Assembly: GCA_965219685.1 (NCBI GenBank)
Contig: CBDCOH010000002.1
Coordinates: 3,072,001-3,136,000 of the forward strand
Direction: 5' to 3'
Length of the DNA: 64,000 nucleotides
From: Candidatus Spongiisociaceae bacterium
GTDB taxonomy: Bacteria; Actinomycetota; Acidimicrobiia; Spongiisociales; Spongiisociaceae
Part shown: in pieces, positions 1 through 64,000 of the stretch
Layout of the letters: each line of letters opens with the position of its first letter
How positions within the stretch are numbered: position 1 is the stretch's first letter
Program-made: the position numbers and the translations under genes
The notes under the pieces: generated by a model
What the model saw: the letters and a program-made list of their open reading frames with translations, nothing else
Databases searched by the model: none
What the model was told of the DNA's origin: nothing

Positions 1-1
1 G

Positions 2-499
2 GCGGTTGCGGACAGCGCCGGCCAGGTAGCTGCGCAGCTGTGCCACGCCTGCGTCCACCGACCCGAGCATCGCGCGCGCCTCTCCCAGGGCGTTGGTGGC
101 CGACACCATCGGCTTGTCCCAATCCACCCCTAGGGCCGGGCGGTCGGCGAGGACCTTCCCGTAGGAGGCCACGTGCCGTTCCATCGACGTTTCGATCCCT
201 TCGGTACGGGTTTTCCACTCGGGCCGGTCAGTGACCAGCAGCTGTATCGGATATCCCGACGCTTCCTCAGCAGCCTCCCGCAGCGAGTCGGTCATGCTGT
301 CGCGCTGGTCGTAGTCCAGGTCGTCGTAGACGGCGACGAGGTCGATGTCGCTTCGGGCGGTCTGTTCACCGCGAGCGACGGAGCCGAACAGCACCACCCG
401 ACCAACACCAGCCTCCACCAGCACCTCCGCGGCCCGTTCCGCGTCGCGGAGCGACGGTGGCACTCCCGGCCCGGCCTTTCCGCGTTCAGAAACATTCAT
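2..499 (-). CDS. Minimal nucleotidyltransferase (MNT) domain protein, 3' end runs off the window; may continue into a HEPN domain
   Basis: Not in ORF track. Manual translation from ATG 499: MNVSERGKAGPGVPPSLRDAERAAEVLVEAGVGRVVLFGSVARGEQTARSDIDLVAVYDDLD, with the hhFGS..RG...SDID motif; GGGAGG upstream. Confidence 0.8.
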   Translation of the reverse strand, partial: MNVSERGKAGPGVPPSLRDAERAAEVLVEAGVGRVVLFGSVARGEQTARSDIDLVAVYDDLDYDQRDSMTDSLREAAEEASGYPIQLLVTDRPEWKTRTEGIETSMERHVASYGKVLADRPALGVDWDKPMVSATNALGEARAMLGSVDAGVAQLRSYLAGAVRNR

Positions 500-823
500 C
501 CCGACACTTCCTCCCTTCCCTTACTTCATCCGCAGACCAGGCTGCCCCCGGCTCCTACGCACGTTCCACCCCGTGGCCTGGACCGGTCTGGTATCGCGCC
601 CTCTGTTCCGCCGGTTGGGTCAACTCCCGGGTTTCGCATTGTTGCGGTAGAGCTATCCGCAAGACCCCCGATCCCGGCTCGCGAACGGATCAAAGCCCGA
701 ACCGACCGGTCCGCCCGTACGGGCTGGTGCTCAGTTGCAACGAGCGGGACGGCCCGCTCCGGGAACGACTGCCTGCCTGCAGGATCTGTCCGGTCCTGTC
801 GGTGTTCGCGGCACCTACAGCCG

Positions 824-3181
824 TTACTGTGCCCATCGGACTCCTTCGGGGGCTGGTATCAGGCCCCTTTGGCCCCAGCATGCTGCTTGGCCGTCTGTTC
901 TTATTCCGCAGGATGTGTGGGTGAACAGGGTGAGGGAGCTGAATTCGCTTCCGGGTGGTTCTGTTTGTCCGTGGTCGTTGGGTCCCCAGCACGCGACGGT
1001 GCCGTCTGTTCGTATCCCACAGGAGTGCGTTCCGTCTTGGACGCTGACAGCCACGGCGGTGAACCGCCCGTCGGGTGCGTCTAGGTTCCCTTGATGGTCG
1101 TAGCCCCAGCATGCGATCGAGCCGTCGGTGCGGAGCCCGCAGATGTGGTCGTAGCCGCCCGAGAGGGCGGTGAACTGCCCGTCTGGTGCTTGGGTGTAGC
1201 GGCCCCAGCACGAGGCGGTGCGGTCGCTGCTGATGCCGCAGGTGTAGTCAACCCCGACGGCTACGGCGGTGTATTGGCTGTCGGGTGCGGCCAACGCTGC
1301 GGCGGGTGCTTGGTCACCCCAGCATGTGACAGCCCGGTCCGCTCGGATGGCGCAGGAGTGGGTGATGCCGGTGGCGAGGGTCGTGTATTGCCCGTCGGGT
1401 ACGTTCAGCTGTGCTTGGTCGTTCCGGCCCCAGCACACGATTCCACCGTCCTCCCGGAGTCCACATGAGTGTTGCGCCGAGGCCGACACCGTAGCGAACC
1501 GGCCGTCGGGTGGGTCGGACTGGCCTTCGTCGTTGTCTCCCCAGCACACGACCGTGGCGTCCGTGCGGAGTGCGCAGGTGTGTCCCCGTCCGGCGGTGAT
1601 GGACGTGAACCGTCCGTCGGGTACGTCGAGCTGGTCGGTTGTTCCTCCCCAGCAGGAGACAGTGCCGTCCGCTCGCAGACCACACAGATGGTGGAGCCCA
1701 CCGACCACCGAGGCGAACGCGCCGTCGCCTATTCGCCCGCCCCAGCAGACAACGGTGCCGTCCTCCCCCAACCCACACGTATGGAAGGGTCCTGTGGCTA
1801 TAGCAGCGAAGGTTCCGTCGGGAGCGTCGAGCTGTCCGTGGTCGTTCCCGCCCCAGCAGACGATGGTGCCGTCCTCCCGCAGGCCGCAGGAGTGGGCCGC
1901 CCCGGCGGTGACCGCCGCGAAGGAACCGTCGGGAGGGTCGGACTGCCCGTCTGTGTTACGGCCCCAACACTGGACGGTGCCATCCGCCCGCAGCCCACAC
2001 GTATGGAGGGGTCCCGCGGCTATGGCGGTGAAGGTCCCGTCGGGAGCGTCGCGCTGCCCGGCGAGGTCGTTGTCGCCCCAGCAGACAACCGTGCCGTCCT
2101 CCCGCAGCGCACACGTGTGGGCAGAACCGGCGGTGACCGCAGCGAAGGCTCCGTCGGGAGGGTCGGACTGCCCGTACTGGTTCCAACCCCAACACTCAAC
2201 CATCCCGTCCGCCCGGAGCCCGCACGAATGCCCGAACCCGGCTGTGATAGCAGTGAAGGTTCCGTCGGGTGCGTCGAGTTGTCCGTATTGGTTCCAGCCC
2301 CAGCACTGGGCGGTGCCGTCGGCCCGGAGTCCGCACGAATGCGCGAGCAAGGCGGCAAGGTCTGTGAACTTCCCATCGGGTGGATCCGCCTGACCCCAGG
2401 TGTCGAAACCCCAGCAGACCACAGAGCGGTCGGCTCTTAGCGCGCAGCTGTGGTCCGTGCCGGCTGCGATCTTGGTGAACCCCCCGCTGGGTGGGGTTGT
2501 CTCATCCGCGTCGGGTAGTAGGCCGAATGCTCTGGCTAGGAACGTGGCCATCTGAGCCCGGGTCGTCGCCTGGCCGGGGCAGAAACGGAGAGGGTCGGTG
2601 GCGCAGCCCACCGTGACTCCCGCCGCGGCCAACGCGTCGATGTTGGCCTCGTGAGTGTTACTGGCCGTGTCCGCGAACCCCGCCGGACCTGCGGGGTCGA
2701 GACCGACCGCCCGGACCAGGAACGTGGCCATCTGAGCGCGGGTCACGACCTGGTGGGGGCAGAACCGCAGCGGCTCCCGGGCGCAGCCCAAGGTGACCTC
2801 CAGGTCCGCGAGCCGCTCCACATAGGGTGTCCACCACTCGTCGGTGTCCACATCGGCGAAGCGTGTTCCCGCCTCGCTGGTTGGAGACTCGCCCAACGCT
2901 CGGACCAGCCACACCGCCATCACCCAACGGCGGATCGGATCTCCCGGACAGAACAGGCCCTCCCCACACTCGGTACCTGCCAGCACCCCCGCATTGGCCA
3001 GAGCATCGATCGCCGGCTCATGCACCGACCCGTCATCGTCACCAAACCAACCCGCCGCCGACACACTCACAGCCAGCACCACCAGCAGCATCACCGCCGT
3101 ACCCAACAGCATCCACACACCGACACGGCCACGAGCCACGCAACCATTCACAGACATCTCTTGTCTCCCTAGATCAGCCAT
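824..3181 (-). CDS. Secreted S-layer homology (SLH) protein with many RCC1-like repeats
   Basis: Signal-like hydrophobic N-terminus; SLH motifs (VTRAQMATFLVRA); about 15 repeats of H(S/T)CGLRxDGTxxCWG. Confidence 0.9.
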   Translation of the reverse strand: MADLGRQEMSVNGCVARGRVGVWMLLGTAVMLLVVLAVSVSAAGWFGDDDGSVHEPAIDALANAGVLAGTECGEGLFCPGDPIRRWVMAVWLVRALGESPTSEAGTRFADVDTDEWWTPYVERLADLEVTLGCAREPLRFCPHQVVTRAQMATFLVRAVGLDPAGPAGFADTASNTHEANIDALAAAGVTVGCATDPLRFCPGQATTRAQMATFLARAFGLLPDADETTPPSGGFTKIAAGTDHSCALRADRSVVCWGFDTWGQADPPDGKFTDLAALLAHSCGLRADGTAQCWGWNQYGQLDAPDGTFTAITAGFGHSCGLRADGMVECWGWNQYGQSDPPDGAFAAVTAGSAHTCALREDGTVVCWGDNDLAGQRDAPDGTFTAIAAGPLHTCGLRADGTVQCWGRNTDGQSDPPDGSFAAVTAGAAHSCGLREDGTIVCWGGNDHGQLDAPDGTFAAIATGPFHTCGLGEDGTVVCWGGRIGDGAFASVVGGLHHLCGLRADGTVSCWGGTTDQLDVPDGRFTSITAGRGHTCALRTDATVVCWGDNDEGQSDPPDGRFATVSASAQHSCGLREDGGIVCWGRNDQAQLNVPDGQYTTLATGITHSCAIRADRAVTCWGDQAPAAALAAPDSQYTAVAVGVDYTCGISSDRTASCWGRYTQAPDGQFTALSGGYDHICGLRTDGSIACWGYDHQGNLDAPDGRFTAVAVSVQDGTHSCGIRTDGTVACWGPNDHGQTEPPGSEFSSLTLFTHTSCGIRTDGQAACWGQRGLIPAPEGVRWAQ

Positions 3182-3324
3182 GTACCCATCTGAGTTCCCC
3201 CCGCCACCAGCGAAATCCCAACACTCACCCCGCCATAGTGCATAGTCGTTGTGATAGTCTCACGCTATGAGCATACCATCGGGGTTTGTGTCGCTACCCA
3301 GCATCGGCCGGTACAATCCGAGAG

Positions 3325-3789
3325 ATGGCAGACGGCACAGGATTAGGCACCCGAATCCGAGCCCGTCGTACCGCTTTAGGGCTAACCCTTGCCGAAGTAG
3401 CAGAACGCGCCGGCCTCTCGAACCAGTACATGTCCAACCTTGAAAACGGCCACCGCAGCCCCAGCCTCGCCGCGCTCCGCGCCATCGCCGCAGCCCTCGG
3501 CCAAACCGTCGCCGACCTGCTCGGCGACGGTGCGGACACGATGAACGTCGACCTGTTGGCAACAGCACTAGCCGACGCCCCCCAGTCGCTACTCACCTTC
3601 ACCCGATCCGAACACTTCCGAGACGCCGTCCACCGCCTCGCCGACGAACACCAGATCGACCCCCAAGACCTACACACCCGGCTCACCATCGGGATGGCCA
3701 TCGCCCCCCGACACTCAGGCGACATGCCCACAGACCACGACTGGCGTCGCCTCCTCGACGCCTACACCCTCATCCTCCGAGACGGATAA
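3325..3789 (+). CDS. XRE-family helix-turn-helix transcriptional regulator
   Basis: LGTRIRARRTALGLTLAEVAERAGLSNQYMSNLENGHRSPSL; probable ATG at 3325. Confidence 0.85.
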   Translation: MADGTGLGTRIRARRTALGLTLAEVAERAGLSNQYMSNLENGHRSPSLAALRAIAAALGQTVADLLGDGADTMNVDLLATALADAPQSLLTFTRSEHFRDAVHRLADEHQIDPQDLHTRLTIGMAIAPRHSGDMPTDHDWRRLLDAYTLILRDG

Positions 3790-3818
3790 CCAAAGCCGAC
3801 CAGGACGGGGAAGCAGGC

Positions 3819-4238
3819 ATGACACCCACAGAAAGCCAGCGCAGCCGCCCAGAATCCGTCTACACCAAAGAGCCCGCACCCGGCGAGGTGATCATCCGGG
3901 ACCAGACCGGATACCGCGACGGCTACAGCGCCATGTACGACGGACCCGTCGCCGTGGCCCTGCCCGACGACGTGGCAGACCCGAACACTCCCAAAGCGTC
4001 CGGCATTGTCGAGCTGCCGCGCCATCTCGGACCGTCACCGCCGATCCCCTTCGACCTCGACAACTGGGTGGACCGCCGAGCCGTCTACGGCAGAGTCCTC
4101 GAAGACGGCACCCCAGACGACGTAAGCTGGTTCATCGACGTACACAAACTCGTAGAGATGTGGGACCGGATCATGCTGTCGGACTATGTCCTGTCGGTGT
4201 GGGAACCATGGCTACGAGACAACGGCTACCTGCGCTAG
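3819..4238 (+). CDS. Hypothetical protein resembling small actinobacterial antitoxin-like partners of AbiEii nucleotidyltransferases
   Basis: VELPRHL..FDLD..RRAVYGRVLEDG..DDV..W pattern; family assignment from memory. Confidence 0.5.
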   Translation: MTPTESQRSRPESVYTKEPAPGEVIIRDQTGYRDGYSAMYDGPVAVALPDDVADPNTPKASGIVELPRHLGPSPPIPFDLDNWVDRRAVYGRVLEDGTPDDVSWFIDVHKLVEMWDRIMLSDYVLSVWEPWLRDNGYLR

Positions 4239-4288
4239 AACAGTCAACTGGTCCGTCGTTGGTCCTGCATCACGAAAGGCGACAAGCG

Positions 4289-4402
4289 TCACCTCCACCT
4301 CCCGGACGCCCTCAAGAAGGAATGCAGAGTTGGCAACAGGTAATCAAGTCGCTTGGCATCGTCCCTTGCGTCGAGGTACGCGACGATGGTGTCGACGATC
4401 AT
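4289..4402 (-). pseudogene. Possible VapC/PIN toxin N-terminal remnant
   Basis: Manual translation MIVDTIVAYLDARDD then an early stop. Confidence 0.3.
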
Positions 4403-5149
4403 CGCCCAGCCCGGGTGAGTGTCGCCCTCTCAGCTAGAAGCGATCGGACTTCGCTGGTGTAGGGCCGCCTTTGTGACCCGATCACATCAAGGCCTCTGCA
4501 GGCCTCGATCTAGCTCGCTCGGTCACGGCCAACTCCGTTACCAACGGTCTGGCAGAATCCCAACCGAGGTGAGCCCCTGGCACGGTTGGTGCGGGTCCCT
4601 GACTATGTCCACCTTCCCGCGCGCTGTGGCGGCGGTGAGTTCAGCCGCTTCGTGGGTCAGGACTGTTCGGATCAGGTATTCCGTTACGTCCAAGTGAGGG
4701 TCTGTCGCTCCTCTCCTGTGCTGCAGGTCTCCAATCTCGACTATGGCCGCTGAGAACCTGGCCACTACCAGAACGGTGGCCACCCGTAAGAACACTATCC
4801 GCCCGCCGCGTCTCCTCTGAGAGGCACGCCCGGACGCTCCTTGCCCAGCCACCGTGACCCTGATGGCGATCACTGGCCACCCAGAAGAAACCTTCTCAGG
4901 TTGTCAGCGAGCCAGTCCCCATCCGTCGACCCAACAAGCCGTCGTCGCCCGCTTACGCCCGTCAATGGACAGTCGCACCGCGGACCCGTTCCCCTGAGAG
5001 GACATACGCAAGAACTCGCCTCGTGCTAGAACGCTCGTCTCGCTGGCATTAGGAAACGGGCTCCCTTGCGGAGAACGACGCAGTTTCGCCGTTGTCGGAA
5101 CCGCAGGCATCGCGGGTGTCTCCGCCGCTTCCTACCTCACCGGGTGGGC

Positions 5150-5563
5150 CTACCTGTAGTAGGCGTCGTCTGCGAGACGCTCCAGCAGATCCTCGTCCAC
5201 ATCGTCCCGATGCCACAACGGGCCTGCGCCCGACACGTCCGCTTCCAGCCTGACCCCACCAAACACGGCTACCACTTCGAGACGACCGCCCATGTTCTCG
5301 ACGAGGGCACGGAGAGTAGAAAGCATGTAGTCGTTGCCGTCCGGGTCATCACGCTCATCCAGACCCATACGCCCCTGGAGGCGCAAAGCCAGCCCCCCGA
5401 GCAGAGAGAAACGGAACCGCTCGATCTCCAAAGCGTTGTAATCGACCACCTCCGCCCAGGCATCGTTCTCCGCCTCGATACGTCCGCGACTCCACACCGC
5501 GTCCTGGCTCCGCCCGGTGCCGGCAACACGGTGCTGTGTCGGTGGTCCCTGTGTAGTCGTCAT
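5150..5563 (-). CDS. Hypothetical protein
   Basis: 137 aa ORF with protein-like composition and GGATAGAG upstream. Confidence 0.55.
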   Translation of the reverse strand: MTTTQGPPTQHRVAGTGRSQDAVWSRGRIEAENDAWAEVVDYNALEIERFRFSLLGGLALRLQGRMGLDERDDPDGNDYMLSTLRALVENMGGRLEVVAVFGGVRLEADVSGAGPLWHRDDVDEDLLERLADDAYYR

Positions 5564-5585
5564 GTCGTCTCTATCCGCTTGAAGG

Positions 5586-5690
5586 TGATCGCGATCACTG
5601 CCATTCCCCAGAGTTGATCAGCGAAACTCCCCACCCTGGGTGAATTGGTGAGTCTAATGGTGGCGACCTTTCGGTCGCTGCCTGCGGTCG
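5586..5690 (-). mobile_element. IS21-family terminal remnant
   Basis: ttccccagagttgatcagcgaaactccccacc..ttggtgagtcta is homologous to the end downstream of istB at 26443-26520. Confidence 0.6.
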
Positions 5691-6635
5691 TCGGGTTGGT
5701 TGGCTAACTGCTGGTGGCGGTCGCCTGATCGGCTACACCACAACCTCTCAGCCCGATGATCCGGCTACCAACGGCGCAGGCGTCTCTTTTCGTGCGTTGC
5801 GTGCAGCGGCCAGAACGCTCTGCTGATCGCCAGCAGCGAGGACCATCTCCACCATCGCCCAATACCGGCGCGGCTGTTCTCCGTGCAGAGGGCGGGGTTC
5901 CGGTTCTGGGCCTGGAGGTGGGTGGTTGCCGTTGACGGTAGCTCGGGGAGGAGGACCGCTAACGGGTTCGGTGGAGCCGAACCCGGCGAGGATCCGCTCA
6001 GCGCCGGCTCGCTCGTCTGTGGGATCGCGGCCTCCTCTTCAGCGCGGTTCCGCGGGCGGAAGGCCGAGCAGGTGACCGAAAGGAAGGAGGGGCAGGGGGG
6101 CAGGGGCGAAGCGGCTGTCGACGCCGAGCGGCGAAACGCTGGCCGTGGCCAGCGGTGGTGAGGCAGAGAAGGGTGGTTCAGGGCGGAGTCCTTCACCTAG
6201 CGAGCTAAGAACTTCTTGGGCAGGGAGAAGTGCAGTCTGGTGGTACACCGCGGCCCTAAAGGGGACGCAATCGGTCCTCGGTCGTCGACAGGGTCAAGAG
6301 GCATAACCCTTCCGCTACCGCGCGGAACCGAAGGCGCACACGAGCCGACTGGCGTCGGCGGAACACACCGACGATGCGCATTCTTACAAGCTGACGGGCG
6401 AACCGAAACACGGACTCGGGTCAGGGTCGAACTCGTCGGTGGGAAGTAGACCATGCCGTACAAGCCCGTTTGAGGGATCAGTCATTGGGGATCTCCACTG
6501 GGTCTGGCCCTCGGCCAGCAGGTGAAAGAGTAGTCAACTGACTGCCAGCGTCGTCGAGGGGTGGTCGCCGGTGGCGAAACGCCTAATAACCGACGGTTTG
6601 GCGACTGCAGCGACAGTGGCCGACAGTAAATACAT

Positions 6636-6719
6636 GCGCGCGAGTAGGCGCGCGACGAGGCGCGCGAGTAGGCGCGCGACGAGGCGCGCGAGTAAGCGCG
6701 CGACGGGGCGCGCGACGTA
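6636..6719. repeat. Seven tandem 12-bp units (GCGCGCGAGTAG / GCGCGCGACGAG alternating)
   Basis: Read directly from the sequence. Confidence 0.9.
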
Positions 6720-6999
6720 GCGCTGCCTTCTCCTGAGTCGGAACAGCCGGGGCTAGGAGTGGGAGTGCCAGCGGCCGTCGAGGTCTCGAATCCAGCGGCT
6801 CGGCCTCGACCAGACTCCTGGGGTGTCCCGAGCATCGCCCCTGTGGAGGGGTCGGTGAATTCTGCCGCGGCGGACACGATCCCGCAGCTGGCCTCGTCCG
6901 TCTTTGGGGGATACGTCACCACTCCCATTCGAAGGCGACCACCACGGCCTCTATAGAAGCGCGAATCACCGTTCCTCGAGCCAGGTAGTCGAACTGGTT

Positions 7000-7700
7000 G
7001 GCGGTGAGCTGGCGAATGCTCCAACGCCGGGCAGGGTGTACACCGACAAGTCCGCAAGGCCCGGTGCCGACAATCGACCTACAGAATCACCGCAGACGCT
7101 CCCGCTTCGGCCAGATGCCTCAACGACGAGTGACACAACTGGTGGAGGGTCCAGCCGCTGTGTTTGCCGAACTCGGACGCGGCAGTGCGATAGGACAGCC
7201 GGGCCTCGCCGGTCGGCGTGTACAGGTCCCGCCGTGCCGCCACGGTACGGGTCTTCCACCGTGTCAGCGTCCGCCACCCTTGGAGCGGATCCGGGCCCTC
7301 CACCGGGTCCGGCCCAGGTCCTCCACAACGAGGACCAACGCCCTAGCCACGGTTCCGCGCAGCATCCACCACAGGGTCTTCTCCGCAGCGGCACACTGCG
7401 CCGGTTACACAGCGCCTAGAGATCCGCATACGGGATCACCCTGAAGTAATCCACTCTCCACCGACGGGACAGTAACCCCAGCCAGCAAACCGGCGTCCAA
7501 GGGCCAGCGCTGCTAACGCCAGGACACAAAGGCTCGGAAAGCGACTCGTTGGGTGTTCCACGTCGCAGGCGCGCAATCATCCCACCGCTCCCGGAAGACC
7601 GCCTCGACCGCGCCGGCGAGGGATGGCACGTGATGGAGGAGATCACCGTCTCCGGAGCAGCCAGGGAGGCTCCGAGGTGCAGCCAGCGCCGATACCACCC
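7000..7700 (-). pseudogene. Degraded tyrosine recombinase/integrase
   Basis: Fragments APATWNTQRVAFRAFVSW and GEARLSYR..WTLHQLCHSSLRHLAEAG (degenerate HxLRH box) with stops and frameshifts; boundaries approximate. Confidence 0.7.
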
Positions 7701-9008
7701 AAGGAGGAAGCCTTGTCGCGTAAAGGGTAACGGCGCGGGAGCATGCTCTAGCGCTGGAGCTTCGCCATCCGGACCGTATCGAAGGTATGAGGCTGTGGTC
7801 CACGACGACATCTGCACAACCGGTCTGCAAGTCAACCGTGGCGCGGCGGTTACGGGAATGGGCAGCCGTTTCCGTTCACGGGATAGCGCTCGCCCGTCAG
7901 CCATGTAGGAAAGGCTGGCGGATCCTGTGTGAATCAGCCGGGCATCCGTGTCCTCCTGTCCATACCGTGTAGGGCAAGTAATCATCGGATGTGAACGGTA
8001 AGGCAGGCAGAGGCCGACGGTTGGCAGCTTCAACTGCCCGACGAGCCACCCGTTCCCCCCGGAGCGCTAACACTGAGGAGGACCGGCGGAGCCAGACGCC
8101 CGCTGCTTCATCCGTTTGTCATACGGCACTGTTGAGCTACCCAAGCAGTGACATCGTTGCACTGACGTGCCGGGGGGCTGGCCAGGCAGCGAGAGCGGCG
8201 ATGTGTCATCCAACCATCCGACCCCGCTATCGGACTCGACTCGGGGTAATGCCATTGCTCCGGCGCCAGGTTGGCGGGTCTCCGAATGGCCGGTTTCGGG
8301 TGCCTCTCCGGACCGAGTGTGGTACTAGAAGTGGGACGTGTCCTCAGAATGTCGTTCGATGAGCCGATTTGGGTCGGTGTTCGGTACGGTCGGTATCGGA
8401 CAGTCCTTCCGCGGCACACTAAGACGAACACTGCGCCACCGGCCGGGTGTTGGCGATCCACTGTGGCATTAGAGCGGCAGTCACGATGCGGCCGAGACCA
8501 ACTTCGAGAGCATGAGTCGTACAACGAACGACGATAGAGGCCCAGCACATAGGACGCTCTCGGGTGTTGCAGGTGTGGCCCCATACCCTTAATCTGGGGC
8601 ACCGTCCGTTCAGGTGATCGACCGTCACGTCCACTGGACCGGCGGGTTCCGGGGGCTCGGTGGGTTCGCAACTGCTGCGTTGTCTTGATCACTGCGAGGC
8701 TACGCCGAGCCCAAACTCGGTCCTCGGACCCGCAGGACGGGTTCCCACAGGGCGCTCCAGCCACCAGTATTGAGTTGGGTCCAGACCCCCCCGGTTTCAG
8801 GGGGCACCCGGTTCATCGCAGCAGCCACCTAACAAACCGGGCACGCTCCTCCATGAGTGAGTCTCGCTGATCGGCAACATCGTGGAGTGGGACTGTGGAA
8901 TCTGGTAGTCGGGTGACCGACAAAGGAATGTCTCACTTCGTAGCGCGCTATAGGCACAAAGCGATTGTTCCATCGGGGCTACGGGACCGAGAAGCGCGCA
9001 CTGGCTAC

Positions 9009-9368
9009 TTACTCCTGATTCAGTCGAGAGTGTCGTCTGCCGGTTCTGTGCAGGCAGGCGGTTTCGTTGTCCAGTATCCACCCCAGCAGAGCATTCAGCC
9101 TTTGGCTCCGCGCAGTTAGGTTGTTTCCCCGCCCGTAGGCCACGGCCTCGAAGACAGCCTCGCGTCTGCAGTGACGGATCGCTCCCACATCGCACCCGCA
9201 GCCGTCGGCCACGTTCCACTGAGCGTCGTGTTCGAAGCCGAGCCGGACTGCCCGGTCGGTGGCGAACTCGTCGATGACTGCGACCGACCCGCTATCGCCA
9301 CGGATCAGAACCGACCAGCCCCTATAGGTAAGCCCCCCAGGTGCCCGCTGGTAGGTGCCTTCAACCAC
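9009..9368 (-). CDS. Hypothetical protein
   Basis: 119 aa ORF, no motif recognised. Confidence 0.3.
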   Translation of the reverse strand: MVEGTYQRAPGGLTYRGWSVLIRGDSGSVAVIDEFATDRAVRLGFEHDAQWNVADGCGCDVGAIRHCRREAVFEAVAYGRGNNLTARSQRLNALLGWILDNETACLHRTGRRHSRLNQE

Positions 9369-9997
9369 TCACGGCTCCTCTAGCTATCGTCCCTCACGGC
9401 CCGGACTTCCTTCCAAGAGGGGTCAGTTCCCGATCCAGTTCGGCTAGGCAGCTATGTTCCCGAAGACGTGACTCGATGCTTCCGAGGCCGACTCGGACTT
9501 CGGCAATGTCGTTGGCGATGACTGAGAGGCGTTCCGCAATCAAACCAGCCAACGGACGATGACCGATGTCAGGTTCTCCATGCCAAAGAGATCCCGGCGG
9601 AGCTGCCGAGCACGAGTGAACGAGCGCGGCCAGGATCTCGCCGCCGTACGCGAGTTGTCGAGCACTCTTGCCGGTTCCGCTCTCCGCGGAACCTTCGCAG
9701 GTCTTGCGAACCTTACTTGCAGCCCGGAGCCACTTGCTCAAACTCGCCAGTCCTCTCATCTGTGCGACCGACGGAACATAGCACGTTTGGGTTACGTGTT
9801 GAAACGACCGGTTAGGGACATAGGGCACGGAACAGAACGTTGCGTCAACCGTCCGCCACATCGTCGCTGCCATAGACTCAGACTGCCTGACATCCAATAC
9901 AGGTTTCCCGGGTGAAGGGCAACTGTTCCAAGTCACAACACCACACCTATAAGGGCGAGATCGACGTGCCCGGGGCGGTTCATGGTTGGGTTAGAGT

Positions 9998-11513
9998 TAG
10001 ACACCCCAGGCGGCAAATGTCAAGCTGCGGCTTGGTCGGCAAATGTCAAGCTGCGGCTTGGTCGAGGGTGGTGCGGTGGGCCCAGGTAGTGTGTTCGTCA
10101 TAGGTGGTTCGGTGTTTGAGACAGCCGTGGAGGATACCCACGAGCCGGTTGGCGAGGGCTCGGAGTGCTTGGTGGTGGAGGTCGCCGGCGGCTCGGCGTT
10201 GGTCGTAGAACGCTCGGGCGCCTGGACTTCGGGTTAGGGAACAGAATGCCCATTGGTCGAGGGCGTCGTAGAGGCGCCGGTTGCGGACGTGGCGGGCCAT
10301 AACGGTGTGTTTGCGGCCTGACGCGATGGTGATGGGCGACGTGCCGGCATAGTTCCTGGGTGACTTGGCGCTGGTGTAGCGTTGGGGGTCGTCCCCGGAC
10401 TCTCTGCGAGCGCCCGGGCGCCGAGCACGGTACCGAGTCCTGGCTGGGAGTGGTAGATGACGGCGTCCGGGTGCTCCTCAAAGCGGGTTTCCAGGGTTGC
10501 TTCGAGGTCTGTGAACTGGCGGTTGGTTTCCGCAATGACGCTCACCAGCGCCCCCACAGTGGCCCCGTGTGCGTCGGTGACCCGCCCAGGAGCGGCGAGT
10601 TGGCGGGTGCGGAGCCCTTTTTGTATTCGACGGGCAGCCGTATCGAGGGTGCGGCGTCGGCCGGCGGCGCGGAGCGCGGCCCTAATCTGGGTGACGGTCA
10701 GGCGGGCACCCCGGGTGGGGGTGGTTGCCCGACCCAGCACGGCGACGGTGTCGCGATTAGCCCGCTCATCGAAGGTTTCGAGGGCTGCGGGGTAGTACTC
10801 GCGCAGGGCGTTGCGGATCTGGTTGGTGTGACGCACCCGAGCCCAGATCAGGTTCTGATGCGTCCTAGCCAGGACTTTGATCCCTTCGGCTTCGGGGCTA
10901 TCACCGGCAACCCGACGATGGTTGTGCCGGTCGGTGCGTACTAGGTCGGCTAACACCTTGGCGTCGCCACGGTCTGATTTGGCCCCACCCTGGCTATGAC
11001 GGGTCCCGGTAACGCGAAACTGCCATCGGGTTGATCGCATACACCTGATAACCCGCCCCGACCAGAGCACCGACCCACAAACCACGGTCACACTCGATGC
11101 CCACCACCACCTCGGACGGATCCGATACGTGCTCGCCGATCATCTCATGCAACTGGGCCACACCTGCCAGACCTTCTGGTAGCCGCCGAGCGGCCAACGG
11201 AACTCCGGACTCGTCCATGAGACACACATCATGATGTCCCTCAGCCCAGTCATCACCCACAAAGATCATCCTTGCCTCCTCCATAGACGGATCACTCTCG
11301 AGCTGTGGAGGAAACGCCTGGCGGCGACCTAGCAGATCAGTGCTCTTCGCGGCACGCCACCCCATGAGCGCTACAAGCAGCCCTCACTCACCGGCCGGAG
11401 CACGATCTATCAACAGGAATCAGAGTTCCAGGAGCTTGGAGTACTCACCGGCCAGCCAGCTCAACCACCACACCCTCCCAGATGAACCAGAAGAAGTGGT
11501 GGACCCCCATTAG
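9998..11513 (-). mobile_element. IS110-family element, lineage A copy A1 (frameshifted)
   Basis: Ends CTAATGGGGG and CCTGGGGTGTCTA with duplicated CTA core; near-identical inverted copy at 16162-17652. Confidence 0.9.
10046..11269 (-). pseudogene. IS110 recombinase with two frameshifts
   Basis: MIFVGDDWAEGHHD, AKSDRGDA and ALRALANRLVGILHGCL lie in three frames; intact homologue at 60890-62110. Confidence 0.9.
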
Positions 11514-12844
11514 GAGCTTTGAGTTCTCCACCACGGTGAGTGTTCTGTCCGCCGCCCCTCAGGTTGGATCGAGAGAAGCCTACTAAGGAGGGAAGTCGCA
11601 TGGTAGACAGCCAGGTCGAAGTGTGTGGTGGGGTGGACACCCATCGGGATACCCATGTTGTGGCGGTGGTCGATACCGCTGGCCGGGTGTTGGGAACCGC
11701 CCCGTTCCCCGCTGATAGGGTCGGATATGAGCAGATGACCAGGTGGTTACGAACACATGGGCAGCTGCTCCGGGTTGGCGTGGAGGGAACCGGCAGCTAC
11801 GGTGCCGGCCTCGCCCGATATCTGACGGAAGCGGGCATAGCCGTGGTTGAGGTGAACCGCCCCAACCGCCAACTACGCCGCCAGAGGGGCGGCAAGTCTG
11901 ACAGCATCGACGCCGAGGCGGCAGCTCGGGCGGCCGCCTCGGGTCAAGCTACCGCAGTTCCCAAATCCGGTGTGGGCCCCGTTGAGTGCATTCGGATGCT
12001 GTTGGTGGCCCGCCGCTCCGCGGTTAAGGCACGCACCCAGGCCGCTAACCAGATCCATGCACTGGTCATAACAGCCCCTGAACACCTAAACGCCAGCTCA
12101 GAGGCCTCAAGATCAAGGCCCGGGTCAGGGTCTGTGCCCGATGGCGTCCCGGTGGGGACCAGACCACGACCGCGTATGCGAAGATGGCTCTGCGCCACCT
12201 CTCCCGCCGATACCAGACCCTCGATGCAGAAATCGCGCAACTCGACGCTGAGATCCGTCGCCTCTGCGCCCAGGCGAACCCTGCTCTCCTAGCCGCCAAA
12301 GGCGTAGGCCCTGACACAGCAGCCGCTCTCCTGGTCGCAGCCGGCGACAACCCCGAACGGATGAAATCAGAGAGGTCCTTCGCGGCGTTATCTGGCACCA
12401 GCCCCGTCCAGGCATCATCCGGCCAAACGGTCCGCAATCGCCTCAACCGGGGCGGCAACCGCAAAGCCAACAACGCGCTATGGCGAATTGCCACCAACCG
12501 GATGCGCACCGACGCCGCCACCAAAGCCTACGTGGCACGACGCAAGGCCGAGGGCAAGAAGAGAAAAGAGATCATCCGCTGCCTCAAGCGGCACATAGCA
12601 CGAGAAATCTACCGGCTCCTGACCAACCCGCCACCAACCCCGAACTGCGCCCGCCTACGGCACCAGCGACAACAAGCTGGCATCACTATCACCCGAGCCG
12701 CCCAACAACTCCGAACCCACCCCAGCCGCATCTCAGTACTCGAACACGGCCGGGACCACAACCACCATCTCGCCACCCGATACCAGAACTGGCTGCACAC
12801 CCACCGACGGCCGACTCCATCGATTTGACAAACATAGGAGCATC
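11514..12844 (+). mobile_element. IS110 lineage B copy B1, main part (left end displaced to 17653-17869)
   Basis: Right end GATTTGACAAACATAGGAGCATC; upstream sequence homologous to 21268-21310. Confidence 0.85.
11600..12828 (+). pseudogene. IS110 recombinase with C-terminal HTH, one frameshift near 12085
   Basis: GGVDTHRDTH, GVEGTGSYGAGL, KSDSIDA, SPVQASSG, RLNRGGNRKAN, IRCLKRHIARE. Confidence 0.9.
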
Positions 12845-13175
12845 GATGAGCGCCTAATCGCGCAGTCGGAACCTGGGCACATCCACCGCCGTTTCCGCCA
12901 CCGCATCCGCACCGGCCGCCAAGCGCCGACAGATCCACCAACACGACCCTCCGATACCCCTTGGACCACACCCGGCTCCGATAGCCGTCACAGACCGGGC
13001 AGGGTTTGCGGGAGCGGATCACCACCAGAGGTTCCCCCTTGCCCAGCTCGTCGGTACCGACCAATCAACCCTCGCCATGGCCTACCTGCAACTCGCACAT
13101 GCGCGTAGGATCAACTCCCACAGGGGTCCTCCTCGCCCTCAAGATGCCCTACTCCCCACTCACTTCCGAAGAACC
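12845..13175 (-). mobile_element. ISL3-family left end and transposase N-terminal fragment
   Basis: End GGTTCTTCGGAAG; zinc-finger CPVC..RVWSKG and RWRKRRWMCP. Confidence 0.8.
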
Positions 13176-14151
13176 TGTTTGCTGTTGTGGTTGGTAGGTT
13201 CCGAGTCGTGGTTTGGATCGTGTTCCTGAGTTGGTGACGTAGCTCGGCTAGTGAGGGAGTTGGTGTGTCGGTGTGTAGTCTGTCCAGCAGTTCGTTAAGG
13301 TCCCATCGTAGGGTTTTACCCTGGCGGGCTAGGTAGATACCGACCTCCTTTATGTGGTATTCATCTTCGTAGTCCAGTAGAACGTAGCCGATTAGCTGAT
13401 ACAACATCGTGTTCGTGATCTTGGGAACGACAGTGGTCTTGATATCTAGAAGACACTCGTTCAATATCAGGTCAGCGTCGGCTCCGCCGATGTCTCCGCT
13501 TCCCTTAAACGTTGGGTTCAGATGGACAGGGTCGGAGAGATGTTCGCTATAGCGTTCATAGAATCTGTTTGACATTGAACACAAGTCGTCTATCCACCGG
13601 TCGTCAGGGATCGAGAGCAAATCCGAAACTGTTGAAGTGTTCGTCTGCGCGAAGAGAAGGTTCTTGGGATGTGCACCGATTCGGAAGAGTTGTTCGAAGA
13701 GAGCAAGAGCGAAACAATACCTATTCAGTTGTCGTTCCTGAACCGTCCCCAGGTCTCTGCCGCATGGATCAACCTGCCCAAGGAACCTCTCCAGGTCCTC
13801 GAAGAACCGACTGATCAGGGCTGGTGAGATAGAGTATCTCCGATCCAGAGTCTGCTTATGGCGGTATGCTCCCTTAAGAGCGACCAGTTCCGTAGAGCGG
13901 GTAATCGCAAAGTAGTAACGAATGCGATAGTCAATCGCTATACCCAATTCCCCATACGGTACAGGCTGATCTAGTAGACTCTCGGGGAGAACAGTATGGA
14001 CCTGTGCCAGTCTCCTGTTCTGCCCCCTGATAACACCACCAGTGTTAGGGAATCTCTCGTAGAAGAACCGACGTATATCATTGTCCGCCATCTGCGGTGA
14101 TCCAAGACGACGATGGCGAGACGGCTTGCTCAAGAAGAAACTCAACGACAC
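13111..14151 (-). CDS. Uncharacterised PD-(D/E)XK-like nuclease; 3' end runs into the ISL3 end
   Basis: GGADADLI..LLDIKTT..YQLIGYVLLD motif; lower GC; start uncertain (14163, 14151 or 14091). Confidence 0.7.
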   Translation of the reverse strand: MSLSFFLSKPSRHRRLGSPQMADNDIRRFFYERFPNTGGVIRGQNRRLAQVHTVLPESLLDQPVPYGELGIAIDYRIRYYFAITRSTELVALKGAYRHKQTLDRRYSISPALISRFFEDLERFLGQVDPCGRDLGTVQERQLNRYCFALALFEQLFRIGAHPKNLLFAQTNTSTVSDLLSIPDDRWIDDLCSMSNRFYERYSEHLSDPVHLNPTFKGSGDIGGADADLILNECLLDIKTTVVPKITNTMLYQLIGYVLLDYEDEYHIKEVGIYLARQGKTLRWDLNELLDRLHTDTPTPSLAELRHQLRNTIQTTTRNLPTTTANRFFGSEWGVGHLEGEEDPCGS

Positions 14152-14260
14152 CAATCCTCCCATCGTAGTAAGTCAAACTGGAACTACTTGGCTGAATAGT
14201 TCCTCGTCACGGACCCGCGGTGCAGGCATTTGTCACAGACTCAACCATATACTCGGGCGA

Positions 14261-14791
14261 ATGGCGATCACGAACGAGCGAAAGACACGCCTTCACAGCC
14301 TTGACAACGAGTGTTGCCTCCGCTGCGGTAGCAGCCGCGAGCTCCAGGTTGACCACATACTCCCCAAAGACTTGGGCGGGTCCGACCGTTGGGAGAACCT
14401 CCAAACCCTCTGTAAAGCTTGTAATCAACGGAAAAATGCCTTATACATAGACTACCGAACGGATGGTCGTCGTCTTGCCGCCGAAAAAATGGACGGCGGT
14501 GCGCCGCTACAAGCTCCGGAACTAGAGAGACTCGCGGCTGCCACCGGAGCCTTGGACAGAGCACTCCAGCAACGGTATGAGGCCCTGCTAGCTGCGGTCA
14601 CAGCTGAGCCTTCCCAGCAGGCCCTTGCAGCGGCTGCTATCGGGGCCTTGGACAGAGCACTCCGGCAATGGGATGAGACGCTGCTAGCTGCGGTCACAGC
14701 TGAGCCTTCCCAGCAGGCCGTGGCAGCTGCGGCCGGTTTGACTGCGCCCGCGCGTCTAGATGCTCCGCCAGTCATGGACAAGCAGACATAG
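14261..14791 (+). CDS. HNH endonuclease with a duplicated 32-aa C-terminal repeat
   Basis: CLRCG..LQVDHILP..GGSD..ENLQTLCKACNQRK. Confidence 0.85.
   Translation: MAITNERKTRLHSLDNECCLRCGSSRELQVDHILPKDLGGSDRWENLQTLCKACNQRKNALYIDYRTDGRRLAAEKMDGGAPLQAPELERLAAATGALDRALQQRYEALLAAVTAEPSQQALAAAAIGALDRALRQWDETLLAAVTAEPSQQAVAAAAGLTAPARLDAPPVMDKQT
14534..14730 (+). repeat. Two imperfect 96-bp tandem repeats inside the HNH gene
   Basis: ccttggacagagcactcc recurs at 14550 and 14646. Confidence 0.85.
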
Positions 14792-14883
14792 GGTGATGTT
14801 GATGAATCCCGGACCCAGGCTCTCTTGTCGGCTCAGCGGGCCGGGGCGTCGAGGTGTTTAGCGGTCAACCCGGGCCAAGGCAT

Positions 14884-15030
14884 CTACTGCGGGCCGCGTG
14901 TACACGGTGATAGGGTACGTAGGTCACGGTCGCGGCTCTTCGCCTGCAGCACTAAGGCGGAAACTCCGGCCTCGGCCAGGTACCTGAGGTTTGAGTGGGG
15001 GAACTGGCGGAGGGTGATACGTGTTTCCGG
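14884..15030 (-). pseudogene. Tyrosine recombinase C-terminal remnant
   Basis: TLRQFPHSNLRYLAEAGVSALVLQAKSRDRDLRTL, homologous to the 7.0-7.2 kb fragment. Confidence 0.65.
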
Positions 15031-15141
15031 GCCGCTCCTCCGGGATGGGCTGATGACCCCCGGACCCCCAACTCGCGAACTGGTACACGTTCGAGGTAGC
15101 CACACGGACCGACCGAACCCCCAGAGAGCACAGTTGGCCTG

Positions 15142-16152
15142 TCAGAGGTTGTTCTCCCCGCCTGGGGGAGCCAGAGAACGGGGAACAACCTTTTGGGTGG
15201 GTGCATTTGGTGGGTTGACGAGGCGGAGCACCACATAGCTCGGCTCGTGGGCTGCGTGGCCGATGACCCACACCTCGTCGAAGCAGCCGAATGAGACACC
15301 GCCGAAGGCCTCAAACGGGTAGGGAGCGACAGCGTCGGGACCGAAGTGATCGTTGAGTTGCCAAGCAGTAGCTTCGTCGAGCATTACCGCCAGCCACTTC
15401 AGACCGGGTGCACCGTCCATCTGGCCCTTCGTCGTCTTGATCTCTACTCGTTCCTCGATCGCCTGAGCCAACATCTCCAGATTGTCGAGGGATGCTGAGC
15501 CGGTCATCCCATGAATGCGTATCATGCCGGCTCCCGGCCCGGTCCGCTGTGGGGGTTTCAGCACGGTTACGTATCTGGCTGCCATCGAGTCATGGAAATG
15601 GTCGATCAACAGGTCGGGGTACCAGTAACCGGAAACCGGCGCCCAAGAGCGCAACCACTCCTCGAAACTGACAACTTGCGGGGCGGCCTCCCGCCATGCC
15701 CTGATCCAATGACTGGTCTTGAGGTATCCATGCACACTGACGAGTTCCGCGTTTGCGGCCTCAGCAATCTCCACAGGAGTGCCACCGGTGCCCTCTGCCG
15801 CTACGAGAACCTCAACGAGCGCGTCCACAAGATCCCTGAGAGGACGACTCTTGTTAGCCTCCGGGTCCAGATCTGACACCTTTACCGTCCACACATACGA
15901 CAGCCGACGATCAAACCGTTCTGGACCAGGGCGGCTAGTCACCTGACTCCAGAAACTCAGCGCCGCGGGCTCCGTATGCATCGTCACCTCAACATCGGCC
16001 ACGCGCCCGTCGGCTAATGTCACCCGCCAATCAGCAGTGGGCTCGTTACCCGAGTCATCAAGCCGCACCGGCACGGCAACCACATCCTCGACCGCGCAGA
16101 CGACATCCCGCGCAGCAAGTTCCTCAATGCGAGGCGGCCGCTGCGTACCCAT
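15142..16152 (-). CDS. Hypothetical protein, possible restriction-like nuclease fold
   Basis: 336 aa ORF; TADWRV..VADVEVT resembles a D..EVT variant motif. Confidence 0.65.
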   Translation of the reverse strand: MGTQRPPRIEELAARDVVCAVEDVVAVPVRLDDSGNEPTADWRVTLADGRVADVEVTMHTEPAALSFWSQVTSRPGPERFDRRLSYVWTVKVSDLDPEANKSRPLRDLVDALVEVLVAAEGTGGTPVEIAEAANAELVSVHGYLKTSHWIRAWREAAPQVVSFEEWLRSWAPVSGYWYPDLLIDHFHDSMAARYVTVLKPPQRTGPGAGMIRIHGMTGSASLDNLEMLAQAIEERVEIKTTKGQMDGAPGLKWLAVMLDEATAWQLNDHFGPDAVAPYPFEAFGGVSFGCFDEVWVIGHAAHEPSYVVLRLVNPPNAPTQKVVPRSLAPPGGENNL

Positions 16153-16164
16153 GGGAAGAACCTA

Positions 16165-16400
16165 ATGGGGGTCCACCACTTCTTCTGGTTCATCTGGGAG
16201 GGTGTGGTGGTTGAGCTGGCTGGCCGGTGAGTACTCCAAGCTCCTGGAACTCTGATTCCTGTTGATAGATCGTGCTCCGGCCGGTGAGTGAGGGCTGCTT
16301 GTAGCGCTCATGGGGTGGCGTGCCGCGAAGAGCACTGATCTGCTAGGTCGCCGCCAGGCGTTTCCTCCACAGCTCGAGAGTGATCCGTCTATGGAGGAGG
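16165..16400 (+). ncRNA. Predicted bridge RNA of IS110-A2
   Basis: Stem ggccggtgagta..tgctccggcc encloses AAGCTCCT (16238-45) and TGATAG (16263-68), matching the reconstructed target; boundaries approximate. Confidence 0.7.
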
Positions 16401-16405
16401 CAAGG

Positions 16406-17629
16406 ATGATCTTTGTGGGTGATGACTGGGCTGAGGGACATCATGATGTGTGTCTCATGGACGAGTCCGGAGTTCCGTTGGCCGCTCGGCGGCTACCAGA
16501 AGGTCTGGCAGGTGTGGCCCAGTTGCATGAGATGATCGGCGAGCACGTATCGGATCCGTCCGAGGTGGTGGTGGGCATCGAGTGTGACCGTGGTTTGTGG
16601 GTCGGTGCTCTGGTCGGGGCGGGTTATCAGGTGTATGCGATCAACCCGATGGCAGTTTCGCGTTACCGGGACCCGTCATAGCCAGGGTGGGGCCAAATCA
16701 GACCGTGGCGACGCCAAGGTGTTAGCCGACCTAGTACGCACCGACCGGCACAACCATCGTCGGGTTGCCGGTGATAGCCCCGAAGCCGAAGGGATCAAAG
16801 TCCTGGCTAGGACGCATCAGAACCTGATCTGGGCTCGGGTGCGTCACACCAACCAGATCCGCAACGCCCTGCGCGAGTACTACCCCGCAGCCCTCGAAAC
16901 CTTCGATGAGCGGGCTAATCGCGACACCGTCGCCGTGCTGGGTCGGGCAACCACCCCCACCCGGGGTGCCCGCCTGACCGTCACCCAGATTAGGGCCGCG
17001 CTCCGCGCCGCCGGCCGACGCCGCACCCTCGATACGGCTGCCCGTCGAATACAAAAAGGGCTCCGCACCCGCCAACTCGCCGCTCCTGGGCGGGTCACCG
17101 ACGCACACGGGGCCACTGTGGGGGCGCTGGTGAGCGTCATTGCGGAAACCAACCGCCAGTTCACAGACCTCGAAGCAACCCTGGAAACCCGCTTTGAGGA
17201 GCACCCGGACGCCGTCATCTACCACTCCCAGCCAGGACTCGGTACCGTGCTCGGCGCCCGGGCGCTCGCAGAGAGTCCGGGGACGACCCCCAACGCTACA
17301 CCAGCGCCAAGTCACCCAGGAACTATGCCGGCACGTCGCCCATCACCATCGCGTCAGGCCGCAAACACACCGTTATGGCCCGCCACGTCCGCAACCGGCG
17401 CCTCTACGACGCCCTCGACCAATGGGCATTCTGTTCCCTAACCCGAAGTCCAGGCGCCCGAGCGTTCTACGACCAACGCCGAGCCGCCGGCGACCTCCAC
17501 CACCAAGCACTCCGAGCCCTCGCCAACCGGCTCGTGGGTATCCTCCACGGCTGTCTCAAACACCGAACCACCTATGACGAACACACTACCTGGGCCCACC
17601 GCACCACCCTCGACCAAGCCGCAGCTTGA
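16406..17629 (+). pseudogene. IS110 recombinase with two frameshifts
   Basis: ORF pieces 16310-16681, 16584-17441 and 17375-17629. Confidence 0.9.
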
Positions 17630-17652
17630 CATTTGCCCGCCTGGGGTGTCTA

Positions 17653-17869
17653 TCAGGTCACATCCGCTTCGAAGCCAAAGCTCCGCCATCAGGTCACATC
17701 CGCTTCGAAGCCAAAGCTCCGCCCCTGACCGGCGGGACAGGCCGACAGATCCCCAGCAAGGCAACACACGCGCCGGATTTCGATTGGGTCAGACCCGCCC
17801 CCCAGTCCAGGGGACCACCACTCATCCTCGCAGCAGTCCCCCTCAAAAGGGCACCTTCAGTATGAGTGA
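17653..17869 (-). mobile_element. Left end and 5' part of the bridge-RNA region of IS110-B1
   Basis: Homologous to 21132-21267 (CACTCATAC end, gggtctgaccc..gatctgtcg loop, GTGACCTGA). Confidence 0.8.
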
Positions 17870-17888
17870 ATTTCGCTGATCGCCAACA
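17868..17888. mobile_element. IS21-type terminal inverted repeat stub
   Basis: Reverse complement tgttggcgatcagcgaaattc versus tgttggcgattagcgagattc at 26443. Confidence 0.7.
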
Positions 17889-18226
17889 AGAGACCGTGCG
17901 GGGCATCTACGACATCGACAGCCCAGCCGTCGCTCTCCGCTACACCCTCCAGCTCGCCGACGACCTCCAAGACGAATCCTGCCCACCGGAGATCCACAAG
18001 CTGGGCCGAACCATCGCCCGCTGGACGCCGCAGATCGCCAACTGGCACATCTCCAAGGTGACCAACGGACCCACCGAAGCGCTCAACAACCTGATCAAGA
18101 GGATCAAGCGAGCAGCGTTCGGGTTCCGGAACTTCGCGAACTACCGAATCCGGGCTCTCCTCTACGCCGGGAAGCCCAACTGGGATCTACTCCCATCGGT
18201 CACTCCCCACTGAAACGCGATGAGCC
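17889..18226 (+). mobile_element. ISL3 transposase C-terminal fragment and right end
   Basis: TNGPTEALNNLIKRIKRAAFGFRNFANYRIRALL; end CGCGATGAGCC. Confidence 0.9.
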
Positions 18227-18895
18227 CTATTAGCTGTCTTACCTGAAACTATGTCGATCAGCTGGCGGCCTCCCACATCGACCACAGACGTGCACCACTG
18301 TTTGGCACGGAACTGGCCGCGCCGCCAGAACACCGTCTCATCGACCCCGACAGCCTCGACCCTGCCTACCCGGTTGCTGTCTGCCTCCAGGAGTGCTTCA
18401 CCCCAGCGGCGGACCTCGTCATTCACCGTATGCCAATCACAGCCCAGTTCTGTGGCAACTTCCTCGACCGATCGACCCATCCGACCCACCTGTGTCGTAA
18501 CCCACCTCGCGGCTCGGGACGTCAACAACGCTCGAGTCGGAGCGATCATCGGGTCTTGTTCAACGAACGAGCGAACCGCACAGTCGGAGTTCGGACACGT
18601 CCAGCGCCTTTTCCCCACCGCAACCGCACCGGCCGGCCGAACGCCGCCAGATCCACCAACACCACGCTCCGATACCCCTTGGACCACACCCGGCTCCCAC
18701 AACCCTTACAGGTCGGGCGGGGTCGACGGGAACGGATCACCACCACAAGCGGTGCGTCCTCGCCCCGCTCTTCTATCCCTACCAGGTCAACGTCGCCCAG
18801 GCCTACCAGCAACTCACACATGCGCGTAGGTCAGCTTCCACAGGGTTCCTCCTCGCCCTCAAGATGCCCTAATCCCCACTGAAATCCGAAGAGCC
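18227..18895 (-). mobile_element. Second ISL3, left end plus truncated frameshifted transposase
   Basis: End GGCTCTTCGGA; CKGC finger, LGCDWHTV, VGVDET. Confidence 0.85.
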
Positions 18896-18958
18896 ACTTA
18901 ACTGGAAGCTACGTACACGAGATGCTGCTAGGAGGTCTGGGCGATGTCTAGGGACCGA

Positions 18959-20134
18959 CTAACTCGGTCGTGGTATTGCCGCGTGGAGATAGGCACCGTC
19001 CTCCGATGTCCTTGTTGCCAACTCGAGATATCTCTTTGAGTTCGGGAATGATCTGATTGAGACGGTGGGTCCACACGGACGGAATGTCGACGTATTGTCC
19101 TTATGAGATATCGCAACGAGGCCGTCGCTTGTTTCGATAATGAGTGAAGACGTGGTTTCACAGGCCGTGAGAGGCTTGCCTTTGTAACGGCCGATTCGAT
19201 GAACTCTCTTCGCGATTCGGCGGCCACCGATACTCCGATACAGACGTGCAGCGAACACACGGCCCTCTAGTAGGGCGATCAGACGCTGCCGAGAGAACAG
19301 GATGTAGTCGAGTGTCTCATTGAGGAAGGGCGAACCGGAACCGTCACTCGACGTGCTCACGCTTGCTGGCTCCACTCCAACTAGTACCTTGTCTGGTACA
19401 CTCCTGGCTGAAGAATTGGTGTCTTCCCGTTGGCCTTCTAGATAGGAAAACTCATTACGTGAGGGGAAATTGAAGAGCCCTCCACTTCCAAACGTGGCTC
19501 GCTCTGAAGCAACCGCTACTTGTCGCTCCTTAGCGCGTTGGCCTGAGCGATAGCCAAAGTCGTCGAACAGCATACGAAGCCCAGCGTCGCCACAAGAAGC
19601 TGCTATCGATCCAAGGCTCGCTGCTGCGGAGTAGCACGAGTGCCTGATCCGGGATTCGAAGGTCACAGTGTCTTTTCGCGTATGCCATGTAGGGATGTGG
19701 GGTGTGTGTGATCGTATCGTCTGGGGTTCTGTGAGTTCGAATAGGCCCTCGTCTGTACCACAATAGATTCGATCTGCGTAGATCAGTATGTCGAGCAAGC
19801 TGTTGGCTTCTAGCCGGGTCTCGAAGACCCAATATGGGGTATTGTCGAGATCGATCACCAAGTCTAAGTCGGAGTCACGTTCACTAAGTCTTGTCGCGCT
19901 CCGATATTGACCAGCCGCGGCTCCAAGTCTGTTTGAGTGGAAGAGTTGGAAGCAAGCTCCAGCCGCGGCCTGTGGGTCATCCGATAGTTCCGTTCTAATT
20001 AGTGACTCGATACCTGACACAGGAAACAAATATAGCCTACTGTCGTAACTCCAAGCATGGATCGTGGTCCGGTAAACGAACATGTCCTCGATAGGTGGAC
20101 CCTCTAATCGTACAGAGATCCAACGGTCTGTCAT
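18959..20134 (-). CDS. Hypothetical protein (391 aa), second gene of a candidate defence operon
   Basis: Long lower-GC ORF; ATGA overlap with the upstream gene. Confidence 0.8.
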   Translation of the reverse strand: MTDRWISVRLEGPPIEDMFVYRTTIHAWSYDSRLYLFPVSGIESLIRTELSDDPQAAAGACFQLFHSNRLGAAAGQYRSATRLSERDSDLDLVIDLDNTPYWVFETRLEANSLLDILIYADRIYCGTDEGLFELTEPQTIRSHTPHIPTWHTRKDTVTFESRIRHSCYSAAASLGSIAASCGDAGLRMLFDDFGYRSGQRAKERQVAVASERATFGSGGLFNFPSRNEFSYLEGQREDTNSSARSVPDKVLVGVEPASVSTSSDGSGSPFLNETLDYILFSRQRLIALLEGRVFAARLYRSIGGRRIAKRVHRIGRYKGKPLTACETTSSLIIETSDGLVAISHKDNTSTFRPCGPTVSIRSFPNSKRYLELATRTSEDGAYLHAAIPRPS

Positions 20135-20571
20135 ACCTTACCTCTTCGTATCCGTGCAGCCTGTGGCTCACTGATGATATGTTTGCTTATCCAGTCTTTT
20201 ACCAAATTAGGAGGGGGAAGGTGCTCAAAGTGTCGATTAGTATCGAGAGCAGACACTGGATAACCGTGCCACGGATCGGTGTCGTTACGACGCCTAGGAA
20301 ACTTTGCAAGGCGCTCATCTGCAGATCCTAGTACTACTAGATCGTCTTGCAGGCCCCACAGATGTCCCGACGTGTCCAACCAATTGCTAACAAACGAACG
20401 CTTGAAGATATAATATTCATGTCGTGGCTCTATCGACTTGGCCCACTTGTTGGCACGAATTCGACTCGTTGGACGATGTTTATGCATCGACAAGTATGAG
20501 TCACAACCATTTAGCGCGGGGAAGTGGACACCGGACTGAGTGGCTGTTCCCATGGGCAATGCGCTCCTCAC
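20131..20571 (-). CDS. Small WHGYP-motif protein, possible RNase-type toxin
   Basis: HKH..KW..AKFP..DPWHGYPV; coupled to 18959-20134. Confidence 0.7.
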   Translation of the reverse strand: MRSALPMGTATQSGVHFPALNGCDSYLSMHKHRPTSRIRANKWAKSIEPRHEYYIFKRSFVSNWLDTSGHLWGLQDDLVVLGSADERLAKFPRRRNDTDPWHGYPVSALDTNRHFEHLPPPNLVKDWISKHIISEPQAARIRRGKV

Positions 20572-21133
20572 TCGTAGACGGCTGCCACCCGGACTCTCAA
20601 GGGTGTCGTGTTGGGGATCATAGGCACAGTCGATGATCGAATCCGGCGGCCACGCGCTTCGCCCCTTGCAGAGTGCCCGCGGGCTACGGCGTTCGGGGCG
20701 TCGCGTAGGACTTCCGGGGTTGCTTACGTTCCTACCACTCCTGACCCTGCTCGAGCGATACCTCTGGCCTAGCTCAAGCAGGGTTCGATCTGCCCCACGC
20801 GATCCTGCTTGCGGGTCCTGCTGACGGCAATAAGGACCTGAACCCCGAACTGTTCCCCCCGGCCCAGGACCAGCTGATCGCCGTCACACTCGGCGACGAG
20901 TACCCCAACGGGATAACCGTCAGCGGCTACCTGTCTTCCCGAGTGGGCATCTACCAGCCGAACAACAGCTCACGCTGCACACAGCCAGGGCACACGACCG
21001 GGGCGCCACATGCGCCGACATCGCCGCCACCGTCGGCTACCCGACCGAGATAGTCCGCCAACTGGTCGACCAACACCACTGGGACGACTGCCGGAACTGC
21101 GGCCAACAGAACAACAAGAGGCTTCGCGAAAAC

Positions 21134-21360
21134 ACTCATACTTGTAGGGTCCTCCTCGGCTGGGGGCCGGGTCTGACCCACGCGAAAACTGGCGTTTGGT
21201 GCCTTTCCACGATCTGTCGACCTGGCCCTAGCCGGGAGCCCTGGACCGGGGAGCGGGGTGACCTAATAGGAGCCTTCGACTTCTCCACCATGAGTGTTCT
21301 GTCCGCCGCTCTGCCCGGCTCAGGGAACTTGGAATTGTAGGCAGCCGACGGAAGGCGGGC
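21134..21360 (+). ncRNA. Predicted bridge RNA of IS110-B2
   Basis: Target loop CGCGAAAAC (21181-89) and CCACGA (21207-12) match the flanks; donor loop ATAGGAGC and TGAGTGTT match the element ends. Confidence 0.75.
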
Positions 21361-21362
21361 AC

Positions 21363-22600
21363 ATGGAAGAGCAAGATCGAGCCGATGGCATGGTTGTGGT
21401 CGGTGGGGTGGACACGCATCGGGATACCCATTGTTGGGGCCGCGGTCGATACCACGGGTCGCCTGTTGGGATCGGCCCAGTTCCAGGCTGATACGGCTGG
21501 CTATGGGCAACTGGTTGCCTGGATGGAGTCGTGGGGTCGGGTCAGCCGGGTCGGGGTGGAAGGGACTGGCAGCTACGGTGCCGGCTTGGCCCGTCACCTC
21601 ACCGGCGCCGGTATCGAGGTGGTGGAAGTGATGCGTCCCAACCGCCAGTTACGCCGCCGGAGAGGCAAGGACGACCACACCGACGCCGAAGCAGCAGCTC
21701 GAGCAGCTCTGAATGGCGAAGCAACCGCGGTGCCCAAGTCCGGTGACGGACCGGTCGAGTGGATACGGATGCTGACCGTAGTTCGCCGCTCCGCCGTCAA
21801 GGCCCGCACCCAGGCCGCCAACCAACTCCATGCCCTGGTGGTTGGTGCCCCAGAACCGGTAAAAGACCAGCTAAAGGACATGAAACTCAAAGGCCTGGTT
21901 AAGACTTGTGCCCGCTTTTCGACCTAGCGGAGAGTCCTCCCTCAGCTACACGAAGCAGGCCCTCCGCTGCCTAGCCCGCCGCTACCAGGTCCTCGACACC
22001 GAGATCGCAGAGCTCGATGTCGAGATCCGCCGTCTCTGCGCCAAGGCCAACCCGGCGCTCCTAGCCGCCAAAGGTGTCGGTCCCGACACAGCCGCCAAGC
22101 TGCTGGTCGCAGCCGGCGACAACCCCCAACGCATGAAATCGGAACGGTCCTTCGCTGCGCTGTGCGGCACCAGCCCCGTCCCCGCATCATCAGGACGCAC
22201 AGTCCGGCATCGTCTCAACCGGGGCGGCAACCGCCAAGCCAACAGCGCCCTGTGGCGGATCGCTACCACCCGGATGCGTACCGACGCCGCCACCAAAGAA
22301 TACGTGACCAGACGCGAGGCTGAAGGCAAGAAGCGAACCGAGATCATCCGCTGCCTCAAGCGGCACATCACCCGAGAGATCTACCGGCTCCTCACCAACC
22401 CACCCCCAACCCCGAACTGCCCCCAACTGCGCAACCGGCGCCAACACCAGGGAATCACCGTCACCCGAGGCCGCCCGAACTTTCGGAACCTACCCCAGCC
22501 GCATCTCAGCACTCGAGCTCGGCCGAGACCACAACCACCAACTCGCTACCCGATACCAGAGGTGGCTCCGAACTCCCGAACCCGGCCCGTCGCCGATTTG
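21363..22600 (+). pseudogene. IS110 recombinase with about three frameshifts
   Basis: GGVDTHRDTH, VEGTGSYG, GKDDHTDA and RLNRGGNRQAN in different frames. Confidence 0.85.
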
Positions 22601-22677
22601 ATAAACATAGGAGCATCGTGGGATTTGGGCTGTTCTGGTGGTCGGTGTTGAGGAGCCCTCAACAGGATGAGTGCCGT

Positions 22678-22819
22678 CTATGAGGTCACATCCGCTCCGG
22701 GCTGGCTGCCCGTACCCCCCGACCGGTGCCCGGCCGACAGATCCGGGGTAAAAGGCACCACAGCCAGTTTCCCGGTGGGTCAGACCGGACCCCGGTCGAG
22801 GTCCCTTAAGTATGAGTGT
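22678..22819 (-). mobile_element. IS110-B left-end fragment (B3), orphan target-loop region
   Basis: Near-identical to the reverse complement of 58012-58152; truncated at the CTA of CTATGAGGTCAC. Confidence 0.8.
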
Positions 22820-23693
22820 TACCCCTGAGACTCAGGTGATTCGGCGACGCGGGTGGAGCTTCGCGCCGGTGGCGGCTGAGGCAATTTGTTGTGTCGGTGC
22901 CTATGGGGGTGTAGGGGGTGAGTACGGCGTTGGCGCCTGCGATGATGGACGCGCAGTCGGGGTGGGTGGGGTCCCCGGTCAGGTTGATCATTCGTATGAG
23001 CCACCAGGCGTACCAGCGGACTTCGATCTCTCCGCCCATGTCGCGTATGTCTTGGGCTGAGGACACTCCGAGGTCGGTTAGGGCCTGGTTGAGTTCGGCT
23101 TCGGTGTGGGGTCGGAAGGTGTCGTCGGTTCGGGGAGGGTATTGTCCGGGTCCGTGGTGGGGTTCCCAGCCCGGGTTTTCTAGGGCGAGGGCTATGAGTT
23201 CGTCGTGGGCTGTGAGGTAGTGGAAGGTTGAGCCCCACCAGCTGTACCAGTTGGGGTTGTCGATGAGTTCGTACTTGAGGGTGTCGTTGCATGCGGTGGC
23301 TTCGAGACCGGCTCTGCTGGCGGGCATCCGGTCGTCCCATGCGGGGTGGCTGGATCGGCGCAGGTAGTAGTCCCATTCCATTTGGGCCAGGGTGGTGCTG
23401 GTGGTCGGCTGGGTGGTCGGGGTTGTGGTGGTGGGGGTCTGTGCAGAGCGGGTGTCTTCTGGTTCGGGGGGTGGAGCGAGGGTCGTGTCGGTGACCGGCA
23501 CGCCTCGTGTTGAGCCGTCCGTGCCGGCGGGTGCTGTGCTGTCGGTAACCGCGAGGCTGGTCGCGGTGGTTGCGTTGGTGGTGCCCACTCGTTGGTTCTG
23601 GGCGCCCATCGCGGAGACCACTGTCACCGCAACGACACCGACCAGGCCCGCAGCAACCAGCAGTATCCGGACGGTTGGGCCGGTTAACCTCAT
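22806..23693 (-). CDS. Membrane-anchored or secreted hypothetical protein with Thr/Pro linker (paralogue of 56642-57391)
   Basis: N-terminal hydrophobic helix, T/P-rich linker, conserved WDYYLRR..WYAWWLIRMINL domain. Confidence 0.75.
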   Translation of the reverse strand: MRLTGPTVRILLVAAGLVGVVAVTVVSAMGAQNQRVGTTNATTATSLAVTDSTAPAGTDGSTRGVPVTDTTLAPPPEPEDTRSAQTPTTTTPTTQPTTSTTLAQMEWDYYLRRSSHPAWDDRMPASRAGLEATACNDTLKYELIDNPNWYSWWGSTFHYLTAHDELIALALENPGWEPHHGPGQYPPRTDDTFRPHTEAELNQALTDLGVSSAQDIRDMGGEIEVRWYAWWLIRMINLTGDPTHPDCASIIAGANAVLTPYTPIGTDTTNCLSRHRREAPPASPNHLSLRGNTHT

Positions 23694-24807
23694 CTGCCTT
23701 TCCTGTTCCCCTGCACCGCAGCCGCGCCCACGAGCAGCCTATGGCACATGCTAGAAGTCCAAACCCTGTGGAGTTCCCCCTGCTGGCCGGACATTCCCAC
23801 AGTGAGCGCGTCTTGTCTCCGACAATGGGATTGCGCTCCAGTCTCTCAGGATTACAACCCCACGAACATGACAGCAGCCGACAGACCAACAGAGTTTCTC
23901 AGCACCCTCCTAGACGCCAGAACCGAATACCCCCCACTCCGAAACTCCCCGAACGGGCAAAACGCGAAGTGCCAAGACGTGTGAGCCTCGTCGGACATCT
24001 GGAATTCCTCACAGTTCGGACGGTCCGGGTATCGGAAGAGGTTGAAGAGTGAGTGGGAATAGGCCACCGGCTCTCACCCTTTCGATCCCTCCGACGGCGG
24101 AACGTCCTCTTGAACGTTATCTTCTGGTTCCCAAGCCGCAGGTGGTTATCACTCTGCGGTTGTCACAGCTTGTCGGTCGGATGAGATTGGACGGTTGGTC
24201 GACGGCGGACGTGGTCTCGACGGGTCTCGGACGGAGGTCGCCCTGTATCGTGAGCCGTTCCGCTCGTCGCGAACCTGTTCTTGATCGGTCGGGACGGAGC
24301 TGACGGATTACTCGTTGCGGATGTGCTGTCCGCTGCTGCAAACGGTGAACAGCCAGCTAGACCGTGCGCTTGTCAAGGACCGGGCGGTTGAAGTCCCACG
24401 TCTGGTACCACGTTCCGGGCGTGTGCACCTGATGCTGGCCTGCGGAATCATGACCCCTGCACCAACCACAGCAGCACCCAAGCCCACGAAATCGCGCAGC
24501 CTCCGTTTGTTCGGCCATGTGTTGTGAGCAGCGCCGCTTCGCGGGTGGGTCCCCACCCGAGGGATTCGTGCTTCGGATGTTCCGGTTTCGGGTGCTCCCT
24601 CCAGTAGCACGTACCCAAGCCGTTGCGTTCGGACAGGTCCAACAGCGGCTGCCGGTACTCGAGGGTCCCGGTCCCGTCGGCGCGCCTTCCTTCCTGTCAC
24701 CGCCAGGCGGACTTCTCCAATCGGGCTGACTTCACAAGACTGGGGGACCATCACTCAACCCGCGAGACTGCGCGATACCCGCGTACCGAAGGAGAGGAGA
24801 TCACCTC

Positions 24808-25497
24808 ATGGCGAGGACTAGTCATCACGAGTTGACGGAGCAACGCACGATCTCGACTCAGGTCCTGAAACGCTTAGCGGACCACATGTACAACCGACCG
24901 CTGATCAGCAACATCAAACGTGCCGACTACGTAGAGTGCTTGGTGGAGCTCATCTTAAGGAGTGTTGACCAAGGCTGGTGCCTTACCGAACCATGGGCGC
25001 CATGGGACCTCGAACACGCCAGAACCGGTGCTCGTCTCGAAGTCAAGCAGTCCAGCAGGCTCCAGAGCTGGTCCAGCCCGGACTCCACGAATCGACCGGC
25101 CTACCCATCGTTCGATATCGCTACACACGATACATATTGGACGACGTGCTCTGAGGGACGCAACAAATCGTGGAAGTGCTCCGAGGGCGGCTACCACACG
25201 ATCAGCACAGAACGACAACGGCATGCCGACATCTATGTGTTCGCCTGGCACGGCACAACAGAACACGCCGTTGCTGACCACCGAGAAGCCGGACAGTGGG
25301 AATTCTACGTGACTCCCGAGGCGGAGCTTCCACCAGGCCAACAGTCCATCGGCCTCAACCCGCTAAGAGACCTCGTACAACCGTGTACCTACCGCTCACT
25401 AGCCCAGACCGTCGCGAATACGCTTCCATCGACCTCTCTCCTCAAGGCCCAACTCGATCCACCACCTTCTGAGTGCCCTTCGCGAGGTCAGCAATAA
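24808..25497 (+). CDS. PD-(D/E)XK-like nuclease family protein
   Basis: RADYVE..WDL..RLEVKQSSRLQSW..ADIYVFA..QWEFYV; GAGGAG RBS. Confidence 0.75.
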   Translation: MARTSHHELTEQRTISTQVLKRLADHMYNRPLISNIKRADYVECLVELILRSVDQGWCLTEPWAPWDLEHARTGARLEVKQSSRLQSWSSPDSTNRPAYPSFDIATHDTYWTTCSEGRNKSWKCSEGGYHTISTERQRHADIYVFAWHGTTEHAVADHREAGQWEFYVTPEAELPPGQQSIGLNPLRDLVQPCTYRSLAQTVANTLPSTSLLKAQLDPPPSECPSRGQQ

Positions 25498-25914
25498 ACG
25501 ATCCCGGGCCGACAAGACCCGAAGCCGTCGGTGCAGCTCGGTCGGCCGCCTCGTACGCGAAGTGGGCGCGCTTATCGTCGGCTCCCGGTCACCGGTCCGT
25601 GCGCGCTGCAAAACCTCGGCCCGGATGTTCGCCACCTCTCTCTCCAGTCACTCGATCTCGGTGACGAGCCTGCGGCGCTCCGAGCTTCTACTCGCCACCG
25701 GGTTTCGACTGCACTGTGACCTCTGCCAGTTATTTCCGACAGTATCGAGTCGCTCGTCCCCCAGCGCGTCGACCGCGTTCTGGACGAAGTCGGCCCGGTG
25801 CGAGCCGGCCGGCAGAGTTCCCTGGATAACACCCTGCGCTGGTAGCCACGCCAGTGGTCGGCTGCCATAGCGCTCCATCCATCACGCCGCTACCTGCCGG
25901 TGACGGTCAGATGA

Positions 25915-26054
25915 GCCGTTGATCTGCCATGTCTGGTGGCTGCGGCCAAGTGTAGGTTCGGCGGCTAGGACTGTGTCTACGCAGCTGTCGGGGTTGTCGC
26001 GGCAGTAGATCCAACCACGGAAGCTGGCACGCAGGAAAGGCTCGACAACATCGG
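25915..26054 (-). pseudogene. Fragment of an NMT1/THI5-like ABC substrate-binding protein
   Basis: FLRASFRGWIYCRDNPDSCVDTVL..HQTWQIN, cut off by an IS21 end. Confidence 0.5.
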
Positions 26055-26110
26055 TGTCAACGCCGGTCGAAAGTTGCGCGGACTTGGCCGGTTGAAAACT
26101 ACGCGGTGGT
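26054..26110 (-). mobile_element. IS21-family terminal repeat remnant
   Basis: TGTCAACGCCGGTCGAAAGTT with internal repeat GGCCGGTTGAAAACT. Confidence 0.65.
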
Positions 26111-26442
26111 TCTGTAGGGCCGGTCACCAGCAACCCTCTTCCCCCGCGGCCAACAGTCGATCCGCCAGCCCTCCGAGTCCGACCCACAGCCAACACGGAA
26201 GCCGGCGCGGAGTGGAGTCAAGAGGCAGTAGGATCCGAAGGCTGATAACGCGAGGCGGCGGTACAAGTCAGCTGGCAGGCAGGGCAACCTAAGAGAAGAC
26301 AGTCACACAGGCCAGCAGGACGACTCACTGTAGGAATGCGGCCGGACCGTACCCATTGGACTTCCCCCCGCTGCACCCCAACACGTTTTGGTGTCGCTTG
26401 GCCATCTAGCCGAGGCCCAAACGCATGAGCGTGACTCGGCTC

Positions 26443-26767
26443 TGTTGGCGATTAGCGAGATTCCCCAGAGTCGATAATCGAAATTCCCCACCCTTGGTGT
26501 GTTGGTGAGTCTAGTTGCGGACTCCTTTCGGTCGGTGTTTTCTGGCTTGGGCGTGGTAGCCGCGTAGCCGGTAGCTGTCTCCTGTGATGGTGAACACGAC
26601 GCTTCGGTGCAATAGCCGGTCGAGCATTGCTGCGGCGATGGTGGTGTCGGAGAAGATGTCTCCCCAGGCGGCGACGCTGCGGTTGGTGGTCAGGATGATC
26701 GAGCCTTTCTGGTATCTGCGGGAGATGACCTGGAACAGGGAGGCGGCTTCGGGGTCGAAGGGGATGT
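26443..26767 (-). mobile_element. istB: IS21 right end with istB C-terminal fragment
   Basis: LFQVISRRY..SIILTTN..WGDIF..AAMLDRLLH..GDSYRL. Confidence 0.9.
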
Positions 26768-27070
26768 GTTGGGTCGGGGACGGGACGCCCTGCGGCCTTG
26801 CGGCCGTGGGTCGTCCTGTCCCCGCCCTCGTGATGCGGACGTGCACGTTTCTGCGCATCCGGCTCTCCACGTGTGTCGTTAGGTTGGGTTGAGGTGTTCT
26901 GAGACCTTCCCGACGAATGCCTCGTCGTTGTGGTTGGTTCGGCGGAAGCATGCTCCTGCCGGGTCCAGGTCGTCGAGGTTGTGAGATCCAAGCAGTCACA
27001 GACACCATCGACAACAGACCCCGCAGGTCCCTTTCGATGGGACACACCCCGCGGATGCGCTCGACGAGCA
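26768..27070 (-). ncRNA. Group II intron 3' remnant (domains V-VI) inserted in istB
   Basis: GAGCCGGATGCG-CAGAAACG-TGCACGTCCG domain V; domain VI hairpin ending CCGACCCAAC; 5' boundary uncertain, no RT gene left. Confidence 0.8.
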
Positions 27071-27095
27071 CTCACGCTCGCCCCACGGCAGACAG

Positions 27096-30000
27096 TTACG
27101 GCTGGGTCGTGGCGGTGACCGTGAGCAGGTAGGTGCCGAGCCACGCGGCGGTGGCGGTGGCCTCGATGTAGTAGGTGCCGTCGACGGTGGGAGTGAACGT
27201 GAACCGGCTGTTCTGGCCGTATCCGCCGTTGCCGGACACGGTGAGGTCCCCGGTGCCGGGCACGAGCGTTCCGGACTCGTCGTAGACGCCGCTTAGCATC
27301 GGGTCCACCAGCGTGTAGTCAGATTCCCACACCCCCGTCGGCGACAGCGACCCGGTCCACTGGCCCTCCATGTCGATCTGGTAGACGACCCCGGCCTGCA
27401 GCTCGACGCGGTGCCAGTCCCGCTCACCCGCGGAGTCGATCCTCGACAGCAGGCCCACACCCACCTCGAGGTCGCTGACAGTGGTGGTATCCGCGGCGGC
27501 GTCGGGCGCGGGGCGGGTGATCGTGACCGAGTAGTTCAGCTGCGTGACGCCGTCGGGCGCCAGCGAGGTCAACACAACGACTGTCACCGTCTCGGTGCCT
27601 GCCGCGCCGAGGTCCACCTGCCAACCCGCGGCCGGATCGATATCGGCAACGGCCGGCACGATCACCGTGCCCGCCAGCGTCGCGGCCGCCTCGATGGTCG
27701 CAACGGCAACGTCATCGGCGACCGTCACCGCATAGTCGTGGACGCCGCTGGAGAACCCCGGCACCAGGTCGTAGCCGGCGACCGACAGCGAACTCAACGA
27801 CGCGTCGTCCTCGATGGGGCTGTCCACGATGATCGAGAAGAAGCCCGCCGGTCGGCGCTCCACCGCGATGTGATAGGTGCCGGTGCGGGTCGCGGTGAAC
27901 TCCAACTGCCCCTTGGCAGCCGTGCCGTGCACGACGCCGACATCGAAGTACTCAGGGTCACCGTCCTGGTAGAACACGCCGCGGATGTACGCATCGAACA
28001 CGCCGCGGATGCCCGTATCGAGCTGATGGCGCGAAGCGACGCCGCCCAGCGACTCCACATTCACCACATACGTTCTGTTGGCGATGAGCTTCACGCTGAT
28101 CCACGTCGGAACCTGCCCGTGAGGGTACGCGCCGGGGTCGCTGTCGGCATGGCCTTTCGTGACCGTGTCGAGATCGATCACCCTGCTGCCGTCATAAGCC
28201 CAGAAGTACGACACGGCCTTGCTTCTGGCGGCCTGATCGTCTGCGACAGTGCCGTCAGGACGAACCGGGGACACCTCCACGGTGATCGTGTAGTCGCCCA
28301 CATGGAAGTCCCAGCCCCGGGCGTCGATGTAGTAGGTGCCGTCCGCGGCGGGCGCGACGACTATCGCGTCGGGATAGTCCACTATGTTGTTCGTGCTGAC
28401 GGGCTCGCCGCTGCCGGGCACCAGATTCCCGTGGGCGTCGTACACGCCGGCGATGTCGCGGTTCTCCCAGTGCCCCAGCGCGGCCTTGTTGGCGTGGTCG
28501 GGACCCATCGCGACCGTGTAGTACTGGCCGCCCTGCAGCTGCACCGCGATCCAGTCGCGGTCGTAGTGTCGGTCGATGCGGCCGTGGTAAGCGCCGCCGC
28601 CCACGACCACGCTCGCGGTCGTAGAGGTATCCGCGGCCACATCGGGCAACTCTGCCAGCCCGGTCACCGACAACGTGTAGGTGCCCAGCTCATCCGGAAA
28701 GGCGGAAGCGTCGTATGAGCGGCCGAACGCGAGTATGTAATAGTCGCCGTCGCTGGTGGGCGAGAACACCTGACGGTCGTTACGGGTGCCGTCGGCGTTG
28801 CGGACGGTGTGCACCGTGTCGATCGGGAACCGTTGACCGTCGCGGGGCCCCACATTCAGGCCCGGATCTTCGAGGGTGCCGTGGCCGGTGTCGGCGCCCA
28901 TCATCTCGAGCACATAGATCCGGTTCGCCTCCAGCGACACCCGCCACCAGTCATGGTCGCCGGTCCACAACTCCCCGTCGGCGCCTCCCGAGTCGTAGAA
29001 CACCTCCCACGGGTCGATGTCGATCTCGCTCTCGACGGAGTCGCCCACGGTGATTTGCTGCGACGTCGCGGGCGTGTCACCGACCTCGGGCAGCCTCTCG
29101 AGGATCTCCAGGTCGTACACGCCGTTGTGGTACAGCGACGGATCCGAGGCGCCGCGCCCCGCCGACACGTAGTAGGTGCCGCTTCGCTCCGGCACGAACT
29201 TCACGAACGCGTCACGCCTGCCGAAGTCGTAGGGACCGGACTCATAGATCTCGGTCCAGGACGGGAACACCCCGTCGTAGTCCCACTCCAGCTGCAGATC
29301 CCAACTCAAGTCCACCCAGCGGGTGTCGCCTCCGTCGTCGTTGGCGCTGCCCGCCACCAGCACGCCGTCGGCGTCGTAGACCCCATGAATCATCGGATCC
29401 GCCAGCGAGTCGTCCCAGCCGGTCTGCTTCATGTCGATGTAATAGCGGCGGTCGCGCACCATCTCCACTTTGAACCAGTCCCGGTCGCCGTCATCATGGA
29501 TGAAGCTTCGGGCGCTGGCGGAACGGTTGACGTTGCCGGTCCTGTCGCCGAGGTCCAGCACCGCGGCGGTCGTGGAGTCGCCCGCGATGTCGTCGGGCTC
29601 GGCCCGTACGGCGTGGACGGTGTAGGCCGTATAGGGCCGGCCGTCGCCGGCGATGGTGACAGTGATCGTGGTGACGCGCCCGGCGAGGTCGACCTGGTGT
29701 CCTTCGGTGAACGGGTCGGTGTCTGCGGGCAGGATCTCCACGCTGGCGCCCGCGCTGTCGTCGGCCGCCGCGGCCGAGACCGTGGTGACCGACACCGCCT
29801 CGGGCACCGCCGCCGCATAGCTGGACTGCTCGGGGGCGAAGTCGATCTCGATGCCGGACAGCTCCAAGGACGCCAGCCGGAACGGAACGCCGGGCATGTT
29901 GTAGGCGTAGAGCTTGCGGTCTTTGTCGTCGAGGACCCACATGGTGTCGCCGTCGGACCAGATGGACTTGGGATGGGTGTTGCCCGCGCCGGCGAGAGTG

Positions 30001-31790
30001 TCGAAGTCCAGGTTGGCCTGCCGTTCGCCGGTGTGCATGTCGTAAGCGGAGATCTTGACACGGTGTATGTCCAGCGCCCACATGGTGTCGCCGTCGGACC
30101 AGATGCTCCAGGCGAGGCGGGCGTCTATGTCACGATCGGGCCGCCGGTCGCCGCTGGCCAGGTCGAACGCGTAGATCGTGGAGATCCTGTCGTCGGAGAC
30201 CCACACGGTGTCGCCGTCGGACCACAGGTCCAGGGGCCAGCGCATGTCAGGGTAATCGAGCAGGCCGAAGCCTCCGCCGGCCAGGCGGTCGCCGCCGACC
30301 AGGTCGAACGCGGCCACCTTGGCGTCGTAGCTGTTGAGGACCCACATGGTCTCTTCGTTGGACCACACCCCGGCCCACCAATGATCCAGCCGGGCCCCCG
30401 ACTCGAGGGTGTCGATGTCTCGGTCGGCGAGGCGGTCGCCGCTGGCCAGTTCGTACGCGTAGACCTTGGCGTCCCGACCGACGTTGATCCACATGATGTC
30501 GCCGTCGGACCACAGACCGTACTCTGAGTAGTCCGACCGTCCTCCCAAGTAGTTCGACCATCCGCCCCGCCTGCGCACCGTGTCGTCTGCGTCGAGGTCG
30601 CGCTGGGGGTCTCGGGCGAACGCCGCGCCCCGGGCGCGGTCAACGGTGACGGTGTAGGTCTGGCGCCGGGTGCCGTCGGGGGACTCGACGGTGACGGTGA
30701 CGGTGTTGGCGCCCACCGCGAGGGCGACCTGGTGGCCGTTGGCGGCGTCAGCGTCGGCGTCGGCCGGCAGGACCGTCACCCCGGCGTCGGGATCGGCGGG
30801 GTCCGCGGTGACGGCGGTGGACGCCACCGCGTGAGCCACGTCGGCCTGGTAGCTGTGGACAGCCGCGTCGAAGGCGCCGATGTCGATACCGGAGAGCTCC
30901 AACGACGCCAGCCGCAACGGGAGGTCGTCGTCGGCGTCGAGGGACTCTGCTGTGTCGGGTTCGGTGATGGTGTTGGGTTGTCCGGTGGCGTACGCGGGCG
31001 CCGATCTCAAGGTGGGGGCGTCGCCGCTGCCGTAGAGTGCCTGCACCCGGTACTCGTACTCCACGCCGTCCTCGTCGGCGGTCAGATCTACATAGACGGT
31101 GTCGGCGGTGGCGGTGTCATCCACCAGCACCGAAACCTCCGCGCCGTCGCTGCCGCGATACAGCCGGTAGCCGCCCACCAGCTCGGTGTACAGCACCGGA
31201 GCGTCCCAACTCAGCACCACATGGCCCGGCGCGGCGGCCGCAACCAGATTCGACGGTGCCAACTCAGCCGTCGTGGGCTGCGACGGCGCGGACGGTGTCT
31301 CGTCGGGTGTGGCACCGCATGTCGGCGCCGTGTCATCGGCGGCGAACCCGACCACCTCAGCAGACCACTCACTCGAGGGGATGCCCTTCCCGAAGCGGGC
31401 CCGCACCATCACCTTGTACTCGCCGCCGGGCACCAGCCCCGCTATGACCGTCTCGGTGCCGGACTCGAACGTGTTCGTTATCGCGTCGCCGAGCTTGCCG
31501 CCGAACTCGCCGCCCACGTAGCCGCCATCGACTGCAGCGATCGCCACCCGATACGGACTCGACGGCGCGTCGGGATGCGGATCCCAGGACACCACCAACT
31601 CGCCGCGGCACTCCCCGGACGCCGCAGACACGCCCGTCACCGCCGCCGGGCGCACCACCTGCGCCAACACGTCACCGGCCACCAAACCCACAACACACAT
31701 CGCCACAACAACAACGACCACAGCCCCGCGACGGCGGCGTGAGCCTCCGCCCCTACGCGAAGACACCCTCACCGGCACCGCTGACGACAT
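27096..31790 (-). CDS. Large secreted adhesin-like protein (FN3, cadherin-like beta-sandwich, WSDG propeller repeats, PPC-like domains)
   Basis: Signal peptide; APSNL..LSWDAP..YEYRVQA; LASLELSG repeats; WSDGDTMWV repeats; DRDW..GTYY..A modules; GGAGG RBS before ATG 31790. Confidence 0.9.
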   Translation of the reverse strand: MSSAVPVRVSSRRGGGSRRRRGAVVVVVVAMCVVGLVAGDVLAQVVRPAAVTGVSAASGECRGELVVSWDPHPDAPSSPYRVAIAAVDGGYVGGEFGGKLGDAITNTFESGTETVIAGLVPGGEYKVMVRARFGKGIPSSEWSAEVVGFAADDTAPTCGATPDETPSAPSQPTTAELAPSNLVAAAAPGHVVLSWDAPVLYTELVGGYRLYRGSDGAEVSVLVDDTATADTVYVDLTADEDGVEYEYRVQALYGSGDAPTLRSAPAYATGQPNTITEPDTAESLDADDDLPLRLASLELSGIDIGAFDAAVHSYQADVAHAVASTAVTADPADPDAGVTVLPADADADAANGHQVALAVGANTVTVTVESPDGTRRQTYTVTVDRARGAAFARDPQRDLDADDTVRRRGGWSNYLGGRSDYSEYGLWSDGDIMWINVGRDAKVYAYELASGDRLADRDIDTLESGARLDHWWAGVWSNEETMWVLNSYDAKVAAFDLVGGDRLAGGGFGLLDYPDMRWPLDLWSDGDTVWVSDDRISTIYAFDLASGDRRPDRDIDARLAWSIWSDGDTMWALDIHRVKISAYDMHTGERQANLDFDTLAGAGNTHPKSIWSDGDTMWVLDDKDRKLYAYNMPGVPFRLASLELSGIEIDFAPEQSSYAAAVPEAVSVTTVSAAAADDSAGASVEILPADTDPFTEGHQVDLAGRVTTITVTIAGDGRPYTAYTVHAVRAEPDDIAGDSTTAAVLDLGDRTGNVNRSASARSFIHDDGDRDWFKVEMVRDRRYYIDMKQTGWDDSLADPMIHGVYDADGVLVAGSANDDGGDTRWVDLSWDLQLEWDYDGVFPSWTEIYESGPYDFGRRDAFVKFVPERSGTYYVSAGRGASDPSLYHNGVYDLEILERLPEVGDTPATSQQITVGDSVESEIDIDPWEVFYDSGGADGELWTGDHDWWRVSLEANRIYVLEMMGADTGHGTLEDPGLNVGPRDGQRFPIDTVHTVRNADGTRNDRQVFSPTSDGDYYILAFGRSYDASAFPDELGTYTLSVTGLAELPDVAADTSTTASVVVGGGAYHGRIDRHYDRDWIAVQLQGGQYYTVAMGPDHANKAALGHWENRDIAGVYDAHGNLVPGSGEPVSTNNIVDYPDAIVVAPAADGTYYIDARGWDFHVGDYTITVEVSPVRPDGTVADDQAARSKAVSYFWAYDGSRVIDLDTVTKGHADSDPGAYPHGQVPTWISVKLIANRTYVVNVESLGGVASRHQLDTGIRGVFDAYIRGVFYQDGDPEYFDVGVVHGTAAKGQLEFTATRTGTYHIAVERRPAGFFSIIVDSPIEDDASLSSLSVAGYDLVPGFSSGVHDYAVTVADDVAVATIEAAATLAGTVIVPAVADIDPAAGWQVDLGAAGTETVTVVVLTSLAPDGVTQLNYSVTITRPAPDAAADTTTVSDLEVGVGLLSRIDSAGERDWHRVELQAGVVYQIDMEGQWTGSLSPTGVWESDYTLVDPMLSGVYDESGTLVPGTGDLTVSGNGGYGQNSRFTFTPTVDGTYYIEATATAAWLGTYLLTVTATTQP

Positions 31791-32077
31791 CACACACGAC
31801 CTCCCCCGGCAAGAACCGCTGAACCATGCGTCAGAGGCCCAAAGGTGGCGACCCCCACCGCGAGACAGACCGATAGCCCTAGACCCCAAGCAAGGTCGCA
31901 CCCGGCCCATCCGCCCTGATCGGCGGGTACGTACTCATCCACTGTCGGAAACCAGATCCGCAAGGGAGTACCAACCGCCAAGGCCGCGAAGACCAGCGTG
32001 GCCACGGACCACACGTGACGGGCCGGGTTCCGCCTCGTCGCATCCGGTACCGCCCCCGGTGGGTTTCTCACCGTCAC
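31790..32077 (-). CDS. Small two-helix membrane protein coupled to the adhesin gene
   Basis: Two hydrophobic segments; TGATG stop/start overlap with 31790. Confidence 0.45.
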   Translation of the reverse strand: MTVRNPPGAVPDATRRNPARHVWSVATLVFAALAVGTPLRIWFPTVDEYVPADQGGWAGCDLAWGLGLSVCLAVGVATFGPLTHGSAVLAGGGRV

Positions 32078-32723
32078 TTACGCCACACGACAATTGCAAC
32101 CAGCCGACGCACCTTTCCGGGTCGGCCCCCACCGCGGATACTCGCTCGATACATGAATCACGCCTGCCGACTGTACCACACATAGCACGCTGCAATCCGC
32201 CCGGCACTGTGTGTATCCGTGACTATCAGACCCATATAGGTGTGTGTAAAACGGTGTCGGTCGGTGGGTTCGTCAACGTGGAGTCCATCCTTGTGGTGTA
32301 CGGGGGGTGCCCATGACACCGCATACAGATCAACAGTTCGGCACATCGCGAGGCCGGTGGCCTAATCCACCGGTATCGCAATTTCGGCAGCCGCCGTGAG
32401 CGTCAACGAAGTTTGCGACAAGGTCGTGTCCGCTACCAGCACTCGGCTGCCATGCCCCGCAGCGTCGTTGATCATCCGCCGGATCGCTTCTTTGTCGTTG
32501 GGAACCGCACCGGCGAGCAGTGCTTCACCGGCGGCCGACACCGCACCCGGTGTAGTGTCTGGCCTTGGCGACATCAACACCGACGAACACCTCGGGAGCG
32601 GGCTTAGGGCTCTCACCCACCAGTTGGTCCTCTTGTTGACGATCGCCTGACTGCAACTGCTTATAGGCGCCGACGCCTCAACCACATCTGCGAACCAGCC
32701 GCTGAACTTCGGTGGATGTCCCC

Positions 32724-32955
32724 TTTACCTTGTTGAGAGGCCCTGATGTGTGAGTATCGGGGCTGGTTGCTCGCCGCGGCGGGCAGGGCTTTGTCCCCCT
32801 GTCAGAGAGATGGCCTGGGGGGTGTTGCCACCCGCCGTGGTTGGGTACCTGCGACCTCTTACAGGGACATGCACCGACAGGGGGCTGGTTCGTAAAGTGG
32901 TTGAGGCGTTGGTGCCCTTGAGTAGCTGCCGAAGCTATTTGCGACTAGAGAGGAC
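32724..32955 (+). ncRNA. Predicted bridge RNA of IS110-D
   Basis: Target loop TGTCCCC (32792-98) and CTGGGGGG (32815-22); donor loop ACAGGGACA (32861-69) and GTAAAG (32892-97). Confidence 0.7.
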
Positions 32956-32961
32956 CAGTTG

Positions 32962-34163
32962 ATGGGTGAGAGCCCTACGCCCGCTCCCGAGGTGTTCGTC
33001 GGTATGGACATCGCCAAGGGCAAACATTACGCCTGTGCGGTGTCGGCCAGCGGTGAGGCGCTGTTCGCCCGGGCGGTTGCCAACGACGAAGCAGCGATCC
33101 GGCGGATGATCGACAACGCTGGGGACCATGGCCGCCCGGCGTTGGTGGTTGATATGACCTCGTCGGCGGCTGTGCTGACCCTCACCGTTGCCGCGGAGAT
33201 GGCGGTTCCGGTGGCTTATGTGACCGGTTTGGCGATGCGCCGAGCTGCCGACCTCTACGCGGGTGCGGCAAAGACCGACCCCAAGGACGCCCAGGTGTTG
33301 GCCGACTTCGCTTGGCGTAACGCGGATCGGCTGACCTGGACAGCTGTCACCGATGAGTTGTTGGCCCGTCTGCGGATCCTCAACGGTCGGGACACAGATC
33401 TGGCCGCCGACGCGACTCGGGCCGCGAACCGGCGGAGAGACGCCCTATTAGCCGTGGTCGGCGGCTCTGGAGCGTGCCGTGGGAGAAAGGCTGATGTCGG
33501 TGCCCGGTCTCAGAGCCGCGCTGGTGAGATACGCCACCCCGTCGGCGCTGCGAACGGCCGGCAAAGCCCGGGTGCGGACGCTGATCTCCAAGCGCTCCAA
33601 ACGCACCGCCAACACACTCACCGACCAGATCTCGGCTGCGCTCGGCTCCCAGACCGTCACGGTGCCAGCCGAGGAGACCTGGGGCGAGACAATCGGCGAC
33701 TTGGCCGCCGACCTGGACCGGATCATCAACCGCCGCCAGCGGCTCGAAGCTGACATCGAGCAGGCCTTCTTGGAGCATCCGCTCAGAACAAGTCCTCAAC
33801 AGCATGTGCGGGTTCGGGCCCCGCACCGGCGCTCGAACCCTCGCTGAGATCGGCGACCCGCACCGTTTCGCCAACCCAGGCCGGCTAGCCGCCTACGCCG
33901 GGCTAGCCCCCGTGGACCGCCAATCAGGCCGCAGCCACCGAACAGGGCGATCACGAGGCGGTAACCACCGACTCAAGAACGCCATGTTCATCGCCGCGTT
34001 CGTTGCTACCCAACACGACCCCGACGCCCGTGCCTACTACCTACGCAAACGCGCCCAGGGCAAAGAACACAACGCCGCGGTCATCTGCGTCGCCCGCCGA
34101 CGCTGCAACATCATCCTGGCCATGCTCAAAACCCAAACGCCCTACCAACCCCGCCAATCCTAG
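32962..34163 (+). pseudogene. IS110 recombinase with two frameshifts
   Basis: VFVGMDIAKGKH, AKTDPKDA, LAAYAGLAPVDRQSG, GGNHRLK. Confidence 0.9.
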
Positions 34164-34578
34164 AAACTGCCCGAAGCGGCTTGACAACAAGACAGGGACA
34201 CCCCCCCCCCAGAGGTCGCAGGCACCCAACCACGGCGGGTGGCAGCACACCCTAGGCCATCTCGGTGACAGGGGAATTGAGCCGTGCCCACCGTGGTGAG
34301 CACGGTGGTGATGGAGTTGCTGCTCGTCTCCACGGACGAAGTGATACGGCCCCGTGTAGACAAGCGAAGGGACGGGTCTTTGTCGGGGTGCTGGTGTTGC
34401 TGGGCGGGGATGGTGCTGCTGGTGGCTCGGTGTGTGGTCGGACGGCGGTTGTGCCTGTGGTCATACGATTTCGGAGTGGGTCCGGGGGCGGATGAGGTCA
34501 CGATTGTGTGGTGGTTCGCTTATCGCGGCGGGCGATGACGTTGTTGCCGGTGGTCTGCTGTGTACGAAGTCGGGCGTG

Positions 34579-37500
34579 TCAGTTGGTGTTGAGGGCTCTG
34601 CTGAGGAAGGTGGCCATCTCCGCTCGGGTGACGGGTTGGTCGGGGCAATAGCGGAGGGGGTCGGTGGCGCAGCCGACGGTGATTCCAGCAGCGGCGAGAG
34701 CGTCGATGTCGGCAGCGTGTGTGTTGTTCTCGGTGTCGGTGAAACCTGCGGCTGTTTCGGCGGGAGGTAGGTTGAACGCTCGGACCAGGAAGCTGGCCAT
34801 CTGAGCTCGGGTGACGGGTTGGTCGGGGCAGTAGCGGAGGGGGTCGGTGGCGCAGCCGATGGTGATGGCTAGGTCGGCGAGTTTTTCGGTGTAGCGGATC
34901 CACCACTGTTGTTGGTTTATGTCGTGGAAGCGGGAGGTGCCTGTTGTTGGGGGGTCGTGATCTAGGGCGCGGATGAGCCATATGGCCATGACCCAGCGTT
35001 TTAGCGGCTGGTGGGGGCAGAACCGGTCTTGGTCGCATTCGGTGTCGATGAAGATGCCGTCTTTGGCTAGGGTCGCGATGGCTGGAGTGTGTGTTCCTTC
35101 GGGGGTGACATCGGCGAAGCTGGTTGTGTGCCCGACGGTGACTACAGTTTCTGCTGCGATCGTGGCTGTTTTGGCTGGTCCGTGTCCGTCGGTGTAGGCA
35201 GCGGCTACGCGTAGGTAGTGGGTTTCGTCGCCGTCGGCGGGGGTGTAGGCGTTTGCCGCGGCGTTTCGGATGGGTGCCCATGTGGTCTGGTCGGACGATT
35301 TCTCCCAGGTCCAGGTGAGGTTGCTTATCCCACCATCGGGATCGGAGAGGGCAGCATCGAGCGGGGTGCCTGTGCGGGGTGTGGGAGCGGAGAGGGTGAT
35401 GTGGCCGCGTTCGTCGGTGTTCGTGACGATGATTGTTACCAGGATGTAGTCGTCTTGTCGGGTGTCGGGTTCACCGTCGGGGTCTTTGCTGTCGTGCACG
35501 CCCACGCCGACGGTGTGCCTGGTCCTGGTTTCGTAGTCCAGAGGCGCTCTGGTTCGGATCTGGCCGGTTGACGAGTCGATTTCGAACATGTCCCGGTCGT
35601 GTCTGACGAGCGTGTAGGTGAGGGGATCGTCGTCGGGATCCGATGCTGTTACCGGCCCGCCGATGTTCACACCGGGCGCAGTGTTCTCGGCTACCGAGCG
35701 GAGGGTTCGGGAGCCTTCATCGAACGCGGGCGAGCCGGCGTCCTCTACGGGACCTCCCCCGCCTCCGCCTCCGCCGCCTCCTCCGTCGTTGCCGGTGGTG
35801 GTGGTGGTAGTAGTAGTAGTAGTGCGTGTCGTGGTGACGGTTATGGTGACATCGGTGCTTACTCTGGCGCCGTGGGGGTCGGTTGCTTCGACCCTAAGCG
35901 TGTAGCGGGGTTGAGTTAGGCGGTCTATGACGGTGTCAGGACCGACACGGATCTGGCCGGTGTGGACATCGATCGTGAACGCCGGGGCGCCTTCTTCGAA
36001 GAGTCGGTAGGTAAGCGCGTCGCCGTCGATGTCGGTGGCCTCCACCGGAGACCCGACTGGTGTGCCCGGGGGCGACCCTTGGGTGATAGAGCGGGTTGTG
36101 AAGGTTCCCGGGAACTTGGGTTGGTCGTTGACCGGGGCGACCGTCACGATCACGTCGGCTTCGTGAGTTAAGCGACCGTCGGAGGCTGCGTAGGTGAAGA
36201 TGTCTCGGCCGTTGAAGTCGTTCCTAGGCGTGTAGGTGACCGTGTTGTCGGGCTGCACGCTGATGCGGCCGTTGATGGGGCCGTCGCGCAGCGAAACGGT
36301 GAGGGGGTCGCCTTCGGGGTCGCTGTCGTTAGCCAGCACCGAGACCGTCACGGGGGTGTCCTCAGCGGTCGTGGCCGTGTCGGGTCGGGGGGCGGGCGCT
36401 TCGTTCACGTTGGTGACCTCGATCGTCACCGAGACAGCGCCGCTGCCGCCTGAGGGGTCGGTTGCGGTAACCGTTGCAGAGTACGACCGTGGCGGGGTCT
36501 CGTAGTCGAACACCGCGTGGGCTGCGACCCGGATCTGGCCTGTGGAGGCGTCGACGTCGAAGAGGTCGTCTACCGTTGCCAGCTCGTAGGTCAATCTGGA
36601 GGAGTCACCGGGGTCGGGGTCGGTGGCCCTGACCACTGCACCGACCGCGGAGGCAGGGGTTGAGTTCTCCGGAACCGAACGCACGACATTGACCGCCCCG
36701 AAGTCCGGGACGCGGTTCGTGCCGCTGGGCGCGGCCCGCGTCGGGTACCGAGCGCGGACGGTGGCGGTGTCGTCGTTCGAACCGGCGCCGTCGCGGTAGG
36801 TGGCTGTGACTCGAAGGTCATGGCCGACATCGGCGGACACCGGTGTGTAGCTGGCGGCTGAGCCGATGTCGGTCCAGGTACCGCTCTGCAGACGCTGCCA
36901 GGACCATGACAACACCACGACCGAACCATCGTCATCAGACACCGAAGCATCCAGGGCGGCACCGACCTGGGGCTGAGACGACGAGAGGATCACTGTCCCA
37001 GGCTCGTCGACGTTGACGACGTTGACGACCAGGTCAGCACCGACCGGTTCGCTGGCACCCGCACGGGCTTCCACTGTGACGTCGTAGACACTGTCACGGT
37101 TGCCGTCGGTGGGACTCTCGAAGTCGGGGGGCCGTAGAAAGGTGAGCACACCGCGGTCGCTGATCTCGAACACGGCACTGTCGGCACCGCTCAGCGACCA
37201 CCTGATCGGGGCTTGCTCGGGATCGGTCGCGGTGAACGCCGCCGCCGCGGTGGTGTCGTTCTCGTTATAGCTCACCACAAACGACCCAGAGCGACTCTCG
37301 ATGGTCGCGTCCTCGTCCATGTCGGTCACCGTAACGGACACCTCATGGCTGGCGGTGGCACCGTCGCGGTCGGAAGCCTCCACCGTGATGACATGAACAT
37401 TGTCCCTGCCAGCATCGGCAGGTCTCTCGAAGTCCGGCGGTGTCCGGAACCGCAACACGCCACCATTGATGCTGAACAGGTCAGCGTCAGCGCCGGAGAG

Positions 37501-40500
37501 CGACCAGATGATCGTGCCGCCTTCGGGGTCGACGGCTGTAAACGTGAAAATCACATCTGTGCCGTTCTCAGCAAATCTGAAATCGGCGGCTGCGGTAATC
37601 ACCGGCGGCGCGTTCACGTCGACCAACCTGAGGGTCACCACGCCGACACTGTCCCCGCCGTGCCACAGAGTCACATCGACGGTCTCGCCGTCGTCGTCGA
37701 CAGCGTCCTCGACTGCGGCGACCCGCAAACCCGTCGAGCGGTCCCCGGCGGGCAGTGTCAACGTGTATGGCGCCGCGATGTCCCGGCCGTTGAGGTCGGT
37801 GACAGCGAAGTCTTCGGCGATAACAGCGCTGCCGGCAAAGCTCGCTGCGAACCTCTGATCGTTGGTGAAGGTGACCCCACCGGTGTCCACCGTGACCACC
37901 GCCGTCTCGCCCTCGACAACCTGGGCGACGTCTGCGGACAGCCTGAAGGCCGCCGTGTCGTCGCTGGATACGTCCACCGTCGCGAAATTGGGTGAGCCGG
38001 TCAAATAGGTTGGAGGGTCTGCGGTGTCGGCTACGACCAGTGCCGTCACCCGACCCGGGTCCTCCACCACCCGGTCGTCGACGGTCGCCACTCGTAACTC
38101 CACGGTGTCATCACCCGACAAAAACGTCAACATCGACGGTCGAGCCGTGCCGAGGACCGTGCCGACTTCGGTGACCTGGACTCGCACGGTGAGCGGCTCG
38201 GTCAGCGGGCTCCCCAGCGGGGCGGTGCGTACCAGTGTGAACACCGCGTCGTTGCCTTCCGACACGCCGATGCTCGCAGGGGTGATCGTGACCTCGGGCC
38301 CCTCCAAGTCACTGGCAGGAATCGTCACCGTCCGCGAACCCAGCGACGCACCAGATTGGGCAAGCCGGGCGCTCAACAAGACGGTCTCGGCGAGTTCTCC
38401 CTCGTCGTCGTCCACCGCCTCCAACCTCAGCTGAACCGAGATGTCTCCCGCGGCCAGAGTGACCGTGTACGGCTGCGACAGCGTCCGACCCTGGGAGTCT
38501 TTCAACACGAAATCGACAGCATCGGCCGACCCGGCCACGTCGATGGTGATAGCCTGGTCCACAGCGAACTTCACGCCGTTGTTGATGATGAGCGTCAACA
38601 CGGTTTCGCTTCCCTCGGAGACCTCCCCGCTTGAGGCTGTGAAGTCGAACAGGGCACTGTCAGTGTTGGTGATCGTGACCGTGGTTGTGGCCCTCGATCC
38701 CACCGCGAATCCCGGAGGCAGTTGACCGATACTCAACTGGACCGTTTCAGGACCCTCCACCCAATCGTCGTCGACGGCTTCGAAAGACGCCGACTTGAAG
38801 TGCTCACCCGCCTTGATACTGACCCCAGAATCCATCGAGAAGTCATCGTCCGAGGCGGTGTCAGATGACGAAACGACCGGGAGGAACACCTTCTGGAGGC
38901 TGCGGTGGGTAGGGTCAACCACCACCGGCACGCCAATCGTCTCCCCCTCGCGCACGGTGTAACGGGGCGACGCGAACCTCACCCTGATCGGTGGGCCTAT
39001 CTCCCGCGTCGCGGGCACGTCGGACAGGACAGTCCCGTCAGCCGCGCAGATCCCACCCGCGTCGCACGCCCTGCCCGCAACCACCGCGACGGTGACATTG
39101 CCAACACCGGTCGGAGACAACGACAACAGGTAGGCGTTCGCACGCTCACCCCCTACCAGATGAGGAGCCACAGCCGTCACTGTCGCACCCCCCACACTCA
39201 ACGACGGACTCGACACCGAAAAATCCACAACTGGCCGACTGAACGCCACCACCACCTGCACCACATCACCCGGACCGGTATGCGACACAGATGTGTGACT
39301 GCTCGACGGGAACCGGGCCGACAGCGGCTCGGGACTCCTAGCCAGATACTCCGGCCGCATGACAGTGCCGCGAGTCCTGTCGCTGGGCCCGTCGATGTGC
39401 AGCCACTCCTGGCCGGTGTCCGGATCGGCCTGGGTGAAGACCTTCGCAGGCGAAGGTTTGATCGGGTTCCGTGGGCTCGCTCCTCCCCAGCTGATCAGCC
39501 AATGACCGTTGCTCAACGCCGCTACATGCCCGGACCGGTAACCCAGCTCACCCTCATCGTTATCTCGTTTTCCGAACAGCGCATGGTCCCGCACGAACAC
39601 TGCGTCGCCGTTGTCTAGGTCCAGCGCGTACTCCAGGGCGCGGCTGTAGATGTCGGGGGTGCGCAACAGAGTCTCACGGGTCCAGGGATTGATAGTGCAC
39701 TGCACACCGTTGTCGTAGAGGATCAGGTTCCCGCCGGGTAGCAGCGACGAGCCGTGCTGGCCGCAGAACTGTCCCTCGGGATCGCCCACGATGTCCAACG
39801 GCGGCGGTCCGAGATCGCGCTCAGCCCACTCGGCGTCGGTCAGATTCGTGGGTCCCACCCTCCATACCACATCACCGGTCACGGCGTCGATGGCCAGCAC
39901 TCTCGAGCATCCCCGCATCGACGCGATGATGAGCCCGTCGATCATCTGGAGCCCGTTCAGATGGGCATAGTCGCCGTCGCTGGGCGGGAAGAAGTGCTGT
40001 GTGCAGTCCTCCAGCGGCATGTGGTCCCACGAGTTCCAGTTGAACGTCGCCCGCCCGCCCGGGGCGACGATCTGGAACGCCGAGTCCTCCACATACACCT
40101 CAGACCCATACGGCTGCCCGTTCTCGTCATTGAACGACAGATGGGAAAGGTCACGCTGGGTGGGCTCGTAGGCCATCATCATGTGGTGACCGTTGTCGAG
40201 CAACCGGAACTCGTGGGCGTCCTGGCGTGTCAGAGGCGACACCGTTCTCGCCACCCTGATCAAGTCCAGGTTCTCGTTCAGAACGTAAGCGAATCGATGG
40301 ATATAGACATAGCGGGGCTGTCCATTGACGTCGGGATAGAACCGAAAGTACGACAAAGCCCCCGTGTCCATCTTGCGAACGAAACGAGGAACCCCGTTGC
40401 CGTCCACCGCGAACAGGATCCCGCTCAGCGAAGAGAAGAGGATCAGATCGTCGAGCACCTCCGACTCGCCCAGAGGCTTCTCAACCCTGATCGGCACGAC

Positions 40501-41940
40501 GTCATCGCCAAGGCAGTGCAGGATGTATTGGGTTTGGGCGCCGAGGCCGTCGGCGAGGGAGATGCGTACCACGCTGTAGGCCGTGACCGGCACTGTTGCG
40601 GTCACCGGGGTGTTCGCGCCCGGGTTTGTGTACTGGACGCCGTCCACCGAGATGCGGCTCGACCCGGAAGCGGGACGCATCGTCAGCGTCATCGTGTCGC
40701 TGTTGTTGCAGCCCACCGAGTAGTGCAGGATCTGCGGGTCGAACACGGGGCGCATCCGCCGCCACGCGTCTTCGCTGCTGGTAGCCGCGTCCGAGTCGTC
40801 GGTACTGATCGACAGGCCATTCAACTGGTCCGCAGCGACCACCTCCGGAGCGACTGTCTGGGCTTGCGCTCCGCTGCCGTGGCGGTCGCTGTAGGACACA
40901 CCGACCCGCAAGAAGCTGCCTGCGTCGGCCGCGGTGGGTGTGTAGCTCGACGAGTCCGCACCCGAGATCGTGGCCCACTGCTGATATCCGGTGCTGCGTT
41001 CCCACACCCAGGTCCCCGAGTCGGCCACCACCCCGTCGGGATCGCTCAACGTGGCGGTGACCGGCACACCAACACGAGGCCTCTTCGTCGAAAGCGACAC
41101 CGTACCGGGCTCGTCCACGTCTGTCACCGTCACCGTCACCGTCACCGCGGAAGCAGCCGTCTCCGACGGTGACGACGGCAACAGCGTCACCACATAAACG
41201 TTGTCGCCGTCGCCGTCGACCGGCGCCTCGAAATCCGGCGGTTTCGAAACGATCACCGGCGACACCGCACCAAGGGCAAACCGCAGAGCGCCCAACGGTT
41301 CATCAAGGCTGAAAAGGGCAGCGTCGGCGCCGCCCAGAGACCACACGATGCCGTCACGGTCCTGATCCGACGACGCCGCGAACGTCGCCACCCGCCCCCA
41401 GCCGTTCTCCTCAAAACCTACCGTGACAGGTCCCTCGACAGCCTCAAGCTCGATGACGTTGCTCACAGTCACCAACACATCCGCGGTGGCATCGTTGACT
41501 CCGTCGCTGACCTGCACCGTCAACTCATACACACCATCGGTGTCAGCGTCGCCAGGTAACTCAAAATCAGGAGCCGCCACGAACTCCAACACCCCCACCA
41601 TGCTCAAAGAGAACAACGCCGAGTCCGCACCGCCCGCCACCGACCAAACCAAATCACCCGAGGCCGTGTCAGCATCGGACGCAGTCAGAGTCGCCACCGA
41701 CGTAACCCCCTCATCCACCACGAACGGACCCGGGCTCGTGACCACCGGAACAGCCGCGCTCTGCCCCAACACCGGCGAAACCGACAACCCACCAACACCC
41801 AGCAACGCCAACCCAGCGGCGCCCAAAACCGACCGCAGCCACCCCAGGCTCCGACCCCCGCCACCGAACCGGTTCCCCAACCAGCCGATAAGGCTCCCGG
41901 ACCGGCTTCCACAGCCGAGACTTGAGAAATCGTGGATCAC
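34579..41940 (-). CDS. Giant surface protein: cadherin repeats, arylsulfotransferase-like propeller, Calx-beta, Ig-like domain, C-terminal SLH
   Basis: PDFE/DYE cadherin motifs; DAHEF, DYAHLNGL, FCGQH, LILYDNG ASST motifs; VTRAQMASFLVRA; start uncertain (ORF extends to 42015). Confidence 0.9.
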   Translation of the reverse strand: MIHDFSSLGCGSRSGSLIGWLGNRFGGGGRSLGWLRSVLGAAGLALLGVGGLSVSPVLGQSAAVPVVTSPGPFVVDEGVTSVATLTASDADTASGDLVWSVAGGADSALFSLSMVGVLEFVAAPDFELPGDADTDGVYELTVQVSDGVNDATADVLVTVSNVIELEAVEGPVTVGFEENGWGRVATFAASSDQDRDGIVWSLGGADAALFSLDEPLGALRFALGAVSPVIVSKPPDFEAPVDGDGDNVYVVTLLPSSPSETAASAVTVTVTVTDVDEPGTVSLSTKRPRVGVPVTATLSDPDGVVADSGTWVWERSTGYQQWATISGADSSSYTPTAADAGSFLRVGVSYSDRHGSGAQAQTVAPEVVAADQLNGLSISTDDSDAATSSEDAWRRMRPVFDPQILHYSVGCNNSDTMTLTMRPASGSSRISVDGVQYTNPGANTPVTATVPVTAYSVVRISLADGLGAQTQYILHCLGDDVVPIRVEKPLGESEVLDDLILFSSLSGILFAVDGNGVPRFVRKMDTGALSYFRFYPDVNGQPRYVYIHRFAYVLNENLDLIRVARTVSPLTRQDAHEFRLLDNGHHMMMAYEPTQRDLSHLSFNDENGQPYGSEVYVEDSAFQIVAPGGRATFNWNSWDHMPLEDCTQHFFPPSDGDYAHLNGLQMIDGLIIASMRGCSRVLAIDAVTGDVVWRVGPTNLTDAEWAERDLGPPPLDIVGDPEGQFCGQHGSSLLPGGNLILYDNGVQCTINPWTRETLLRTPDIYSRALEYALDLDNGDAVFVRDHALFGKRDNDEGELGYRSGHVAALSNGHWLISWGGASPRNPIKPSPAKVFTQADPDTGQEWLHIDGPSDRTRGTVMRPEYLARSPEPLSARFPSSSHTSVSHTGPGDVVQVVVAFSRPVVDFSVSSPSLSVGGATVTAVAPHLVGGERANAYLLSLSPTGVGNVTVAVVAGRACDAGGICAADGTVLSDVPATREIGPPIRVRFASPRYTVREGETIGVPVVVDPTHRSLQKVFLPVVSSSDTASDDDFSMDSGVSIKAGEHFKSASFEAVDDDWVEGPETVQLSIGQLPPGFAVGSRATTTVTITNTDSALFDFTASSGEVSEGSETVLTLIINNGVKFAVDQAITIDVAGSADAVDFVLKDSQGRTLSQPYTVTLAAGDISVQLRLEAVDDDEGELAETVLLSARLAQSGASLGSRTVTIPASDLEGPEVTITPASIGVSEGNDAVFTLVRTAPLGSPLTEPLTVRVQVTEVGTVLGTARPSMLTFLSGDDTVELRVATVDDRVVEDPGRVTALVVADTADPPTYLTGSPNFATVDVSSDDTAAFRLSADVAQVVEGETAVVTVDTGGVTFTNDQRFAASFAGSAVIAEDFAVTDLNGRDIAAPYTLTLPAGDRSTGLRVAAVEDAVDDDGETVDVTLWHGGDSVGVVTLRLVDVNAPPVITAAADFRFAENGTDVIFTFTAVDPEGGTIIWSLSGADADLFSINGGVLRFRTPPDFERPADAGRDNVHVITVEASDRDGATASHEVSVTVTDMDEDATIESRSGSFVVSYNENDTTAAAAFTATDPEQAPIRWSLSGADSAVFEISDRGVLTFLRPPDFESPTDGNRDSVYDVTVEARAGASEPVGADLVVNVVNVDEPGTVILSSSQPQVGAALDASVSDDDGSVVVLSWSWQRLQSGTWTDIGSAASYTPVSADVGHDLRVTATYRDGAGSNDDTATVRARYPTRAAPSGTNRVPDFGAVNVVRSVPENSTPASAVGAVVRATDPDPGDSSRLTYELATVDDLFDVDASTGQIRVAAHAVFDYETPPRSYSATVTATDPSGGSGAVSVTIEVTNVNEAPAPRPDTATTAEDTPVTVSVLANDSDPEGDPLTVSLRDGPINGRISVQPDNTVTYTPRNDFNGRDIFTYAASDGRLTHEADVIVTVAPVNDQPKFPGTFTTRSITQGSPPGTPVGSPVEATDIDGDALTYRLFEEGAPAFTIDVHTGQIRVGPDTVIDRLTQPRYTLRVEATDPHGARVSTDVTITVTTTRTTTTTTTTTTGNDGGGGGGGGGGGPVEDAGSPAFDEGSRTLRSVAENTAPGVNIGGPVTASDPDDDPLTYTLVRHDRDMFEIDSSTGQIRTRAPLDYETRTRHTVGVGVHDSKDPDGEPDTRQDDYILVTIIVTNTDERGHITLSAPTPRTGTPLDAALSDPDGGISNLTWTWEKSSDQTTWAPIRNAAANAYTPADGDETHYLRVAAAYTDGHGPAKTATIAAETVVTVGHTTSFADVTPEGTHTPAIATLAKDGIFIDTECDQDRFCPHQPLKRWVMAIWLIRALDHDPPTTGTSRFHDINQQQWWIRYTEKLADLAITIGCATDPLRYCPDQPVTRAQMASFLVRAFNLPPAETAAGFTDTENNTHAADIDALAAAGITVGCATDPLRYCPDQPVTRAEMATFLSRALNTN

Positions 41941-41987
41941 GCTACCGGACTGTACCGCCGTCCGACACCACCACCAAGGACTATAGC

Positions 41988-42005
41988 GTGTGTAACAGTG
42001 ACGGA
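41988..42005 (-). promoter_or_regulatory. Conserved upstream box TCCGTCACTGTTACACAC followed by a TATAGT -10-like element
   Basis: 17/18 identical to 52387-52404, at a similar distance from the start codon. Confidence 0.55.
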
Positions 42006-42139
42006 ATGACCCCACAGCCGTGTAGACTATGTGGGTTTATGAGCGACAGTGTCGAGAAGGGTCAGAACAGCGGCTACCAGCCACAAAAGAACAGAGCCGA
42101 CCCCTGTGGCGTACCTGGGGGTGAGGACTCCTCTTGGCG

Positions 42140-42720
42140 ACCCACGGGTGGCCTTCACGAGCAAGGATCAGATTCTGAACAAGGCACATGTCCAGTACCT
42201 CGAAACCCGGCTGATAGCAATCGCGAACGACGCGAAGCGCTGCGAACTGGACAACGCCAACACCGTCCGCCTTTGCCATCCCTAGCAGAGGCGGATGAAG
42301 CGGACGCCGGGTTGTACCTGGACGACATGCTTCTCTGCCTGCCGGTGATCGGGGTGGGGCTTCTTTGAGAAGCCCGGTGACCAAGCGGCAACAGCTGTCT
42401 CGCTGTCCCTGAGCGGCAAAGGGAATAGAAGCACGCGGGTACGAAGAAGCGGGAGGCTTCGTCGCCCGTTTCCGAGCAGATTCGCGGGCTGTCAAGGACG
42501 AAGCTCCCGCGATCCCCGCGCGATCGCCTAACTACGCAATGTGTTGATGACCAACGGCATCCTTGCCGAGGAGGAAGACGCGTACCGTCTCATGCAGGAC
42601 AATCTGGTCAGCTCGCCCTCCCAAGCAGCCAGCGTCATGCTCGCTCACGGAGCCAACGGGCGCCTCAGGTGGAGAGACAACCAAGGGCGTTCCCTCAGAC
42701 AGATCCGGGAGTCAACATGA
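42140..42720 (+). pseudogene. GIY-YIG / DUF4357 nuclease-family pseudogene
   Basis: FTSKDQILNKAHVQYLETRLI, PSLAEADEAD and SSPSQAASV..ANG..WRD across frameshifts; 5' part missing. Confidence 0.8.
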
Positions 42721-42941
42721 GCGACCCCGAACCACCACGCGCGGCCCCGGGTTGAGGTAGGGGGCTCAGAGTCGATCATCTACTTATCCTGGACCCCTGC
42801 GGGACTGTTGAGTCCGATTGGTGGTCTCCTATCGGTCGCTGGTTGGTAGCCCCGGAAGGAGATGTCAGCGGCGGGGAGAACATGCTCGACGGTCGGAGCC
42901 AGCCACGCGACGTGACTCCGCCGCTGCGGTCCTTCTGCCGC

Positions 42942-44198
42942 TCAGGTGTCGAGGTGACCGTAGGGCGGTTTCGCGGCACACAGGGCTGCGACCTCGGCTC
43001 GGATGGTGGCTGCTGTGGCTTTGTCTCCGCGGTTGCGTAGTGCTCGGGTGATAAGGTCGGCGACGACAGCCATGTCGTCGGTGTCCATGCCCTGGGTGGT
43101 CACCGCTGGTGTGCCGATGCGGACTCCTGATGTAACGAACGGCGACCGTGGATCGTCGGGCACTACGTTCTTGTTGAGGCTGATCCCCGCGGCGTCCAAG
43201 ACCCTTTGGGCTTCGTCACCCGTCAAGTCCGGATCGAAGGTGCGGAGATCCACCAGCAGCAGATGATTGTCGGTACCTCCCGAAACGAGACGGAATCCTT
43301 GTTCGGCCAGATCGGCGGCCAAGGCCTGGGCGTTGCCGACGACGCGAGCGGCGTAGTCCGAGAACTCGGAGGTCGAGGCCTCTGCTAGCCCGACAGCCTT
43401 CCCAGCGATCAAATGGTCAAGCGGGGCGCCCTGAATACCCGGAAACATGGCCTTGTCGACTGCCTTAGCGTACTCGGAGCGGCACAGAACGGCACCACCT
43501 CGGCCACCGCGCAAAGTCTTGTGGGTCGTCAACGTCACCACGTCAGCGAACGGTGTCGGGTTGGGGTGCACGCCACCGGCGACCAACCCAGCAATGTGAG
43601 CAGCGTCGAACATCAACAGAGCGTCGGCTTCGTCCGCGATCTCGCGCAGCGGTTCGGGCGGGATCTCGCGAGGGTAGGCAGTCGCACCAGCCACGATCAG
43701 TCTGGGCCGCTCGGTGAGGGCCAAACGGCGCAACTGGTCAAAGTCGATACGTTCGTCACTCGCGGCGACGCCGTAAGAGACGAACCGATACCACAAACCA
43801 GAGAAGTTGACCGGTGAACCGTGCGTCAGATGACCGCCATGGTCCAAGCTCATACCCAACACAGTGTCGCCGGGTTCCAGCAGAGCCTGGTAGGCGCACA
43901 TGTTGGCGATAGCACCAGAATGGGGCTGAACGTTGGCGTGATCGGAACCGAACAAAGCGCAGGCCCGCTGTCGGGCAAGCTCCTCGACCTCGTCGACGAT
44001 CGCGTTACCGGCGTAGTAGCGGCGACCCGGGTAGCCCTCGCTCATCTTGTTCGCCAGCACCGAACCCCCAGCCGCCAACACCGCAGGACTCGCGAAGTTC
44101 TCCGACGCGATCAACTGCACCGTCGTATTCTGACGGTCGACCTCGCGGCGGATCAGATCTGAGATAGCATCTCCAGCGGCAGGCCAAGGCATAGACAA
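42942..44198 (-). CDS. glyA: Serine hydroxymethyltransferase
   Basis: [55 protein letters not shown]. Confidence 0.98.
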
Positions 44199-44330
44199 AC
44201 CTCCACTGTCACAAGCGACACAGACACCGTGAACCGAACGGCGTGGACTCTACCAAGCCAAACGACCTAGACCCGCCCGCGGCTGGACACACGCCCAAAG
44301 CCGCCAAGAAACTGGCCCTGGGGCGGTTCA

Positions 44331-44890
44331 GGTCACCGATGTCACCGAGCATCCAACCCGAGAAGGCAAGGGTCTACTGCGCGGTCGTCCTCGACGTGTT
44401 CAGCCGTCGAGTCGTCGGCTGGTCCATCGACCACTCCGCCACCTCGGGCCTGGTCACCTCCGCCCTGGGTATGGCTATCCAAAACCGCCAACCGGACGCT
44501 GAGACGGTGATCCACTCAGACCAAGGCACCCCCTACACCTCCTGGGCGTTCACGGACCGGGCGCAGCAGTCCGGGCTCATTCCCTCGATGGGATCAGTCG
44601 GGGACTGCTTTGACAACGCCTTGATGGAGTCGTTCTGTGCCCGGATGCAGGTCGAACTGTTGGACCGGCAGCGATGGCGCACCCGCATCGAGTTGGCCAA
44701 CGCCATCTTCGAATACCTCGAGATCTTCCACAACCGGCAACGACGCCACACCGCCCTGGGAATGCGAACCCCGATCGAATACGAGAGAATCCACCACGAC
44801 AACAACCTGACCATCGCACCGCTCATCCAAGTGAGCTGACTCCAAGAAACCCGGTCACCATCAAGTCTCCGGCAAACCCGGGGCGGTTCA
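44331..44890 (+). mobile_element. IS3-family 3' fragment (integrase core and right IR)
   Basis: VLDVFSRRVVGW, IHSDQG, DNALMESF, FHNRQRRH; IR CCGGCAAACCCGGGGCGGTTCA. Confidence 0.9.
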
Positions 44891-44992
44891 GTCGTTGCTT
44901 GAAATCCGATTATCGAGGACCCCTGTTCACTTTTGGCGGATTCCCCCTCACCCCGGCAGATCCCCCCACTCCTCACCTATTTCCGAAGAGCC
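44891..44992 (-). mobile_element. ISL3-type left-end stub
   Basis: Ends TTCCGAAGAGCC like 18885-18895. Confidence 0.55.
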
Positions 44993-45013
44993 CCTAATGG
45001 ATCAGTGCTCCTA

Positions 45014-46967
45014 CCCGAATTTGGCGGGTGTTTTGCGTTTTGCCTGGTCAGAGGGGGTTTGGCGGTGGGGTGTTTCCACTACATGGGCGGTGTGGGGGGC
45101 CGGTGGTGGGGTTAGGGGGTTAGGTGATGGTGGGGTTGTCCCAGGTGCGGGTGTCTGCTCCGATGGCGGTGAGGATTCGGGTTTGCAGGGGGCTGCGCCG
45201 GCTGGTGACCTGGATTCGGCGGCGGTTGGCGGTGAGTTGGTGGCGGCGGATTCGGTTGAGGTCGCGCAGGGCTCGGGCGGCGGTGAGGTGCTGGTCGCCG
45301 AGGTCGGGATCGCGGATGTCGGCTGCTGCGAGGGCGTGGTTGATGAGGGTTTCGATTAGGGCGGCGTAGACGCAGACCGCGACGTGGCCGCGGACTCGTT
45401 GTTCGGTCCAGTGCCTGACGGGGCGGAGCCTCAGGAAGTCTTTGAGGACCCTGAAGCGGGTCTCGACTGCTTGCAGTTGGCGGTAGTGGTCCACGACTTG
45501 GGCGGTGGGGGCCTGGGCGGGTGTGAGGCTTGTGGCTAGCACGTAGCGACCGGCGAGGAGTTCTTCGTATGTGTGGGTGTCTTCGTTGTAGTGGTAGAGA
45601 AACCGTCCAGCTCCGATCTCGATGTCGAAGAGCCGTCCGGCGCCGCCGGAGGCGAGGATACGCTGCGCGGCCGCCCCGATTTTGGCGGGGTCCTTCAGCT
45701 TGCCGGCGCGGACGCGCAGCTCCAGCGCCCGCAGTTTTGCCTCCGCCGCGGCGATGATGTGGGCTGTGCGGGCGGCGTCTCGGCGGGCGCGGCCGTCGGA
45801 CTCGACCACAACCGCCCGGGTGCCGTCCTCGAGGCTGATATCAGCGGCGCGGCAACGGTACTGGTCTATGTCGACCCAGACGGTGTCGTCGTCGATGGCC
45901 GCAAGGGCTTGGTTGCTGATACGGTCACGACGCAGTTTCGTGGCCAATATGTGGTCGAACCCGGCTTCGGCGACCACTTCGATGTTGGCTGCCGACATCA
46001 GGCCCCTGTCAGCGACCACACAGATACGGCCCACCGCGAACCTCTCGGCCAGGTCGCTCAACACTGCCGCCAGGGTGATGACATCGGCGGTGTTGCCCGA
46101 GAACACCCGATGAGCGATCGGGATCCCGTCGGAGGTGCACAGCAGGCCGATCACTATCTGGGGCCGATCAGCACGATGGTCCCGCGAGTAACCGAACGCC
46201 CGGGATGGGAAACGCCCAGACGGGCGGGTCGAACCCTCGAAATATGTGGAAGTGAGGTCGTAGCAAACCAGCCGCAGGTCCAGGTTCGTCAGGTCGCACA
46301 ACCGCGAATACAGATGTGTCTCCGTGTCGTCCTTGGAAGCGGCGACCGCGTCCAGGGCCCGGTAGTACTGATCAATCGACGGAGCCGACCAGCCCTCGGG
46401 CATGACCACATCCGCCCCGGCCCACTCAACCAGTTGCCGCTTCGAGCACGGTGCCACCAACCGGTTGGCCACCATCGCGAATACCGCATGCTCCAAGGCC
46501 TTCGCGCCCCGTCTAGCGCCGACCTGAGCGAACCACTCGTCGAGGCCGAGCCGCTGCCACACCGCCCACACCGCCGCTACCGCCCCCACCCCAGGCGCCC
46601 CCTCAGCTTCCAACGCCCCCACATCGACACGTTCGCGGCGTAGATGACGCTCCAGCGCGGCCACGATCCGTTCCAGCTGGCCGGACTCCCGCAAAGCGGT
46701 CACCTCCCCCAGCCGCAAAAGAGTCCGGTGACCGACCTTCGACCCTTGGCGGAAAGACTCCACCAAAGACAAATACTCGTAAACCTTGTCGCCCCTGCGA
46801 CGGCGGGTCGTCTTTACGAACATGGCCAGAACAATACCACTAACAGCCCATCTAATCAACGATATGTCGCCCCTACATTCTCGCACCGGAACGGTGTTCT
46901 ACACCACAAAACCCCAGGTCAGCGAACCAACCACCCCCACAAAGCCCCCCAACCCGCCAAACTCGGG
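45014..46967 (-). mobile_element. IS1634-family element, complete, with 5-bp TSD TCCTA
   Basis: IRs CCCGA(A/G)TTTGGCGGG; TCCTA at 45009-13 and 46968-72. Confidence 0.92.
45120..46823 (-). CDS. IS1634-family DDE transposase
   Basis: YDLTSTYFEG, FGYSRDHR, VVADRGL, VETRFRVLK..RPVRHW; probable start MFVKTT. Confidence 0.93.
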   Translation of the reverse strand: MFVKTTRRRRGDKVYEYLSLVESFRQGSKVGHRTLLRLGEVTALRESGQLERIVAALERHLRRERVDVGALEAEGAPGVGAVAAVWAVWQRLGLDEWFAQVGARRGAKALEHAVFAMVANRLVAPCSKRQLVEWAGADVVMPEGWSAPSIDQYYRALDAVAASKDDTETHLYSRLCDLTNLDLRLVCYDLTSTYFEGSTRPSGRFPSRAFGYSRDHRADRPQIVIGLLCTSDGIPIAHRVFSGNTADVITLAAVLSDLAERFAVGRICVVADRGLMSAANIEVVAEAGFDHILATKLRRDRISNQALAAIDDDTVWVDIDQYRCRAADISLEDGTRAVVVESDGRARRDAARTAHIIAAAEAKLRALELRVRAGKLKDPAKIGAAAQRILASGGAGRLFDIEIGAGRFLYHYNEDTHTYEELLAGRYVLATSLTPAQAPTAQVVDHYRQLQAVETRFRVLKDFLRLRPVRHWTEQRVRGHVAVCVYAALIETLINHALAAADIRDPDLGDQHLTAARALRDLNRIRRHQLTANRRRIQVTSRRSPLQTRILTAIGADTRTWDNPTIT

Positions 46968-47156
46968 TCCTATGGCACGCCACCCCGTGAGGGCTACAAG
47001 GGGTCTCACCAACCGGCCGGGGTACGATCTATGTTCAGGAGTCGGGTTCCAGGAGCATCCAACTCACCGGCCAGCCAGCTGGACCACCATACCCTCCCAG
47101 AAACACCATAAGAAGTGGTGGACCCCCTTAGGAGCATCCGGGCGGTTCAGTTGTAG

Positions 47157-50100
47157 TTAAGTAATGGTGATCGGGCTAGAGGCTGGTGAGCAACCGGCTT
47201 TGTTACAGGCTCGAACCGTATAGGTCGTAGGGGAAAACCCGAAGAGAGAAGAATTCGGTTTCCCGTCATAGTAGTTGGTCAGAGGAGCGAACACCTTCTT
47301 GTCGAGCCTATCCCCTTGGAACACCTCATAGAACGTTGCACCGGGAACCGGATCCCACCGGATACGTGCATCATCAAAAGCAAGCCTAATGTCAACCCGT
47401 TCACCATCCAATCCGGTGAGTCTAGCGGGGATCTGGACGGTGCCTGCGGCCTCTGTGATCCCGCCAACGCTACTCGAGTACCCTGAGCACACATCGTCAC
47501 GGCAGGCTCGTACGACATAGTAGTAGAGAGTATCCGCGCTCCGATTCGTGTCCTCATAGGTACCTTTGGAAGCACTGGATTCAACTATCCTATATCCGGT
47601 ACGTTCGGTCTTGCTTCTGCTTATTTCAAAGACGACTCCCGAAGCACTGCCTATCGAGTTCGGCGATATTAGGAGTGTCACGGAGTCGGAGGACACAGCG
47701 TCGACACCGACCGAAGGTATACCGACAAAGGAAGGAGACCCCTCAGCGCTAGGTACTCGCACAGGGTTGTGCGAGTCCACAGATGCACACTCGGAACTGT
47801 CGCAGGCCACCAACCAGTAGTAGTTGTTTCTCCTAGGGTTGGGGTTGGTGTGGGTGTAGGTCGTGGCCGCGACGTTGGTGGCCAACTCGTCGCAGAACCT
47901 GGCGGATCCACTCGATACCTTACAGCGCGAGTCGAAGAAGTCGTCATAGTAGATGTTGTAGTAGTCGGCACCCGTCACCGTATCCCAGGTCAGCACAATA
48001 CTGGAGCCTTCCCACTCGGCAAGGCCTGACGCCGTCACAGATGGGGTTCCGGTGGTGGTTGGTGGGGTTTCAGGTGTGGTTGGTGGGGTTCCGGTGGCGG
48101 TTGCGGGTTTGCTGCTATCCACAGGTGAGCAGCCGGAGCTGTTGCAGGCGGTAACCCAGTAGTAGTTCCTGTCAGGATCCGGGTTGGTGTGGGTGTAGGT
48201 CGTGGCCGCGACGTTGGTGGCCAACTCGTCGCAGAACCTGGCGGATCCCCTCGATACCTTACAGAGCGAGTCGAAGAAGTCGTCATAGTAGATGTTGTAG
48301 TAGTCGGCGCCTGTCACCGTATCCCAGGTGAGCACGATCTCGGGGCCGCTCCATTCGTATTGGGCGGTAGGTGTGGTGATCGTCGCCGGGCTCGTGAGGC
48401 TCGGCGGACGGTTGGCCTGGTCTGCGGTGGACGGGGATAGTGCGGTTGCGATCCACTCGTCTACCAGGTCGCGGTTGGCGGCGATCCACTCGACGGCCAC
48501 GTCGGTTGGGCTTCTGCCCTCGCTCACGGCAACGTGAGCTTCCGACACGTCGATCACAGTCAGCTTGACCTCCTCGAACAGTGCCCTGGCTGCGGGGTTG
48601 GTGGCCAGAAAGTCGTTGTTGGCGGTGACCAGGATGTCGGTAGCCACCCAACCGATCTTGCACTGGCCGCTCGGCTGGTCGGCGGCCGACGGACACTGAT
48701 CGGCGCTGAGGCGCGCGAAACCGCCGGAGCCGTCCGCCATACGCTGGCTGTGAGCCTCGCCGTTCGGCTGGTCGGCCGGGTTGGAATCGTCGAGGATGTT
48801 CTCCACGCCCATCCAGTACACGTTGTCTCCGGGACGAAGCTGCGTGATGTACGCCGACGGCGTCCACGTGTAGACCACCATGGGGATGCCCTCATTGGCG
48901 CTGTCGGCTGCTTGAGCGAACATCGCGTCGTAGCCGGCCTTGGTCTGCGCGATGTTGTCCCAGCCGCTGAAAGCGATCATGTTCTCGATGATGTCGTCGC
49001 AGATCCAGCTCTCGGGACAGCCGTAGATGTCGGCCACGCCGTTGCCGGGAATCGGGTCGGTGGCGTCGAACGCGGCCAGCGCTTCCGCATGGCGGTTGAG
49101 TTCATCCATCGTGTACACGTCGTACTCGTCCGCAAACGACTTGCTGACGAGGAAGCCCTGCAGACCGCCCGCCAGCAGCATCTTGCCTACGATGCTGATG
49201 TGGTCGCCCACCAGCGAGCCGTCGGGCAGCTCAGCCCGGTGCCACGACAGGTGGCCCGGGTACCAGCCGTTAGGCCAGAAGTCCATCTCGCCCCGAGCCA
49301 TCGCGATGTAGGCGAGGGAGGGATCGAGTTCGAGGTCGGCGGGATCGGACACGGTGTAGCCCAGTTCCTCCAGCAGCAGCTTGTACACCTCCGCCTGGAA
49401 GTAGCCTTGGGGCCAGTTGGCCCGGCCAGCCACGATGTCCACGCCTTCGCCGGGAAGAGCGGCCGCGGTGAGGGCTCGGTTTACGAAGGTTGTCATCTCC
49501 GCTCGGGTGGTGTTGTGCCCCGGGCAGTAACTCAGGGGAGTGGTCTTGCATCCTACGGTGACGCCGGAAGCGGCCAGGGCGTTGATGTCGGCGGCATGCA
49601 CATTGCCGCGTTCGACGTCTGCGAACCCGGCCGGCGGTGCCGCGGGCAGATCGAACGCGCGGACCAGGAACGAGGCCATCTGAGCACGGGTTACCGTCCC
49701 GGTGGGGCAGAACCTCGCCGGCTCGGTGGCGCAACCCTCGGTCACACCCAAATCAGCCAGGCGTTCCACATATGGCGCCCACCACTCCGACGGGTCCACA
49801 TCCACGAACCGTGACGACCCCACCACCGCCGGGTCGGCCCCGTCGAGGACACGGACCAGCCACACAGCCATAACCCAGCGTTCCACCGCGTCGTCGGGGC
49901 AGAACTCTCCCGGGGCGCACTCGGTGCCCGCGAACACACCATCAGCCGCAAGCGTGGTGATCGCCGCTTCATGGATAGACCCCCCCACATCCGAGAAGGC
50001 CCCCGAAGCGTCCACACCCGAACGCGCCGGCGCCGTCGTGGAACTGGTAGTGGCCGATCCCGACCCTCCGACTTCCTCGATCAGCCATCCTCCACCGGGC

Positions 50101-50483
50101 TGTCTAGAAGCCACAAAGGTGTACTCCACGCCGTTGATCGACGTCGCACGAAGCTCTAGTCGCTGCCCCGACGTAAAAAACAACAGGCTGCCAGAACCCG
50201 AGTCGTCAACCCGGAACTCCACGTCGGTACCCGGATACGTACACGACCCACCTGCCTCCACCACCAACCCCACATAACACTCTTCGCTCCCCTGCGCGGA
50301 TACCCCGGCTGCTACCACAGCAGAAGCCAGCACCGCCAACACAACTGCAACAGACCTCAGCAGTTCCCGGCCTCCTCGCGGGCGTGACCGTCGAATCGGC
50401 CCCGGCACCCGCCGATGACTCCTGCGAGGCTGCCAGTAACCCAGCTCCACCCAGCCCCGAACCCTCCGTGTTTCTCTAGCCAC
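47157..50483 (-). CDS. SLH protein fused to a glycine betaine (OpuAC/ProX-type) binding domain and FN3-like repeats
   Basis: SLH motifs; GRANW..GYFQA..LLEELGY, DFWPNGWYP, YGCPESWIC, YTWTPS; duplicated LTWDTVTGADYYNIY..YYW modules. Confidence 0.88.
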   Translation of the reverse strand: MARETRRVRGWVELGYWQPRRSHRRVPGPIRRSRPRGGRELLRSVAVVLAVLASAVVAAGVSAQGSEECYVGLVVEAGGSCTYPGTDVEFRVDDSGSGSLLFFTSGQRLELRATSINGVEYTFVASRQPGGGWLIEEVGGSGSATTSSTTAPARSGVDASGAFSDVGGSIHEAAITTLAADGVFAGTECAPGEFCPDDAVERWVMAVWLVRVLDGADPAVVGSSRFVDVDPSEWWAPYVERLADLGVTEGCATEPARFCPTGTVTRAQMASFLVRAFDLPAAPPAGFADVERGNVHAADINALAASGVTVGCKTTPLSYCPGHNTTRAEMTTFVNRALTAAALPGEGVDIVAGRANWPQGYFQAEVYKLLLEELGYTVSDPADLELDPSLAYIAMARGEMDFWPNGWYPGHLSWHRAELPDGSLVGDHISIVGKMLLAGGLQGFLVSKSFADEYDVYTMDELNRHAEALAAFDATDPIPGNGVADIYGCPESWICDDIIENMIAFSGWDNIAQTKAGYDAMFAQAADSANEGIPMVVYTWTPSAYITQLRPGDNVYWMGVENILDDSNPADQPNGEAHSQRMADGSGGFARLSADQCPSAADQPSGQCKIGWVATDILVTANNDFLATNPAARALFEEVKLTVIDVSEAHVAVSEGRSPTDVAVEWIAANRDLVDEWIATALSPSTADQANRPPSLTSPATITTPTAQYEWSGPEIVLTWDTVTGADYYNIYYDDFFDSLCKVSRGSARFCDELATNVAATTYTHTNPDPDRNYYWVTACNSSGCSPVDSSKPATATGTPPTTPETPPTTTGTPSVTASGLAEWEGSSIVLTWDTVTGADYYNIYYDDFFDSRCKVSSGSARFCDELATNVAATTYTHTNPNPRRNNYYWLVACDSSECASVDSHNPVRVPSAEGSPSFVGIPSVGVDAVSSDSVTLLISPNSIGSASGVVFEISRSKTERTGYRIVESSASKGTYEDTNRSADTLYYYVVRACRDDVCSGYSSSVGGITEAAGTVQIPARLTGLDGERVDIRLAFDDARIRWDPVPGATFYEVFQGDRLDKKVFAPLTNYYDGKPNSSLFGFSPTTYTVRACNKAGCSPASSPITIT

Positions 50484-50585
50484 AAGAACCCCGTTTCTTC
50501 TCGGAACCCGCCCCGGCCTTAGCCATCAGTGTTCGCTCGAGGCCTACCCGCCGACGCTGAACAGATCCAAGAGTGTTAGCCGGGT

Positions 50586-52340
50586 TCAGCATTGGACGGG
50601 TGGCACGTTCTCGGGTGGTGCGGGCAGCCGTATCGTGATGCCCTCGATGTCTGTTCCCTCGACGGTGACCATTAGGGCTTCCTGGTGGTTGGTGGTGATG
50701 CCCTCACCGTCGTAATAGCCGGCACAGGCACCGCCAGACGCGGCGTACACGTCCAAGCGGTACGGGCCGTCGGCTACGCGTATGACAAAGGTGCCACCGG
50801 ACCCGGATACACCCCAGCGGCTGTTGTCGGTGTTGTGGATCTGCCACGCCCACAGTCCCACCCCCTCTACAGGTCGACCGTCGGGGTCGACGATCACCCC
50901 CCGGATCGCCGACGGTATACCGACCAGCGGCGGGAGCGGCGCTGGGAGCCGCGTGATGAACGGCGAACCGCGCAGGATGGCCTTCTCGTCGTCACGCAGA
51001 TAAGTGTCCGGATACGCCGTATAGCCGTTCGCCATTAGCGCCGGGTAGTCGCAGGACGGCAGCCCCTCGTCGCATCCCGGCGGGTGATCAGTCACACCCA
51101 GCGCGTGGGTGAGTTCATGTGCCAGCCCACCGATCCAGCGCCCTAGATGGTTGCCGTACGGGCCCTCTCCACAGAAATAGTACTCCCCCCCAGGGTCGGT
51201 CACGCCTTCTACGTCGTCGCGGGACAGTATGGTGAGACCCCAGCCTCCCCTCCCGAGTTCATGACCGGCCTCACCCAGGCGGTGGTACTCGTCGCAGGCT
51301 TCTTCCACATCGGGGTAGATGACCCAGGTAGTGGTCGACCCCGGAGCTTCGTGGGTGCGACCAGGCCAATGCCCGACGGGAGCGCAGTCCTGCACCCCTT
51401 CCACCACCTTCTCCCAGGCGTCGCCCGATGCGTAGAAGCCCTCCGACCGGCTCAGGCGGCAGTCCTCCACTATGGGATCATGCAACGAGAACGTCATCCC
51501 GCCGAGTTCCTGGTGATACCAGGACTGGACATGCTCGACCGCTCGGCGGATCGCGTCGCGGCTGTCGGAGTCGACTTCGCGGTCTGCGGGCACCGCGTAC
51601 AGCACCCGCACCACATGCTCCGGTCGGGGATCGACTGCTAGAGCCCGGGTCAGGAACGTGGCCATTTCCGCCCGGCTGGTGTCCCGGTCCGGGCAGTAAC
51701 GACGAGGGCTGGTTGCGCAGCCCGCAGTTACCCCAGCCGCGGCCAACGCATCGATGTCGGGCTCGTGGACCCCCCCAGTATCGGTAAACCGACCCGACCG
51801 GCCGCCCGGCAGCCCGAACGCGCGGACCAGGAACGACGCCATCTGAGCACGGGTAACCGTCTCGCCCGGACAGAAACGCGCCGGACCGGTGGCGCAGCCT
51901 GCGGTCACACCCAAATCGGCGAGGCGTTCCACATACGGCGCCCACCACTCCGACGCGTCCACATCCGCGAACCGTGACGAACCCACTGCCGCCGGGTCGG
52001 CACCGTCGAGGATACGCACCAGCCACACAGCCATCACCCAACGCTCCACCGCATCCGTGGGACAGAACTCCCCCGGAGCGCATTCGGTCCCCTCAAACAC
52101 ACCCATAGCCGCCAGCGAATCGACAGCCTCGGAATGAACCCCGCCCTCCGGCATGTCCGAGAACCCACCAGCCGCGACCACAGCCAATGACCCTCCACCC
52201 GACTCATCCCCAACCGGGGTGGCCACAGCCGCCGACGGAAACAGAACCACCAGAACCACCACAGCTACAACACGCTGATGAAACAACGACCAAGCAGACT
52301 TCACGACTCCGTCCCCGTAGTCGCACCCATTGATAGCCAT
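50586..52340 (-). CDS. SLH-anchored zinc metallopeptidase-like protein with C-terminal carboxypeptidase-regulatory-like domain
   Basis: Signal peptide, SLH repeats, GLAHELTHALG (HExxH) and ALM turn, IRGVIVDPDGRPVEG. Confidence 0.85.
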   Translation of the reverse strand: MAINGCDYGDGVVKSAWSLFHQRVVAVVVLVVLFPSAAVATPVGDESGGGSLAVVAAGGFSDMPEGGVHSEAVDSLAAMGVFEGTECAPGEFCPTDAVERWVMAVWLVRILDGADPAAVGSSRFADVDASEWWAPYVERLADLGVTAGCATGPARFCPGETVTRAQMASFLVRAFGLPGGRSGRFTDTGGVHEPDIDALAAAGVTAGCATSPRRYCPDRDTSRAEMATFLTRALAVDPRPEHVVRVLYAVPADREVDSDSRDAIRRAVEHVQSWYHQELGGMTFSLHDPIVEDCRLSRSEGFYASGDAWEKVVEGVQDCAPVGHWPGRTHEAPGSTTTWVIYPDVEEACDEYHRLGEAGHELGRGGWGLTILSRDDVEGVTDPGGEYYFCGEGPYGNHLGRWIGGLAHELTHALGVTDHPPGCDEGLPSCDYPALMANGYTAYPDTYLRDDEKAILRGSPFITRLPAPLPPLVGIPSAIRGVIVDPDGRPVEGVGLWAWQIHNTDNSRWGVSGSGGTFVIRVADGPYRLDVYAASGGACAGYYDGEGITTNHQEALMVTVEGTDIEGITIRLPAPPENVPPVQC

Positions 52341-52386
52341 GTTTGGGTAGACTACTGGGGTGTGGTCAGTCGCTGACCACCTTGTT

Positions 52387-52404
52387 GTGTGTAACAGTGT
52401 CGGA
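52387..52404 (-). promoter_or_regulatory. Conserved upstream box TCCGACACTGTTACACAC
   Basis: Matches 41988-42005; lies between the divergent SLH peptidase and hybrid kinase genes. Confidence 0.55.
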
Positions 52405-52504
52405 CCAGGCTCAATGTCCGTGTATGGTATGTGATTCGGAGGGCGGGTGTCTGGCCGGGCTTGGTAAACGGCGGCGACCGGTCTGAAAGCGAGACGTTTG
52501 GGAC

Positions 52505-54877
52505 ATGGAGACCATGGATGATCTCCGGGAGGAGATCCAGGCTCTGCGGGGCCGTCTTTCCCGGCTGTGCGAAGCCAGCCGACGGATTAATGAGAGCCTT
52601 GACCTCGGAGCGGTCCTGCAGCGGGTGCTGGACAACGCCCGGGAGTTGACCGGTGCCTGTTACGCGATGATTGTCACGGTTGACGGGTCGGGCCGGGTGG
52701 ACGACTATGTGGTCTCCGGTCTCAGGCGTCAGGTCTTCGAACAGTTATCCGAGAAACCCGAAGCCTTGGAGTTCTTCGCCTACCTCAGTTCCCTTCCCGG
52801 TCCGCTCAGGGTCGCCGATCTGAGTAGCCATACGAGATCGGTTGGCCTTGCCGGGTCGCTCCCACCGGCCCCGGTGAGTTCTTTCCTCGCCGCGCCGATG
52901 CGCCACCGCGGGGAATGCGTGGGCAACATTTACGTCGCGAAGAGCCAGCCCGGTGCGGAATTCAGCACCGAGGATGAAGAGACACTCGTGATGTTCGCCT
53001 CCCAGGCCGCTCTCGTGATCGTCAACGCTCGAAGACACCGAGAGGAACAACGGGCCAGGGCGGGCCTCGAAGCCCTAGTGGACACTTCACCGGTGGGCGT
53101 GGTTGTCCTCGATGCCGCAGCCGGGACGCTGGTGTCGGCCAACCAGGAGGTGGCCCGTATCTTTCGCGATCTGGTACCGCCCGACACTCCCGTCGAGCAG
53201 CTCTGGGAAGAAGTGACCGTCGTCCGAGCCGACGGTACGGAAGTCTTCCTCGGCGAGGTAACGCCTACCCAAGCTATCAGCGCCGGGACAACGATACGCG
53301 GCGAGGAAGTCGCCTTCCGGTTAGCGGACGGCCGCAGCGTCACCACCATGCTGAACGCCACGCCCATCCTTTCCGAAGAGGGCGACGTAGAGTCGATCGT
53401 GATCACCTTCCAAGACATGACATCCTTTGAAGAGCTCGAGCGGCTCCGAGCCGAGTTCCTAGCCATGGTGAGCCACGAACTGCGCGCTCCGCTGACGTCC
53501 ATCAAGGGAGCCGCCACCACCCTTATCGGGTCCAGCCCCTCACTGGACCCCGCCGAGATGGTCCTCTTCTTCCGGATCATCGACCAGCAGGCCGACCACC
53601 TCAGCAGCCTGATCACCGACCTGTTGGACATGGCCCGCCTTGAGGCCGGCGCCCTCTCGGTGTCCCCGACCCCCACCGAAGTCGCTGTCCTGATCGACGA
53701 AGCAAGGACCATGTTCCTCAGCGGAGCAACCAGGCACAGCATCAACATCGACTTGGAACCGGACCTACCCCGAGTCCTTGCTGACAAACGTCGCATAGCC
53801 CAAGTGCTTGCCAACCTGCTGTCCAACGCCGCGAAGCACTCCCCCGAACGTTCAGCCATCCAAGTCGCTGCCATCCGAAGCGGAACCCACATCGCCTTCT
53901 CTGTCCGGGACGAAGGCAAGGGCTTGTCCCCCGACCTTCTTCCATACCTGTTCAGGAAACCCTCTAGAGTCGACACCAGCCACCACAGCGGTCTGGTCCG
54001 GACCGGTCTTGGACTTGCCATCTGCAAAGGGATAGTAGAAGCCCACGGAGGTCGAATCTGGGCCGAAAGCGAGGGACCAGACCGCGGCGCCGTTTTCACC
54101 TTCACCCTTCCCGCAGCTGGTGAAACCGCGCCGATCGCCCACAGTGGCCCCGTCCGGTCCACGCAGCGGACAGACAGCAACCGCACCCGGATCCTCGCAA
54201 TCGACGACGATCCCCAAACCCTGAGATACCTTCGAGGGGCGCTCACCGACGGTGGCTACGCCCCCACCGTCACCGGCGACCCCCAACAACTGTACAGCCT
54301 CATACAGCAGCACAAACCCCACCTCGTGCTGCTCGACCTCATGCTGCCCGGCACCGACGGAATCGAACTGCTCAACCAGAACCCCGAACTAGCCGCCCTA
54401 CCCGTGATCTTCCTATCAGCCTACGGCAGAGACCACACAGTCGCACGCGCTCTCGAAGCCGGCGCTGTCGACTACATCGTCAAACCATTCTCACCCACAG
54501 AACTGGCAGCGAGAATAGAAACAGCCCTACGCCAACGAACGACCCCGACATCAGAAACCCCGTCCGAACCCTACAAGCTAGAAGAACTCACAATCGACTA
54601 CGACCAACACGCAGCCTACCTAGCAGGGCACTCGATCAAACTAACCGGTATCGAATACCGGCTCCTGTTCGAACTCTCCGCCAACGCCGGCCAAGTAGTA
54701 ACCCACGAACACCTCCTACAACAAGTCTGGGGCAGAGGACACCCCGGCCACTCCGGACCGATCCGGACCACCATCAAAAACCTACGACGTAAACTCGGAG
54801 ACAACGCCAACAACCCCACATACATATTCAACGAGCCACGCGTCGGATACCGCATGCCAAAACGAACACCCGACTAA
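52505..54877 (+). CDS. Hybrid sensor-regulator GAF-PAS-HisKA-HATPase-REC-OmpR-type wHTH
   Basis: VSHELRAPLTSIKG, NLLSNAAKH, GLGLAICK, LLDLMLP, DYIVKPF, LRRKLGD..RVGYRM. Confidence 0.95.
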   Translation: METMDDLREEIQALRGRLSRLCEASRRINESLDLGAVLQRVLDNARELTGACYAMIVTVDGSGRVDDYVVSGLRRQVFEQLSEKPEALEFFAYLSSLPGPLRVADLSSHTRSVGLAGSLPPAPVSSFLAAPMRHRGECVGNIYVAKSQPGAEFSTEDEETLVMFASQAALVIVNARRHREEQRARAGLEALVDTSPVGVVVLDAAAGTLVSANQEVARIFRDLVPPDTPVEQLWEEVTVVRADGTEVFLGEVTPTQAISAGTTIRGEEVAFRLADGRSVTTMLNATPILSEEGDVESIVITFQDMTSFEELERLRAEFLAMVSHELRAPLTSIKGAATTLIGSSPSLDPAEMVLFFRIIDQQADHLSSLITDLLDMARLEAGALSVSPTPTEVAVLIDEARTMFLSGATRHSINIDLEPDLPRVLADKRRIAQVLANLLSNAAKHSPERSAIQVAAIRSGTHIAFSVRDEGKGLSPDLLPYLFRKPSRVDTSHHSGLVRTGLGLAICKGIVEAHGGRIWAESEGPDRGAVFTFTLPAAGETAPIAHSGPVRSTQRTDSNRTRILAIDDDPQTLRYLRGALTDGGYAPTVTGDPQQLYSLIQQHKPHLVLLDLMLPGTDGIELLNQNPELAALPVIFLSAYGRDHTVARALEAGAVDYIVKPFSPTELAARIETALRQRTTPTSETPSEPYKLEELTIDYDQHAAYLAGHSIKLTGIEYRLLFELSANAGQVVTHEHLLQQVWGRGHPGHSGPIRTTIKNLRRKLGDNANNPTYIFNEPRVGYRMPKRTPD

Positions 54878-55050
54878 GACCCCGCACAGCCGACCACACC
54901 GTAGCGACCCTCACAATCAGACGCCAGACCAAGCCCACGATGCTGGCGTCACTGCAAGGCGAGACACAAGCGCGACCAGAACTGTTCAGAGAAGTGTCAG
55001 GAACGCGACCACCTTGGCACAGAGTGAGTAGTCACACGGGCAGAAAGGGT

Positions 55051-55809
55051 TCACTTGCAGGAGTCACATTTCATCGTAGTCTCAAGACCGCCACCCTCAA
55101 TAGTAAGGTTGTCCAGATACCTAGCTAGCCTACTCTGCTTCCACACGCTCGAACCAAGGCTCACAAAGAACCAGACTGCAACAATCAATAACCAGGTTCG
55201 GAAGGACACCCTAGCATTATCAAGAGTCCCACATGGCGATCCGCATGCAATTATAGGAGGCTCAATCACAAAGTAGTAGAGAAAGAGTATAGATACCAGG
55301 CTGGCAATACCCAGTATGTAGGGCCATAGAGTAGCGAGAGCAGCCACCCTCTTGAGGGTTGGAGCTGTCGAATCCGAAAACAGCCGATATGTCGTAACGT
55401 TATCCTCGCGCCATATCTTGTACTCGGTGAGAAAGGGCTTGTGGGGAATAGGGTAAGTCTTCGACTGTTCCATTCTGCGTATGATAAACCTCTTGGTGAG
55501 AGATCTATTGTATGAATGTTGCACATGTGCGAACCACACGATGCATAGCACCATAACGATCGTTGAGATAAACATACCACCGAAGGCCCGCAAGTAGAGG
55601 CTACTCTCGGACGTGGAAAAGACGGCGAGGGAGCCCCCTAACAAGAAGACTGTAGATATGACGGTTGTGAAGAATTTGTCCACTGACAAACGCTGTTCGT
55701 CGTAGCGGTCAGCAGACTCCAACGCGAGCTGGTACTGCGTCATTGTCTGTGCTCCTACGGAAGCAGAAGAGTAACCTGAACTGCACATACTGGGGAACCT
55801 CCGTACCAT
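55051..55809 (-). CDS. RipA-like multi-TM membrane protein, candidate anti-phage effector
   Basis: QYQLALESAD..QRLSVDKFF followed by two TMs and K..II..ME..P..PF..E; two extra TMs; low GC. Confidence 0.65.
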   Translation of the reverse strand: MVRRFPSMCSSGYSSASVGAQTMTQYQLALESADRYDEQRLSVDKFFTTVISTVFLLGGSLAVFSTSESSLYLRAFGGMFISTIVMVLCIVWFAHVQHSYNRSLTKRFIIRRMEQSKTYPIPHKPFLTEYKIWREDNVTTYRLFSDSTAPTLKRVAALATLWPYILGIASLVSILFLYYFVIEPPIIACGSPCGTLDNARVSFRTWLLIVAVWFFVSLGSSVWKQSRLARYLDNLTIEGGGLETTMKCDSCK

Positions 55810-56300
55810 GGGGGCCTGCCAGTGGAATCACACACCGGCTTGTCGCAAGGGTACAAGCGGAAACAACAAGCGGATCCCTCGGAAAGTAGCCGCTTCTATG
55901 TTTGTCTGGTCGTGCTCGGTGTTTAGCGTTTGACGTAGCGGGGCTTCTCTGGGGGTCTACCCTGCGGTGGTTCCCTAGGCGACATAGACCCTTGTTGTTG
56001 GGACAGCGACGGGCGCTGGCGAAGCGAGGCTGTGGAGGGCTCCCATCAACTCGCTGGCTCGTCCGGTCATCGCCAGTTCGGTCTCCAACTCGACGATCCG
56101 ACGAGCAGCCCTCGTTTCCTCCTCCTCCGAAGACGCCAGACCGGCTGCAGTCCAGCGTCAACAATACCCCGGCGTCGCCACCTGTAGACGGTATGGTCGG
56201 ATACACCAAGGTCAACTGACACAGAAAATCAACGACCTGCCAGCGGCCAACAGGTCCGAACCTCGCGGGGACTCCGGCGGATACCGATTCCGTATGAGAC
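55810..56300 (-). pseudogene. Highly degraded IS3-like orfA/orfB remnant
   Basis: Fragments RRIVELETELAM..ASELM and RSGYF in shifting frames. Confidence 0.35.
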
Positions 56301-56641
56301 CCCTCCTCTTCGGTCAGCACAACACCAGATTCGAACATGCCGAGTCCACGAAACTGGGTATCACCTGAGGTTCACCACACCGGGTCAACCTCATAGTTGA
56401 TCCCCGGTGCGCAGATCCTGCGCCCGCCAGCGTCTTAGCGGCTCATCCGTCCGTGGAGGGTCGACTCGGTACCTCGTAGGACCGACCACAGTGTGAGCGC
56501 TCCTGGGTGTCACGTCACCACCCCGCGATCCGAGCGTCCGGTACCTAGGCTGCTGCCGGTTCGCTTGGTCGGCGGGTGTAGCTTCGCGCCGGTGGCGGCC
56601 GAGGCAAGTTGTTATGTGGGTGCCTATCGTGTGGTGGGAGT

Positions 56642-57391
56642 TTAGGGGGTGAGGACGGCGTTGGCGCCTGCGATGATGGACGCGCAGTCAGGGTGGGTGG
56701 GGTCCCCTGTCAGGTTGATCATCCGTATGAGCCACCAGGCGTACCAGCGGACCTCGATCTCTTCGCCCATGTCGCGTATGTCTTGGGCTGAGAACACCCC
56801 GAGGTCGGCTAGGGCCTGGTTGAGTTCGGCTTCTGTGTGGGGTTGGAAGGCGTCGTCGGTTGGAGAGGGGTATTGTCCGGGTCCGTGGTGGGGTTCCCAG
56901 CCCGGGTTTTCTAGGGCGAGGGCTATGAGTTCGTCATGCGCTGTGTAGTAGTGGAAGGTTGCGGCCCACCAGCTGTACCAGTTGGGATTGTCGATCAGTT
57001 CGTACTTGAAGGTGTCGCTGCATGCGGTGGCTTCGATACCGGCCCTGCCTGCGGGCATTCGGTCGTCCCATGCGGGGTGGCTGGCCCGCCGCAGGTAATA
57101 GTCCCAAGCCACTTGGCCCGGGGTGGTGGTCGGGGGATCCTCAGAGCGGGTGTCTTCTGTTTCGGGGGGTGGAGCGAGGGTCGTGTCGGTGACCGGCACT
57201 CCCCGTGTCGAACCGTCCGTGCCGGCCGGTGCTGTGCTGTCGGTAACCGCGACGCTGGTCGCAGTGGTTCCTTTGGTGGTGCCGTCTCGTTGGCTCTGGG
57301 CGCCCATCACCGAGCCCAAGGTCACCGCAACGACACCGACCAGTCCAACAGCGGCCACCAATGCACGGACCGTTGGGCCGGCAACCGTCAC
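56642..57391 (-). CDS. Membrane-anchored hypothetical protein (paralogue of 22806-23693)
   Basis: Long near-identical protein segments; probable GTG start by homology. Confidence 0.75.
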   Translation of the reverse strand: MTVAGPTVRALVAAVGLVGVVAVTLGSVMGAQSQRDGTTKGTTATSVAVTDSTAPAGTDGSTRGVPVTDTTLAPPPETEDTRSEDPPTTTPGQVAWDYYLRRASHPAWDDRMPAGRAGIEATACSDTFKYELIDNPNWYSWWAATFHYYTAHDELIALALENPGWEPHHGPGQYPSPTDDAFQPHTEAELNQALADLGVFSAQDIRDMGEEIEVRWYAWWLIRMINLTGDPTHPDCASIIAGANAVLTP

Positions 57392-57976
57392 CTGCCCTTC
57401 CGTTCCGCTGGGCGGCAACCGCTCCAACGAGTGCCTTGGTCGCATCCTAACCGATCTGCACCACTGTTCCGACACGGTTAGTGTAACCCAGCACACTGTA
57501 ACAACCCCGGAAAGGGTTTGTAATCCGTGCTGCCTACGTGTTGAAGTTGGTTCCGCTCTGCTCGGACCCCCGTCTGGCCCACGGGTGGGCAGTCAGCTCG
57601 GCTGCCGTCCCTAGCGACGTTGACCCCCTTTCGTGGACCCGCTTGTCCTTCTCCTCGTAGGCGGGATGGCGGAGGCGGTCATCGGCCTTGTGGATGGCTT
57701 GGCCGGCATCTGGCTGATACCGGTTTTGTTGATGGCGCACCCCCACGACTAGCCGGGTCCCCAGGTGCGGGAGGGGCTTATCTTGGAAGAGGTCAAGGTG
57801 TTCGACTGCGACCGGACGTTGGGCACCACAGCGGAGGAGCTGGCGCGCAGCGTGCAGTTCACCGTCGGTGTGCGAGTGGGCAGAGCCGGGTGTTGCGTAC
57901 CCGGGCCCGGTTCGAGACCTGGGCTGCCACGATCCGAATGGACGTGGATCCCGAACTGTTCGACCAGGAGCAGTTG

Positions 57977-58011
57977 TGAACCGCCCCGGGTTTGCCGGAG
58001 ACTCCGGGGGA
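57977..58011. repeat. IS3-type inverted repeat, left part of a 49-bp IR-IR remnant completed by 62361-62372
   Basis: TGAACCGCCCCGGGTTTGCCGGAGAC is the reverse complement of the IS3 end at 44865-44890. Confidence 0.8.
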
Positions 58012-58231
58012 ACACTCATACTTAAGGGGACCTCGACCGGGGTCCGGTCTGACGCAGCGGGAAACTGGCTGTGGTGCCTTACCCCGGATCTGTCGGCCGG
58101 GCACCGGTCGGGGGGTACGGGCAGCTAGCCCGGAGCGGATGTGACCTCATAGGAGCTTTGGTCGTTTCTTCCCCACACCCTGATGCTTCTATGTTGTGCA
58201 AATCCGGTGTTGGGGGTGGGGAGAGGTTCGG

Positions 58232-59305
58232 TTAGCCGCTGCCGGCGGGGGGTCCTGTATGGGTGTTGTGGTTGGGTGGGTTCTCTAGGAGCCGGTAGAG
58301 GTGGCGGGCGATGTAGCGTTTGAGGCAGCGTCGGGCTTCTCGGGGGGTTTTGCCTTCGGCGGTTCGTTTAGCGATGTAGGCCTGGGTCTTGGGGCAGGTG
58401 CGGGTGCGGGTGATGACGATGGTGTGGAGGGCTTGGTTGAGGGTTCGGTCGCCGTGGCGGTTGAGCCGGTGGCGGCTGTTTTGTCCGGAGGACGCCTCGA
58501 GTGGTGCTACGCCGGCGAGGCGGGCGAAGGCTGCTTCGTTACGGAAGCGGCCCCGGTGTGACCAGGCGACATAGATCTGAGCGGCGGTGATGGGTCCGAC
58601 TCCGGGCTGGTCAACCAGGTGGGGAGCGACTGTTTCGACGAGTTCGGCGATGAGCGCGGTTAGTTCGGCTATCTCGGTGGTGAGAGTCTTGATACGTCGG
58701 GCGACAGATCGCATGGCTGTCTTGGTGGCGGTGTGCTCGGTGAGGGTCCCGCCTCGGAGCCGGAATCTGTGGCACTTGGCGACCAGGCCAGCGGTGGTGA
58801 GGCCCCCGAGTTGGTCCCGCAGACCAACCGGTGCGGTTACTACCAGGGCTTTCAACTCGTTGATCGCCGCCACCCTGGCTGTTTGGGCTCCTCGGCGGGT
58901 GGTTTCCAACACTCGCAGCGCTTCGCGGTTTCCCCGAGCGCGGGGAACTGGCAGCCGACCACGGCCTAGGACCTGGCGGGCGGCCCGCCGTGCGTCGAGG
59001 GCGTCAGTCTTGGCGCCGTCGCGGGTCGGGGTGGGATCCCCGAACTCCACCACCCACTCACCACGGGCAGAAAGGTAGCCGGCCACGCCAGCTCCATAGC
59101 TGCCGGTGCCTTCCACAGACCACACCCGGTCACCTACCCGGGTGTGGGTGCCTGCCCATTCCAGCAGACGGTCGTAACCCACCCGGGTGGCGCCAAACAC
59201 CCCAGATGCCTGCTCTCCGGTGGTGGCAGTGTCCACCACCGACGCGGTGACCCGGTCCCGGTCAGGATCGATCCCGATCACGTGCTCTACCATCGTGGCC
59301 AACAT
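58232..59305 (-). CDS. IS110-family recombinase
   Basis: IGIDPD, VEGTGSYG, AKTDALDA, APLEASSG, HRLNRHGDR. Confidence 0.93.
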   Translation of the reverse strand: MLATMVEHVIGIDPDRDRVTASVVDTATTGEQASGVFGATRVGYDRLLEWAGTHTRVGDRVWSVEGTGSYGAGVAGYLSARGEWVVEFGDPTPTRDGAKTDALDARRAARQVLGRGRLPVPRARGNREALRVLETTRRGAQTARVAAINELKALVVTAPVGLRDQLGGLTTAGLVAKCHRFRLRGGTLTEHTATKTAMRSVARRIKTLTTEIAELTALIAELVETVAPHLVDQPGVGPITAAQIYVAWSHRGRFRNEAAFARLAGVAPLEASSGQNSRHRLNRHGDRTLNQALHTIVITRTRTCPKTQAYIAKRTAEGKTPREARRCLKRYIARHLYRLLENPPNHNTHTGPPAGSG

Positions 59306-59309
59306 AAGA

Positions 59310-59560
59310 AGACGCTCTCTTTCTTGTGCGAACTGGGCTATCGCCTCCTAAGGCGCAGACCGTGACGGCAGGACTGTGATGGGTCACACCCCGGACGGTG
59401 GACAAGCTTCTGATCAGGCCAGCAACGGAACGCCCAGGCGGCGCAGCGGCGGTGTCGGACGCATCACGGTAAAGACACAGAGGTCAGAGTGTTCTCGGGT
59501 CACGACCCCGCCGCTGACGCCAATCCTGGCAACCTCAACGAGACCCACCCGATACTCACA
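59310..59560 (-). ncRNA. Predicted bridge RNA of IS110-C
   Basis: Target loop GAACACTC / ACCGTGA inside stem agcggcgg..ccgccgct; donor loop AGAAGC / TCACAG matches its own ends. Confidence 0.75.
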
Positions 59561-59640
59561 GAGTGTTTTGTCCACCCGCTTCGGACCGGCGCTGCCGCAC
59601 AAATCCTATCCAACACAAGGAGAGGGGAGACACAGGGAGC

Positions 59641-60869
59641 ATGCCGGAACAAGACCAGGTCGATGTGTATGGAGGGGTTGATACCCATCGGGATATCCAC
59701 GTTGGAGCGGTGCTGGATCACACGGGTCGCCTACTGGGGTCAGAGGAGTTCAGGGCTGATGCGGCGGGATACGCGCAGCTGGAGGAGTGGCTCCGCTCCT
59801 GGGGGCAGCCGGTTCAGGTCGGTGTGGAAGGATGCGGTAGTTACGGCGCCGGCCTGGCTCGTTATCTGACCCGAGCCGACATCGAGGTGGTAGAAGTGAT
59901 GCGTCCCAACCGCCAGCTGCGTCGTCTCAGAGGCTGACACGGTCGACACCGAGGCTGCAGCCAGAGCTGCCCTCAGCGGAGATGCCACCGGGCGACCCAA
60001 AGGCGGGGACGGACCCGTAGAAGGGATAAGAATGCTTCGGATGGCTCGCCGTTCAGCGGTCAAAGCACGCACCCAGGCCGCCAACCAGATCCACGCCCTC
60101 CTCACAACCGCCCCTGAGCAGGTCAAACATCGGCTCCGGGACTCCAGTATCCAAGCGATGGTCAGAATCTGTGTCCGCTGGCGTCCCGGCGAAGCGCAGA
60201 CCACCACCGCGTACGCGAAAAAGGCGCTGCGGCACCTGGCCCGCCGATACCGGACCCTCGACACAGAAATAGCCGAACTCGACACCGACATCCGCCGTCT
60301 CTGCGCCAAGGCCAACCCGGCGCTCCTAGCCGCCTCCGGAGTGGGCCCCCACAGCGCTGCAGCACTCCTAGTCGCCGCCGGCGACAACCCCCAACGCATG
60401 AAATCCGAAGCGGTCCTTCGCGGCACTATGCGCCCTCAGCCCCGTCCAAGCATCATCGGGACAGATAGTTCGGCATCGGCTCAACCGAGGCGGCGACCGC
60501 CAAGCCAACAACGCTCTCTGGCGAATCGCCACCAACCGGATACGCACCGACCCCCGCACCATCGAATACACCCGCAGACGCAAAGCCGAAGGCAAAACCC
60601 GCCGCGAGATCATCCGCTGCCCCAAACGGCACATCGCCCGCGAGATCTACCACCTCCTAACCAAACCATCCCCAACACCCGACGGCAACGACCTCCGCCT
60701 CCAACGCCACCAAACCCGACTAACCCTCACCGACACCGCCGAACACCTCCAGGTCCACCCCACCCTCCTATCACTCCTCGAACGAGGCCTCCACCACAAC
60801 CACCAGCTCGCCACCCGCTACCAGAAATGGCTCACCGACCCGACCACAAAACCGATTTGCAAAACATAG
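59641..60869 (+). pseudogene. IS110-B recombinase with C-terminal HTH, frameshifted
   Basis: GGVDTHRDIH, VEGCGSYG; frame breaks near 59933 and 60410. Confidence 0.85.
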
Positions 60870-60889
60870 ACACCCCAGGAGCGCAAATG

Positions 60890-62110
60890 TCAAGCTGCGG
60901 CTTGGTCGAGGGCGGTTCGGTGTGCCCATGCGGTGTGTTCGTTGTAGGGGGTTCGGTGTTTGAGGCAGCCGTGGAGGATGCCGACGAGTCGGTTGGCGAG
61001 GGCTCGTAGTGCTTGGTGGTGGAGGTCGTCGGCTGCTCTTCGTTGGTCGTAGAACGCTCGGGCGCCTGGGCTGTTGTTTAGGGAACAGAACGCCCACTGG
61101 TCGAGGGCGTCGTAGAGACGCCGGTTGCGTATGTGGCGGGCGACCACGGCGTGTTTGCGGCCTGACGCCACTGTGACGGGCGACGTGCCGGCGTAGTTTC
61201 TGCGAGACTTGGCGCTGGTGTAGCGTTGGGGGTCGTCCCCGAACTCACCAAGCGCCCGGGCGCCGAGGACATTGCCGAGTCCTGGCTGTGAGAGGTAGAT
61301 ACCGGCGTCCGGGTGCTCCTCAAAGCGGGTTTCCAGGGCTGCTTCGAGTTCTGCGATCTGGCGGTTCAGTTCCGCAACGACGCTCACCAGCGCCCCCACA
61401 GTGGCCCCGTGTGCATCGGCGACCGGGCCGGGTGCGGCGAGCTGGGGGGTGCGGAGGCCTTTCTGGATTCGGCGGGCAACCTTGTCGAGGTTGCGTCTCC
61501 GGCCGGCGGCTTTGAGCGCGGCTCGGATCTGGGGCAGGGTCAGGCGGGCACCCCGGGTGGGGCTGGTTGCCCGGCCGAGTACAGCCAGGGTGTCGCGATG
61601 GGCCAGGTCATCAAAGGTTTCCAGCGCTGCGGGATAGTATCCTCGGAGCGTGTTGCGCATCTGGTTGGTGTGACGCACCCGGGCCCATTTCAGGTTCTGA
61701 TGTGTTCTCGCCAGTGCTTTGATCCCGTCGGCTTCGGGGCTGTCACCGGCCACGCTACGATGGTTGTGACGGTCGGTTCGTACCAGATCGGCTAACACCT
61801 TGGCGTCGCCACGGTCTGACTTAGCTCCTCCCAGGTGATGCCGGTCCCGGTAACGGGACACCGCCTTGGGATTGATCGCATACACCTGATAGCCCGCCCC
61901 GATGAGGGCACCAACCCAGAGGCCACGGTCGGTTTCGATGCCTACCACCACCTCGGCCGGCTCCGATGCGTGCTCGGCGACCATCTCATGCAAGCCGCCA
62001 ATCCCCTTGATCCCTTCCCGGAAACGAGCGAAACCCAGGCGGGCTCCGTAGGCGTCCATCAGATACACATCGTGGTGGCCCTCAGCCCAGTCGTTACCAA
62101 CAAAGATCAT
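60890..62110 (-). CDS. IS110-family recombinase
   Basis: 406 aa; VGNDWA, GIETD, AKSDRGDA, YAGTSPVTVASG. Confidence 0.95.
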   Translation of the reverse strand: MIFVGNDWAEGHHDVYLMDAYGARLGFARFREGIKGIGGLHEMVAEHASEPAEVVVGIETDRGLWVGALIGAGYQVYAINPKAVSRYRDRHHLGGAKSDRGDAKVLADLVRTDRHNHRSVAGDSPEADGIKALARTHQNLKWARVRHTNQMRNTLRGYYPAALETFDDLAHRDTLAVLGRATSPTRGARLTLPQIRAALKAAGRRRNLDKVARRIQKGLRTPQLAAPGPVADAHGATVGALVSVVAELNRQIAELEAALETRFEEHPDAGIYLSQPGLGNVLGARALGEFGDDPQRYTSAKSRRNYAGTSPVTVASGRKHAVVARHIRNRRLYDALDQWAFCSLNNSPGARAFYDQRRAADDLHHQALRALANRLVGILHGCLKHRTPYNEHTAWAHRTALDQAAA

Positions 62111-62114
62111 CCTT

Positions 62115-62350
62115 CGCCTCCTTCTCCGGGGATCAACTCTCTCCTGAGCTGTCGAGAACGCCTGGCGGCGACCTAATGGATCAGTGCTCTATGGCACGCC
62201 ACCCCATGAGCGCTACAAGCGGTCTCACCAACTGGCCGGGGCACGATCTATGTTCAGGAATCAGGTTCCAGGAGCATCCAGTACTCACCGGCCAGCCAGC
62301 TCAACCACCACACCCTCCCAGAAACACCAGAAGAAGTGGTGGACCCCCAT
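62115..62350 (-). ncRNA. Predicted bridge RNA of IS110-A3
   Basis: Guides GGATGCTCCT (62279-70) and AACATAG (62254-48) match the flanks; CCATTAG and TGGGGTG match its own ends. Confidence 0.78.
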
Positions 62351-62374
62351 TAGGAGCATCCGGGGCGGTTCAGA

Positions 62375-64000
62375 CCCGAGTTTGGCGGGTTGGGGGGCTT
62401 TGTGGGGGTGGTTGGTTCGCTGACCTGGGGTTTTGTGGTGTAGAACACCGTTCCGGTGCGAGAATGTAGGGGCGACATATCGTTGATTAGATGGGCTGTT
62501 AGTGGTATTGTTCTGGCCATGTTCGTAAAGACGACCCGCCGTCGCAGGGGCGACAAGGTTTACGAGTATTTGTCTTTGGTGGAGTCTTTCCGCCAAGGGT
62601 CGAAGGTCGGTCACCGGACTCTTTTGCGGCTGGGGGAGGTGACCGCTTTGCGGGAGTCCGGCCAGCTGGAACGGATCGTGGCCGCGCTGGAGCGTCATCT
62701 ACGCCGCGAACGTGTCGATGTGGGGGCGTTGGAAGCTGAGGGGGCGCCTGGGGTGGGGGCGGTAGCGGCGGTGTGGGCGGTGTGGCAGCGGCTCGGCCTC
62801 GACGAGTGGTTCGCTCAGGTCGGCGCTAGACGGGGCGCGAAGGCCTTGGAGCATGCGGTATTCGCGATGGTGGCCAACCGGTTGGTGGCACCGTGCTCGA
62901 AGCGGCAACTGGTTGAGTGGGCCGGGGCGGATGTGGTCATGCCCGAGGGCTGGTCGGCTCCGTCGATTGATCAGTACTACCGGGCCCTGGACGCGGTCGC
63001 CGCTTCCAAGGACGACACGGAGACACATCTGTATTCGCGGTTGTGCGACCTGACGAACCTGGACCTGCGGCTGGTTTGCTACGACCTCACTTCCACATAT
63101 TTCGAGGGTTCGACCCGCCCGTCTGGGCGTTTCCCATCCCGGGCGTTCGGTTACTCGCGGGACCATCGTGCTGATCGGCCCCAGATAGTGATCGGCCTGC
63201 TGTGCACCTCCGACGGGATCCCGATCGCTCATCGGGTGTTCTCGGGCAACACCGCCGATGTCATCACCCTGGCGGCAGTGTTGAGCGACCTGGCCGAGAG
63301 GTTCGCGGTGGGCCGTATCTGTGTGGTCGCTGACAGGGGCCTGATGTCGGCAGCCAACATCGAAGTGGTCGCCGAAGCCGGGTTCGACCACATATTGGCC
63401 ACGAAACTGCGTCGTGACCGTATCAGCAACCAAGCCCTTGCGGCCATCGACGACGACACCGTCTGGGTCGACATAGACCAGTACCGTTGCCGCGCCGCTG
63501 ATATCAGCCTCGAGGACGGCACCCGGGCGGTTGTGGTCGAGTCCGACGGCCGCGCCCGCCGAGACGCCGCCCGCACAGCCCACATCATCGCCGCGGCGGA
63601 GGCAAAACTGCGGGCGCTGGAGCTGCGCGTCCGCGCCGGCAAGCTGAAGGACCCCGCCAAAATCGGGGCGGCCGCGCAGCGTATCCTCGCCTCCGGCGGC
63701 GCCGGACGGCTCTTCGACATCGAGATCGGAGCTGGACGGTTTCTCTACCACTACAACGAAGACACCCACACATACGAAGAACTCCTCGCCGGTCGCTACG
63801 TGCTAGCCACAAGCCTCACACCCGCCCAGGCCCCCACCGCCCAAGTCGTGGACCACTACCGCCAACTGCAAGCAGTCGAGACCCGCTTCAGGGTCCTCAA
63901 AGACTTCCTGAGGCTCCGCCCCGTCAGGCACTGGACCGAACAACGAGTCCGCGGCCACGTCGCGGTCTGCGTCTACGCCGCCCTAATCGAAACCCTCATC
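62375..64000 (+). mobile_element. Second IS1634 copy, inverted relative to the first, runs off the window (transposase from about 62519)
   Basis: IR CCCGAGTTTGGCGGG; alternate-frame ORFs identical to those of 45014-46967. Confidence 0.92.

What the first reader, a model, noticed from the sequence alone, without database searches (positions are those of the whole stretch)
9998..62372. Candidate RNA-programmed hierarchy: IS110 bridge RNAs aimed at other IS110 bridge-RNA loci and at IS ends
Seen: where the empty site can be rebuilt, short motifs in a stem-enclosed loop upstream of each IS110 recombinase usually match the two flanks of the core dinucleotide. The targets are: A2 in the left donor guide of B1; A3 and A4 in the right end of B; C in the right donor guide of B4; D in the left donor guide of D'; B in IS3 and IS21 terminal repeats. 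Established: IS110 bridge RNAs carry target and donor guide loops (IS621), and IS4321/IS5075 target Tn21-type IRs. Inference: several lineages converged on the donor guides and ends, which a competitor cannot easily change because guide and end must co-evolve. This gives a safe harbour and disables the victim. I do not know of guide-versus-bridge-RNA targeting being described, but I cannot search the literature.
Basis: partly seen in the sequence, partly recalled or inferred. Interest (0 to 1): 0.95.

Follow-up and report, generated by a model that had tools for sequence, protein, structure and literature searches.

The report
IS110 elements aimed at other IS110s
In a transposon-crowded stretch of a marine actinobacterial genome, RNA-guided IS110 insertion sequences sit precisely inside the guide-RNA genes and ends of other IS110 elements, at sites that their own guide RNAs match, so these programmable transposons are naturally aimed at one another.

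Summary
The core observation holds. Four IS110 lineages (A, B, C, D) each carry an IS621-like two-loop bridge RNA gene upstream of the recombinase. The loop segments covary with insertion-site flanks across relatives.

- Family A sits in B's left donor guide (A_w1/A_w2) and in B's right end (A_w3, plus a remnant at 46970-47131).
- Family C splits B's right donor guide. A 99.7%-identical C copy occupies the same position in a roughly 75%-identical B elsewhere, so these were independent insertions.
- B lies in IS3-type and IS21-type terminal repeats.
- The same A-into-B and C-into-B sites recur in other genomes.
- A_w3's predicted 15-nt target has 8 genomic matches, and 7 are B right ends.

Corrections: "A3" is not in a B right end; it holds the other half of a donor-guide site. 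D-in-D' matches on one side only. Most A relatives elsewhere target non-IS repeats. Some C relatives hit IS110 coding sequence. The two donor-guide sites are only averagely conserved.

Guide-directed IS110-on-IS110 insertion is therefore well supported. The adaptive "hierarchy that disables competitors" remains inference. I found no prior description in six literature searches.

The parts
9998..11513 (-). The recombinase is frameshifted and there is a 23-nt tandem duplication near the right end. Its left-end side abuts the right half of B_w1's left donor guide.
   Evidence: Ends located; alignment; broken DEDD domain; flanks.
11514..12846 (+). It starts with GAGCTTTG, the right half of the left donor guide. 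Right donor guide at 11537-11544; frameshifted recombinase; right end ...CATAGGAGCATC at 12834-12844.
16162..17652 (+). Its right flank is the left half of a B left-donor-guide site.
17653..17870 (-). Outer part of a B left end. It carries the target loop (left guide ATCGAAATC, right guide GCTGGGGAT) and sequence up to GTGACCTGA|TAG. It contains a 35-nt tandem duplication.
17871..17888 (-). Outer part of an IS21-type terminal repeat (TGTTGGCGATCAGCGAAAT|TC) flanking that B left end.
   Evidence: The intact counterpart is at 26443-26480, beside an istB fragment.
21131..22617 (+). B_w2 (alpha subfamily) with an uninterrupted bridge RNA gene: left donor guide ATAGGAGC at 21266-21273, right donor guide TGAGTGTT at 21291-21298. 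The recombinase is frameshifted.
26443..26480 (+). Uninterrupted IS21-type terminal repeat containing the target of the B_w1-type guides (..AGCGAGAT TC CCCAGAG..).
   Evidence: IstB_IS21 domain at 26511-27071 on the minus strand.
32319..32723 (-). D' inner part: left end from GGGGACAT onward plus the N-terminal recombinase fragment.
32724..34210 (+). D: IS110 lineage D. The left end starts TTTACCTTGTTG; the right end is ..AAGACAGGGACA followed by a C run. The recombinase is frameshifted. It is inserted in the left donor guide of D'.
34211..34302 (-). D' outer part of the left end, ending ..GCGACCTCT.
46970..47131 (-). A1 remnant: an A left end with the same guides as A_w3. Its left flank is an IS3 repeat tip plus a B right-end tip (..CCCGGATGCTC|CTA). 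It is cut in its donor loop by the 1957-nt DDE element at 45013-46969.
57977..58010 (+). IS3-type inverted repeat sequence that forms the left target flank of B_w3.
58011..58183 (+).
58184..59560 (-). C: intact IS110 (357-aa recombinase), core TC. Left target guide GAGAACACTC at 59487-59496; right target guide ACCGTGAT at 59463-59470.
59561..60869 (+). B_w3 remainder: right half of the right donor guide (GTGTTTTG..), a decayed recombinase gene, and the right end up to ..CAAAACATAG.
60867..62353 (-). Left target guide GGATGCTCCT at 62270-62279; right target guide GAACATAG at 62248-62255. Both match its own insertion site.
62354..62372 (+). B_w3 right-end tip GAGCATC followed by the tip of the IS3-type repeat (..CGGGGCGGTTCA).

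Best explanation
The window is an insertion-sequence graveyard in an Acidimicrobiia genome. Relatives' records are titled as sponge-associated MAGs.

Each IS110 lineage here (A, B, C, D) encodes, between its left end and its recombinase gene, an IS621-like bridge RNA with two stem-enclosed loops. One loop carries left and right target guides. The other carries left and right donor guides that match the element's own right and left ends.

Insertion is directed by the inserting element's own target loop.
- Two A sublineages carry guides for a site built on the B motif TAGGAGC. That motif necessarily occurs twice per B element: at the right end, and as the left donor guide that must match it.
- C carries guides for B's right donor guide.
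- B sublineages carry guides for IS3- and IS21-type terminal repeats.

This produces three-tier nests: IS3, then B inside it, then A and C inside B. The insertions cut B's donor loop or right end. That should inactivate the B copy in cis (inferred).

The most economical driver is the known IS110 habit of homing to multi-copy, harmless repeats. In these IS-swollen genomes the most abundant such repeats are other insertion sequences. Later homologous or recombinase-mediated exchange between A copies rearranged the flanks. Examples are the A_w1/A_w2 inversion and the hybrid locus L007.

Shown: the anatomy, guide/flank covariation, independent recurrence, and genome-wide specificity of the predicted targets. 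Inferred: RNA expression, activity, inactivation of B, and any selective advantage.
For: FAMILY
- A_w3 and C have both Pfam domains of IS110 recombinases.
- The genome has 24 DEDD-domain matches.

A TARGET LOOP
- In a 25-locus alignment, two hypervariable segments after GAGTACT and GATTCCT change together with the flanks. Target classes are heptamer repeats, REP-like hairpins, and B sites.
- Scores against other-class flanks: 5.57 of 8 versus 3.59, and 3.24 of 5 versus 1.52.
- RNAalifold places both segments in an internal loop between two helices.

B TARGET LOOP
- The left and right guides follow the left and right junctions in most of the 15 B elements aligned, though not all.

B DONOR LOOP
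- ATAGGAGC in the left end equals the right end ..ATAGGAGCATC. There are joint changes in L062 (ATAGAAGC in both) and L061 (GTAGGAGC in both).
- The closing stem has compensatory pairs.

C
- The left guide tracks the left flank in nearly all of the 23 loci that have a left end.

INDEPENDENCE
- The two C copies are about 99.7% identical. Their B hosts are about 75% identical, and the insertion position is the same.
- L002 versus L004/L005 lie in different B subfamilies.

RECURRENCE
- A in a B left donor guide or right end: 8 of 25 family-level loci, from G000, G012 and G006, plus the A1 remnant.
- C-like in a B right donor guide: 4 loci, in G000 (twice), G007 and G391. The B identity of the flanks was confirmed by tblastn and scaffold motifs.

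SPECIFICITY
- 7 of 8 genomic matches to A_w3's predicted target are B right ends. Three of them are exact and unoccupied.
- 4 of 9 matches for C are B right donor guides.

EMPTY-SITE FORMS
- Contigs join 60866 to 62351 with 3 shared letters, and 58181 to 59561 with 2 shared letters. This fits cores CTA and TC.
Against: - No RNA data: no RNA run was listed, so expression of any bridge RNA is unshown.
- No Rfam family matched these left ends, so the RNA model rests on my alignments.
- A_w1 and A_w2 each match on one side only. The inversion that reconciles them is inferred.
- A_w1, A_w2 and all three window B copies are pseudogenes. Much of what is seen is therefore old.
- Some copies do not fit their guides: L047 for B, L026 for C, and the right flanks of L029 and L031.
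- In B and in some C relatives the two junction cores differ (xC on the left, TC on the right). I did not resolve this.
- Several A copies carry a right donor guide (CTGCTAG) that does not match their own left end.
- Kin are not independent, so my counts overstate the number of events.
Confidence: 0.8

Rival explanations
1. Lineages A, C and D converged on donor guides and ends because guide and end must co-evolve and so cannot escape. The intruder gains a permanent safe harbour and knocks out a competitor, giving an RNA-programmed hierarchy or arms race.
For: - Nearly all nested hits fall in a small part of the host element. These are the left donor guide, right donor guide, first ~16 nt of the left end, and the right end: 9 of the 11 IS110-associated C-family loci, and all 8 B-associated A loci.
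- One left target guide serves two sites per B, because donor guide and right end are the same sequence.
- The right-end site is in the top 1.3% of conserved 16-nt windows. The guide cores ATAGGAGC and TGAGTG are nearly invariant among 15 B elements that are 68-98% identical.
- C-into-B right donor guide is seen in two bacterial families.
- Locus L007 keeps only B's two extremities around one A copy. This would be expected if paired A copies delete B bodies.
Against: - The full 16-nt sites in the left and right donor guides are only averagely conserved, at the 53rd and 61st percentile. Many coding windows are more conserved.
- Two C-family loci lie in IS110 coding sequence (L035, and the right flank of L028).
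- Most A relatives target non-IS repeats.
- Three exact A_w3 targets remain unoccupied.
- No fitness or competition data exist.
- The number of independent specificity origins is small, about 4-5.
Confidence: 0.3
2. Structure-gated access. The DNA of a bridge RNA gene is rich in hairpins. IS110 recombinases prefer targets beside or inside DNA stem-loops, as with REP elements, attC sites and ISPpu10. The large loops of another element's bridge RNA gene are therefore unusually accessible targets.
For: - The abstract of preprint 10.64898/2026.03.19.712850 reports that ISPpu10 needs both guide complementarity and a 5' stem-loop in the target DNA.
- B's donor loop is enclosed by a roughly 10-bp GC-rich stem with compensatory changes.
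- One other A target class lies just 3' of a CCCC..GGGG hairpin.
- B targets include IR-IR palindromes.
Against: - Not tested here; no folding comparison of target contexts against controls was made.
- The right-end and coding-sequence targets are not in obvious hairpin loops.
- The heptamer-repeat targets of other A copies have no hairpin.
Confidence: 0.2
3. The host element B did it. B's own recombinase and bridge RNA acted on half-matches to its donor sequences and captured foreign DNA at its donor-guide DNA and right end. This is the mechanism proposed for expanded IS110 loci.
For: Section 8 of preprint 10.64898/2026.08.14.744561 reports that internal insertion boundaries in expanded IS110 loci are enriched for one-sided matches to the housing element's left or right donor sequence. 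By construction, the A and C insertion points in B are such matches.
Against: - The inserted DNA is in each case a complete A or C element, with the same ends as copies at unrelated sites.
- The inserted element's own target guides match the flanks.
- The 3-nt and 2-nt junction repeats are the cores of A and C, not of B.
Confidence: 0.05
4. Chance nesting or copying of composites. In an IS-dense island, insertions into other ISs are simply tolerated, and repeated arrangements arise by segmental duplication.
For: - The region from C2:3.02 to 3.16 Mb holds most IS110 matches of the genome.
- L004 and L005 have near-identical flanks and may be one event copied.
- A_w1 and A_w2 are identical.
Against: - The same base-pair position is hit in hosts that differ by about 25% while the inserts differ by about 0.3%.
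- The same sites are hit in other genomes and in another bacterial family.
- Guides covary with flanks.
- 7 of 8 genome-wide matches to A_w3's predicted target are B right ends.
Confidence: 0.03

Closest known systems
IS621 / IS110-group bridge RNA recombination (Durrant et al. 2024, PMC11208160, passages read; Hiraizumi et al. 2024, PMC11208158, seen only in search listings)
   Same: - DEDD plus Transposase_20 recombinase.
- A structured RNA gene in the left non-coding end.
- Two loops, each with a left guide in the sense of the top strand and a right guide in reverse complement.
- A short core repeated at both junctions.
- Targets are repeated sequences.
   Different: - The core of A is three letters (CTA).
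- B and some C relatives show unequal junction cores.
- The natural targets here are the donor-guide DNA and ends of other IS110 elements, rather than REP elements.
- No biochemical data exist for these elements.
IS4321/IS5075 (IS1111 group) targeting Tn21-family terminal inverted repeats, and IS1111-attC elements (Partridge and Hall 2003; Post and Hall 2009). Only the titles were seen, in reference lists; the content is recalled.
   Same: A member of the DEDD transposase superfamily homes to a functional terminal sequence of another mobile element and interrupts it. B in IS3- and IS21-type repeats is the direct analogue.
   Different: Those victims are DDE transposons or integron sites. For A and C the victim is another RNA-guided IS110, and the sequence hit is the DNA that encodes its donor guide.
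Expanded IS110 loci with one-sided donor matches at internal boundaries (Hu et al. preprint 10.64898/2026.08.14.744561: abstract, section 8 and found passages read) and half-match recombination (Xie et al. preprint 10.64898/2026.08.31.748434: abstract only)
   Same: - Repeated insertion into already occupied IS110 loci.
- Boundaries that match the housing element's left or right donor sequence.
- Some copies here match on one side only: A_w1, A_w2, D, L027-L031.
   Different: - They attribute the boundary matches to the resident element's own system. They do not mention nested heterologous IS110 elements: 'nested' and 'another IS110' each occur 0 times.
- Here the intruder's own target loop explains the position. 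That could account for part of their enrichment.
- Their supplements could not be seen.
ISPpu10 structure-gated targeting (preprint 10.64898/2026.03.19.712850, abstract and outline)
   Same: The target lies beside or within a DNA stem-loop. The insertion site acts as a safe zone.
   Different: A hairpin requirement was not tested here. The targets here are inside another element's RNA gene.

Membership tests
IS110 family (IS110 group) | Recombinase with an N-terminal DEDD/RuvC-like domain (PF01548) and a C-terminal Transposase_20 domain (PF02371) | tested here: met
   - A_w3: 3.4e-32 and 3.5e-09.
- C: 1.1e-11 and 6.2e-19.
- B_w1 and B_w2 carry both domains across frameshifted ORFs.
- D has both domains.
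IS110 family (IS110 group) | No terminal inverted repeats; a short core repeated at both junctions; site-specific insertion | tested here: met
   - A: CTA at both junctions in most of the 25 loci; the heptamer-repeat class (L001, L003, L006, L017, L018) reads CTG at the right junction.
- C: TC at both junctions.
- Contigs of the empty form share 3 and 2 letters.
- In B the left junction reads xC and the right junction reads TC. This is unresolved.
Bridge RNA (IS621 type) | Target-binding loop in the left end whose two guide segments covary with the left and right target flanks | tested here: met
   A; B; C; D left guide only.
Bridge RNA (IS621 type) | Donor-binding loop whose guides match the element's own right end and left end | tested here: met
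   - B: ATAGGAGC equals the right end, with joint changes in L061 and L062. TGAGTG(T/G) is the reverse complement of the left end (A/C)CACTCA.
- C: CAGAAGC against the right end TAGAAGCA; ATCACAG against the left end TGTGAGTAT.
- A: GGGGTG and CCATTAG against the ends. A subset of copies has a non-matching right donor guide.
Bridge RNA (IS621 type) | The RNA is transcribed (from the circle junction promoter) and bound by the recombinase | not testable with these tools
   No RNA run was listed. No Rfam family matches.
IS1111 group | Subterminal inverted repeats, with the guide RNA region downstream of the transposase gene | tested here: not met
   - The long non-coding region with the guide loops is upstream of the gene in A, B, C and D.
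- Right non-coding ends are short, about 30-50 nt.
- The 92-nt inverted repeat around D is the split left end of D', not a subterminal repeat.
IS3 family (host of B-beta) | rve integrase domain, and terminal inverted repeats starting TGA | tested here: met
   - rve match at C2:3022907-3023212, beside B_g4.
- Full copies share the repeat TGAACCGCCCCGG...
- The likeness to the IS6110 repeat is recalled, not tested.
IS21 family (host of the B_w1 type) | istA/istB genes with terminal repeats starting TGT | tested here: inconclusive
   - Only an IstB_IS21 C-terminal fragment is present (26511-27071, 1.7e-23).
- The adjacent sequence TGTTGGCGATTAGCGAGATTCCCC.. lies at 26443.
- No intact IS21 was found in the genome.

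The most novel reading that the evidence does not exclude
Bridge RNA target loops of some IS110 lineages have evolved to read the DNA that encodes another IS110 lineage's donor-guide loop, and the end that loop must match. This would be natural RNA-guided hyperparasitism between RNA-guided transposons. It exploits the obligatory identity of donor guide and element end: one guide gives two sites per victim. Insertion destroys the victim's donor recognition. Pairs of intruder copies then delete or rearrange victim bodies, as in L007 and the A_w1/A_w2 inversion. If so, part of the diversification of IS110 guide loops is driven by conflict among the elements themselves.
Probability: 0.3. Interest if true: 0.85.

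Novelty: new variant of a known kind. Interest (0 to 1): 0.66.

Why it matters
Bridge recombinases are being engineered as programmable genome-writing tools, but little is known about what their guides are aimed at in nature beyond REP elements, attC sites and Tn21 ends.

- **A new natural target class.** These loci show natural target loops programmed against another bridge RNA gene and its cognate end. The same sites recur across genomes, and many natural guide/target pairs come from high-GC Actinomycetota.
- **A different reading of nested IS110 loci.** The intruder's own guide, rather than the resident element's half-match activity, explains boundaries that match the host's donor sequences.
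- **A testable question.** Do RNA-guided transposons compete by targeting each other's recognition code?
- **A practical point for annotation.** Broken IS110 copies in such genomes can be reassembled by removing guide-matched intruders.

Tried and rejected
CONSERVATION AS THE EXPLANATION
- I aligned 15 B elements and ranked windows. The right-end site is in the top 1.3%. The left-donor-guide and right-donor-guide sites are average, at the 53rd and 61st percentile. 'They are simply the most conserved k-mers' is therefore rejected for the guide sites.

RFAM
- No bridge RNA family matched at the gathering threshold for the whole window, or at E<=1 for 57900-62400.
- The only hits are Ms_AS-4, antisense inside A recombinase genes, and one chance lncRNA hit.

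RNA EVIDENCE
- No RNA holder was listed.

LAID CONTIGS
- Only contigs were available. The two precise joints probably come from the genome's own unoccupied B-beta copies, so they are not independent evidence.
- Parts without cover are not interpreted.

COLLECTION-WIDE A SAMPLE
- The best 80 of 355 loci were kept by the tool. A left end was located in 65 and a right end in 77.
- My guide-extraction pattern failed in many of the more distant members (printed as 'None'). Those were not scored for guide match.

IS21 CLAIM
- There is no intact IS21. Only an istB fragment and a repeat-like sequence were found.
- I could not show that B_w1's body and the left-end fragment at 17653-17870 were one element. 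The flank of the body's right end (TC|GATGAGCG..) does not fit the right target guide of that left end.

OTHER ITEMS
- ORFs at 13111-14163, 15142-16152, 18959-20134, 22806-23693 and 24808-25497 gave no Pfam hit and were left.
- The core of B (xC against TC) was not resolved.
- D-in-D' is kept only as a one-sided match.
- Prior description of IS110 guides aimed at another IS110's bridge RNA gene: none found in searches. This covers open PMC and bioRxiv only. Supplementary tables of the bridge RNA papers, which list natural targets, could not be seen.
- One search failed on a script error.
- In one search my pattern picked the target loop instead of the donor loop in 9 of 12 sequences. I repeated it correctly.

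Full report
**Setting.** The window is G000:C2:3072001-3136000 of a 4.4-Mb genome with 63% G+C. Records of close relatives are titled as Acidimicrobiia / Candidatus Spongiisociaceae MAGs.
- The genome has 24 matches to the IS110 DEDD domain and 19 to Transposase_20. Most lie between C2:3.02 and 3.16 Mb.
- Self-comparison and copy-versus-copy alignments define four IS110 lineages in the window.

**Family A (about 1.49 kb).** The ends are CTAATGGGGG... and ...GGGGTGTCTA, with CTA at both junctions in most copies.
- Window copies: A_w1 9998-11513 (minus strand), A_w2 16162-17652 (plus strand), A_w3 60867-62353 (minus strand). A_w1 and A_w2 are identical and both frameshifted. A_w3 has an intact 406-aa gene.
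- A decayed remnant lies at 46970-47131. Two further copies lie elsewhere in the genome.
- In an alignment of 25 left ends (5 from this genome, 20 from five other genomes of the family) everything is conserved except two short segments.
- RNAalifold places those two segments on the two sides of an internal loop between helices.
- The first segment has the sequence of the left flank plus CT. The second is the reverse complement of CTA plus the right flank.
- Target classes:
  - a heptamer tandem repeat (L001, L003, L006, L017, L018);
  - a REP-like hairpin repeat (L008-L011, L014-L016);
  - ..CAC|CTA|GC.. sites (A_g1, A_g2, L013);
  - B elements.
- Over 23 distinct guide-plus-flank combinations, the left guide matches 5.57 of 8 variable positions against 3.59 for flanks of other classes. 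The right guide matches 3.24 of 5 against 1.52.
- This is the IS621 architecture as described in PMC11208160 (passages).

**Family B (about 1.48 kb).** Fifteen distinct B elements, 68-98% identical, from four genomes share the left end (A/C/T)CACTCATA.. and the right end ..CATAGGAGCATC.
- Target loop: a scaffold GGGTCTGAC(C/T)CA-[left guide]-CTGGC...GTGCCTT-[right guide]-GATCTGTCG. The two variable segments follow the left and right junctions. Examples are CGCGAAAAC with ..gcgcgaaa|AC, and the reverse complement ATCGTGGGA with TC|gtggga.
- Donor loop: GCGGATGTGACC-[T.ATAGGAGC]...[(G/T)TGAGTG(T/G)]-..CTGTCC(A/G)CC, closed by a stem with compensatory pairs.
- ATAGGAGC equals the right end. It changes together with the right end in L062 (ATAGAAGC in both) and L061 (GTAGGAGC in both).
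- TGAGTG(T/G) is the reverse complement of the left end, and follows the A/C difference there. These are therefore B's left and right donor guides.
- B-beta copies lie in an IS3-type repeat: GAGTCTCCGGGG..|..CGGGGCGGTTCA. Intact repeats and an adjacent rve domain are shown.
- The B left-end fragment at 17653-17870 is flanked by TGTTGGCGATCAGCGAAAT|TC. Its guides fit the intact sequence at 26443-26480, which lies beside an istB fragment.
- Other B lineages target the last 8-30 nt of another repeat.

**A in B.**
- A_w3's flanks read, in B's orientation, CAAAACA TAG [A] GAGCATCC GGGGCGGTTCA. That is B_w3's right end 8 nt from its tip, inside the IS3 repeat.
- A_w3's guides GGATGCTCCT and GAACATAG match this site at 8 of 8 and 4 of 5 positions.
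- The remnant at 46970-47131 has the same guides and the same left flank.
- A_w1's left flank is ..CAAAGCTC|CTA, followed in B orientation by TTTGAGTTCTCCACCACGGTGAGTG. That is the right half of B_w1's left donor guide and then its right donor guide.
- A_w2's right flank is CTA|TCAGGTCACATCCGC, the left half of a B left donor guide with its scaffold.
- Together the two flanks rebuild one site. The two A copies are inverted and identical. I therefore infer one on-target insertion, a second copy at a poor site, and an inversion between them.
- In other genomes:
  - L002 and L004/L005 (G012) lie in the left donor guide of two different B subfamilies.
  - L020 (G012) lies in a B right end within an IS3 repeat tip.
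  - L007 (G006) has a B right-end tip on one side and a B left end up to the donor guide on the other. It is a hybrid that joins two B contexts through one A copy.
- B-associated loci: 8 of 25 family-level loci, in three genomes.
- A_w3's predicted 15-nt target has 8 matches at up to 1 mismatch in the genome. Seven are B right ends; three of those are exact and unoccupied.

**C in B.** C (58184-59560, 357-aa intact gene, core TC) splits B_w3 at CCCTGA|GTGTTTTG, which is the right donor guide.
- A second C copy, differing by a few letters, lies at the same position (CACCTTGA|GTGTTC) in a B that is about 75% identical to B_w3. The two insertions were therefore independent.
- An order-wide search of 401 genomes gave 22 more loci.
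- Their left ends share a scaffold in which a 10-nt segment tracks the left flank plus core in nearly every case. Examples are GGGCCCACTC with ggggcccac tc|, and ACATATGCGC with gacatatgcgc|.
- Of 24 loci, 11 lie in other IS110 elements:
  - 4 in a B-type right donor guide (C_w, C_g, L021 in G007, L023 in G391 of another bacterial family);
  - 1 in the first ~16 nt of a B left end (L024);
  - 3 just downstream of an IS110 recombinase C-terminus (L025, L029, L031);
  - 1 directly after a C-like right end (L033);
  - 2 in IS110 coding sequence (L035, and the right flank of L028).
- The remaining 13 showed no IS110 signature in my tests.
- C's predicted target at up to 2 mismatches has 9 genomic sites, and 4 are B right donor guides.

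**D.** Relatives show that D's left end starts TTTACCTTGTTG, so the 76-nt piece I first took for foreign sequence belongs to D. The right end is ..AAGACAGGGACA followed by C-rich flanks.
- D's left target guide (..TTTGTCCCCC..) covaries with left flanks in relatives.
- ACAGGGACA in the left end equals the right end, so it is the left donor guide.
- D (32724-34210) lies in the inverted D' exactly at D' variant donor guide GGGGACAT. This gives a 7-nt left match, but the right flank is unlike the usual C-rich right flanks.
- It is one event and a one-sided match.

**What explains the pattern.**
- Chance nesting and copying of composites are excluded by the results above.
- Capture by the host element's own half-match activity is the reading offered for boundary matches in expanded IS110 loci (preprint 10.64898/2026.08.14.744561, section 8). 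It does not fit. The inserts are complete A or C elements, their own guides match, and the junction repeats are their own cores. This is also seen in empty-form contigs sharing 3 and 2 letters, though those probably derive from the genome's own unoccupied copies.
- The simple idea that donor guides are hit because they are the most conserved B sequences fails for the two guide sites and holds only for the right end.
- A-into-B is lineage-specific. In the best 80 of 355 collection-wide A relatives, 2 have a B recombinase in the flank, and a third (L080) has B remnants. All three come from the window's family.
- I therefore favour heritable guide-directed homing to abundant harmless repeats. In these genomes those repeats are other insertion sequences.
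- The concentration on donor loops and ends is a real but unexplained bias.
- Inactivation of B by these insertions follows from the anatomy. All three B copies in the window are pseudogenes anyway.

**Novelty.** Six full-text searches and the passages read found reports of IS110 targeting of REP elements, attC sites and Tn21-family repeats. They also found repeated insertion into occupied IS110 loci. They found no report of a target loop aimed at another IS110's bridge RNA gene. Supplementary target tables could not be seen, and subscription journals are not covered.

Noticed in passing
window 45013-46969 and 62373-64000 (continues beyond the window); also C2:4048988-4050944: Three 100%-identical copies of a 1957-nt element with a DDE_Tnp_1 transposase (588-aa ORF on the minus strand). 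The copy at 45013-46969 sits in the donor loop of the A remnant and is flanked by a TAG repeat. The copy at 62373 abuts the tip of the IS3 repeat next to A_w3.
   Followed up: partly
window 61208-61289 (+), 10364-10447 (+), 17228-17311 (-): Rfam Ms_AS-4 (an Actinobacteria sRNA family) matches at 64-81 bits, antisense inside the recombinase genes of all three A copies. The family model may simply have been built on an IS110 coding segment.
   Followed up: no
loci (B left ends), e.g. window 21131-21330: In family B the target loop and the donor loop have alignable scaffolds: GGGTCTGAC...GTCGGCC against GGATGTGAC...GTCCACC. My search pattern picked one for the other. The two loops look like paralogous modules.
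   Followed up: partly
L002, L020, A_w1, A_w2 (window 11240-11300 and 16380-16440): Several B-targeting A copies carry CTGCTAG where the others have the right donor guide CCATTAG. Their left end is still CTAATGG, so guide and end do not match. Some of them also have GAGGGGGTG in place of CATGGGGTG.
   Followed up: no
window 22618-22700: Between B_w2's right end and an inverted B-beta left-end fragment (22678-22820) the sequence reads ..GCCGTCTA|TGAGGTCACATCCGC. The B fragment stops exactly at the A-type site in its left donor guide, after a GTCTA that resembles an A-like right end. This may be a further, mostly deleted, event.
   Followed up: no
C2:2939823-2939870 (outside the window): A 48-nt palindrome made of two IS3-type repeat tips with nothing between them. 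It contains an uninterrupted B-beta target.
   Followed up: no
window 9998-10040 and 17654-17725: Short tandem duplications at junctions: 23 nt near A_w1's right end, and 35 nt (GGCGGAGCTTTGGCTTCGAAGCGGATGTGACCTGAT, twice) in the B left-end fragment next to A_w2.
   Followed up: no
L020 (G012): An A copy whose last six letters are replaced by a second copy of its left target sequence (..CCTGGGG|ATGCTCCTA|TGGTTGTC). The target half-site flanks it on both sides. This may be a product of one-sided recombination.
   Followed up: no
L027-L031 (G293): Five identical C-like copies share the left flank ..GATTTGAC. Three have a right flank that fits the right guide (TC|aggcc). Two have a right flank that looks like an IS110 right end. 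Natural one-sided matches seem common.
   Followed up: partly
window 824-3181, 27096-31910, 34579-42015, 47157-50483 (all minus strand): Very long ORFs with internal repeats of about 111-147 nt (families D1, D5, D14, D15). They lie between the IS clusters and were not examined.
   Followed up: no

Follow-up and report, generated by a model that had tools for sequence, protein, structure and literature searches.

An IS110-family element from a poly-C-targeting clade lies in reverse within the donor-binding loop of a decayed relative

The window considered here is a stretch of 64,000 nucleotides from the genome of a Candidatus Spongiisociaceae bacterium (4.4 Mb, 65% G+C; designated G000), corresponding to positions 3,072,001 to 3,136,000 of contig CBDCOH010000002.1 (G000:C2:3072001-3136000). 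It contains an insertion sequence of the IS110 family, referred to as D, which is flanked on both sides by genes for giant cadherin/fn3-type surface proteins. D is the sole full copy of its kind in the genome, with D-like fragments located at C2:2372930 (D2), 3047637, 3136332 and 4373646. Its neighbourhood is crowded with related elements, 17 of the 23 matches to PF01548 in the genome falling inside a segment of 130 kb (C2:3.02-3.15 Mb). Relatives of D are held by metagenome-assembled genomes labelled Acidimicrobiia, several of which are Candidatus Spongiisocius or Spongiisociaceae.

The recombinase gene of D encodes both of the expected domains, the N-terminal DEDD/RuvC-like domain (PF01548; E 4.4e-36, residues 14-164 of the frame 32959-33753) and the C-terminal Tnp domain (PF02371, Transposase_20; E 2.6e-24, frame 33804-34163). 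The closest relative, L001, is identical to D in 1377 of 1486 alignment columns and has an open recombinase frame of 425 aa, whilst a second relative, L005, has an open frame of 390 aa. Compared with L001, the gene in D has single-base insertions near 33456 and 33789, and because these split it into three frames D is regarded as a pseudogene. The first of the two frameshifts rests on the assembly as given, since the X1 contigs leave 33460-33523 without cover. Of inverted repeats, only a 7-nt subterminal one is present. By its domains, the fold of its leader and the relations between its guides and its ends, D is a member of the IS110 family and an inactive copy. At a tandem junction in another relative, L036, two C residues separate the terminal ACA of the right end from TTACC (or one, should CTTACC be taken as the start of the left end). 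The equivalent core is not delimitable in D because C-runs occupy both junctions, and the crossover point is ambiguous, as the initial annotation had recognised from the run at the right junction. The features of the locus are collected in Table 1.

Table 1. Features of element D and of the flanking relative D' (positions are those of the window).
Feature	Position	Strand	Basis or remark
Element D, IS110 family, 1477 nt	32724..34200	+	Ends common to at least 40 relatives
D termini	Left end begins TTTACCTTGTTG; right end closes with GACAGGGACA	+	Family-wide ends
D recombinase pseudogene, three frames	32959..34163	+	PF01548 and PF02371 in different frames
D bridge-RNA region, with an internal loop in each of two stem-loop domains	32760..32940	+	RNAalifold, fold z
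D left target guide region TTTGTCCCCC	32790..32799	+	5' side of the first internal loop
D right target guide CTGGGGGG, then TGT	32815..32825	+	Guide word at 32815-32822
D left donor guide ACAGGGACA	32861..32869	+	Identical to the last 9 nt of the D right end
D right donor guide GTAAAG	32892..32897	+	Reverse-complements a C followed by the opening bases of the left end
D' 3' segment: 3' side of donor loop and decayed N-terminal part of recombinase	32334..32723	-	Aligned to D up to 548
D' left donor guide remnant, ending ...ACAT on the D' strand	32716..32723	-	On the plus strand, left target half ATGTCCCC
C10 run, core plus right target half	34201..34210		Read on the D' strand, the G-run in its left donor guide
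D' 5' segment: left end, own target loop, 5' stem of donor loop	34211..34368	-	Alignment, repeats

When the flanks of D are joined (32300-32723 with 34205-34500), reverse-complemented and aligned to D itself, a single match is obtained with 376 identities over 491 nt (77%, 14 gaps, E 3e-72). It runs from 34302 down to 32334 and is colinear across the insertion point. A repeat search identified inverted arms at 32768-32859/34211-34302 (92 nt, 85%), with further arms at 32549-32633/32949-33033 (86%) and 32319-32546/33035-33262 (75%). The colinear alignment and the inverted arms together establish that both flanks derive from one older relative, D', which has been cut in two by D. D' extends on the minus strand from ~34368 to ~32334, its start being approximate, as it was placed by reading the sequence where similarity is weak. 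It is truncated near 32334, and its coding part ends after ~100 codons; the 107-aa frame at 32362-32685 gave no Pfam match at E 0.01. D' is ~75% identical to any relative, and its target loop (34247-34279) is closest to that of L014.

The presence of inverted homologous arms on both sides of D, in a repeat-rich region, could in principle be accounted for with no insertion at all, by an assembly fold-back or by inversion or recombination between two copies. The initial annotation had itself raised a fold-back artefact, which is ruled out by the 23% divergence of the flanks from D. More generally, the arms are 75-86% identical rather than identical, the flanks rejoin as one colinear leader in which, the run aside, no bases are missing or extra, and the canonical family ends of D stand exactly at both joins. 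The left junction is moreover crossed by an X1 contig (32500-32772, 0 differences) produced by another assembler; X1 may itself be the source sample, and the contig is therefore no independent support. At the homopolymer, the right junction is bridged by none of the listed contigs. An origin without insertion is accordingly regarded as extremely improbable. A search for the uninterrupted D' allele, using the D' 5' DNA and the outer flank against 20 relatives and this genome, did not find it; the matches to other elements were confined to the conserved loop region (query 259-350), and the length of the run before insertion therefore cannot be read from an intact copy.

The leader of D, 235 nt in length and 5' of the recombinase gene, has the features of a bridge RNA. 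RNAalifold applied to 31 leaders gave a two-domain fold in which compensatory changes occur in 16 of the 46 consensus pairs, and the D leader folded alone has a z of -3.47. An Rfam 15 scan of 32300-34500 at E 1 returned no match, which may indicate simply that no model covers this clade. The second loop can be identified as the donor-binding loop from the covariation of its guides with the element ends, taken with the IS621 geometry set out in the available part of PMC11208160. Across relatives the left donor guide changes together with the right end, three variants being found (ACAGGGACA, ACAGGAACA and ATAGAAACA). The right donor guide covaries with the left end, GTAAAG accompanying TTTACC starts and GTAAGG accompanying CTTACC starts; the exceptions are L027, L066 and a GCAGATG-type subgroup comprising L011, L013, L014, L023, L043, L070, D' and D2. 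The TGT which follows the right target guide in D is complementary to the ACA that closes the right end and, by analogy with the position of the handshake guide in IS621 (geometry from the available part of PMC11208158), would be handshake-guide-like.

These assignments place the insertion with respect to D'. At the join D' reads CTCT, a G-run and then ACATCC, where D has CTCTTACAGGGACATGC. D interrupts the left donor guide of D', on the 5' side of the donor-binding loop, and points the opposite way. In this respect the initial annotation, which had placed D reversed in the donor loop of a relative and had noted that D's own locus differs there, is borne out, the loop being identified from guide covariation and the own loop of D being found to lack the run.

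The sites occupied by the rest of the family reveal what the clade targets. A survey of 76 loci provided 48 distinct left and 34 distinct right flanks, those of D included. At least three C residues stand at the junction in 40 of the 44 left flanks scored (four more were left out for lack of a terminal C in the guide or flank), and 29 of the 34 right flanks begin with 6-11 C. Other than the C-run, the 47 other left flanks and 33 other right flanks have nothing in common. In nearly all members the left guide of the first loop closes with C5 and the right guide is G6, which makes the target a run of about nine C or more; this is mostly what the specificity of the clade consists of. The left guide also agrees with the flank upstream of the run, scoring 35 against 18.4 for shuffled pairings (sd 4.3, n=44), a value reached in 2 of 5000 shuffles (p 0.0004), and this argues that the bridge RNA is used by the clade. 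For the right guide the agreement with the flank is weak (21 versus 16.3 shuffled, p 0.12). Guide-directed insertion into a C-run is thus well supported as the mechanism.

Long C-runs are scarce in the genome, which has 225 of C7 or more and eight of C9 or more, the latter being D's own flank and seven others. A C17 run at C2:2940976 is empty in this genome and is occupied by a D-like copy in the run X6, where the right flank of the copy is identical to the flank at C2:2940976 in 25 of 25 comparable bases. This X6 copy is without both of the extra bases which cause the frameshifts in D. In three other samples, represented by runs X5, X6 and X7, the D-like copies occupy different C-runs with different flanks, and the D' arms are uncovered there.

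Read against the guides of D, the plus strand at the insertion site is TGT, C4, D, C10, AG, whilst the left guide is TGT followed by C5 and the right guide, in reverse complement, is C6 followed by AG. Both guide words named in the initial annotation, TGTCCCC (32792-32798) and CTGGGGGG, are present in D; the former matches the left flank (ATGTCCCC, 32716-32723) and the latter the reverse complement of the right flank, where the C-run and AG appear as CCCCCCAG. Five bases are matched beyond the C-run (TGT and AG), a fit expected for ~1 in 1000 random C-runs. On the left side the match beyond the run is three bases at D (n=44), a value equalled by L066 and exceeded only by L006 (5) and L014 (4). 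The TGT match is not independent of kinship, because every right end and left donor guide in the family ends in ACA.

The fit is imperfect in register. The left flank, at C4, is one C short of the C5 in the guide, and the C10 on the other side puts AG out of register with the right guide, both of which weigh against the explanation preferred below. If one or two core bases were duplicated on insertion, the run would have held ~12-13 C beforehand, and with a run of this length the TGT and AG boundaries are not both in register with the guides of D. The lengths of the C-runs may since have changed, or may be misassembled. A second TGT-C7-AG site in the genome, at C2:3159739, was considered as a further piece of bridge-RNA kin and rejected, as the surrounding sequence is an integrase-like coding region and shows no similarity to a leader.

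The initial annotation had suggested from this locus a property of the element, namely that D targets its kin and avoids itself. In its evolved form this would mean that the left target guide of the D clade (TGT and C5) had been adapted to the antisense of a G-run and ACA, as carried by relatives in the left donor guide or right end, such that D-type elements prefer to insert into, and so disable, the bridge RNA of competitors whilst sparing their own loop. The word matches at the D' site, of 7-8 bases on the left and 8 on the right, are in keeping with such tuning, as is a complementarity of guides: reverse-complemented, the donor guide of D2 reproduces the left target guide of the D clade (9/9), and those of L070 and L004 do so over 8 bases. 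Since the right ends all finish in ACA, a G-run in the donor guide of a relative would automatically bring TGT with it. The G-rich donor guides of relatives, however, reach only G5, which is too short for the right guide; D' alone among 45 family leaders has G6 or more in the left donor guide, and there is therefore no class of D'-type loops to be targeted. Furthermore TGT is one of ~16 left-guide types in the family, a frequency compatible with chance, and none of the nine other D-type copies sharing the guide of D has TGT before its C-run (L001, L005, L012, L023, L040, L041 and L064 from the scored set, L043 and L070 by eye). The TGT fit at the D' site is probably a matter of chance.

Searches for further kin-nested copies weigh in the same direction. 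No reverse-strand match to the D leader was found in the flanks (up to 3 kb) of any of the 76 loci, at a sensitivity which detected D' itself in the genome, and thus none of these loci places a D homologue in a D'-type loop. The left-junction pattern, sought in 401 genomes of the class with or without family copies, occurred in this genome only. A stricter form of the pattern matched ten stretches in a metagenome collection, and on inspection none of the ten contained a real family element; as none has a C-run with a continuing family left end they were judged to be chance matches, the pattern being made of exact words which diverged cases would escape. A break in the left-end fragment at C2:3136332 was examined as a second insertion into kin and rejected, the insert being a DDE (PF01609) insertion sequence with terminal inverted repeats. 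The idea that D' had served as a pseudo-donor site for the donor loop of D was likewise rejected, as the join is 5' of ACA and the orientation would be opposite to that expected.

The relatives of D thus sit at targets unrelated to D', the very finding which the initial annotation had named as contradicting it, and kin targeting as a property of the element is not supported. Of self-avoidance there stands the observation that the own left donor loop of D has G3, and no long run; nothing further is supported. It is very unlikely that the guide evolved towards the loops of kin, and equally unlikely that D-type elements seek out and disable the bridge RNA of competitors. A further reading, rated no likelier, is that the left target guide of the D clade now corresponds, in reverse complement, to the left donor guide and right end of relatives, which would make the bridge-RNA gene or right end of a competitor a preferred landing site. 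Insertion would then destroy the donor recognition of a rival, amounting to interference between insertion sequences encoded in the guide, and the same complementarity could pair both loops of one bridge RNA, so silencing decaying copies.

It may also be asked whether both target guides were engaged. D could have landed in a graveyard of insertion sequences by local hopping, with one half-site (TGT and the adjoining C's) recognised and the right guide idle. The clustering of PF01548 matches around the locus, the weak agreement of right guides with their flanks across the family and an AG out of register given ~13 C are all consistent with this, and an insertion of the kind has been reported for IS621 in the available part of 10.64898/2026.08.31.748434. 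The 6-11 C with which most right flanks of the family begin, by contrast, suggest that the G6 of the right guide is used. On balance a half-match is unlikely here, and between it and the explanation preferred below the difference is one of degree only.

The explanation which accommodates most of the evidence, and to which a probability of roughly 0.75 is assigned, is that D, a poly-C-seeking IS110 element, hit a long G-run in the decayed relative D', the hit on kin being incidental. The D clade is a group of IS110 elements of sponge- and coral-associated Acidimicrobiia whose target loop specifies a homopolymer. In the older relative D', the DNA for the 5' side of the donor loop presumably included a G-run of unusual length, the opposite strand of which would have read TGT, ~13 C, AG. 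The bridge RNA of D may have paired with this run, the left guide being anchored at the TGT boundary, and the recombinase would then have inserted D into the C-run. As the run is of G on the sense strand of D', D necessarily came to lie in the opposite orientation to it. The two frameshifts would have been acquired by D afterwards.

The run in D' would have been among the few long C-runs available in the genome. Given this scarcity, the crowding of the region by IS110 copies and the fact that D' alone among the leaders carries a long run, it is not improbable that a poly-C seeker should strike D'. Since there is a single event, the word 'incidental' rests on the absence of comparable insertions elsewhere. 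Several observations are less comfortable for an incidental hit. The D' site fits the guides of D better than most family sites fit theirs, the long G-run of D' is itself unexplained, and the TGT-C7-AG site at C2:3159739 is empty. The near-complementarity of the D clade's left target guide to the left donor guide of a G-rich subgroup also leaves room for a systematic link between the target loop and the donor loops of relatives.

The value of the locus lies in part in its being a clean natural example, one that allows each of the four guide segments of a bridge RNA to be compared with a known donor and target. What appears to be new is an IS110 clade seeking homopolymeric C-runs, in uncultured sponge- and coral-associated Acidimicrobiia. 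Neither a poly-C-targeting IS110 element nor an insertion into the bridge-RNA loop of a relative was found described in the literature searched, supplementary tables aside; the target-motif tables which supplement PMC11208160 might already include poly-C-targeting orthologues. With a homopolymer as target, the guides are mutually complementary and the choice of site depends on run length, properties which could interest those engineering bridge recombinases. Kin targeting would bear on competition between insertion sequences, and the evidence at D does not carry it beyond this single event.

IS110/IS1111 members that target other mobile elements are known: IS4321 and IS5075 enter Tn21-type transposons at their terminal repeats, and the IS1111-attC group enters integrons at attC sites. 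D resembles these in being a site-specific insertion sequence of this superfamily lodged within a defined sequence of another mobile element. Their associations, however, recur at many independent sites, whereas D represents one event and the other sites of its clade are not in mobile elements. No recurrent independent insertion of the D clade at the same feature of other mobile elements was found among the 76 loci, the 401 genomes, the metagenomes or runs X5-X7, and the target motif is present in only one of the 45 leaders surveyed as potential victims, that of D'.

Another parallel is provided by the IS110 bridge-RNA system of IS621, as described in the available parts of PMC11208160 (Durrant et al. 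2024) and PMC11208158 (Hiraizumi et al. 2024). Both D and IS621 combine DEDD/RuvC-like and Tnp domains; in both a 5' leader, of ~235 nt in D, folds into two domains with internal loops; and in both the sequence of the donor guides varies in step with the element ends. The trinucleotide that follows the right target guide in D, complementary to the close of the right end, is likewise reminiscent of the IS621 handshake guide. In contrast to IS621, the target of D is a homopolymer in which the crossover cannot be placed, and for the same reason the left and right target guides are mutually complementary and are paired with one another by RNAalifold. D differs further in that TG follows the left guide in both of its loops, with no match to the inferred core, and in being a pseudogene whose leader lacks an Rfam match.

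Finally, the setting of D recalls the expanded IS110 loci described in the available part of 10.64898/2026.08.14.744561, which grow by repeated insertion into occupied regions and by tandem duplication. Here too copies pile up beside and within one another, with no target immunity evident, and among the relatives tandem copies occur at L036 and tandem repeats of the donor-guide unit at L006-L008. The expansion described in that part of the preprint is growth at the same site and tandem duplication; a reverse insertion into the donor loop of a relative's bridge RNA is absent from that description.

The remnant D2 (G000:C2:2372930-2373100, on the contig of the source genome G000 that carries the window) and three of the 76 fetched loci of D relatives (L004, L011 and L070) share an arrangement of guides: within a single bridge RNA, the left target guide and the left donor guide are reverse complements, at 9 of 9 positions in D2. 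Because these guides are reverse complements, the target and donor loops of one bridge RNA could, as judged from sequence, pair with each other in all four. Among the fetched loci, none of the four has a right end with the usual spacing; L011 runs into the end of its contig, and an interruption of approximately 1.8 kb splits L004. A donor-loop subgroup is marked by GCAGATG, in some members as a one-base variant, on the 3' side of the loop in D', the decayed relative split by D, in D2, and at L011, L013, L014, L023, L043 and L070. This word takes the place of the right donor guide matching the left end that is found in other members, and the left ends of the subgroup are still the usual TTTACC, with TTAACC at L070.

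Breaks or insertions recur at two positions of D, approximately 725-730 and 1347, both within the recombinase gene, in D2, L004, L050 and L073, in different genomes. At 725-730 the two aligned pieces overlap by 6 nt, and for this reason other insertion sequences may have been striking an AT-rich word there. A D-like left-end fragment at G000:C2:4373646-4373704 stops after TTTGTCCC, partway through its left target guide, and no repeat element follows it. Guide-encoding DNA necessarily offers its own element a perfect half-site, and it might be speculated that this causes such breaks. Another D-like left-end fragment, at C2:3136332, is cut within its left target guide by the second copy of a 1957-nt insertion sequence, which has terminal inverted repeats of approximately 15 nt and encodes a 588-aa DDE transposase (PF01609).

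The whole window lies within a 130-kb segment (G000:C2:3.02-3.15 Mb) that holds 17 of the 23 matches to the IS110 recombinase domain PF01548 in the genome, several of them split by frameshifts; the segment is an insertion-sequence graveyard. Cadherin-like, fn3, Big_9 and arylsulfotransferase domains are found in the proteins of the two genes flanking D.

Locations of flanking genes, DDE insertion sequences, long C-runs and repeated donor-guide units
Feature	Location	Strand	Remarks
Flanking gene	window 27096-31910	-	1604-aa protein
Flanking gene	window 34579-42015	-	2478-aa protein
DDE insertion sequence, copy 1	window 45013-46969	+	1957 nt
DDE insertion sequence, copy 2	window 62373-64000, running on past the window to C2:3136328	-	identical to copy 1
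Long C-run	G000:C2:2940976-2940992		C17
Long C-run	G000:C2:2373596-2373611		C16
Long C-run	G000:C2:3216008-3216023		
Long C-run	G000:C2:2341496-2341510		
Tandem donor-guide unit	L006, L007, L008; ~150-230 nt into leader		

C-runs, the target of the D clade, have a bimodal length distribution in G000: C7 (210), C8 (7) and C9 (2) are followed by C10, C11, C15, C16 (twice) and C17. D2 adjoins the C16 run at C2:2373596, and in X6, a sequencing run whose contigs were compared with this genome, the C17 site holds a D-like copy lacking the two frameshifts of D. The sole other TGT-C7-AG site in the genome (G000:C2:3159739-3159755) is unoccupied and lies within an integrase-like coding region, beside a multi-copy repeat.

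Several relatives of D show repeated or paired arrangements. The donor loop carries tandem copies of a unit of approximately 21 nt that includes the left donor guide, three at L006 and two at both L007 and L008. Both 30-nt flanks are identical among L006-L009, and the right flank of L010 differs by a two-base shift. Two sites in a single genome, L050:4400-4445 and L073:5410-5455, show a C-run after the right end, then a G-run and an apparent inverted element end, which terminates in TTACA and looks like that of a different element. At both sites the two elements are arranged tail to tail within a palindrome of C-run and G-run. At L036:4190-4240, two family copies lie in head-to-tail tandem, joined through ACA (the right-end terminus), two C and then TTACC. 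This junction agrees with the right donor guide of the L036 subgroup, and looks like a circle junction.

Follow-up and report, generated by a model that had tools for sequence, protein, structure and literature searches.

Positions 57977-62372 of the analysed window, a stretch of 64,000 nt, contain four mobile elements nested in one another: a 49-bp unit in which two terminal inverted repeats of an IS3 element stand end to end, and three IS110-family elements designated B4, C and A3. The earlier note had proposed this arrangement, and its coordinates and sequence were borne out to the base level. The lengths of the IS3 mini-element (49), B (1486), C (1377) and A3 (1484) sum exactly to 4396 bp, that is 62372 - 57977 + 1. 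Taking out A3, C and B4 leaves 49 nt (57977-58013 joined to 62361-62372), and every junction of the nest resolves to an empty site with an overlap of just 1-3 nt.

Elements of the nest

The left 37 nt of the mini-element (57977-58013) comprise the right-end inverted repeat of IS3 in inward orientation (57977-58001; identical at 25/25 positions to the GGTTTGCC end of full IS3 copies), followed by the inner part of the left-end inverted repeat (58002-58013, ending in CTCCGGGGGAAC), which is the left target of B. The outer 12 nt of the latter repeat (CGGGGCGGTTCA, 62361-62372) are the right target of B and close the mini-element. The right half of the 49-mer matches the other IS3 end at 23 of 24 positions. 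An uninterrupted 49-mer, 44/49 identical to that of the nest, lies at C2:2939823-2939871 and is predicted to form a DNA hairpin (-20.3 kcal/mol, z -5.9; 0/200 shuffles equal). The full-length element is 1323 bp long, has ends that start with TGAACC and match at 21/25 positions, and carries ORFs of 113 and 306 aa that overlap by 4 nt. Judged by its sequence, the element whose ends form the 49-mer belongs to the IS3 family, the identity first assigned to it being upheld by the matches of its ORFs to HTH_Tnp_1 and rve and by the score of one copy against NF033516 (300.6 bits, cut-off 160). Three of the four full copies have a 3-bp direct repeat in their flanks (CTT, ATC and CAT); none was found around the fourth, at C2:4352270. 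Outside the nest, an IS1634-family element (62373-64000, plus strand; NF033559, 329.5 bits) abuts the IS3 tip with its left end, GACCCGAGTTTGG, which is common to five copies.

B4 lies on the plus strand in three segments. Its left end (58014-58183) was assigned by alignment to intact B copies, by its fold, by a 10-member consensus structure and by the covariation of guides and flanks. The element resumes at 59561-60869, up to the right end CAAAACATAG, as established by BLAST to intact B copies and three-frame reading. The last 7 nt, GAGCATC (62354-62360), are severed from the rest by A3; intact copies end in CAAAACATAGGAGCATC. The transposase gene of B4, starting at 59641, is a pseudogene with at least two frameshifts. 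C (58184-59560, 1377 bp) and A3 (60870-62353, 1484 bp including one CTA core) both lie on the minus strand and retain intact transposase genes of 357 aa (58232-59305) and 406 aa (60890-62110), respectively. C was delimited by Pfam/NCBIfam matches, junctions, empty site and fold, and A3 by profile matches, fold and the match of its guides to the empty site.

The transposases of A, B (taken from the intact copy B3022) and C match both the N-terminal DEDD/RuvC-like domain PF01548 and the C-terminal domain PF02371, and score 181.7, 201.9 and 163.7 bits, respectively, against NF033542, 'IS110 family RNA-guided transposase' (cut-off 140). The left ends of A3, B and C are 243-255 nt long, their right ends 20-48 nt, and the fold of every left end shows two stem domains, with candidate guides on both sides of the internal loops. 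A search for terminal inverted repeats in the three elements found none (best terminal inverted match 6/12 in each), and no target duplication beyond the short core, an overlap of 1-3 nt, was detected at their sites. These properties assign A3, B and C to the IS110 group of the IS110 family, as predicted bridge-RNA elements. Among the 18 sequencing-run matches listed for the stretch, none is on record as RNA. Membership of B in the IS1111 group was considered and rejected on the grounds that it has a long non-coding end upstream of the gene and that a search for terminal and subterminal repeats in it found none. One IS1111-type trait is present in B, namely a single fixed position and orientation in the terminal repeat of its host (5/5 in this genome, and at loci L013 and L028 of two sister genomes).

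Guides and insertion sites

All B insertions are antiparallel to orfAB and lie in the orfA-proximal inverted repeat of IS3 (the left inverted repeat, of the GTTWCCCC type), at a distance of 12 nt from its tip. The genome-wide count through which the earlier note had proposed to check this adjacency showed that it recurs: all five B left ends in this genome are preceded by GAGWCTCNGGRGNAAC, and the three remaining complete right ends are all followed by a tip resembling CGGGGCGGTTCA. The adjacency is seen here in four complete B copies, one partial copy and one relic. It is also found in the sister genome G001 (L013), with an IS3 body upstream, and a B relative in the sister genome G002 (L028) is likewise joined to IS3 at 12 nt from the tip and has flank matches of 9/9 and 5/5.

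In the fold of the B left end, the two guide stretches picked out in the earlier note fall on opposite sides, 5' and 3', of the first internal loop. In this target-binding loop, the left guide GCGGGAAAC (58057-58065) lies 5' of the apical hairpin and the right guide CCCCGGA (58082-58088) lies 3' of it, both on the plus strand. As had been noticed from the letters, CCCCGGA, taken as its reverse complement, agrees with the right-junction sequence TCCGGGG at 7/7 positions, and GCGGGAAAC agrees with the flank CGGGGGAAC at only 6/9 positions. The left donor guide of B4, CATAGGAGC (58148-58156, plus strand), falls within the first segment of the left end; the right donor guide, also on the plus strand, is split by C, its first three letters, TGA, standing before the end of that segment at 58183 and the remainder, GAGTGT, at 59561-59566.

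The assignment of these guides draws on the whole B family, for which we assembled 28 unique complete insertion events in nine guide classes and scored one event per class. Under the strand rules described for IS621, in which the left guide is sense and the right guide antisense to the flanks (PMC11208160), the guide positions covary with both flanks: agreement with the flank amounts to 77/81 positions for the left guide and 41/45 for the right, values reached in none of 20000 permutations (means 46.5 and 15.4). In an RNAalifold consensus built from 10 left ends of the B family, the basal stem and an apical GGC/GCC hairpin around the guides are retained, with two-sided changes at three pairs; the target loop is well supported and the donor loop poorly resolved. 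In the B and C families, the match of the left donor guide to the right end stops 3 nt before the crossover (for example, CATAGGAGC followed by TTT versus ATC). Donor guides are nearly invariant and thus offer little covariation.

The claim that the B guides point at the IS3 inverted repeat is sustained by family-wide covariation, but not by the resemblance to CCGGCAAAC that had been put forward for it, which belongs to the other inverted repeat, where no B copies occur. When compared with the form of the IS3 inverted repeat that is commonest in this genome (GGGGTAAC), the B guides agree at only 13/16 positions, which 118/2000 shuffles equalled or bettered; the better-fitting variant GGGGAAAC is the common form in G001 (8/12 sites). 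Genome-wide, 146 sites match the predicted 14-nt target of B at 12/14 positions or more; only 18 of these are IS3 repeats (1/6 at 13/14 and 17/140 at 12/14), and yet every B copy sits in an IS3-repeat-like site. Either a feature other than the 14 nt adds to the specificity of B, or the pattern reflects the history of the copies.

C and A3 are placed on B by guides of their own, so that the earlier reading of the guides, sound for B, was incomplete. The left end of C contains, on the minus strand, left and right target guides (59487-59495 and 59464-59470) and left and right donor guides (59406-59414 and 59374-59379). Its insertion site, on the strand of C, is GGACAAAACAC-TC-AGGGTG, the DNA encoding the right donor guide of B, and the C guides match this donor-loop DNA at 14/16 positions, which none of 2000 shuffles attained. 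A second C copy (C2:3051032-3052409) lies in a B-like host, B'. Identity between both copies of C is 98-100% in each 100 nt (about 99.7% overall), whereas their hosts share only 59-88%, indicating independent insertions at one site. C-like ends also adjoin the same B-like site in three other genomes (G007, G013 and G026), and a C-like element, X1, on an unrelated metagenome contig has a context that is not B-like and a left flank that matches the C left guide at 9/9 positions.

For A3, the left and right target guides are GGATGCTCCT (62270-62279) and GAACATAG (62248-62255), and the left and right donor guides lie at 62198-62206 and 62172-62179, all on the minus strand. Its site in the right end of B, 7 nt inside the tip, reads GGATGCTC-CT(A)-TGTTTTGC on the strand of A, and the target loop matches this empty site at 17/17 positions, with none of 3000 shuffles equal and the best reaching 14. 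Other A classes covary with their flanks: a class with guide CCAAGCTCCT adjoins host sequence CAAAGCTCCT, and the class at L102, with guide CCAGGCTCCT, adjoins CAAGGCTCCT and matches on the right side at 9/9 positions. As each nested element sits at the site of its own guides, the targets appear to be other mobile elements rather than host genes. In a further genome (G021, L030), a sibling insertion lies in the left target guide of a B-family element itself, a placement that fits a parasite-on-parasite logic.

Origin of the nest

The junctions, resolved to the base, the empty sites, the matches of the guides and the covariation throughout the family are all observed here, and they are best explained by sequential, site-specific insertions of IS110-family (DEDD) elements, each directed by a bridge RNA from the left end of the inserting element. 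We hold it highly probable (roughly 0.85) that the locus is a genuine case of RNA-guided nesting in which three such elements are stacked within a 49-base IS3 remnant. The RNAs would be produced and used by the cognate recombinases in the following order. A 49-bp IS3 mini-element would have stood beside an IS1634-type element; B would then have entered the left-end repeat 12 nt from its tip (...GGGGRAAC^CGGGGCGGTTCA), at the site that its target guides, CCGGGAAAC on the left and CCCCGGA on the right, specify. C would subsequently have inserted into the right donor guide DNA of B, and A3 into the right end of B, 7 nt from the tip, in either order, each crossing over at its own core (TC for C, CT(A) for A3). 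The presumed consequences are that the IS3 repeat was split and that B4 was left with neither a donor loop nor an unbroken right end and decayed, accumulating at least two frameshifts, while the genes of A3 and C stayed intact after nesting.

Both inserters occupy donor-type sequence of B (A3 its right end, C the DNA of its right donor arm), as would also be expected if the recombinase and bridge RNA of B had drawn A and C to sequence resembling its donor arms. Such a 'half-match' route has parallels in expanded IS110 loci, where internal boundaries are described as enriched for one-sided matches to host donor ends (10.64898/2026.08.14.744561), and in half-match insertion by IS621 (10.64898/2026.08.31.748434). 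It is nevertheless improbable here: the matches are two-sided and lie in the target loop of the inserter (17/17 for A3, 14/16 for C), the crossovers fall at the inserter's core, CT(A) or TC, rather than at the crossover C of B, with A3 7 nt inside the end of B, and the left guides of the inserters vary in step with their hosts from one genome to the next. Elements of the A and C types are also found at sites outside B that agree with their guides. Slightly less probable still is that chance insertions happened once and that an old composite was then copied together with its surroundings. A relic of a second such nest (46970-47150, minus strand; truncated at 46969 by an IS1634-type element), which could be an old duplicate, shows an even identity of about 92% across the A3 end, B tail and IS3 tip. 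Within it, a 160-nt portion of an A3-type left end, whose target guides are those of A3, is followed by GAGCATC and then by CGGGCGGTTCA, and BLAST (91.9% over 185 nt) and alignment confirm the recurrence of this order that had been noticed at 47129-47149. The right flank of the relic differs from that of the nest, however. The outer flanks of the B copies are likewise unrelated, the same placements are found in other genomes with matching guide changes, and copying of a composite cannot yield C copies that are 98-100% identical in hosts 59-88% identical.

That the nest is a chimeric join of repeat copies made during assembly is the least probable of these explanations. The region is packed with repeats, 15 of the 21 IS110-type loci being clustered in C2:3.02-3.15 Mb, and the read evidence consists of short-read contigs from three runs of one sample, which is probably the source of the assembly, so that they provide no independent support. 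Among the pieces listed, none spans the A3 junctions (60869/60870 and 62353-62373). However, an 871-nt contig covers 57700-58040 (unique flank, IS3 end and B) without a difference, and another (58154-59567) crosses the left B/C junction and extends 7 nt beyond the right one. All junctions are moreover exact to the base, with the expected core overlap and lengths that sum to 4396, and the junction types recur: C in B' at C2:3051032, C in B-like elements of the three genomes named above, and A in the right end of B, both in the relic at 46970 and at L078 of G001.

Relation to known elements and implications

The guided insertions proposed here follow a mechanism that is already known. IS621 and its IS110-group relatives are described as having a recombinase with DEDD and PF02371 domains and a non-coding RNA expressed from a long left end, the first loop of which pairs with the target flanks and the second with the element's own ends under the same sense/antisense rule (Durrant et al. 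2024, PMC11208160). A3, B and C resemble IS621 in their domains, their predicted left-end RNA locus and two guide loops, and in having neither terminal inverted repeats nor target duplications beyond a short core. They differ in their targets, which are other mobile elements rather than the REP sequences reported for IS621, and in their crossovers: in the B family only a C is invariant, following either A or T, whereas IS621 has a fixed CT and the A family CT(A). The left donor guides of B and C also end 3 nt short of the crossover, unlike in the IS621 model.

IS110-type targeting of the inverted repeat of another transposon also has precedent. IS4321/IS5075 reportedly insert in the terminal repeats of Tn21-family transposons, and IS1383 in the inverted repeats of IS1384, each at a fixed position and in one orientation. 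B is comparable as an IS110/IS1111-type element lodged in a terminal inverted repeat of a different transposon, but it is an IS110-group element with its RNA locus upstream and an IS3-family host, whereas the elements of these precedents are of the IS1111 group, described as having subterminal repeats and an RNA downstream of the transposase gene (PMC11187229). The nest is also akin to the expanded IS110 loci, in which DNA lies inside IS110 elements at sequence related to host donor ends (10.64898/2026.08.14.744561, 10.64898/2026.08.31.748434); those accounts concern one-sided matches, the host's own system and cargo inserts, whereas here the inserts are autonomous IS110 elements with two-sided matches in their own loops. 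Our literature search found no paper on target guides aimed at the donor end or guide-encoding DNA of another IS110 element.

The data lean modestly towards a genus-wide, guided parasite-on-parasite hierarchy in which B targets the IS3 inverted repeat, and A and C target the donor end or donor-guide DNA of B; within it, the left guide of A would follow host variants across species (CCAAGCTCCT with CAAAGCTCCT, CCAGGCTCCT with CAAGGCTCCT). Since the guide segments of B are unavoidable DNA copies of its ends and constrained by function, they would make dependable multi-copy targets. The locus offers a natural, base-exact case of bridge-RNA target loops retargeted to mobile elements, with three tiers in 4.4 kb, and the B family provides a covariation set of nine guide classes with their flanks. 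Because guide-encoding DNA repeats both the ends of an element and its targets, it may itself become a target, whether of relatives or of the same element, a design consequence of which we found no discussion in the literature. For the engineering of bridge recombinases, this bears on the prediction of off-targets inside donor and guide cassettes, and supplies natural guide/target pairs. If the hierarchy is real, bridge-RNA genes would be weapons and targets at once, insertion disabling the RNA of the host element. The nest also helps to account for the pile-up of such elements in one IS-rich zone, rather than the disruption of host genes.

Architecture of the nest and its IS3 remainder

The nest at 57977-62372 comprises three IS110-family elements, each with a predicted bridge RNA in its left end: A3 and C lie inside B4, the window's copy of element B, and B4 lies inside a pair of joined IS3 ends. 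BLAST against the two contigs of the same genome revealed that 58014-58183 joins 59561-60869 uninterrupted in three other copies of B (B217, B3022 and B4233, at C2:217366, 3022161 and 4233033 of contig C2, CBDCOH010000002.1), which measure 1484-1486 bp. C occupies the 1377 bp between these two B4 segments. A3 (60870-62353) has four further copies in the genome at about 84% identity and is followed by GAGCATC (62354-62360), the final 7 nt of B. Removal of A3, C and B4 leaves 49 nt (57977-58013 plus 62361-62372), and the lengths sum exactly (49 + 1486 + 1377 + 1484 = 4396), such that the nest described in the earlier note reconstructs to the base, with its 49-nt IS3 remainder.

Three IS110-type genes with PF01548 and PF02371 domains were found in the nest. 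Those of C (58232-59305, minus strand, 357 aa) and A3 (60890-62110, minus strand, 406 aa) are intact, and that of B4 (plus strand, start at 59641) is broken by at least two frameshifts; B4 has also lost its donor loop, and its right end is no longer continuous. B3022 retains an intact 399-aa ORF, and B217 and B4233 carry one in-frame stop apiece. In a profile search, the transposases of A, intact B and C all scored above the NCBIfam cut-off for 'IS110 family RNA-guided transposase'. IS elements accumulate in the 130-kb zone C2:3020000-3150000, which includes the window: it contains 15 of the 21 IS110-type transposase loci of the genome, a second nest (C2:3049-3053 kb) in which C sits in the B-like element B', and several copies of IS3 and IS1634.

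The genome has 28 copies of TGAACCGCCCCG. Among other roles, this sequence borders 1323-bp elements (e.g. C2:1235606-1236928), whose two overlapping ORFs (113 and 306 aa) match HTH_Tnp_1, rve and NF033516 'IS3 family transposase'. A 3-bp direct repeat flanks three of the four full IS3 copies. Since the GTTACCCC-type end adjoins orfA, it represents the IS3 left inverted repeat. The reconstructed 49-mer matches one IS3 end at 25/25 positions and the other at 23/24, and is identical at 44/49 positions to an uninterrupted 49-mer at C2:2939823, which folds into a strong DNA hairpin. No target duplication was visible at either of these two 49-mers. Tandem copies of IS3-related sequence were also observed: to the right of B4233 (C2:4231527) two IS3 tips follow one another (CGGGGCGGTTC-CGGGGCGGTTCA), and CGGGGCGGTTCATTT occurs twice after the empty 49-mer (C2:2939860). 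An IS1634-family element adjoins the IS3 tip from position 62373 of the window onward, and at C2:3020644 another IS3 tip is joined, in inverted orientation, by 19 nt from the end of the same element; these abutments might represent another level of end-to-end nesting.

Guides of B and the IS3 left repeat

The left end of B adopts a predicted two-domain fold. A consensus built from 10 members of the family gives the first domain a conserved basal stem and an apical GGC/GCC hairpin, with a large internal loop. The 5′ side of this loop reads CCGGGAAAC (GCGGGAAAC in B4) and the 3′ side CCCCGGA. According to PMC11208160, the left target guide reads in the same sense as the left flank with the core, and the right guide is the reverse complement of the core followed by the right flank. 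Under this strand rule, the two B guides put forward in the earlier note correspond to the 5′ and 3′ loop sides, in agreement with a family-wide covariation test. For that test, loop segments and both flanks were extracted by a fixed pattern from relatives of B in sister genomes, yielding 28 unique complete events in 9 guide classes. When each class was represented by a single event, left guides matched their flanks at 77/81 positions and right guides at 41/45, values reached by none of 20000 permutations of the guide-flank pairing.

The adjacency of B and IS3 recurs genome-wide, as had been anticipated: GAGWCTCNGGRGNAAC precedes all five B left ends, and a CGGGGCGGTTCA-like tip follows all three other complete right ends. 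At C2:3022161 the host is a full IS3; B interrupts its left inverted repeat, 12 nt in from the tip, and runs antiparallel to orfAB. B217 and B4233 each occupy a solitary repeat-like sequence of 28 nt that has no IS3 body. Among sister genomes, the B-type class also occupies an IS3 left repeat in G001 (L013, IS3 body upstream), and a B-type element in G002 (L028) has guide/flank matches of 9/9 and 5/5. The 16 + 12 nt of common flank were considered as B sequence and proved to be the two halves of the IS3 repeat, continuous in unoccupied copies. The IS3 right-end repeat CCGGCAAAC, which a B guide resembles according to the earlier note, scores 8/9 against the left guide but holds no B copy and was rejected as the site used.

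Within the genome, the B guides match the commonest left-repeat variant, GGGGTAAC, at 13/16 positions (118/2000 shuffles equal or better) and the site at C2:4233k at 14/16 (12/3000 shuffles as good); the GGGGAAAC variant is the common form in G001 (8 of 12 sites). Of the 146 genome sites that share at least 12 of 14 positions with the target predicted for B, only 18 are IS3 repeats, and none of the genome's B copies lies outside IS3-repeat-like sites; something beyond the 14 nt of predicted target, or history, adds to the specificity of B. At the empty 49-mer (C2:2939823) the left guide matches only 6/9 positions and a T stands at the crossover, which would fit its being empty and proves nothing.

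The left donor guide of B and C (e.g. 58148-58159 and 59403-59414) matches the element's right end only as far as 3 nt short of the crossover, where CATAGGAGC is followed by TTT and ...GGAGC by ATC, whereas that of IS621, according to PMC11208160, includes the core. At L030 in a further sister genome (G021:C1, about 1562000; locus 2774-2990, minus strand), a B-family element lies within its sibling's own left target guide, and ...GACTCACCTTGTAA|CACTCATAATGG... occurs twice in tandem; this guide DNA would be a mimic of the target.

Sites of C and A-type elements in B

Read along its own strand (minus), C interrupts GGACAAAACAC-TC-AGGGTGTGG; intact B copies give the empty site, which is the DNA encoding the right donor guide of B. 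In the left-end fold of C, the first loop carries AGAACACTC on its 5′ side and ACCGTGA on its 3′ side; together these guides match the site at 14/16 positions, a score that none of 2000 shuffles attained. A second C copy (C2:3051032-3052409) shows 98-100% identity per 100-nt window, whereas the respective hosts, B and B', share only 59-88%, indicating that the two are independent insertions at a homologous site. C-like ends also adjoin B-like sequence equal to the site of C in G007, G013 and G026. A C-like element on X1, a metagenome contig from another study, has unlike flanks outside any B context, and its left flank matches the left guide of C at 9/9 positions, suggesting that the guides, and not B as such, define the site.

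A3, read on its own strand, lies in GGATGCTC-CT(A)-TGTTTTGC, which corresponds, as reverse complement, to the right end of B and a single base of the IS3 tip. The guides in its first loop (GGATGCTCCT and GAACATAG) match this site at 17/17 positions (0/3000 shuffles as good; best shuffle 14), and its second loop (TGGGGTGGC, CCATTAGG) matches the ends of A itself. Other A copies carry different guides, each fitting its own flanks. Those at C2:3082k and 3089k, with relatives in G002 and G006, lie within the left-donor-guide DNA of B-like elements, and their guide changes follow the host variant (CCAAGCTCCT versus CCAGGCTCCT), with matches of 9/10 and 9/9 at locus L102. An A-type element in G001 (L078) has GGATGCTCCTA as its flank again.

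Several further features of A were observed. At the C2:3089k copy (window 16161-17653), TCAGGTCACATCCGCTTCGAAGCC is duplicated in tandem beside the host's B-like left donor guide, on the other side of which 12 nt seem to be absent. At C2:3481225, 638890 and 101390, outside the window, only 18 nt of the A left end (ATGGGGGTCCACCACTTC) are present, beside CCTA. The repeat that holds the stub at 3481225 is of the type occupied by the full A copy at C2:2497k. Such stubs may be mini-elements or may have been left behind by imprecise loss. No bridge-RNA family of Rfam matched anywhere in the window at gathering thresholds. The only Rfam matches were to RF02464 (Ms_AS-4, an actinobacterial sRNA; 63.9-80.7 bits, gathering score 50), at 61208-61289 (+), 10364-10447 (+) and 17228-17311 (−), antisense in all three A-type transposase genes of the window, and may mark a conserved RNA that is antisense to this lineage of transposases.

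Alternative origins of the nest and relation to known elements

If the system of B itself had drawn in A3 and C, the matches should be one-sided, in the donor arm, with the crossover at the core of B, as work on half-matches and expanded loci would predict (10.64898/2026.08.14.744561, 10.64898/2026.08.31.748434); those found are two-sided, lie in the target loop of the invader and are centred on its core, and we consider capture by the host very improbable. Segmental duplication of an old composite could account for the relic at 46970-47150, a second A3-type left end that adjoins GAGCATC and an IS3 tip and whose outer flank differs; this relic bears out the recurrence noticed earlier near 47129-47149. 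Such duplication cannot account for C and is highly unlikely as the origin of the nest.

Mis-assembly is extremely unlikely, given that every junction is exact to the base and that junctions of these types are seen again at other loci and in other genomes. Contigs built from reads, in runs that probably represent the source sample, contain the left-hand junctions, although the pieces listed from them bridge no A3 junction. Read joints skipping 1379 and 1484 nt derive from the other, uninterrupted B copies; stretches left uncovered do not count as evidence, and the small-share metagenome runs X2-X14 lend no support. No claim is based on the two genomes flagged as unpublished (G032 and G043).

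Insertion directed by each invader's own guides is thus the reading we retain, and the mechanism is predicted, from guides and flanks, to be that of IS621-type bridge RNAs. Fixed-point insertion in the terminal repeat of another transposon reportedly has precedents in IS4321/IS5075 and IS1383; these are IS1111-group elements, whereas B does not have the architecture of that group. In the literature passages covered, we found no report of target loops aimed at the donor end or guide-encoding DNA of another IS110 element; supplements, such as the target tables of PMC11208160, may hold cases. As the boldest reading, we give somewhat better than even odds (about 0.55) to these IS110-family elements forming a parasite-on-parasite network, in which guides are aimed at other mobile elements.

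Follow-up and report, generated by a model that had tools for sequence, protein, structure and literature searches.

The IS110-type element C, which looks active, is very probably directed by its target loop to DNA that codes for the right donor guide in a sister group within IS110, the B family. C lies in a window of 64,000 nucleotides from Candidatus Spongiisociaceae bacterium (contig CBDCOH010000002.1, positions 3,072,001 to 3,136,000), where it interrupts the B-family element B4. The first-pass annotation of this DNA had placed an intact element at 58140-59575, precisely in the right donor guide of the B4 bridge RNA. C is indeed found inside this span, but the span also takes in B flank, about 44 bp on one side and 15 bp on the other, and C proper is confined to 58184-59560 on the minus strand (Table 1). 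The exactness of the site and the integrity of the element are both borne out by what follows.

At the right-end junction of C the plus strand reads CCCT-GA-TGCTTC (58178-58189), and at the left-end junction it reads CTCACA-GA-GTGTTTTG (59555-59570). Three uninterrupted B copies of the same genome (C2:217198, 3021992 and 4232865) have a single GA, in the context ...CCCCACACCCTGAGTGTTTTGTCC..., and since these copies pass through one GA, it follows that the insertion of C is exact. The copy with which the empty site had earlier been compared under the name B2 is element E5, near window position ~21287, and it reads CCACCATGAGTGTTCTGTCC, as that comparison had it. One contig of run X1 connects 58181 with 59561 and skips 1379 bases. 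This joint was considered as an excision of C and rejected, because 9 differing letters and 4 gaps are seen on its B side; it corresponds to other B copies and is therefore no evidence for C excision.

The recombinase of C is encoded by an intact reading frame, in which the N-terminal DEDD RuvC-like domain PF01548 is matched with 45.2 bits (cutoff 29) over residues 10-155 and the C-terminal Tnp domain PF02371 with 68.6 bits (cutoff 21.3), and a second copy of C in the same genome is 99.6% identical. The protein can be aligned with the recombinases of ISCro4 and IS621 across the IGID, E, D..D and SG positions; in the alignment to ISCro4 the IGID, E and D..D positions are preserved, and SSG of C stands opposite ESG. 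The serine at the SG position would be the catalytic one, corresponding to S241 of IS621. The gene is preceded by a long non-coding end (255 nt) and followed by a short one (48 nt), with the 2-nt core on both sides, and the two ends, TGTGAGTAT.. and ..ATAGAAGCA, are, by reading of the sequence, not inverted copies of one another. With both domains, this layout of ends and a short repeated core, C is an IS110-family insertion sequence of the IS110 group. The layout of the IS1111 group, in which accounts available in excerpt place the RNA downstream of the gene, was not found, as the stretch downstream of the C stop codon is just 48 nt long and the guides lie upstream of the gene.

Table 1. Features of element C, of the interrupted element B4 and of the neighbouring element D, in window coordinates
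Feature	Position	Strand	Basis or remark
B4 left end, 5' part of the putative bridge-RNA gene, from left-end start ACTCATACTT to the split right donor guide	58014..58183	+	start fixed by empty target sites
B4 predicted left target guide GCGGGAAAC	58057..58065	+	covaries with left flank
B4 predicted right target guide CCCCGGA	58082..58088	+	antisense of right flank TC-CGGGG
B4 predicted left donor guide CAUAGGAGC	58148..58156	+	same sense as B right end
B4 predicted right donor guide, 5' piece UGA	58181..58183	+	empty B sites and motif coordinates
Core dinucleotide GA (TC in C orientation), C right-end junction	58182..58183	.	single GA at empty sites
IS110-family element C	58184..59560	-	1377 bp without core copies; ends set by three empty B sites and motif coordinates
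C right non-coding end, 48 nt, terminating ..TTGCACAACATAGAAGCA	58184..58231	-	homologous to B-family right end ..TTGCAAAACATAGGAGCA
C recombinase gene, intact, 357 aa	58232..59305	-	ORF; Pfam PF01548 and PF02371; PDB relatives ISCro4 (9t56) and IS621 (8wt6)
C left non-coding end, putative bridge-RNA gene, 255 nt	59306..59560	-	scaffold common to relatives and B family
C right donor guide candidate UCACAG	59374..59379	-	antisense of C left-end start C-TGTGA; same loop position as B UGAGUG
C left donor guide candidate AGAAGC	59406..59411	-	same sense as C right end ..AGAAGCA; homologous to B CAUAGGAGC
C predicted right target guide ACCGUGA	59464..59470	-	predicts TCACGGT; 7/7 in relatives L050, L051 and L053
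C predicted left target guide AGAACACUC	59487..59495	-	covariation with flanks in C relatives
Core dinucleotide GA (TC in C orientation), C left-end junction	59561..59562	.	joint 58181->59561 fits two positions
B4 predicted right donor guide, 3' piece GUGU, with two handshake-type bases UU	59563..59568	+	antisense of AA-AC-AC at integrated left junction
B4 recombinase pseudogene, 5-nt deletion and 1-nt insertion relative to other B copies, cut at ..CAAAACATAG by D	59641..60869	+	
Element D, different IS110 lineage, 406 aa	60870..62349	-	inserted in B4 right end; context, not part of C

To see what C has interrupted, consider the non-coding left end of the B family. From empty target sites, the left ends of B and E begin with ACTCA.., and the left junction carries AC and the right one TC. 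The crossover of C falls inside UGAGUGU, on the 3' side of the second, presumed donor-binding, loop of B. UGAGUG is unchanged in 13/13 B-family members, and so is CACTCA at the left-end start. The bases that follow UGAGUG covary with the junction core in nine of the ten elements with a readable junction: guide GU goes with core AC in Ba, E2, E5, G007_C16 and G006_C249, and GG goes with CC in G012_a, G012_b, G012_c and the host of L049, the exception being G025_C40, where GU stands opposite TC. Given the complementarity of this segment to the start of the B left end, and its covariation with the core at the junction, the DNA interrupted by C can be assigned, from comparison of sequences, as that encoding the right donor guide of B. 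The two bases after this guide would be of handshake type, a concept introduced in PMC11208158 (seen in excerpt). The outer stem of the donor loop has 19 pairs, of which 7 are compensatory, and its covariation is 0.265, compared with 0.157 in shuffles (0 of 500 reach the observed value) and at most 0.096 when the stem is slid. The RNAalifold structure of the complete B left end has the right donor guide paired to the left-end start; we read this as complementarity between guide and DNA and not as RNA structure.

The target guides of the host family follow the same logic. The left guide of B, CGGGAAAC, goes with the left flank CGGGGAAAC, and in E both guide and flank read CGCGAAAAC; the E-type right target guide is CCCACGA, with the flank TC-GTGGG. 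Two other arrangements of B were tried and rejected. A boundary at CATA, which is suggested by a 4-nt identity at both junctions, has no empty site within 4 mismatches, and the exact right end of C together with real empty sites gives the ACTCA.. start instead. A B bridge RNA running antisense to the gene was discarded since only 1/3 segments would fit.

The left end of C contains a predicted target loop of the bridge-RNA type, whose 5' side repeats left flank plus core in the same sense and whose 3' side is complementary to core plus right flank. The two guides quoted in the first reading of the sequence, AGAACACTC and ACCGTGA, are found on the minus strand at 59487-59495 and 59464-59470. In the stem that closes this loop, both partners have changed in 10 of the 17 pairs. 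Folding the reverse complement of the C left end, which had been put forward as a check, gave nothing distinctive, with a z value of -0.74 for the single sequence and thus no more stability than that of shuffles. A search with Rfam over 56000-64000 left the bridge-RNA family unmatched and gave a single hit, Ms_AS-4, inside D. The donor-loop candidates of C, AGAAGC and UCACAG, match its own ends over 6 nt each, with the first core base unpaired. There is a -35-like hexamer, TTGCAC, in the right end and a -10-like GAGTAT in the left end, which by our count would be 17 nt apart in a circle junction; for integrated C, no -35-like hexamer 17 nt from GAGTAT was seen in the B flank when inspected by eye.

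When the guides of C are compared with the DNA on the two sides of it, the window copy matches with 8/9 on the left and 6/7 on the right (TCAGGGT, where TCACGGT is predicted), and the second copy with 9/9 on the left and 6/7 on the right (TCAAGGT, against the same prediction). Among 11 elements of the C clade, the 9 nt that follow the GUGACCC scaffold match the left flank in 9, 9, 8, 8, 8, 8, 7, 7, 7, 5 and 3 of 9 positions, where the mean for non-cognate pairs of guide and flank is 3.57/9 (n=92); the lowest value, that of L053, we read as a one-base shift of register. For the right flank, the 7 nt that precede GAUNNGUCCG give matches in 7, 7, 7, 6, 6, 6, 4 and 2 of 7 positions. Such covariation across the relatives of C validates the predicted guide positions. 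In L049 the host has the junction core CC and the guide GG, and the left guide of the C relative inserted in it has changed to AGACCACUC, which matches with 9/9.

The second copy of C (C2:3051031-3052409) occupies the homologous place in E4, a relative of B that is ~74% identical to B4 and differs from it right at the junction. Since the two copies of C are 99.6% identical and their hosts so much less so, with differences at the junction itself, they very probably stem from independent insertion events. The survey of the flanks of C homologues, which the first-pass annotation had proposed, came out in favour of that annotation and gives further cases with B-type non-coding ends: the copy in genome G007 has B-type flank on both sides, from two contigs, that in G022 has it on the left and that in G024 on the right, a contig of the metagenome run X6 spans the left-end junction into B-type flank, and contigs of the metagenome run X7 span both junctions with 0 differences. 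C is always antisense to B. In the present genome 2 of the ~9 B-family sites that still carry the guide are occupied.

A single ancient insertion of C into B could in principle account for such copies, if the composite had spread by B transposition with functions supplied in trans, or by homologous recombination between B copies. The ends of B are in principle intact around C and mobilisation in trans is conceivable, and the junctions in X7 are identical to those of the window, so that the strain in X7 may be the same one and X7 no independent case. The scenario is nevertheless very improbable, because the copies of C differ by 0.4% and their hosts by ~26%, also immediately beside both junctions, because the bases beside the core are different in each host of G007, G022, G024 and L049, and because the surroundings of B4 and E4 differ. 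Gene conversion as a route by which C has spread was rejected on account of the flanks, which differ at the junction. It is still harder to believe that C merely belongs to a pile-up of insertion sequences in an IS-rich island, formed without guidance by sequence: the window does hold many IS110-type genes, and B4 has also been hit by D, but a position that is exact to the base in diverged hosts, a fixed orientation and matching guides that covary all speak against it.

The guides of C together predict the 14-mer AGAACAC-TC-ACGGT, which has 0 perfect sites in the genome and 4 with one mismatch, all of these being unoccupied donor loops of the B family (E1, E2, E3 and E5). By our own arithmetic, chance would supply ~1.4 sites with no more than one mismatch to a 14-mer in 8.8 Mb of two-strand sequence, and with all four unoccupied sites lying in B-family loops this excludes chance. 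There are 14 sites with two mismatches, of which Ba, Bb and Bc make up 3. The fit of the right guide to B-family sites is always 6/7, with the mismatch at the fourth base, and never perfect.

Insertions outside B-family loops also occur. The copy in the metagenome run X5 is 98% identical to C and has loose ends of 30 nt on both sides that are not B, matched with 9/9 in the left half and 4/7 in the right, and L054, whose guides are as in L049, sits in non-IS DNA. A pattern scan of metagenomes for the C left-end start gave 0 matches, and a protein scan of them gave relatives at 55-59% and one fragment at 74%, among which those inspected were not seen in a B-type loop. Two relatives are inserted elsewhere in B-type elements, that of G253 no more than ~15 nt into a left end (its guide matching with 9/9) and that of G347 in a conserved motif within the recombinase gene (8/9). 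The association of C with B-type ends is hence a strong preference and not a rule.

It may then be asked if the true cognate of C is some other sequence nearer to AGAACAC-TC-ACGGT, perhaps absent here, with the B loops as near-cognates or half-matches whose left half is abundant alongside B. The mismatch of the right guide at every B-family site would be explained in this way, as would the non-B insertions X5 and L054, the latter with a right half, TCACGGG, that fits the guide at least as well as the B-type sites do, and insertion at half-matches has a precedent in IS621 (10.64898/2026.08.31.748434, in the part available). We consider this improbable, since a C-type element with these guides occurs at the same B-family position in six sources, the four unoccupied sites that match best in the genome all lie in B-family loops, and the left guide follows the variants of the host, AC-core or CC-core. 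The guide of IS621 is likewise one base off its main natural target, according to section 9 of PMC11208160. Programming of C for the B right donor guide itself is the reading kept in what follows.

C and its victim are not unrelated lineages, as had first been supposed: their recombinases are 43% identical over 340 aa, and they have the RNA scaffold and the right-end sequence in common. The recombinase of D, in contrast, is 24% identical to that of C, in the C-terminal part only. The first-pass annotation had spoken of another hit, at the other guide of the same victim RNA; in this window the other hit on B4, that of D, lies in its right DNA end and not in the left donor guide of its RNA. A D-type end does adjoin the left donor guide of E3. 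An E6-E4 tandem, seen in this genome as well, fits recurrent insertion at loci already occupied by IS110.

The elements of the IS621 / IS110 bridge-RNA group, as described in the available excerpts of Durrant 2024 (PMC11208160) and Hiraizumi 2024 (PMC11208158), share with C the DEDD domain and the Tnp domain, a left end that lies upstream of the recombinase gene and encodes a non-coding RNA, the 2-nt core at both junctions and a promoter layout with -35-like and -10-like elements at the right and left ends, respectively. The loop code also appears to be shared, with 9 nt on the 5' side of the same sense as left half plus core and 7 nt on the 3' side antisense to core plus right half, and so does the handshake, where the left half of the target is paired by the bases that follow the right donor guide (PMC11208158, likewise in excerpt). 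C differs from IS621 in that the sequence similarity is weak (E 2e-9, C-terminal part only), the core is TC and not CT, the pairing of the donor loop with the core looks imperfect, and the target is guide-encoding DNA of another IS110 element and not a REP element.

PMC11187229, in the part available, mentions a DEDD-type insertion sequence that is fixed on a constrained sequence of another mobile element, which resembles C in that constraint on the victim preserves the target and insertion should leave the victim crippled; there, however, the victim is an unrelated transposon hit in a protein-binding DNA end, and here it is a sister IS110 lineage hit in guide-encoding DNA. From the same excerpts, the IS1111-attC group and the REP-targeting ISPa11, ISPpu9 and ISPpu10 are like C in their site-specific insertion into multi-copy, structured, non-essential repeats, but those targets are repeats of host or integron and not the guidance machinery of a competitor. 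Local expansion and tandem insertion of IS110, as described in the part available of a preprint (bioRxiv 10.64898/2026.08.14.744561), is like C a case of recurrent insertion where IS110 is already present; the events there are tandems of the same element and half-site events, whereas the target loop of C is matched to the donor loop of another lineage.

By analogy with IS621, the recombinase of C would be loaded with RNA from its 255-nt left end, the RNAs presumably being made and acting as they do there. The 14 target bases, on the strand opposite B, would comprise the right donor guide of B together with the four loop bases that precede it and the two bases that follow, and recombination at the TC core would place C, antisense to B, into U-GA-GUGU. 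Such an insertion would split the bridge RNA of B in its donor loop and part the left end of B from its recombinase gene, so that B is probably disabled by it. The uninterrupted copy Bb is intact, with 410 aa. Premature stops are found also in Ba and Bc, and as these uninterrupted copies have decayed without C, the decay of B4 is no evidence that C was its cause. The right donor guide of B must pair with the start of its own left end and is not free to drift, from which follows that it may offer C a stable landing site in many copies, and one that would be harmless to the cell. The targeting of B by C may be antagonistic, or B may simply be a safe site.

More tentatively, and in our judgement with the odds against it, the C clade could have specialised in parasitising its sister IS110 clade or in competing with it, with a target loop that tracks variation of the B type. 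What points in this direction are the hits on the right donor guide (C and L049), on the left end (G253) and on the recombinase gene (G347), to which come those of D on the right end and the left donor guide of B; in L049, the left guide of the element has changed together with the core-pairing bases of its host. If this were so, the guide-encoding DNA and the ends would be an Achilles heel of RNA-guided elements, since mutation of guides or ends costs an element its self-recognition, and arms races between bridge-RNA elements would shape their guide repertoires.

Host repeats, REP elements among them, are known targets of bridge-RNA elements. A literature search returned no report of an IS110 element that targets the bridge-RNA gene of another, in sources whose supplementary tables of natural targets (PMC11208160 and PMC11187229) could hold cases. 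C and B would be a natural example of RNA-guided elements that target one another's guidance machinery, and they raise the questions of how IS110 lineages compete, how far a guide gene limits the escape of its owner and how much mismatch natural right guides tolerate. For annotation, the insertion of C accounts for the split non-coding ends of several B copies in this genome. The natural pairs of guide and target come from a poorly studied group of actinobacteria, the Acidimicrobiia, and may extend handshake-type pairing, here with TC and AC cores, beyond the E. coli model.

Element C, an insertion sequence of the IS110 family, lies inside B4, the interrupted copy of the B family in the window, which spans C2:3072001-3136000. 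The first-pass annotation had described C as intact and as placed precisely in the right donor guide of the B4 bridge RNA, i.e., of the RNA of an IS110 element that carries a target loop and a donor loop with a left and a right guide in each, and both descriptions hold. The C protein contains both IS110-family domains (Pfam PF01548 and PF02371) and can be aligned with the solved ISCro4 and IS621 recombinases; its gene has 255 nt of non-coding DNA upstream and 48 nt downstream. On the plus strand, the junctions of C read CCCT-GA-TGCTTC and CTCACA-GA-GTGTTTTG, and three uninterrupted B copies (C2:217198, 3021992 and 4232865; 95-96% identical to B4) have a single GA, reading ...CCCCACACCCTGAGTGTTTTGTCC.... 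From this follows that the insertion of C was exact, with a 2-nt core that is TC in the orientation of C. On the B strand, this core is the GA at bases 2-3 of the guide U-GA-GUGU. A contig from sequencing run X1 that skips 1379 bases across C represents those uninterrupted B copies.

Coordinates of element C, its gene and the second element that cuts B4 (window positions)
Feature	Position	Strand	Description
Element C	58184-59560	minus	1377 bp
C recombinase ORF	58232-59305	minus	intact, 357 aa
Element D	60870-62349	minus	distant IS110 lineage, 406 aa

The B copies of this genome (the uninterrupted Ba, Bb and Bc, and B4) and their relatives E1-E6 make up one family. The empty E target site, GAGGCTTCGCGAAAAC joined to GTGGGGTAGGG, occurs twice with 0 mismatches, and the empty B target site, GAGTCTCCGG(A/G)GAAAC joined to CGGGGCGGTTCA, is itself repeated, in more than 20 copies. 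These real target sites imply that a B-family element starts with ACTCATACTT and ends with ..CATAGGAGCA-TC. Once the ends are fixed, the rules of IS621, the studied model, apply to the sequence. The left target guide (CGGGAAAC in B, CGCGAAAAC in E) equals the left flank, the right target guide (CCCCGGA in B, CCCACGA in E) is antisense of TC-CGGGG or TC-GTGGG, the left donor guide CAUAGGAGC has the sequence of the right end, and the right donor guide UGAGUGU is antisense of AC-ACTCA, i.e., of the core and the start of the left end. When 13 family members from 6 genomes are aligned, neither TGAGTG nor the left-end start CACTCA varies. The core-facing guide bases covary with the core, with GU against AC in five elements, GG against CC in three G012 elements and in the host of locus L049, and a half-exception (G025_C40) with GU against TC. 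The right donor guide is followed by two bases, UU in B, that pair with the end of the left flank, a layout known from IS621 as the handshake (PMC11208158). The donor loop, the second in the RNA, is closed by a stem of 19 pairs, including 7 compensatory ones, with the closing GUC 5 columns downstream of the right donor guide; the stem covariation is 0.265 versus 0.157 in shuffles (0/500 reach 0.265), and at most 0.096 when slid. In every B- or E-type copy with readable flanks (e.g., C2:217357/215882 and 3057216/3058688), the left junction carries AC and the right one TC, which suggests that recombination does not homogenise the first core base.

C had been taken to belong to an unrelated lineage, which is refuted by 43% identity between the C and B recombinases over 340 aa, a common RNA scaffold and homologous right ends (..TTGCACAACATAGAAGCA-TC versus ..TTGCAAAACATAGGAGCA-TC); by these measures, C is a cousin of the B family. 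In the fold of the C left end, a long stem encloses a loop. Across C relatives and the B family, this target-loop stem comprises 17 pairs, including 10 compensatory ones, with a covariation of 0.316 versus 0.163 in shuffles (0/500). In 11 elements, the 9 nt that follow the GUGACCC scaffold and the 7 nt that precede GAUNNGUCCG behave like guides: the left segment matches the flank at 9, 9, 8, 8, 8, 8, 7, 7, 7, 5 and 3 of 9 positions, compared with a mean of 3.57/9 for non-cognate pairs, and the right segment at 7, 7, 7, 6, 6, 6, 4 and 2 of 7. The value of 3 (L053) is read as a one-base register shift.

The guides of C itself, left AGAACACUC and right ACCGUGA, fit the B4 site by 8/9 and 6/7. A whole-genome scan with the predicted 14-mer gave no perfect site, four sites with one mismatch, all of them B-family donor loops (E1, E2, E3 and E5), and 14 with two mismatches, including Ba, Bb and Bc. 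The C loop is therefore best matched, genome-wide, to B-family donor-loop sites. At every such site the right guide of C is one base off, just as the IS621 guide is reported to be one base off its natural target (PMC11208160). The matches of the C donor loop to its own ends are short.

The genome contains one further copy of C, 99.6% identical (C2:3051031-3052409), and it occupies the homologous position of E4, where the guides fit by 9/9 and 6/7. E4 shares only about 74% identity with B4, and the divergence reaches both C junctions, which in E4 read CCACCACCTT-GA ... GA-GTGTTCTGTCCGCC. Two near-identical C copies in old, diverged hosts imply two separate, recent insertions at the same site. 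The left end of E4 is joined directly, in tandem, to the right end of E6 (C2:~3052570-3052620), and the left target guide of E4, UUGACAAAC, is identical to the E-family right end, as though E4 were programmed to insert next to relatives already in place. Elsewhere (C2:1705684-1705831), a B-type left end that is degenerate (85% identical) stops where C inserts in other copies and continues into unrelated DNA, with C absent.

In a search of 29 genomes from the taxonomic family and 401 from the order, close copies of C were found in G007, G022 and G024. Their readable flanks (on two contigs in G007, with the copy cut after 215 nt in G022, and on the right-end side only in G024) all correspond, in reverse complement, to the same position of a B-type non-coding end. 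A contig from X6, a sponge metagenome, spans the left-end junction of C into a B-type flank, and X7 contigs, which may come from the same strain as the window, span both junctions without differences. A counter-example comes from X5, a marine metagenome, where a 98% identical copy has 30-nt loose ends that are not B-type; its site fits the guides by 9/9 in the left half and 4/7 in the right. More distant relatives (57-80% identity) were taken from Acidimicrobiia genome records. L049 occupies the corresponding position of a B-type loop with GG as its core-pairing bases, and the changed left guide of L049, AGACCACUC, fits the host by 9/9; L054 shares the guides of L049 and is found in ordinary DNA, with a fit of 8/9 and 6/7. 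L050, L051 and L053 occupy other target sequences matched by their guides. Two members of the C clade hit B-type elements elsewhere: L098 (G253) about 15 nt inside a left end, antisense to its host (left guide 9/9), and L104 (G347) in the conserved RLNRGGNRQANNA motif of a recombinase gene, in sense orientation (left guide 8/9). At L052:3484-3700, a C relative truncated at about residue 329 adjoins an unoccupied B-type donor loop, still AAACAC-TC-ATGGTGG, and the arrangement may be an aberrant recombination product. The expected association with B-type non-coding ends thus stands for G007, G022, G024, X6 and X7 and fails for X5 and L054, and these flanks support a strong preference, no exclusive rule. 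The original observation is confirmed and its interpretation supported, as corrected for the kinship of C to its victim and for this preference.

Element D is only distantly related to C (24% identity, confined to the C-terminal part). Its insertion interrupts the B4 right end after ..CAAAACATAG, and B resumes as TTAGGAGCATCC at 62350. In its left-end RNA region, D has GGAUGCUCCU, which reads in the sense of the left flank of D, and AACAUAG, which is antisense to the right flank, so that D appears programmed for the antisense of the B right end. A D-type end also adjoins the left donor guide of E3 (D-related window sites at ~47128 and ~11480), and a match to Ms_AS-4, an Rfam sRNA of Actinobacteria, lies antisense inside the D recombinase gene (61208-61289, plus strand; 80.7 bits, E 1e-11). 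A B-type left-end fragment, 99% identical (22678-22820, minus strand), breaks off within its left donor guide, at CTCATAG, and is followed by DNA leading into the right flank of E5. The B target repeat is found at C2:3159439, 1235610, 3067092, 3665755, 4353571 and other places, and in the window at 57950-58013. Some copies form pairs with a spacing of about 1297 bp, which look like the ends of another small element, and there may therefore be three tiers of nesting: the repeat, then B, then C and D.

The insertion of C is exact, oriented and recurrent, at a site encoded by its own loop. By analogy with IS621, C would be excised as a circle. TTGCAC in its right end and GAGTAT in its left end, 17 nt apart by hand count if circular and with the same geometry in B, would then be joined into a junction promoter for bridge RNA and recombinase. 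The bridge RNA would base-pair with each strand of the 14-bp site, with recombination taking place at the TC core. The outcome splits the B bridge RNA inside its donor loop and leaves 1.4 kb of antisense DNA between the left end and the gene of B.

Site-specific IS110/IS1111 elements have been described in REP elements, attC sites and the ends of Tn21-type transposons (PMC11187229), as has repeated insertion at occupied IS110 loci (bioRxiv 10.64898/2026.08.14.744561). A literature search, by abstracts and text passages, found no report of a bridge-RNA element with a target loop that fits the donor-guide DNA of a second such element. The insertion of C is expected to disable the occupied B copy in cis. 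The B4 recombinase gene is also frameshifted, and stops occur even in the uninterrupted Ba and Bc, with Bb alone intact, which argues that decay is general among B copies. Judged from these sequences, the aiming of C at B may be either an adaptation, by way of competition, or just the use of a constant, harmless, multi-copy site.
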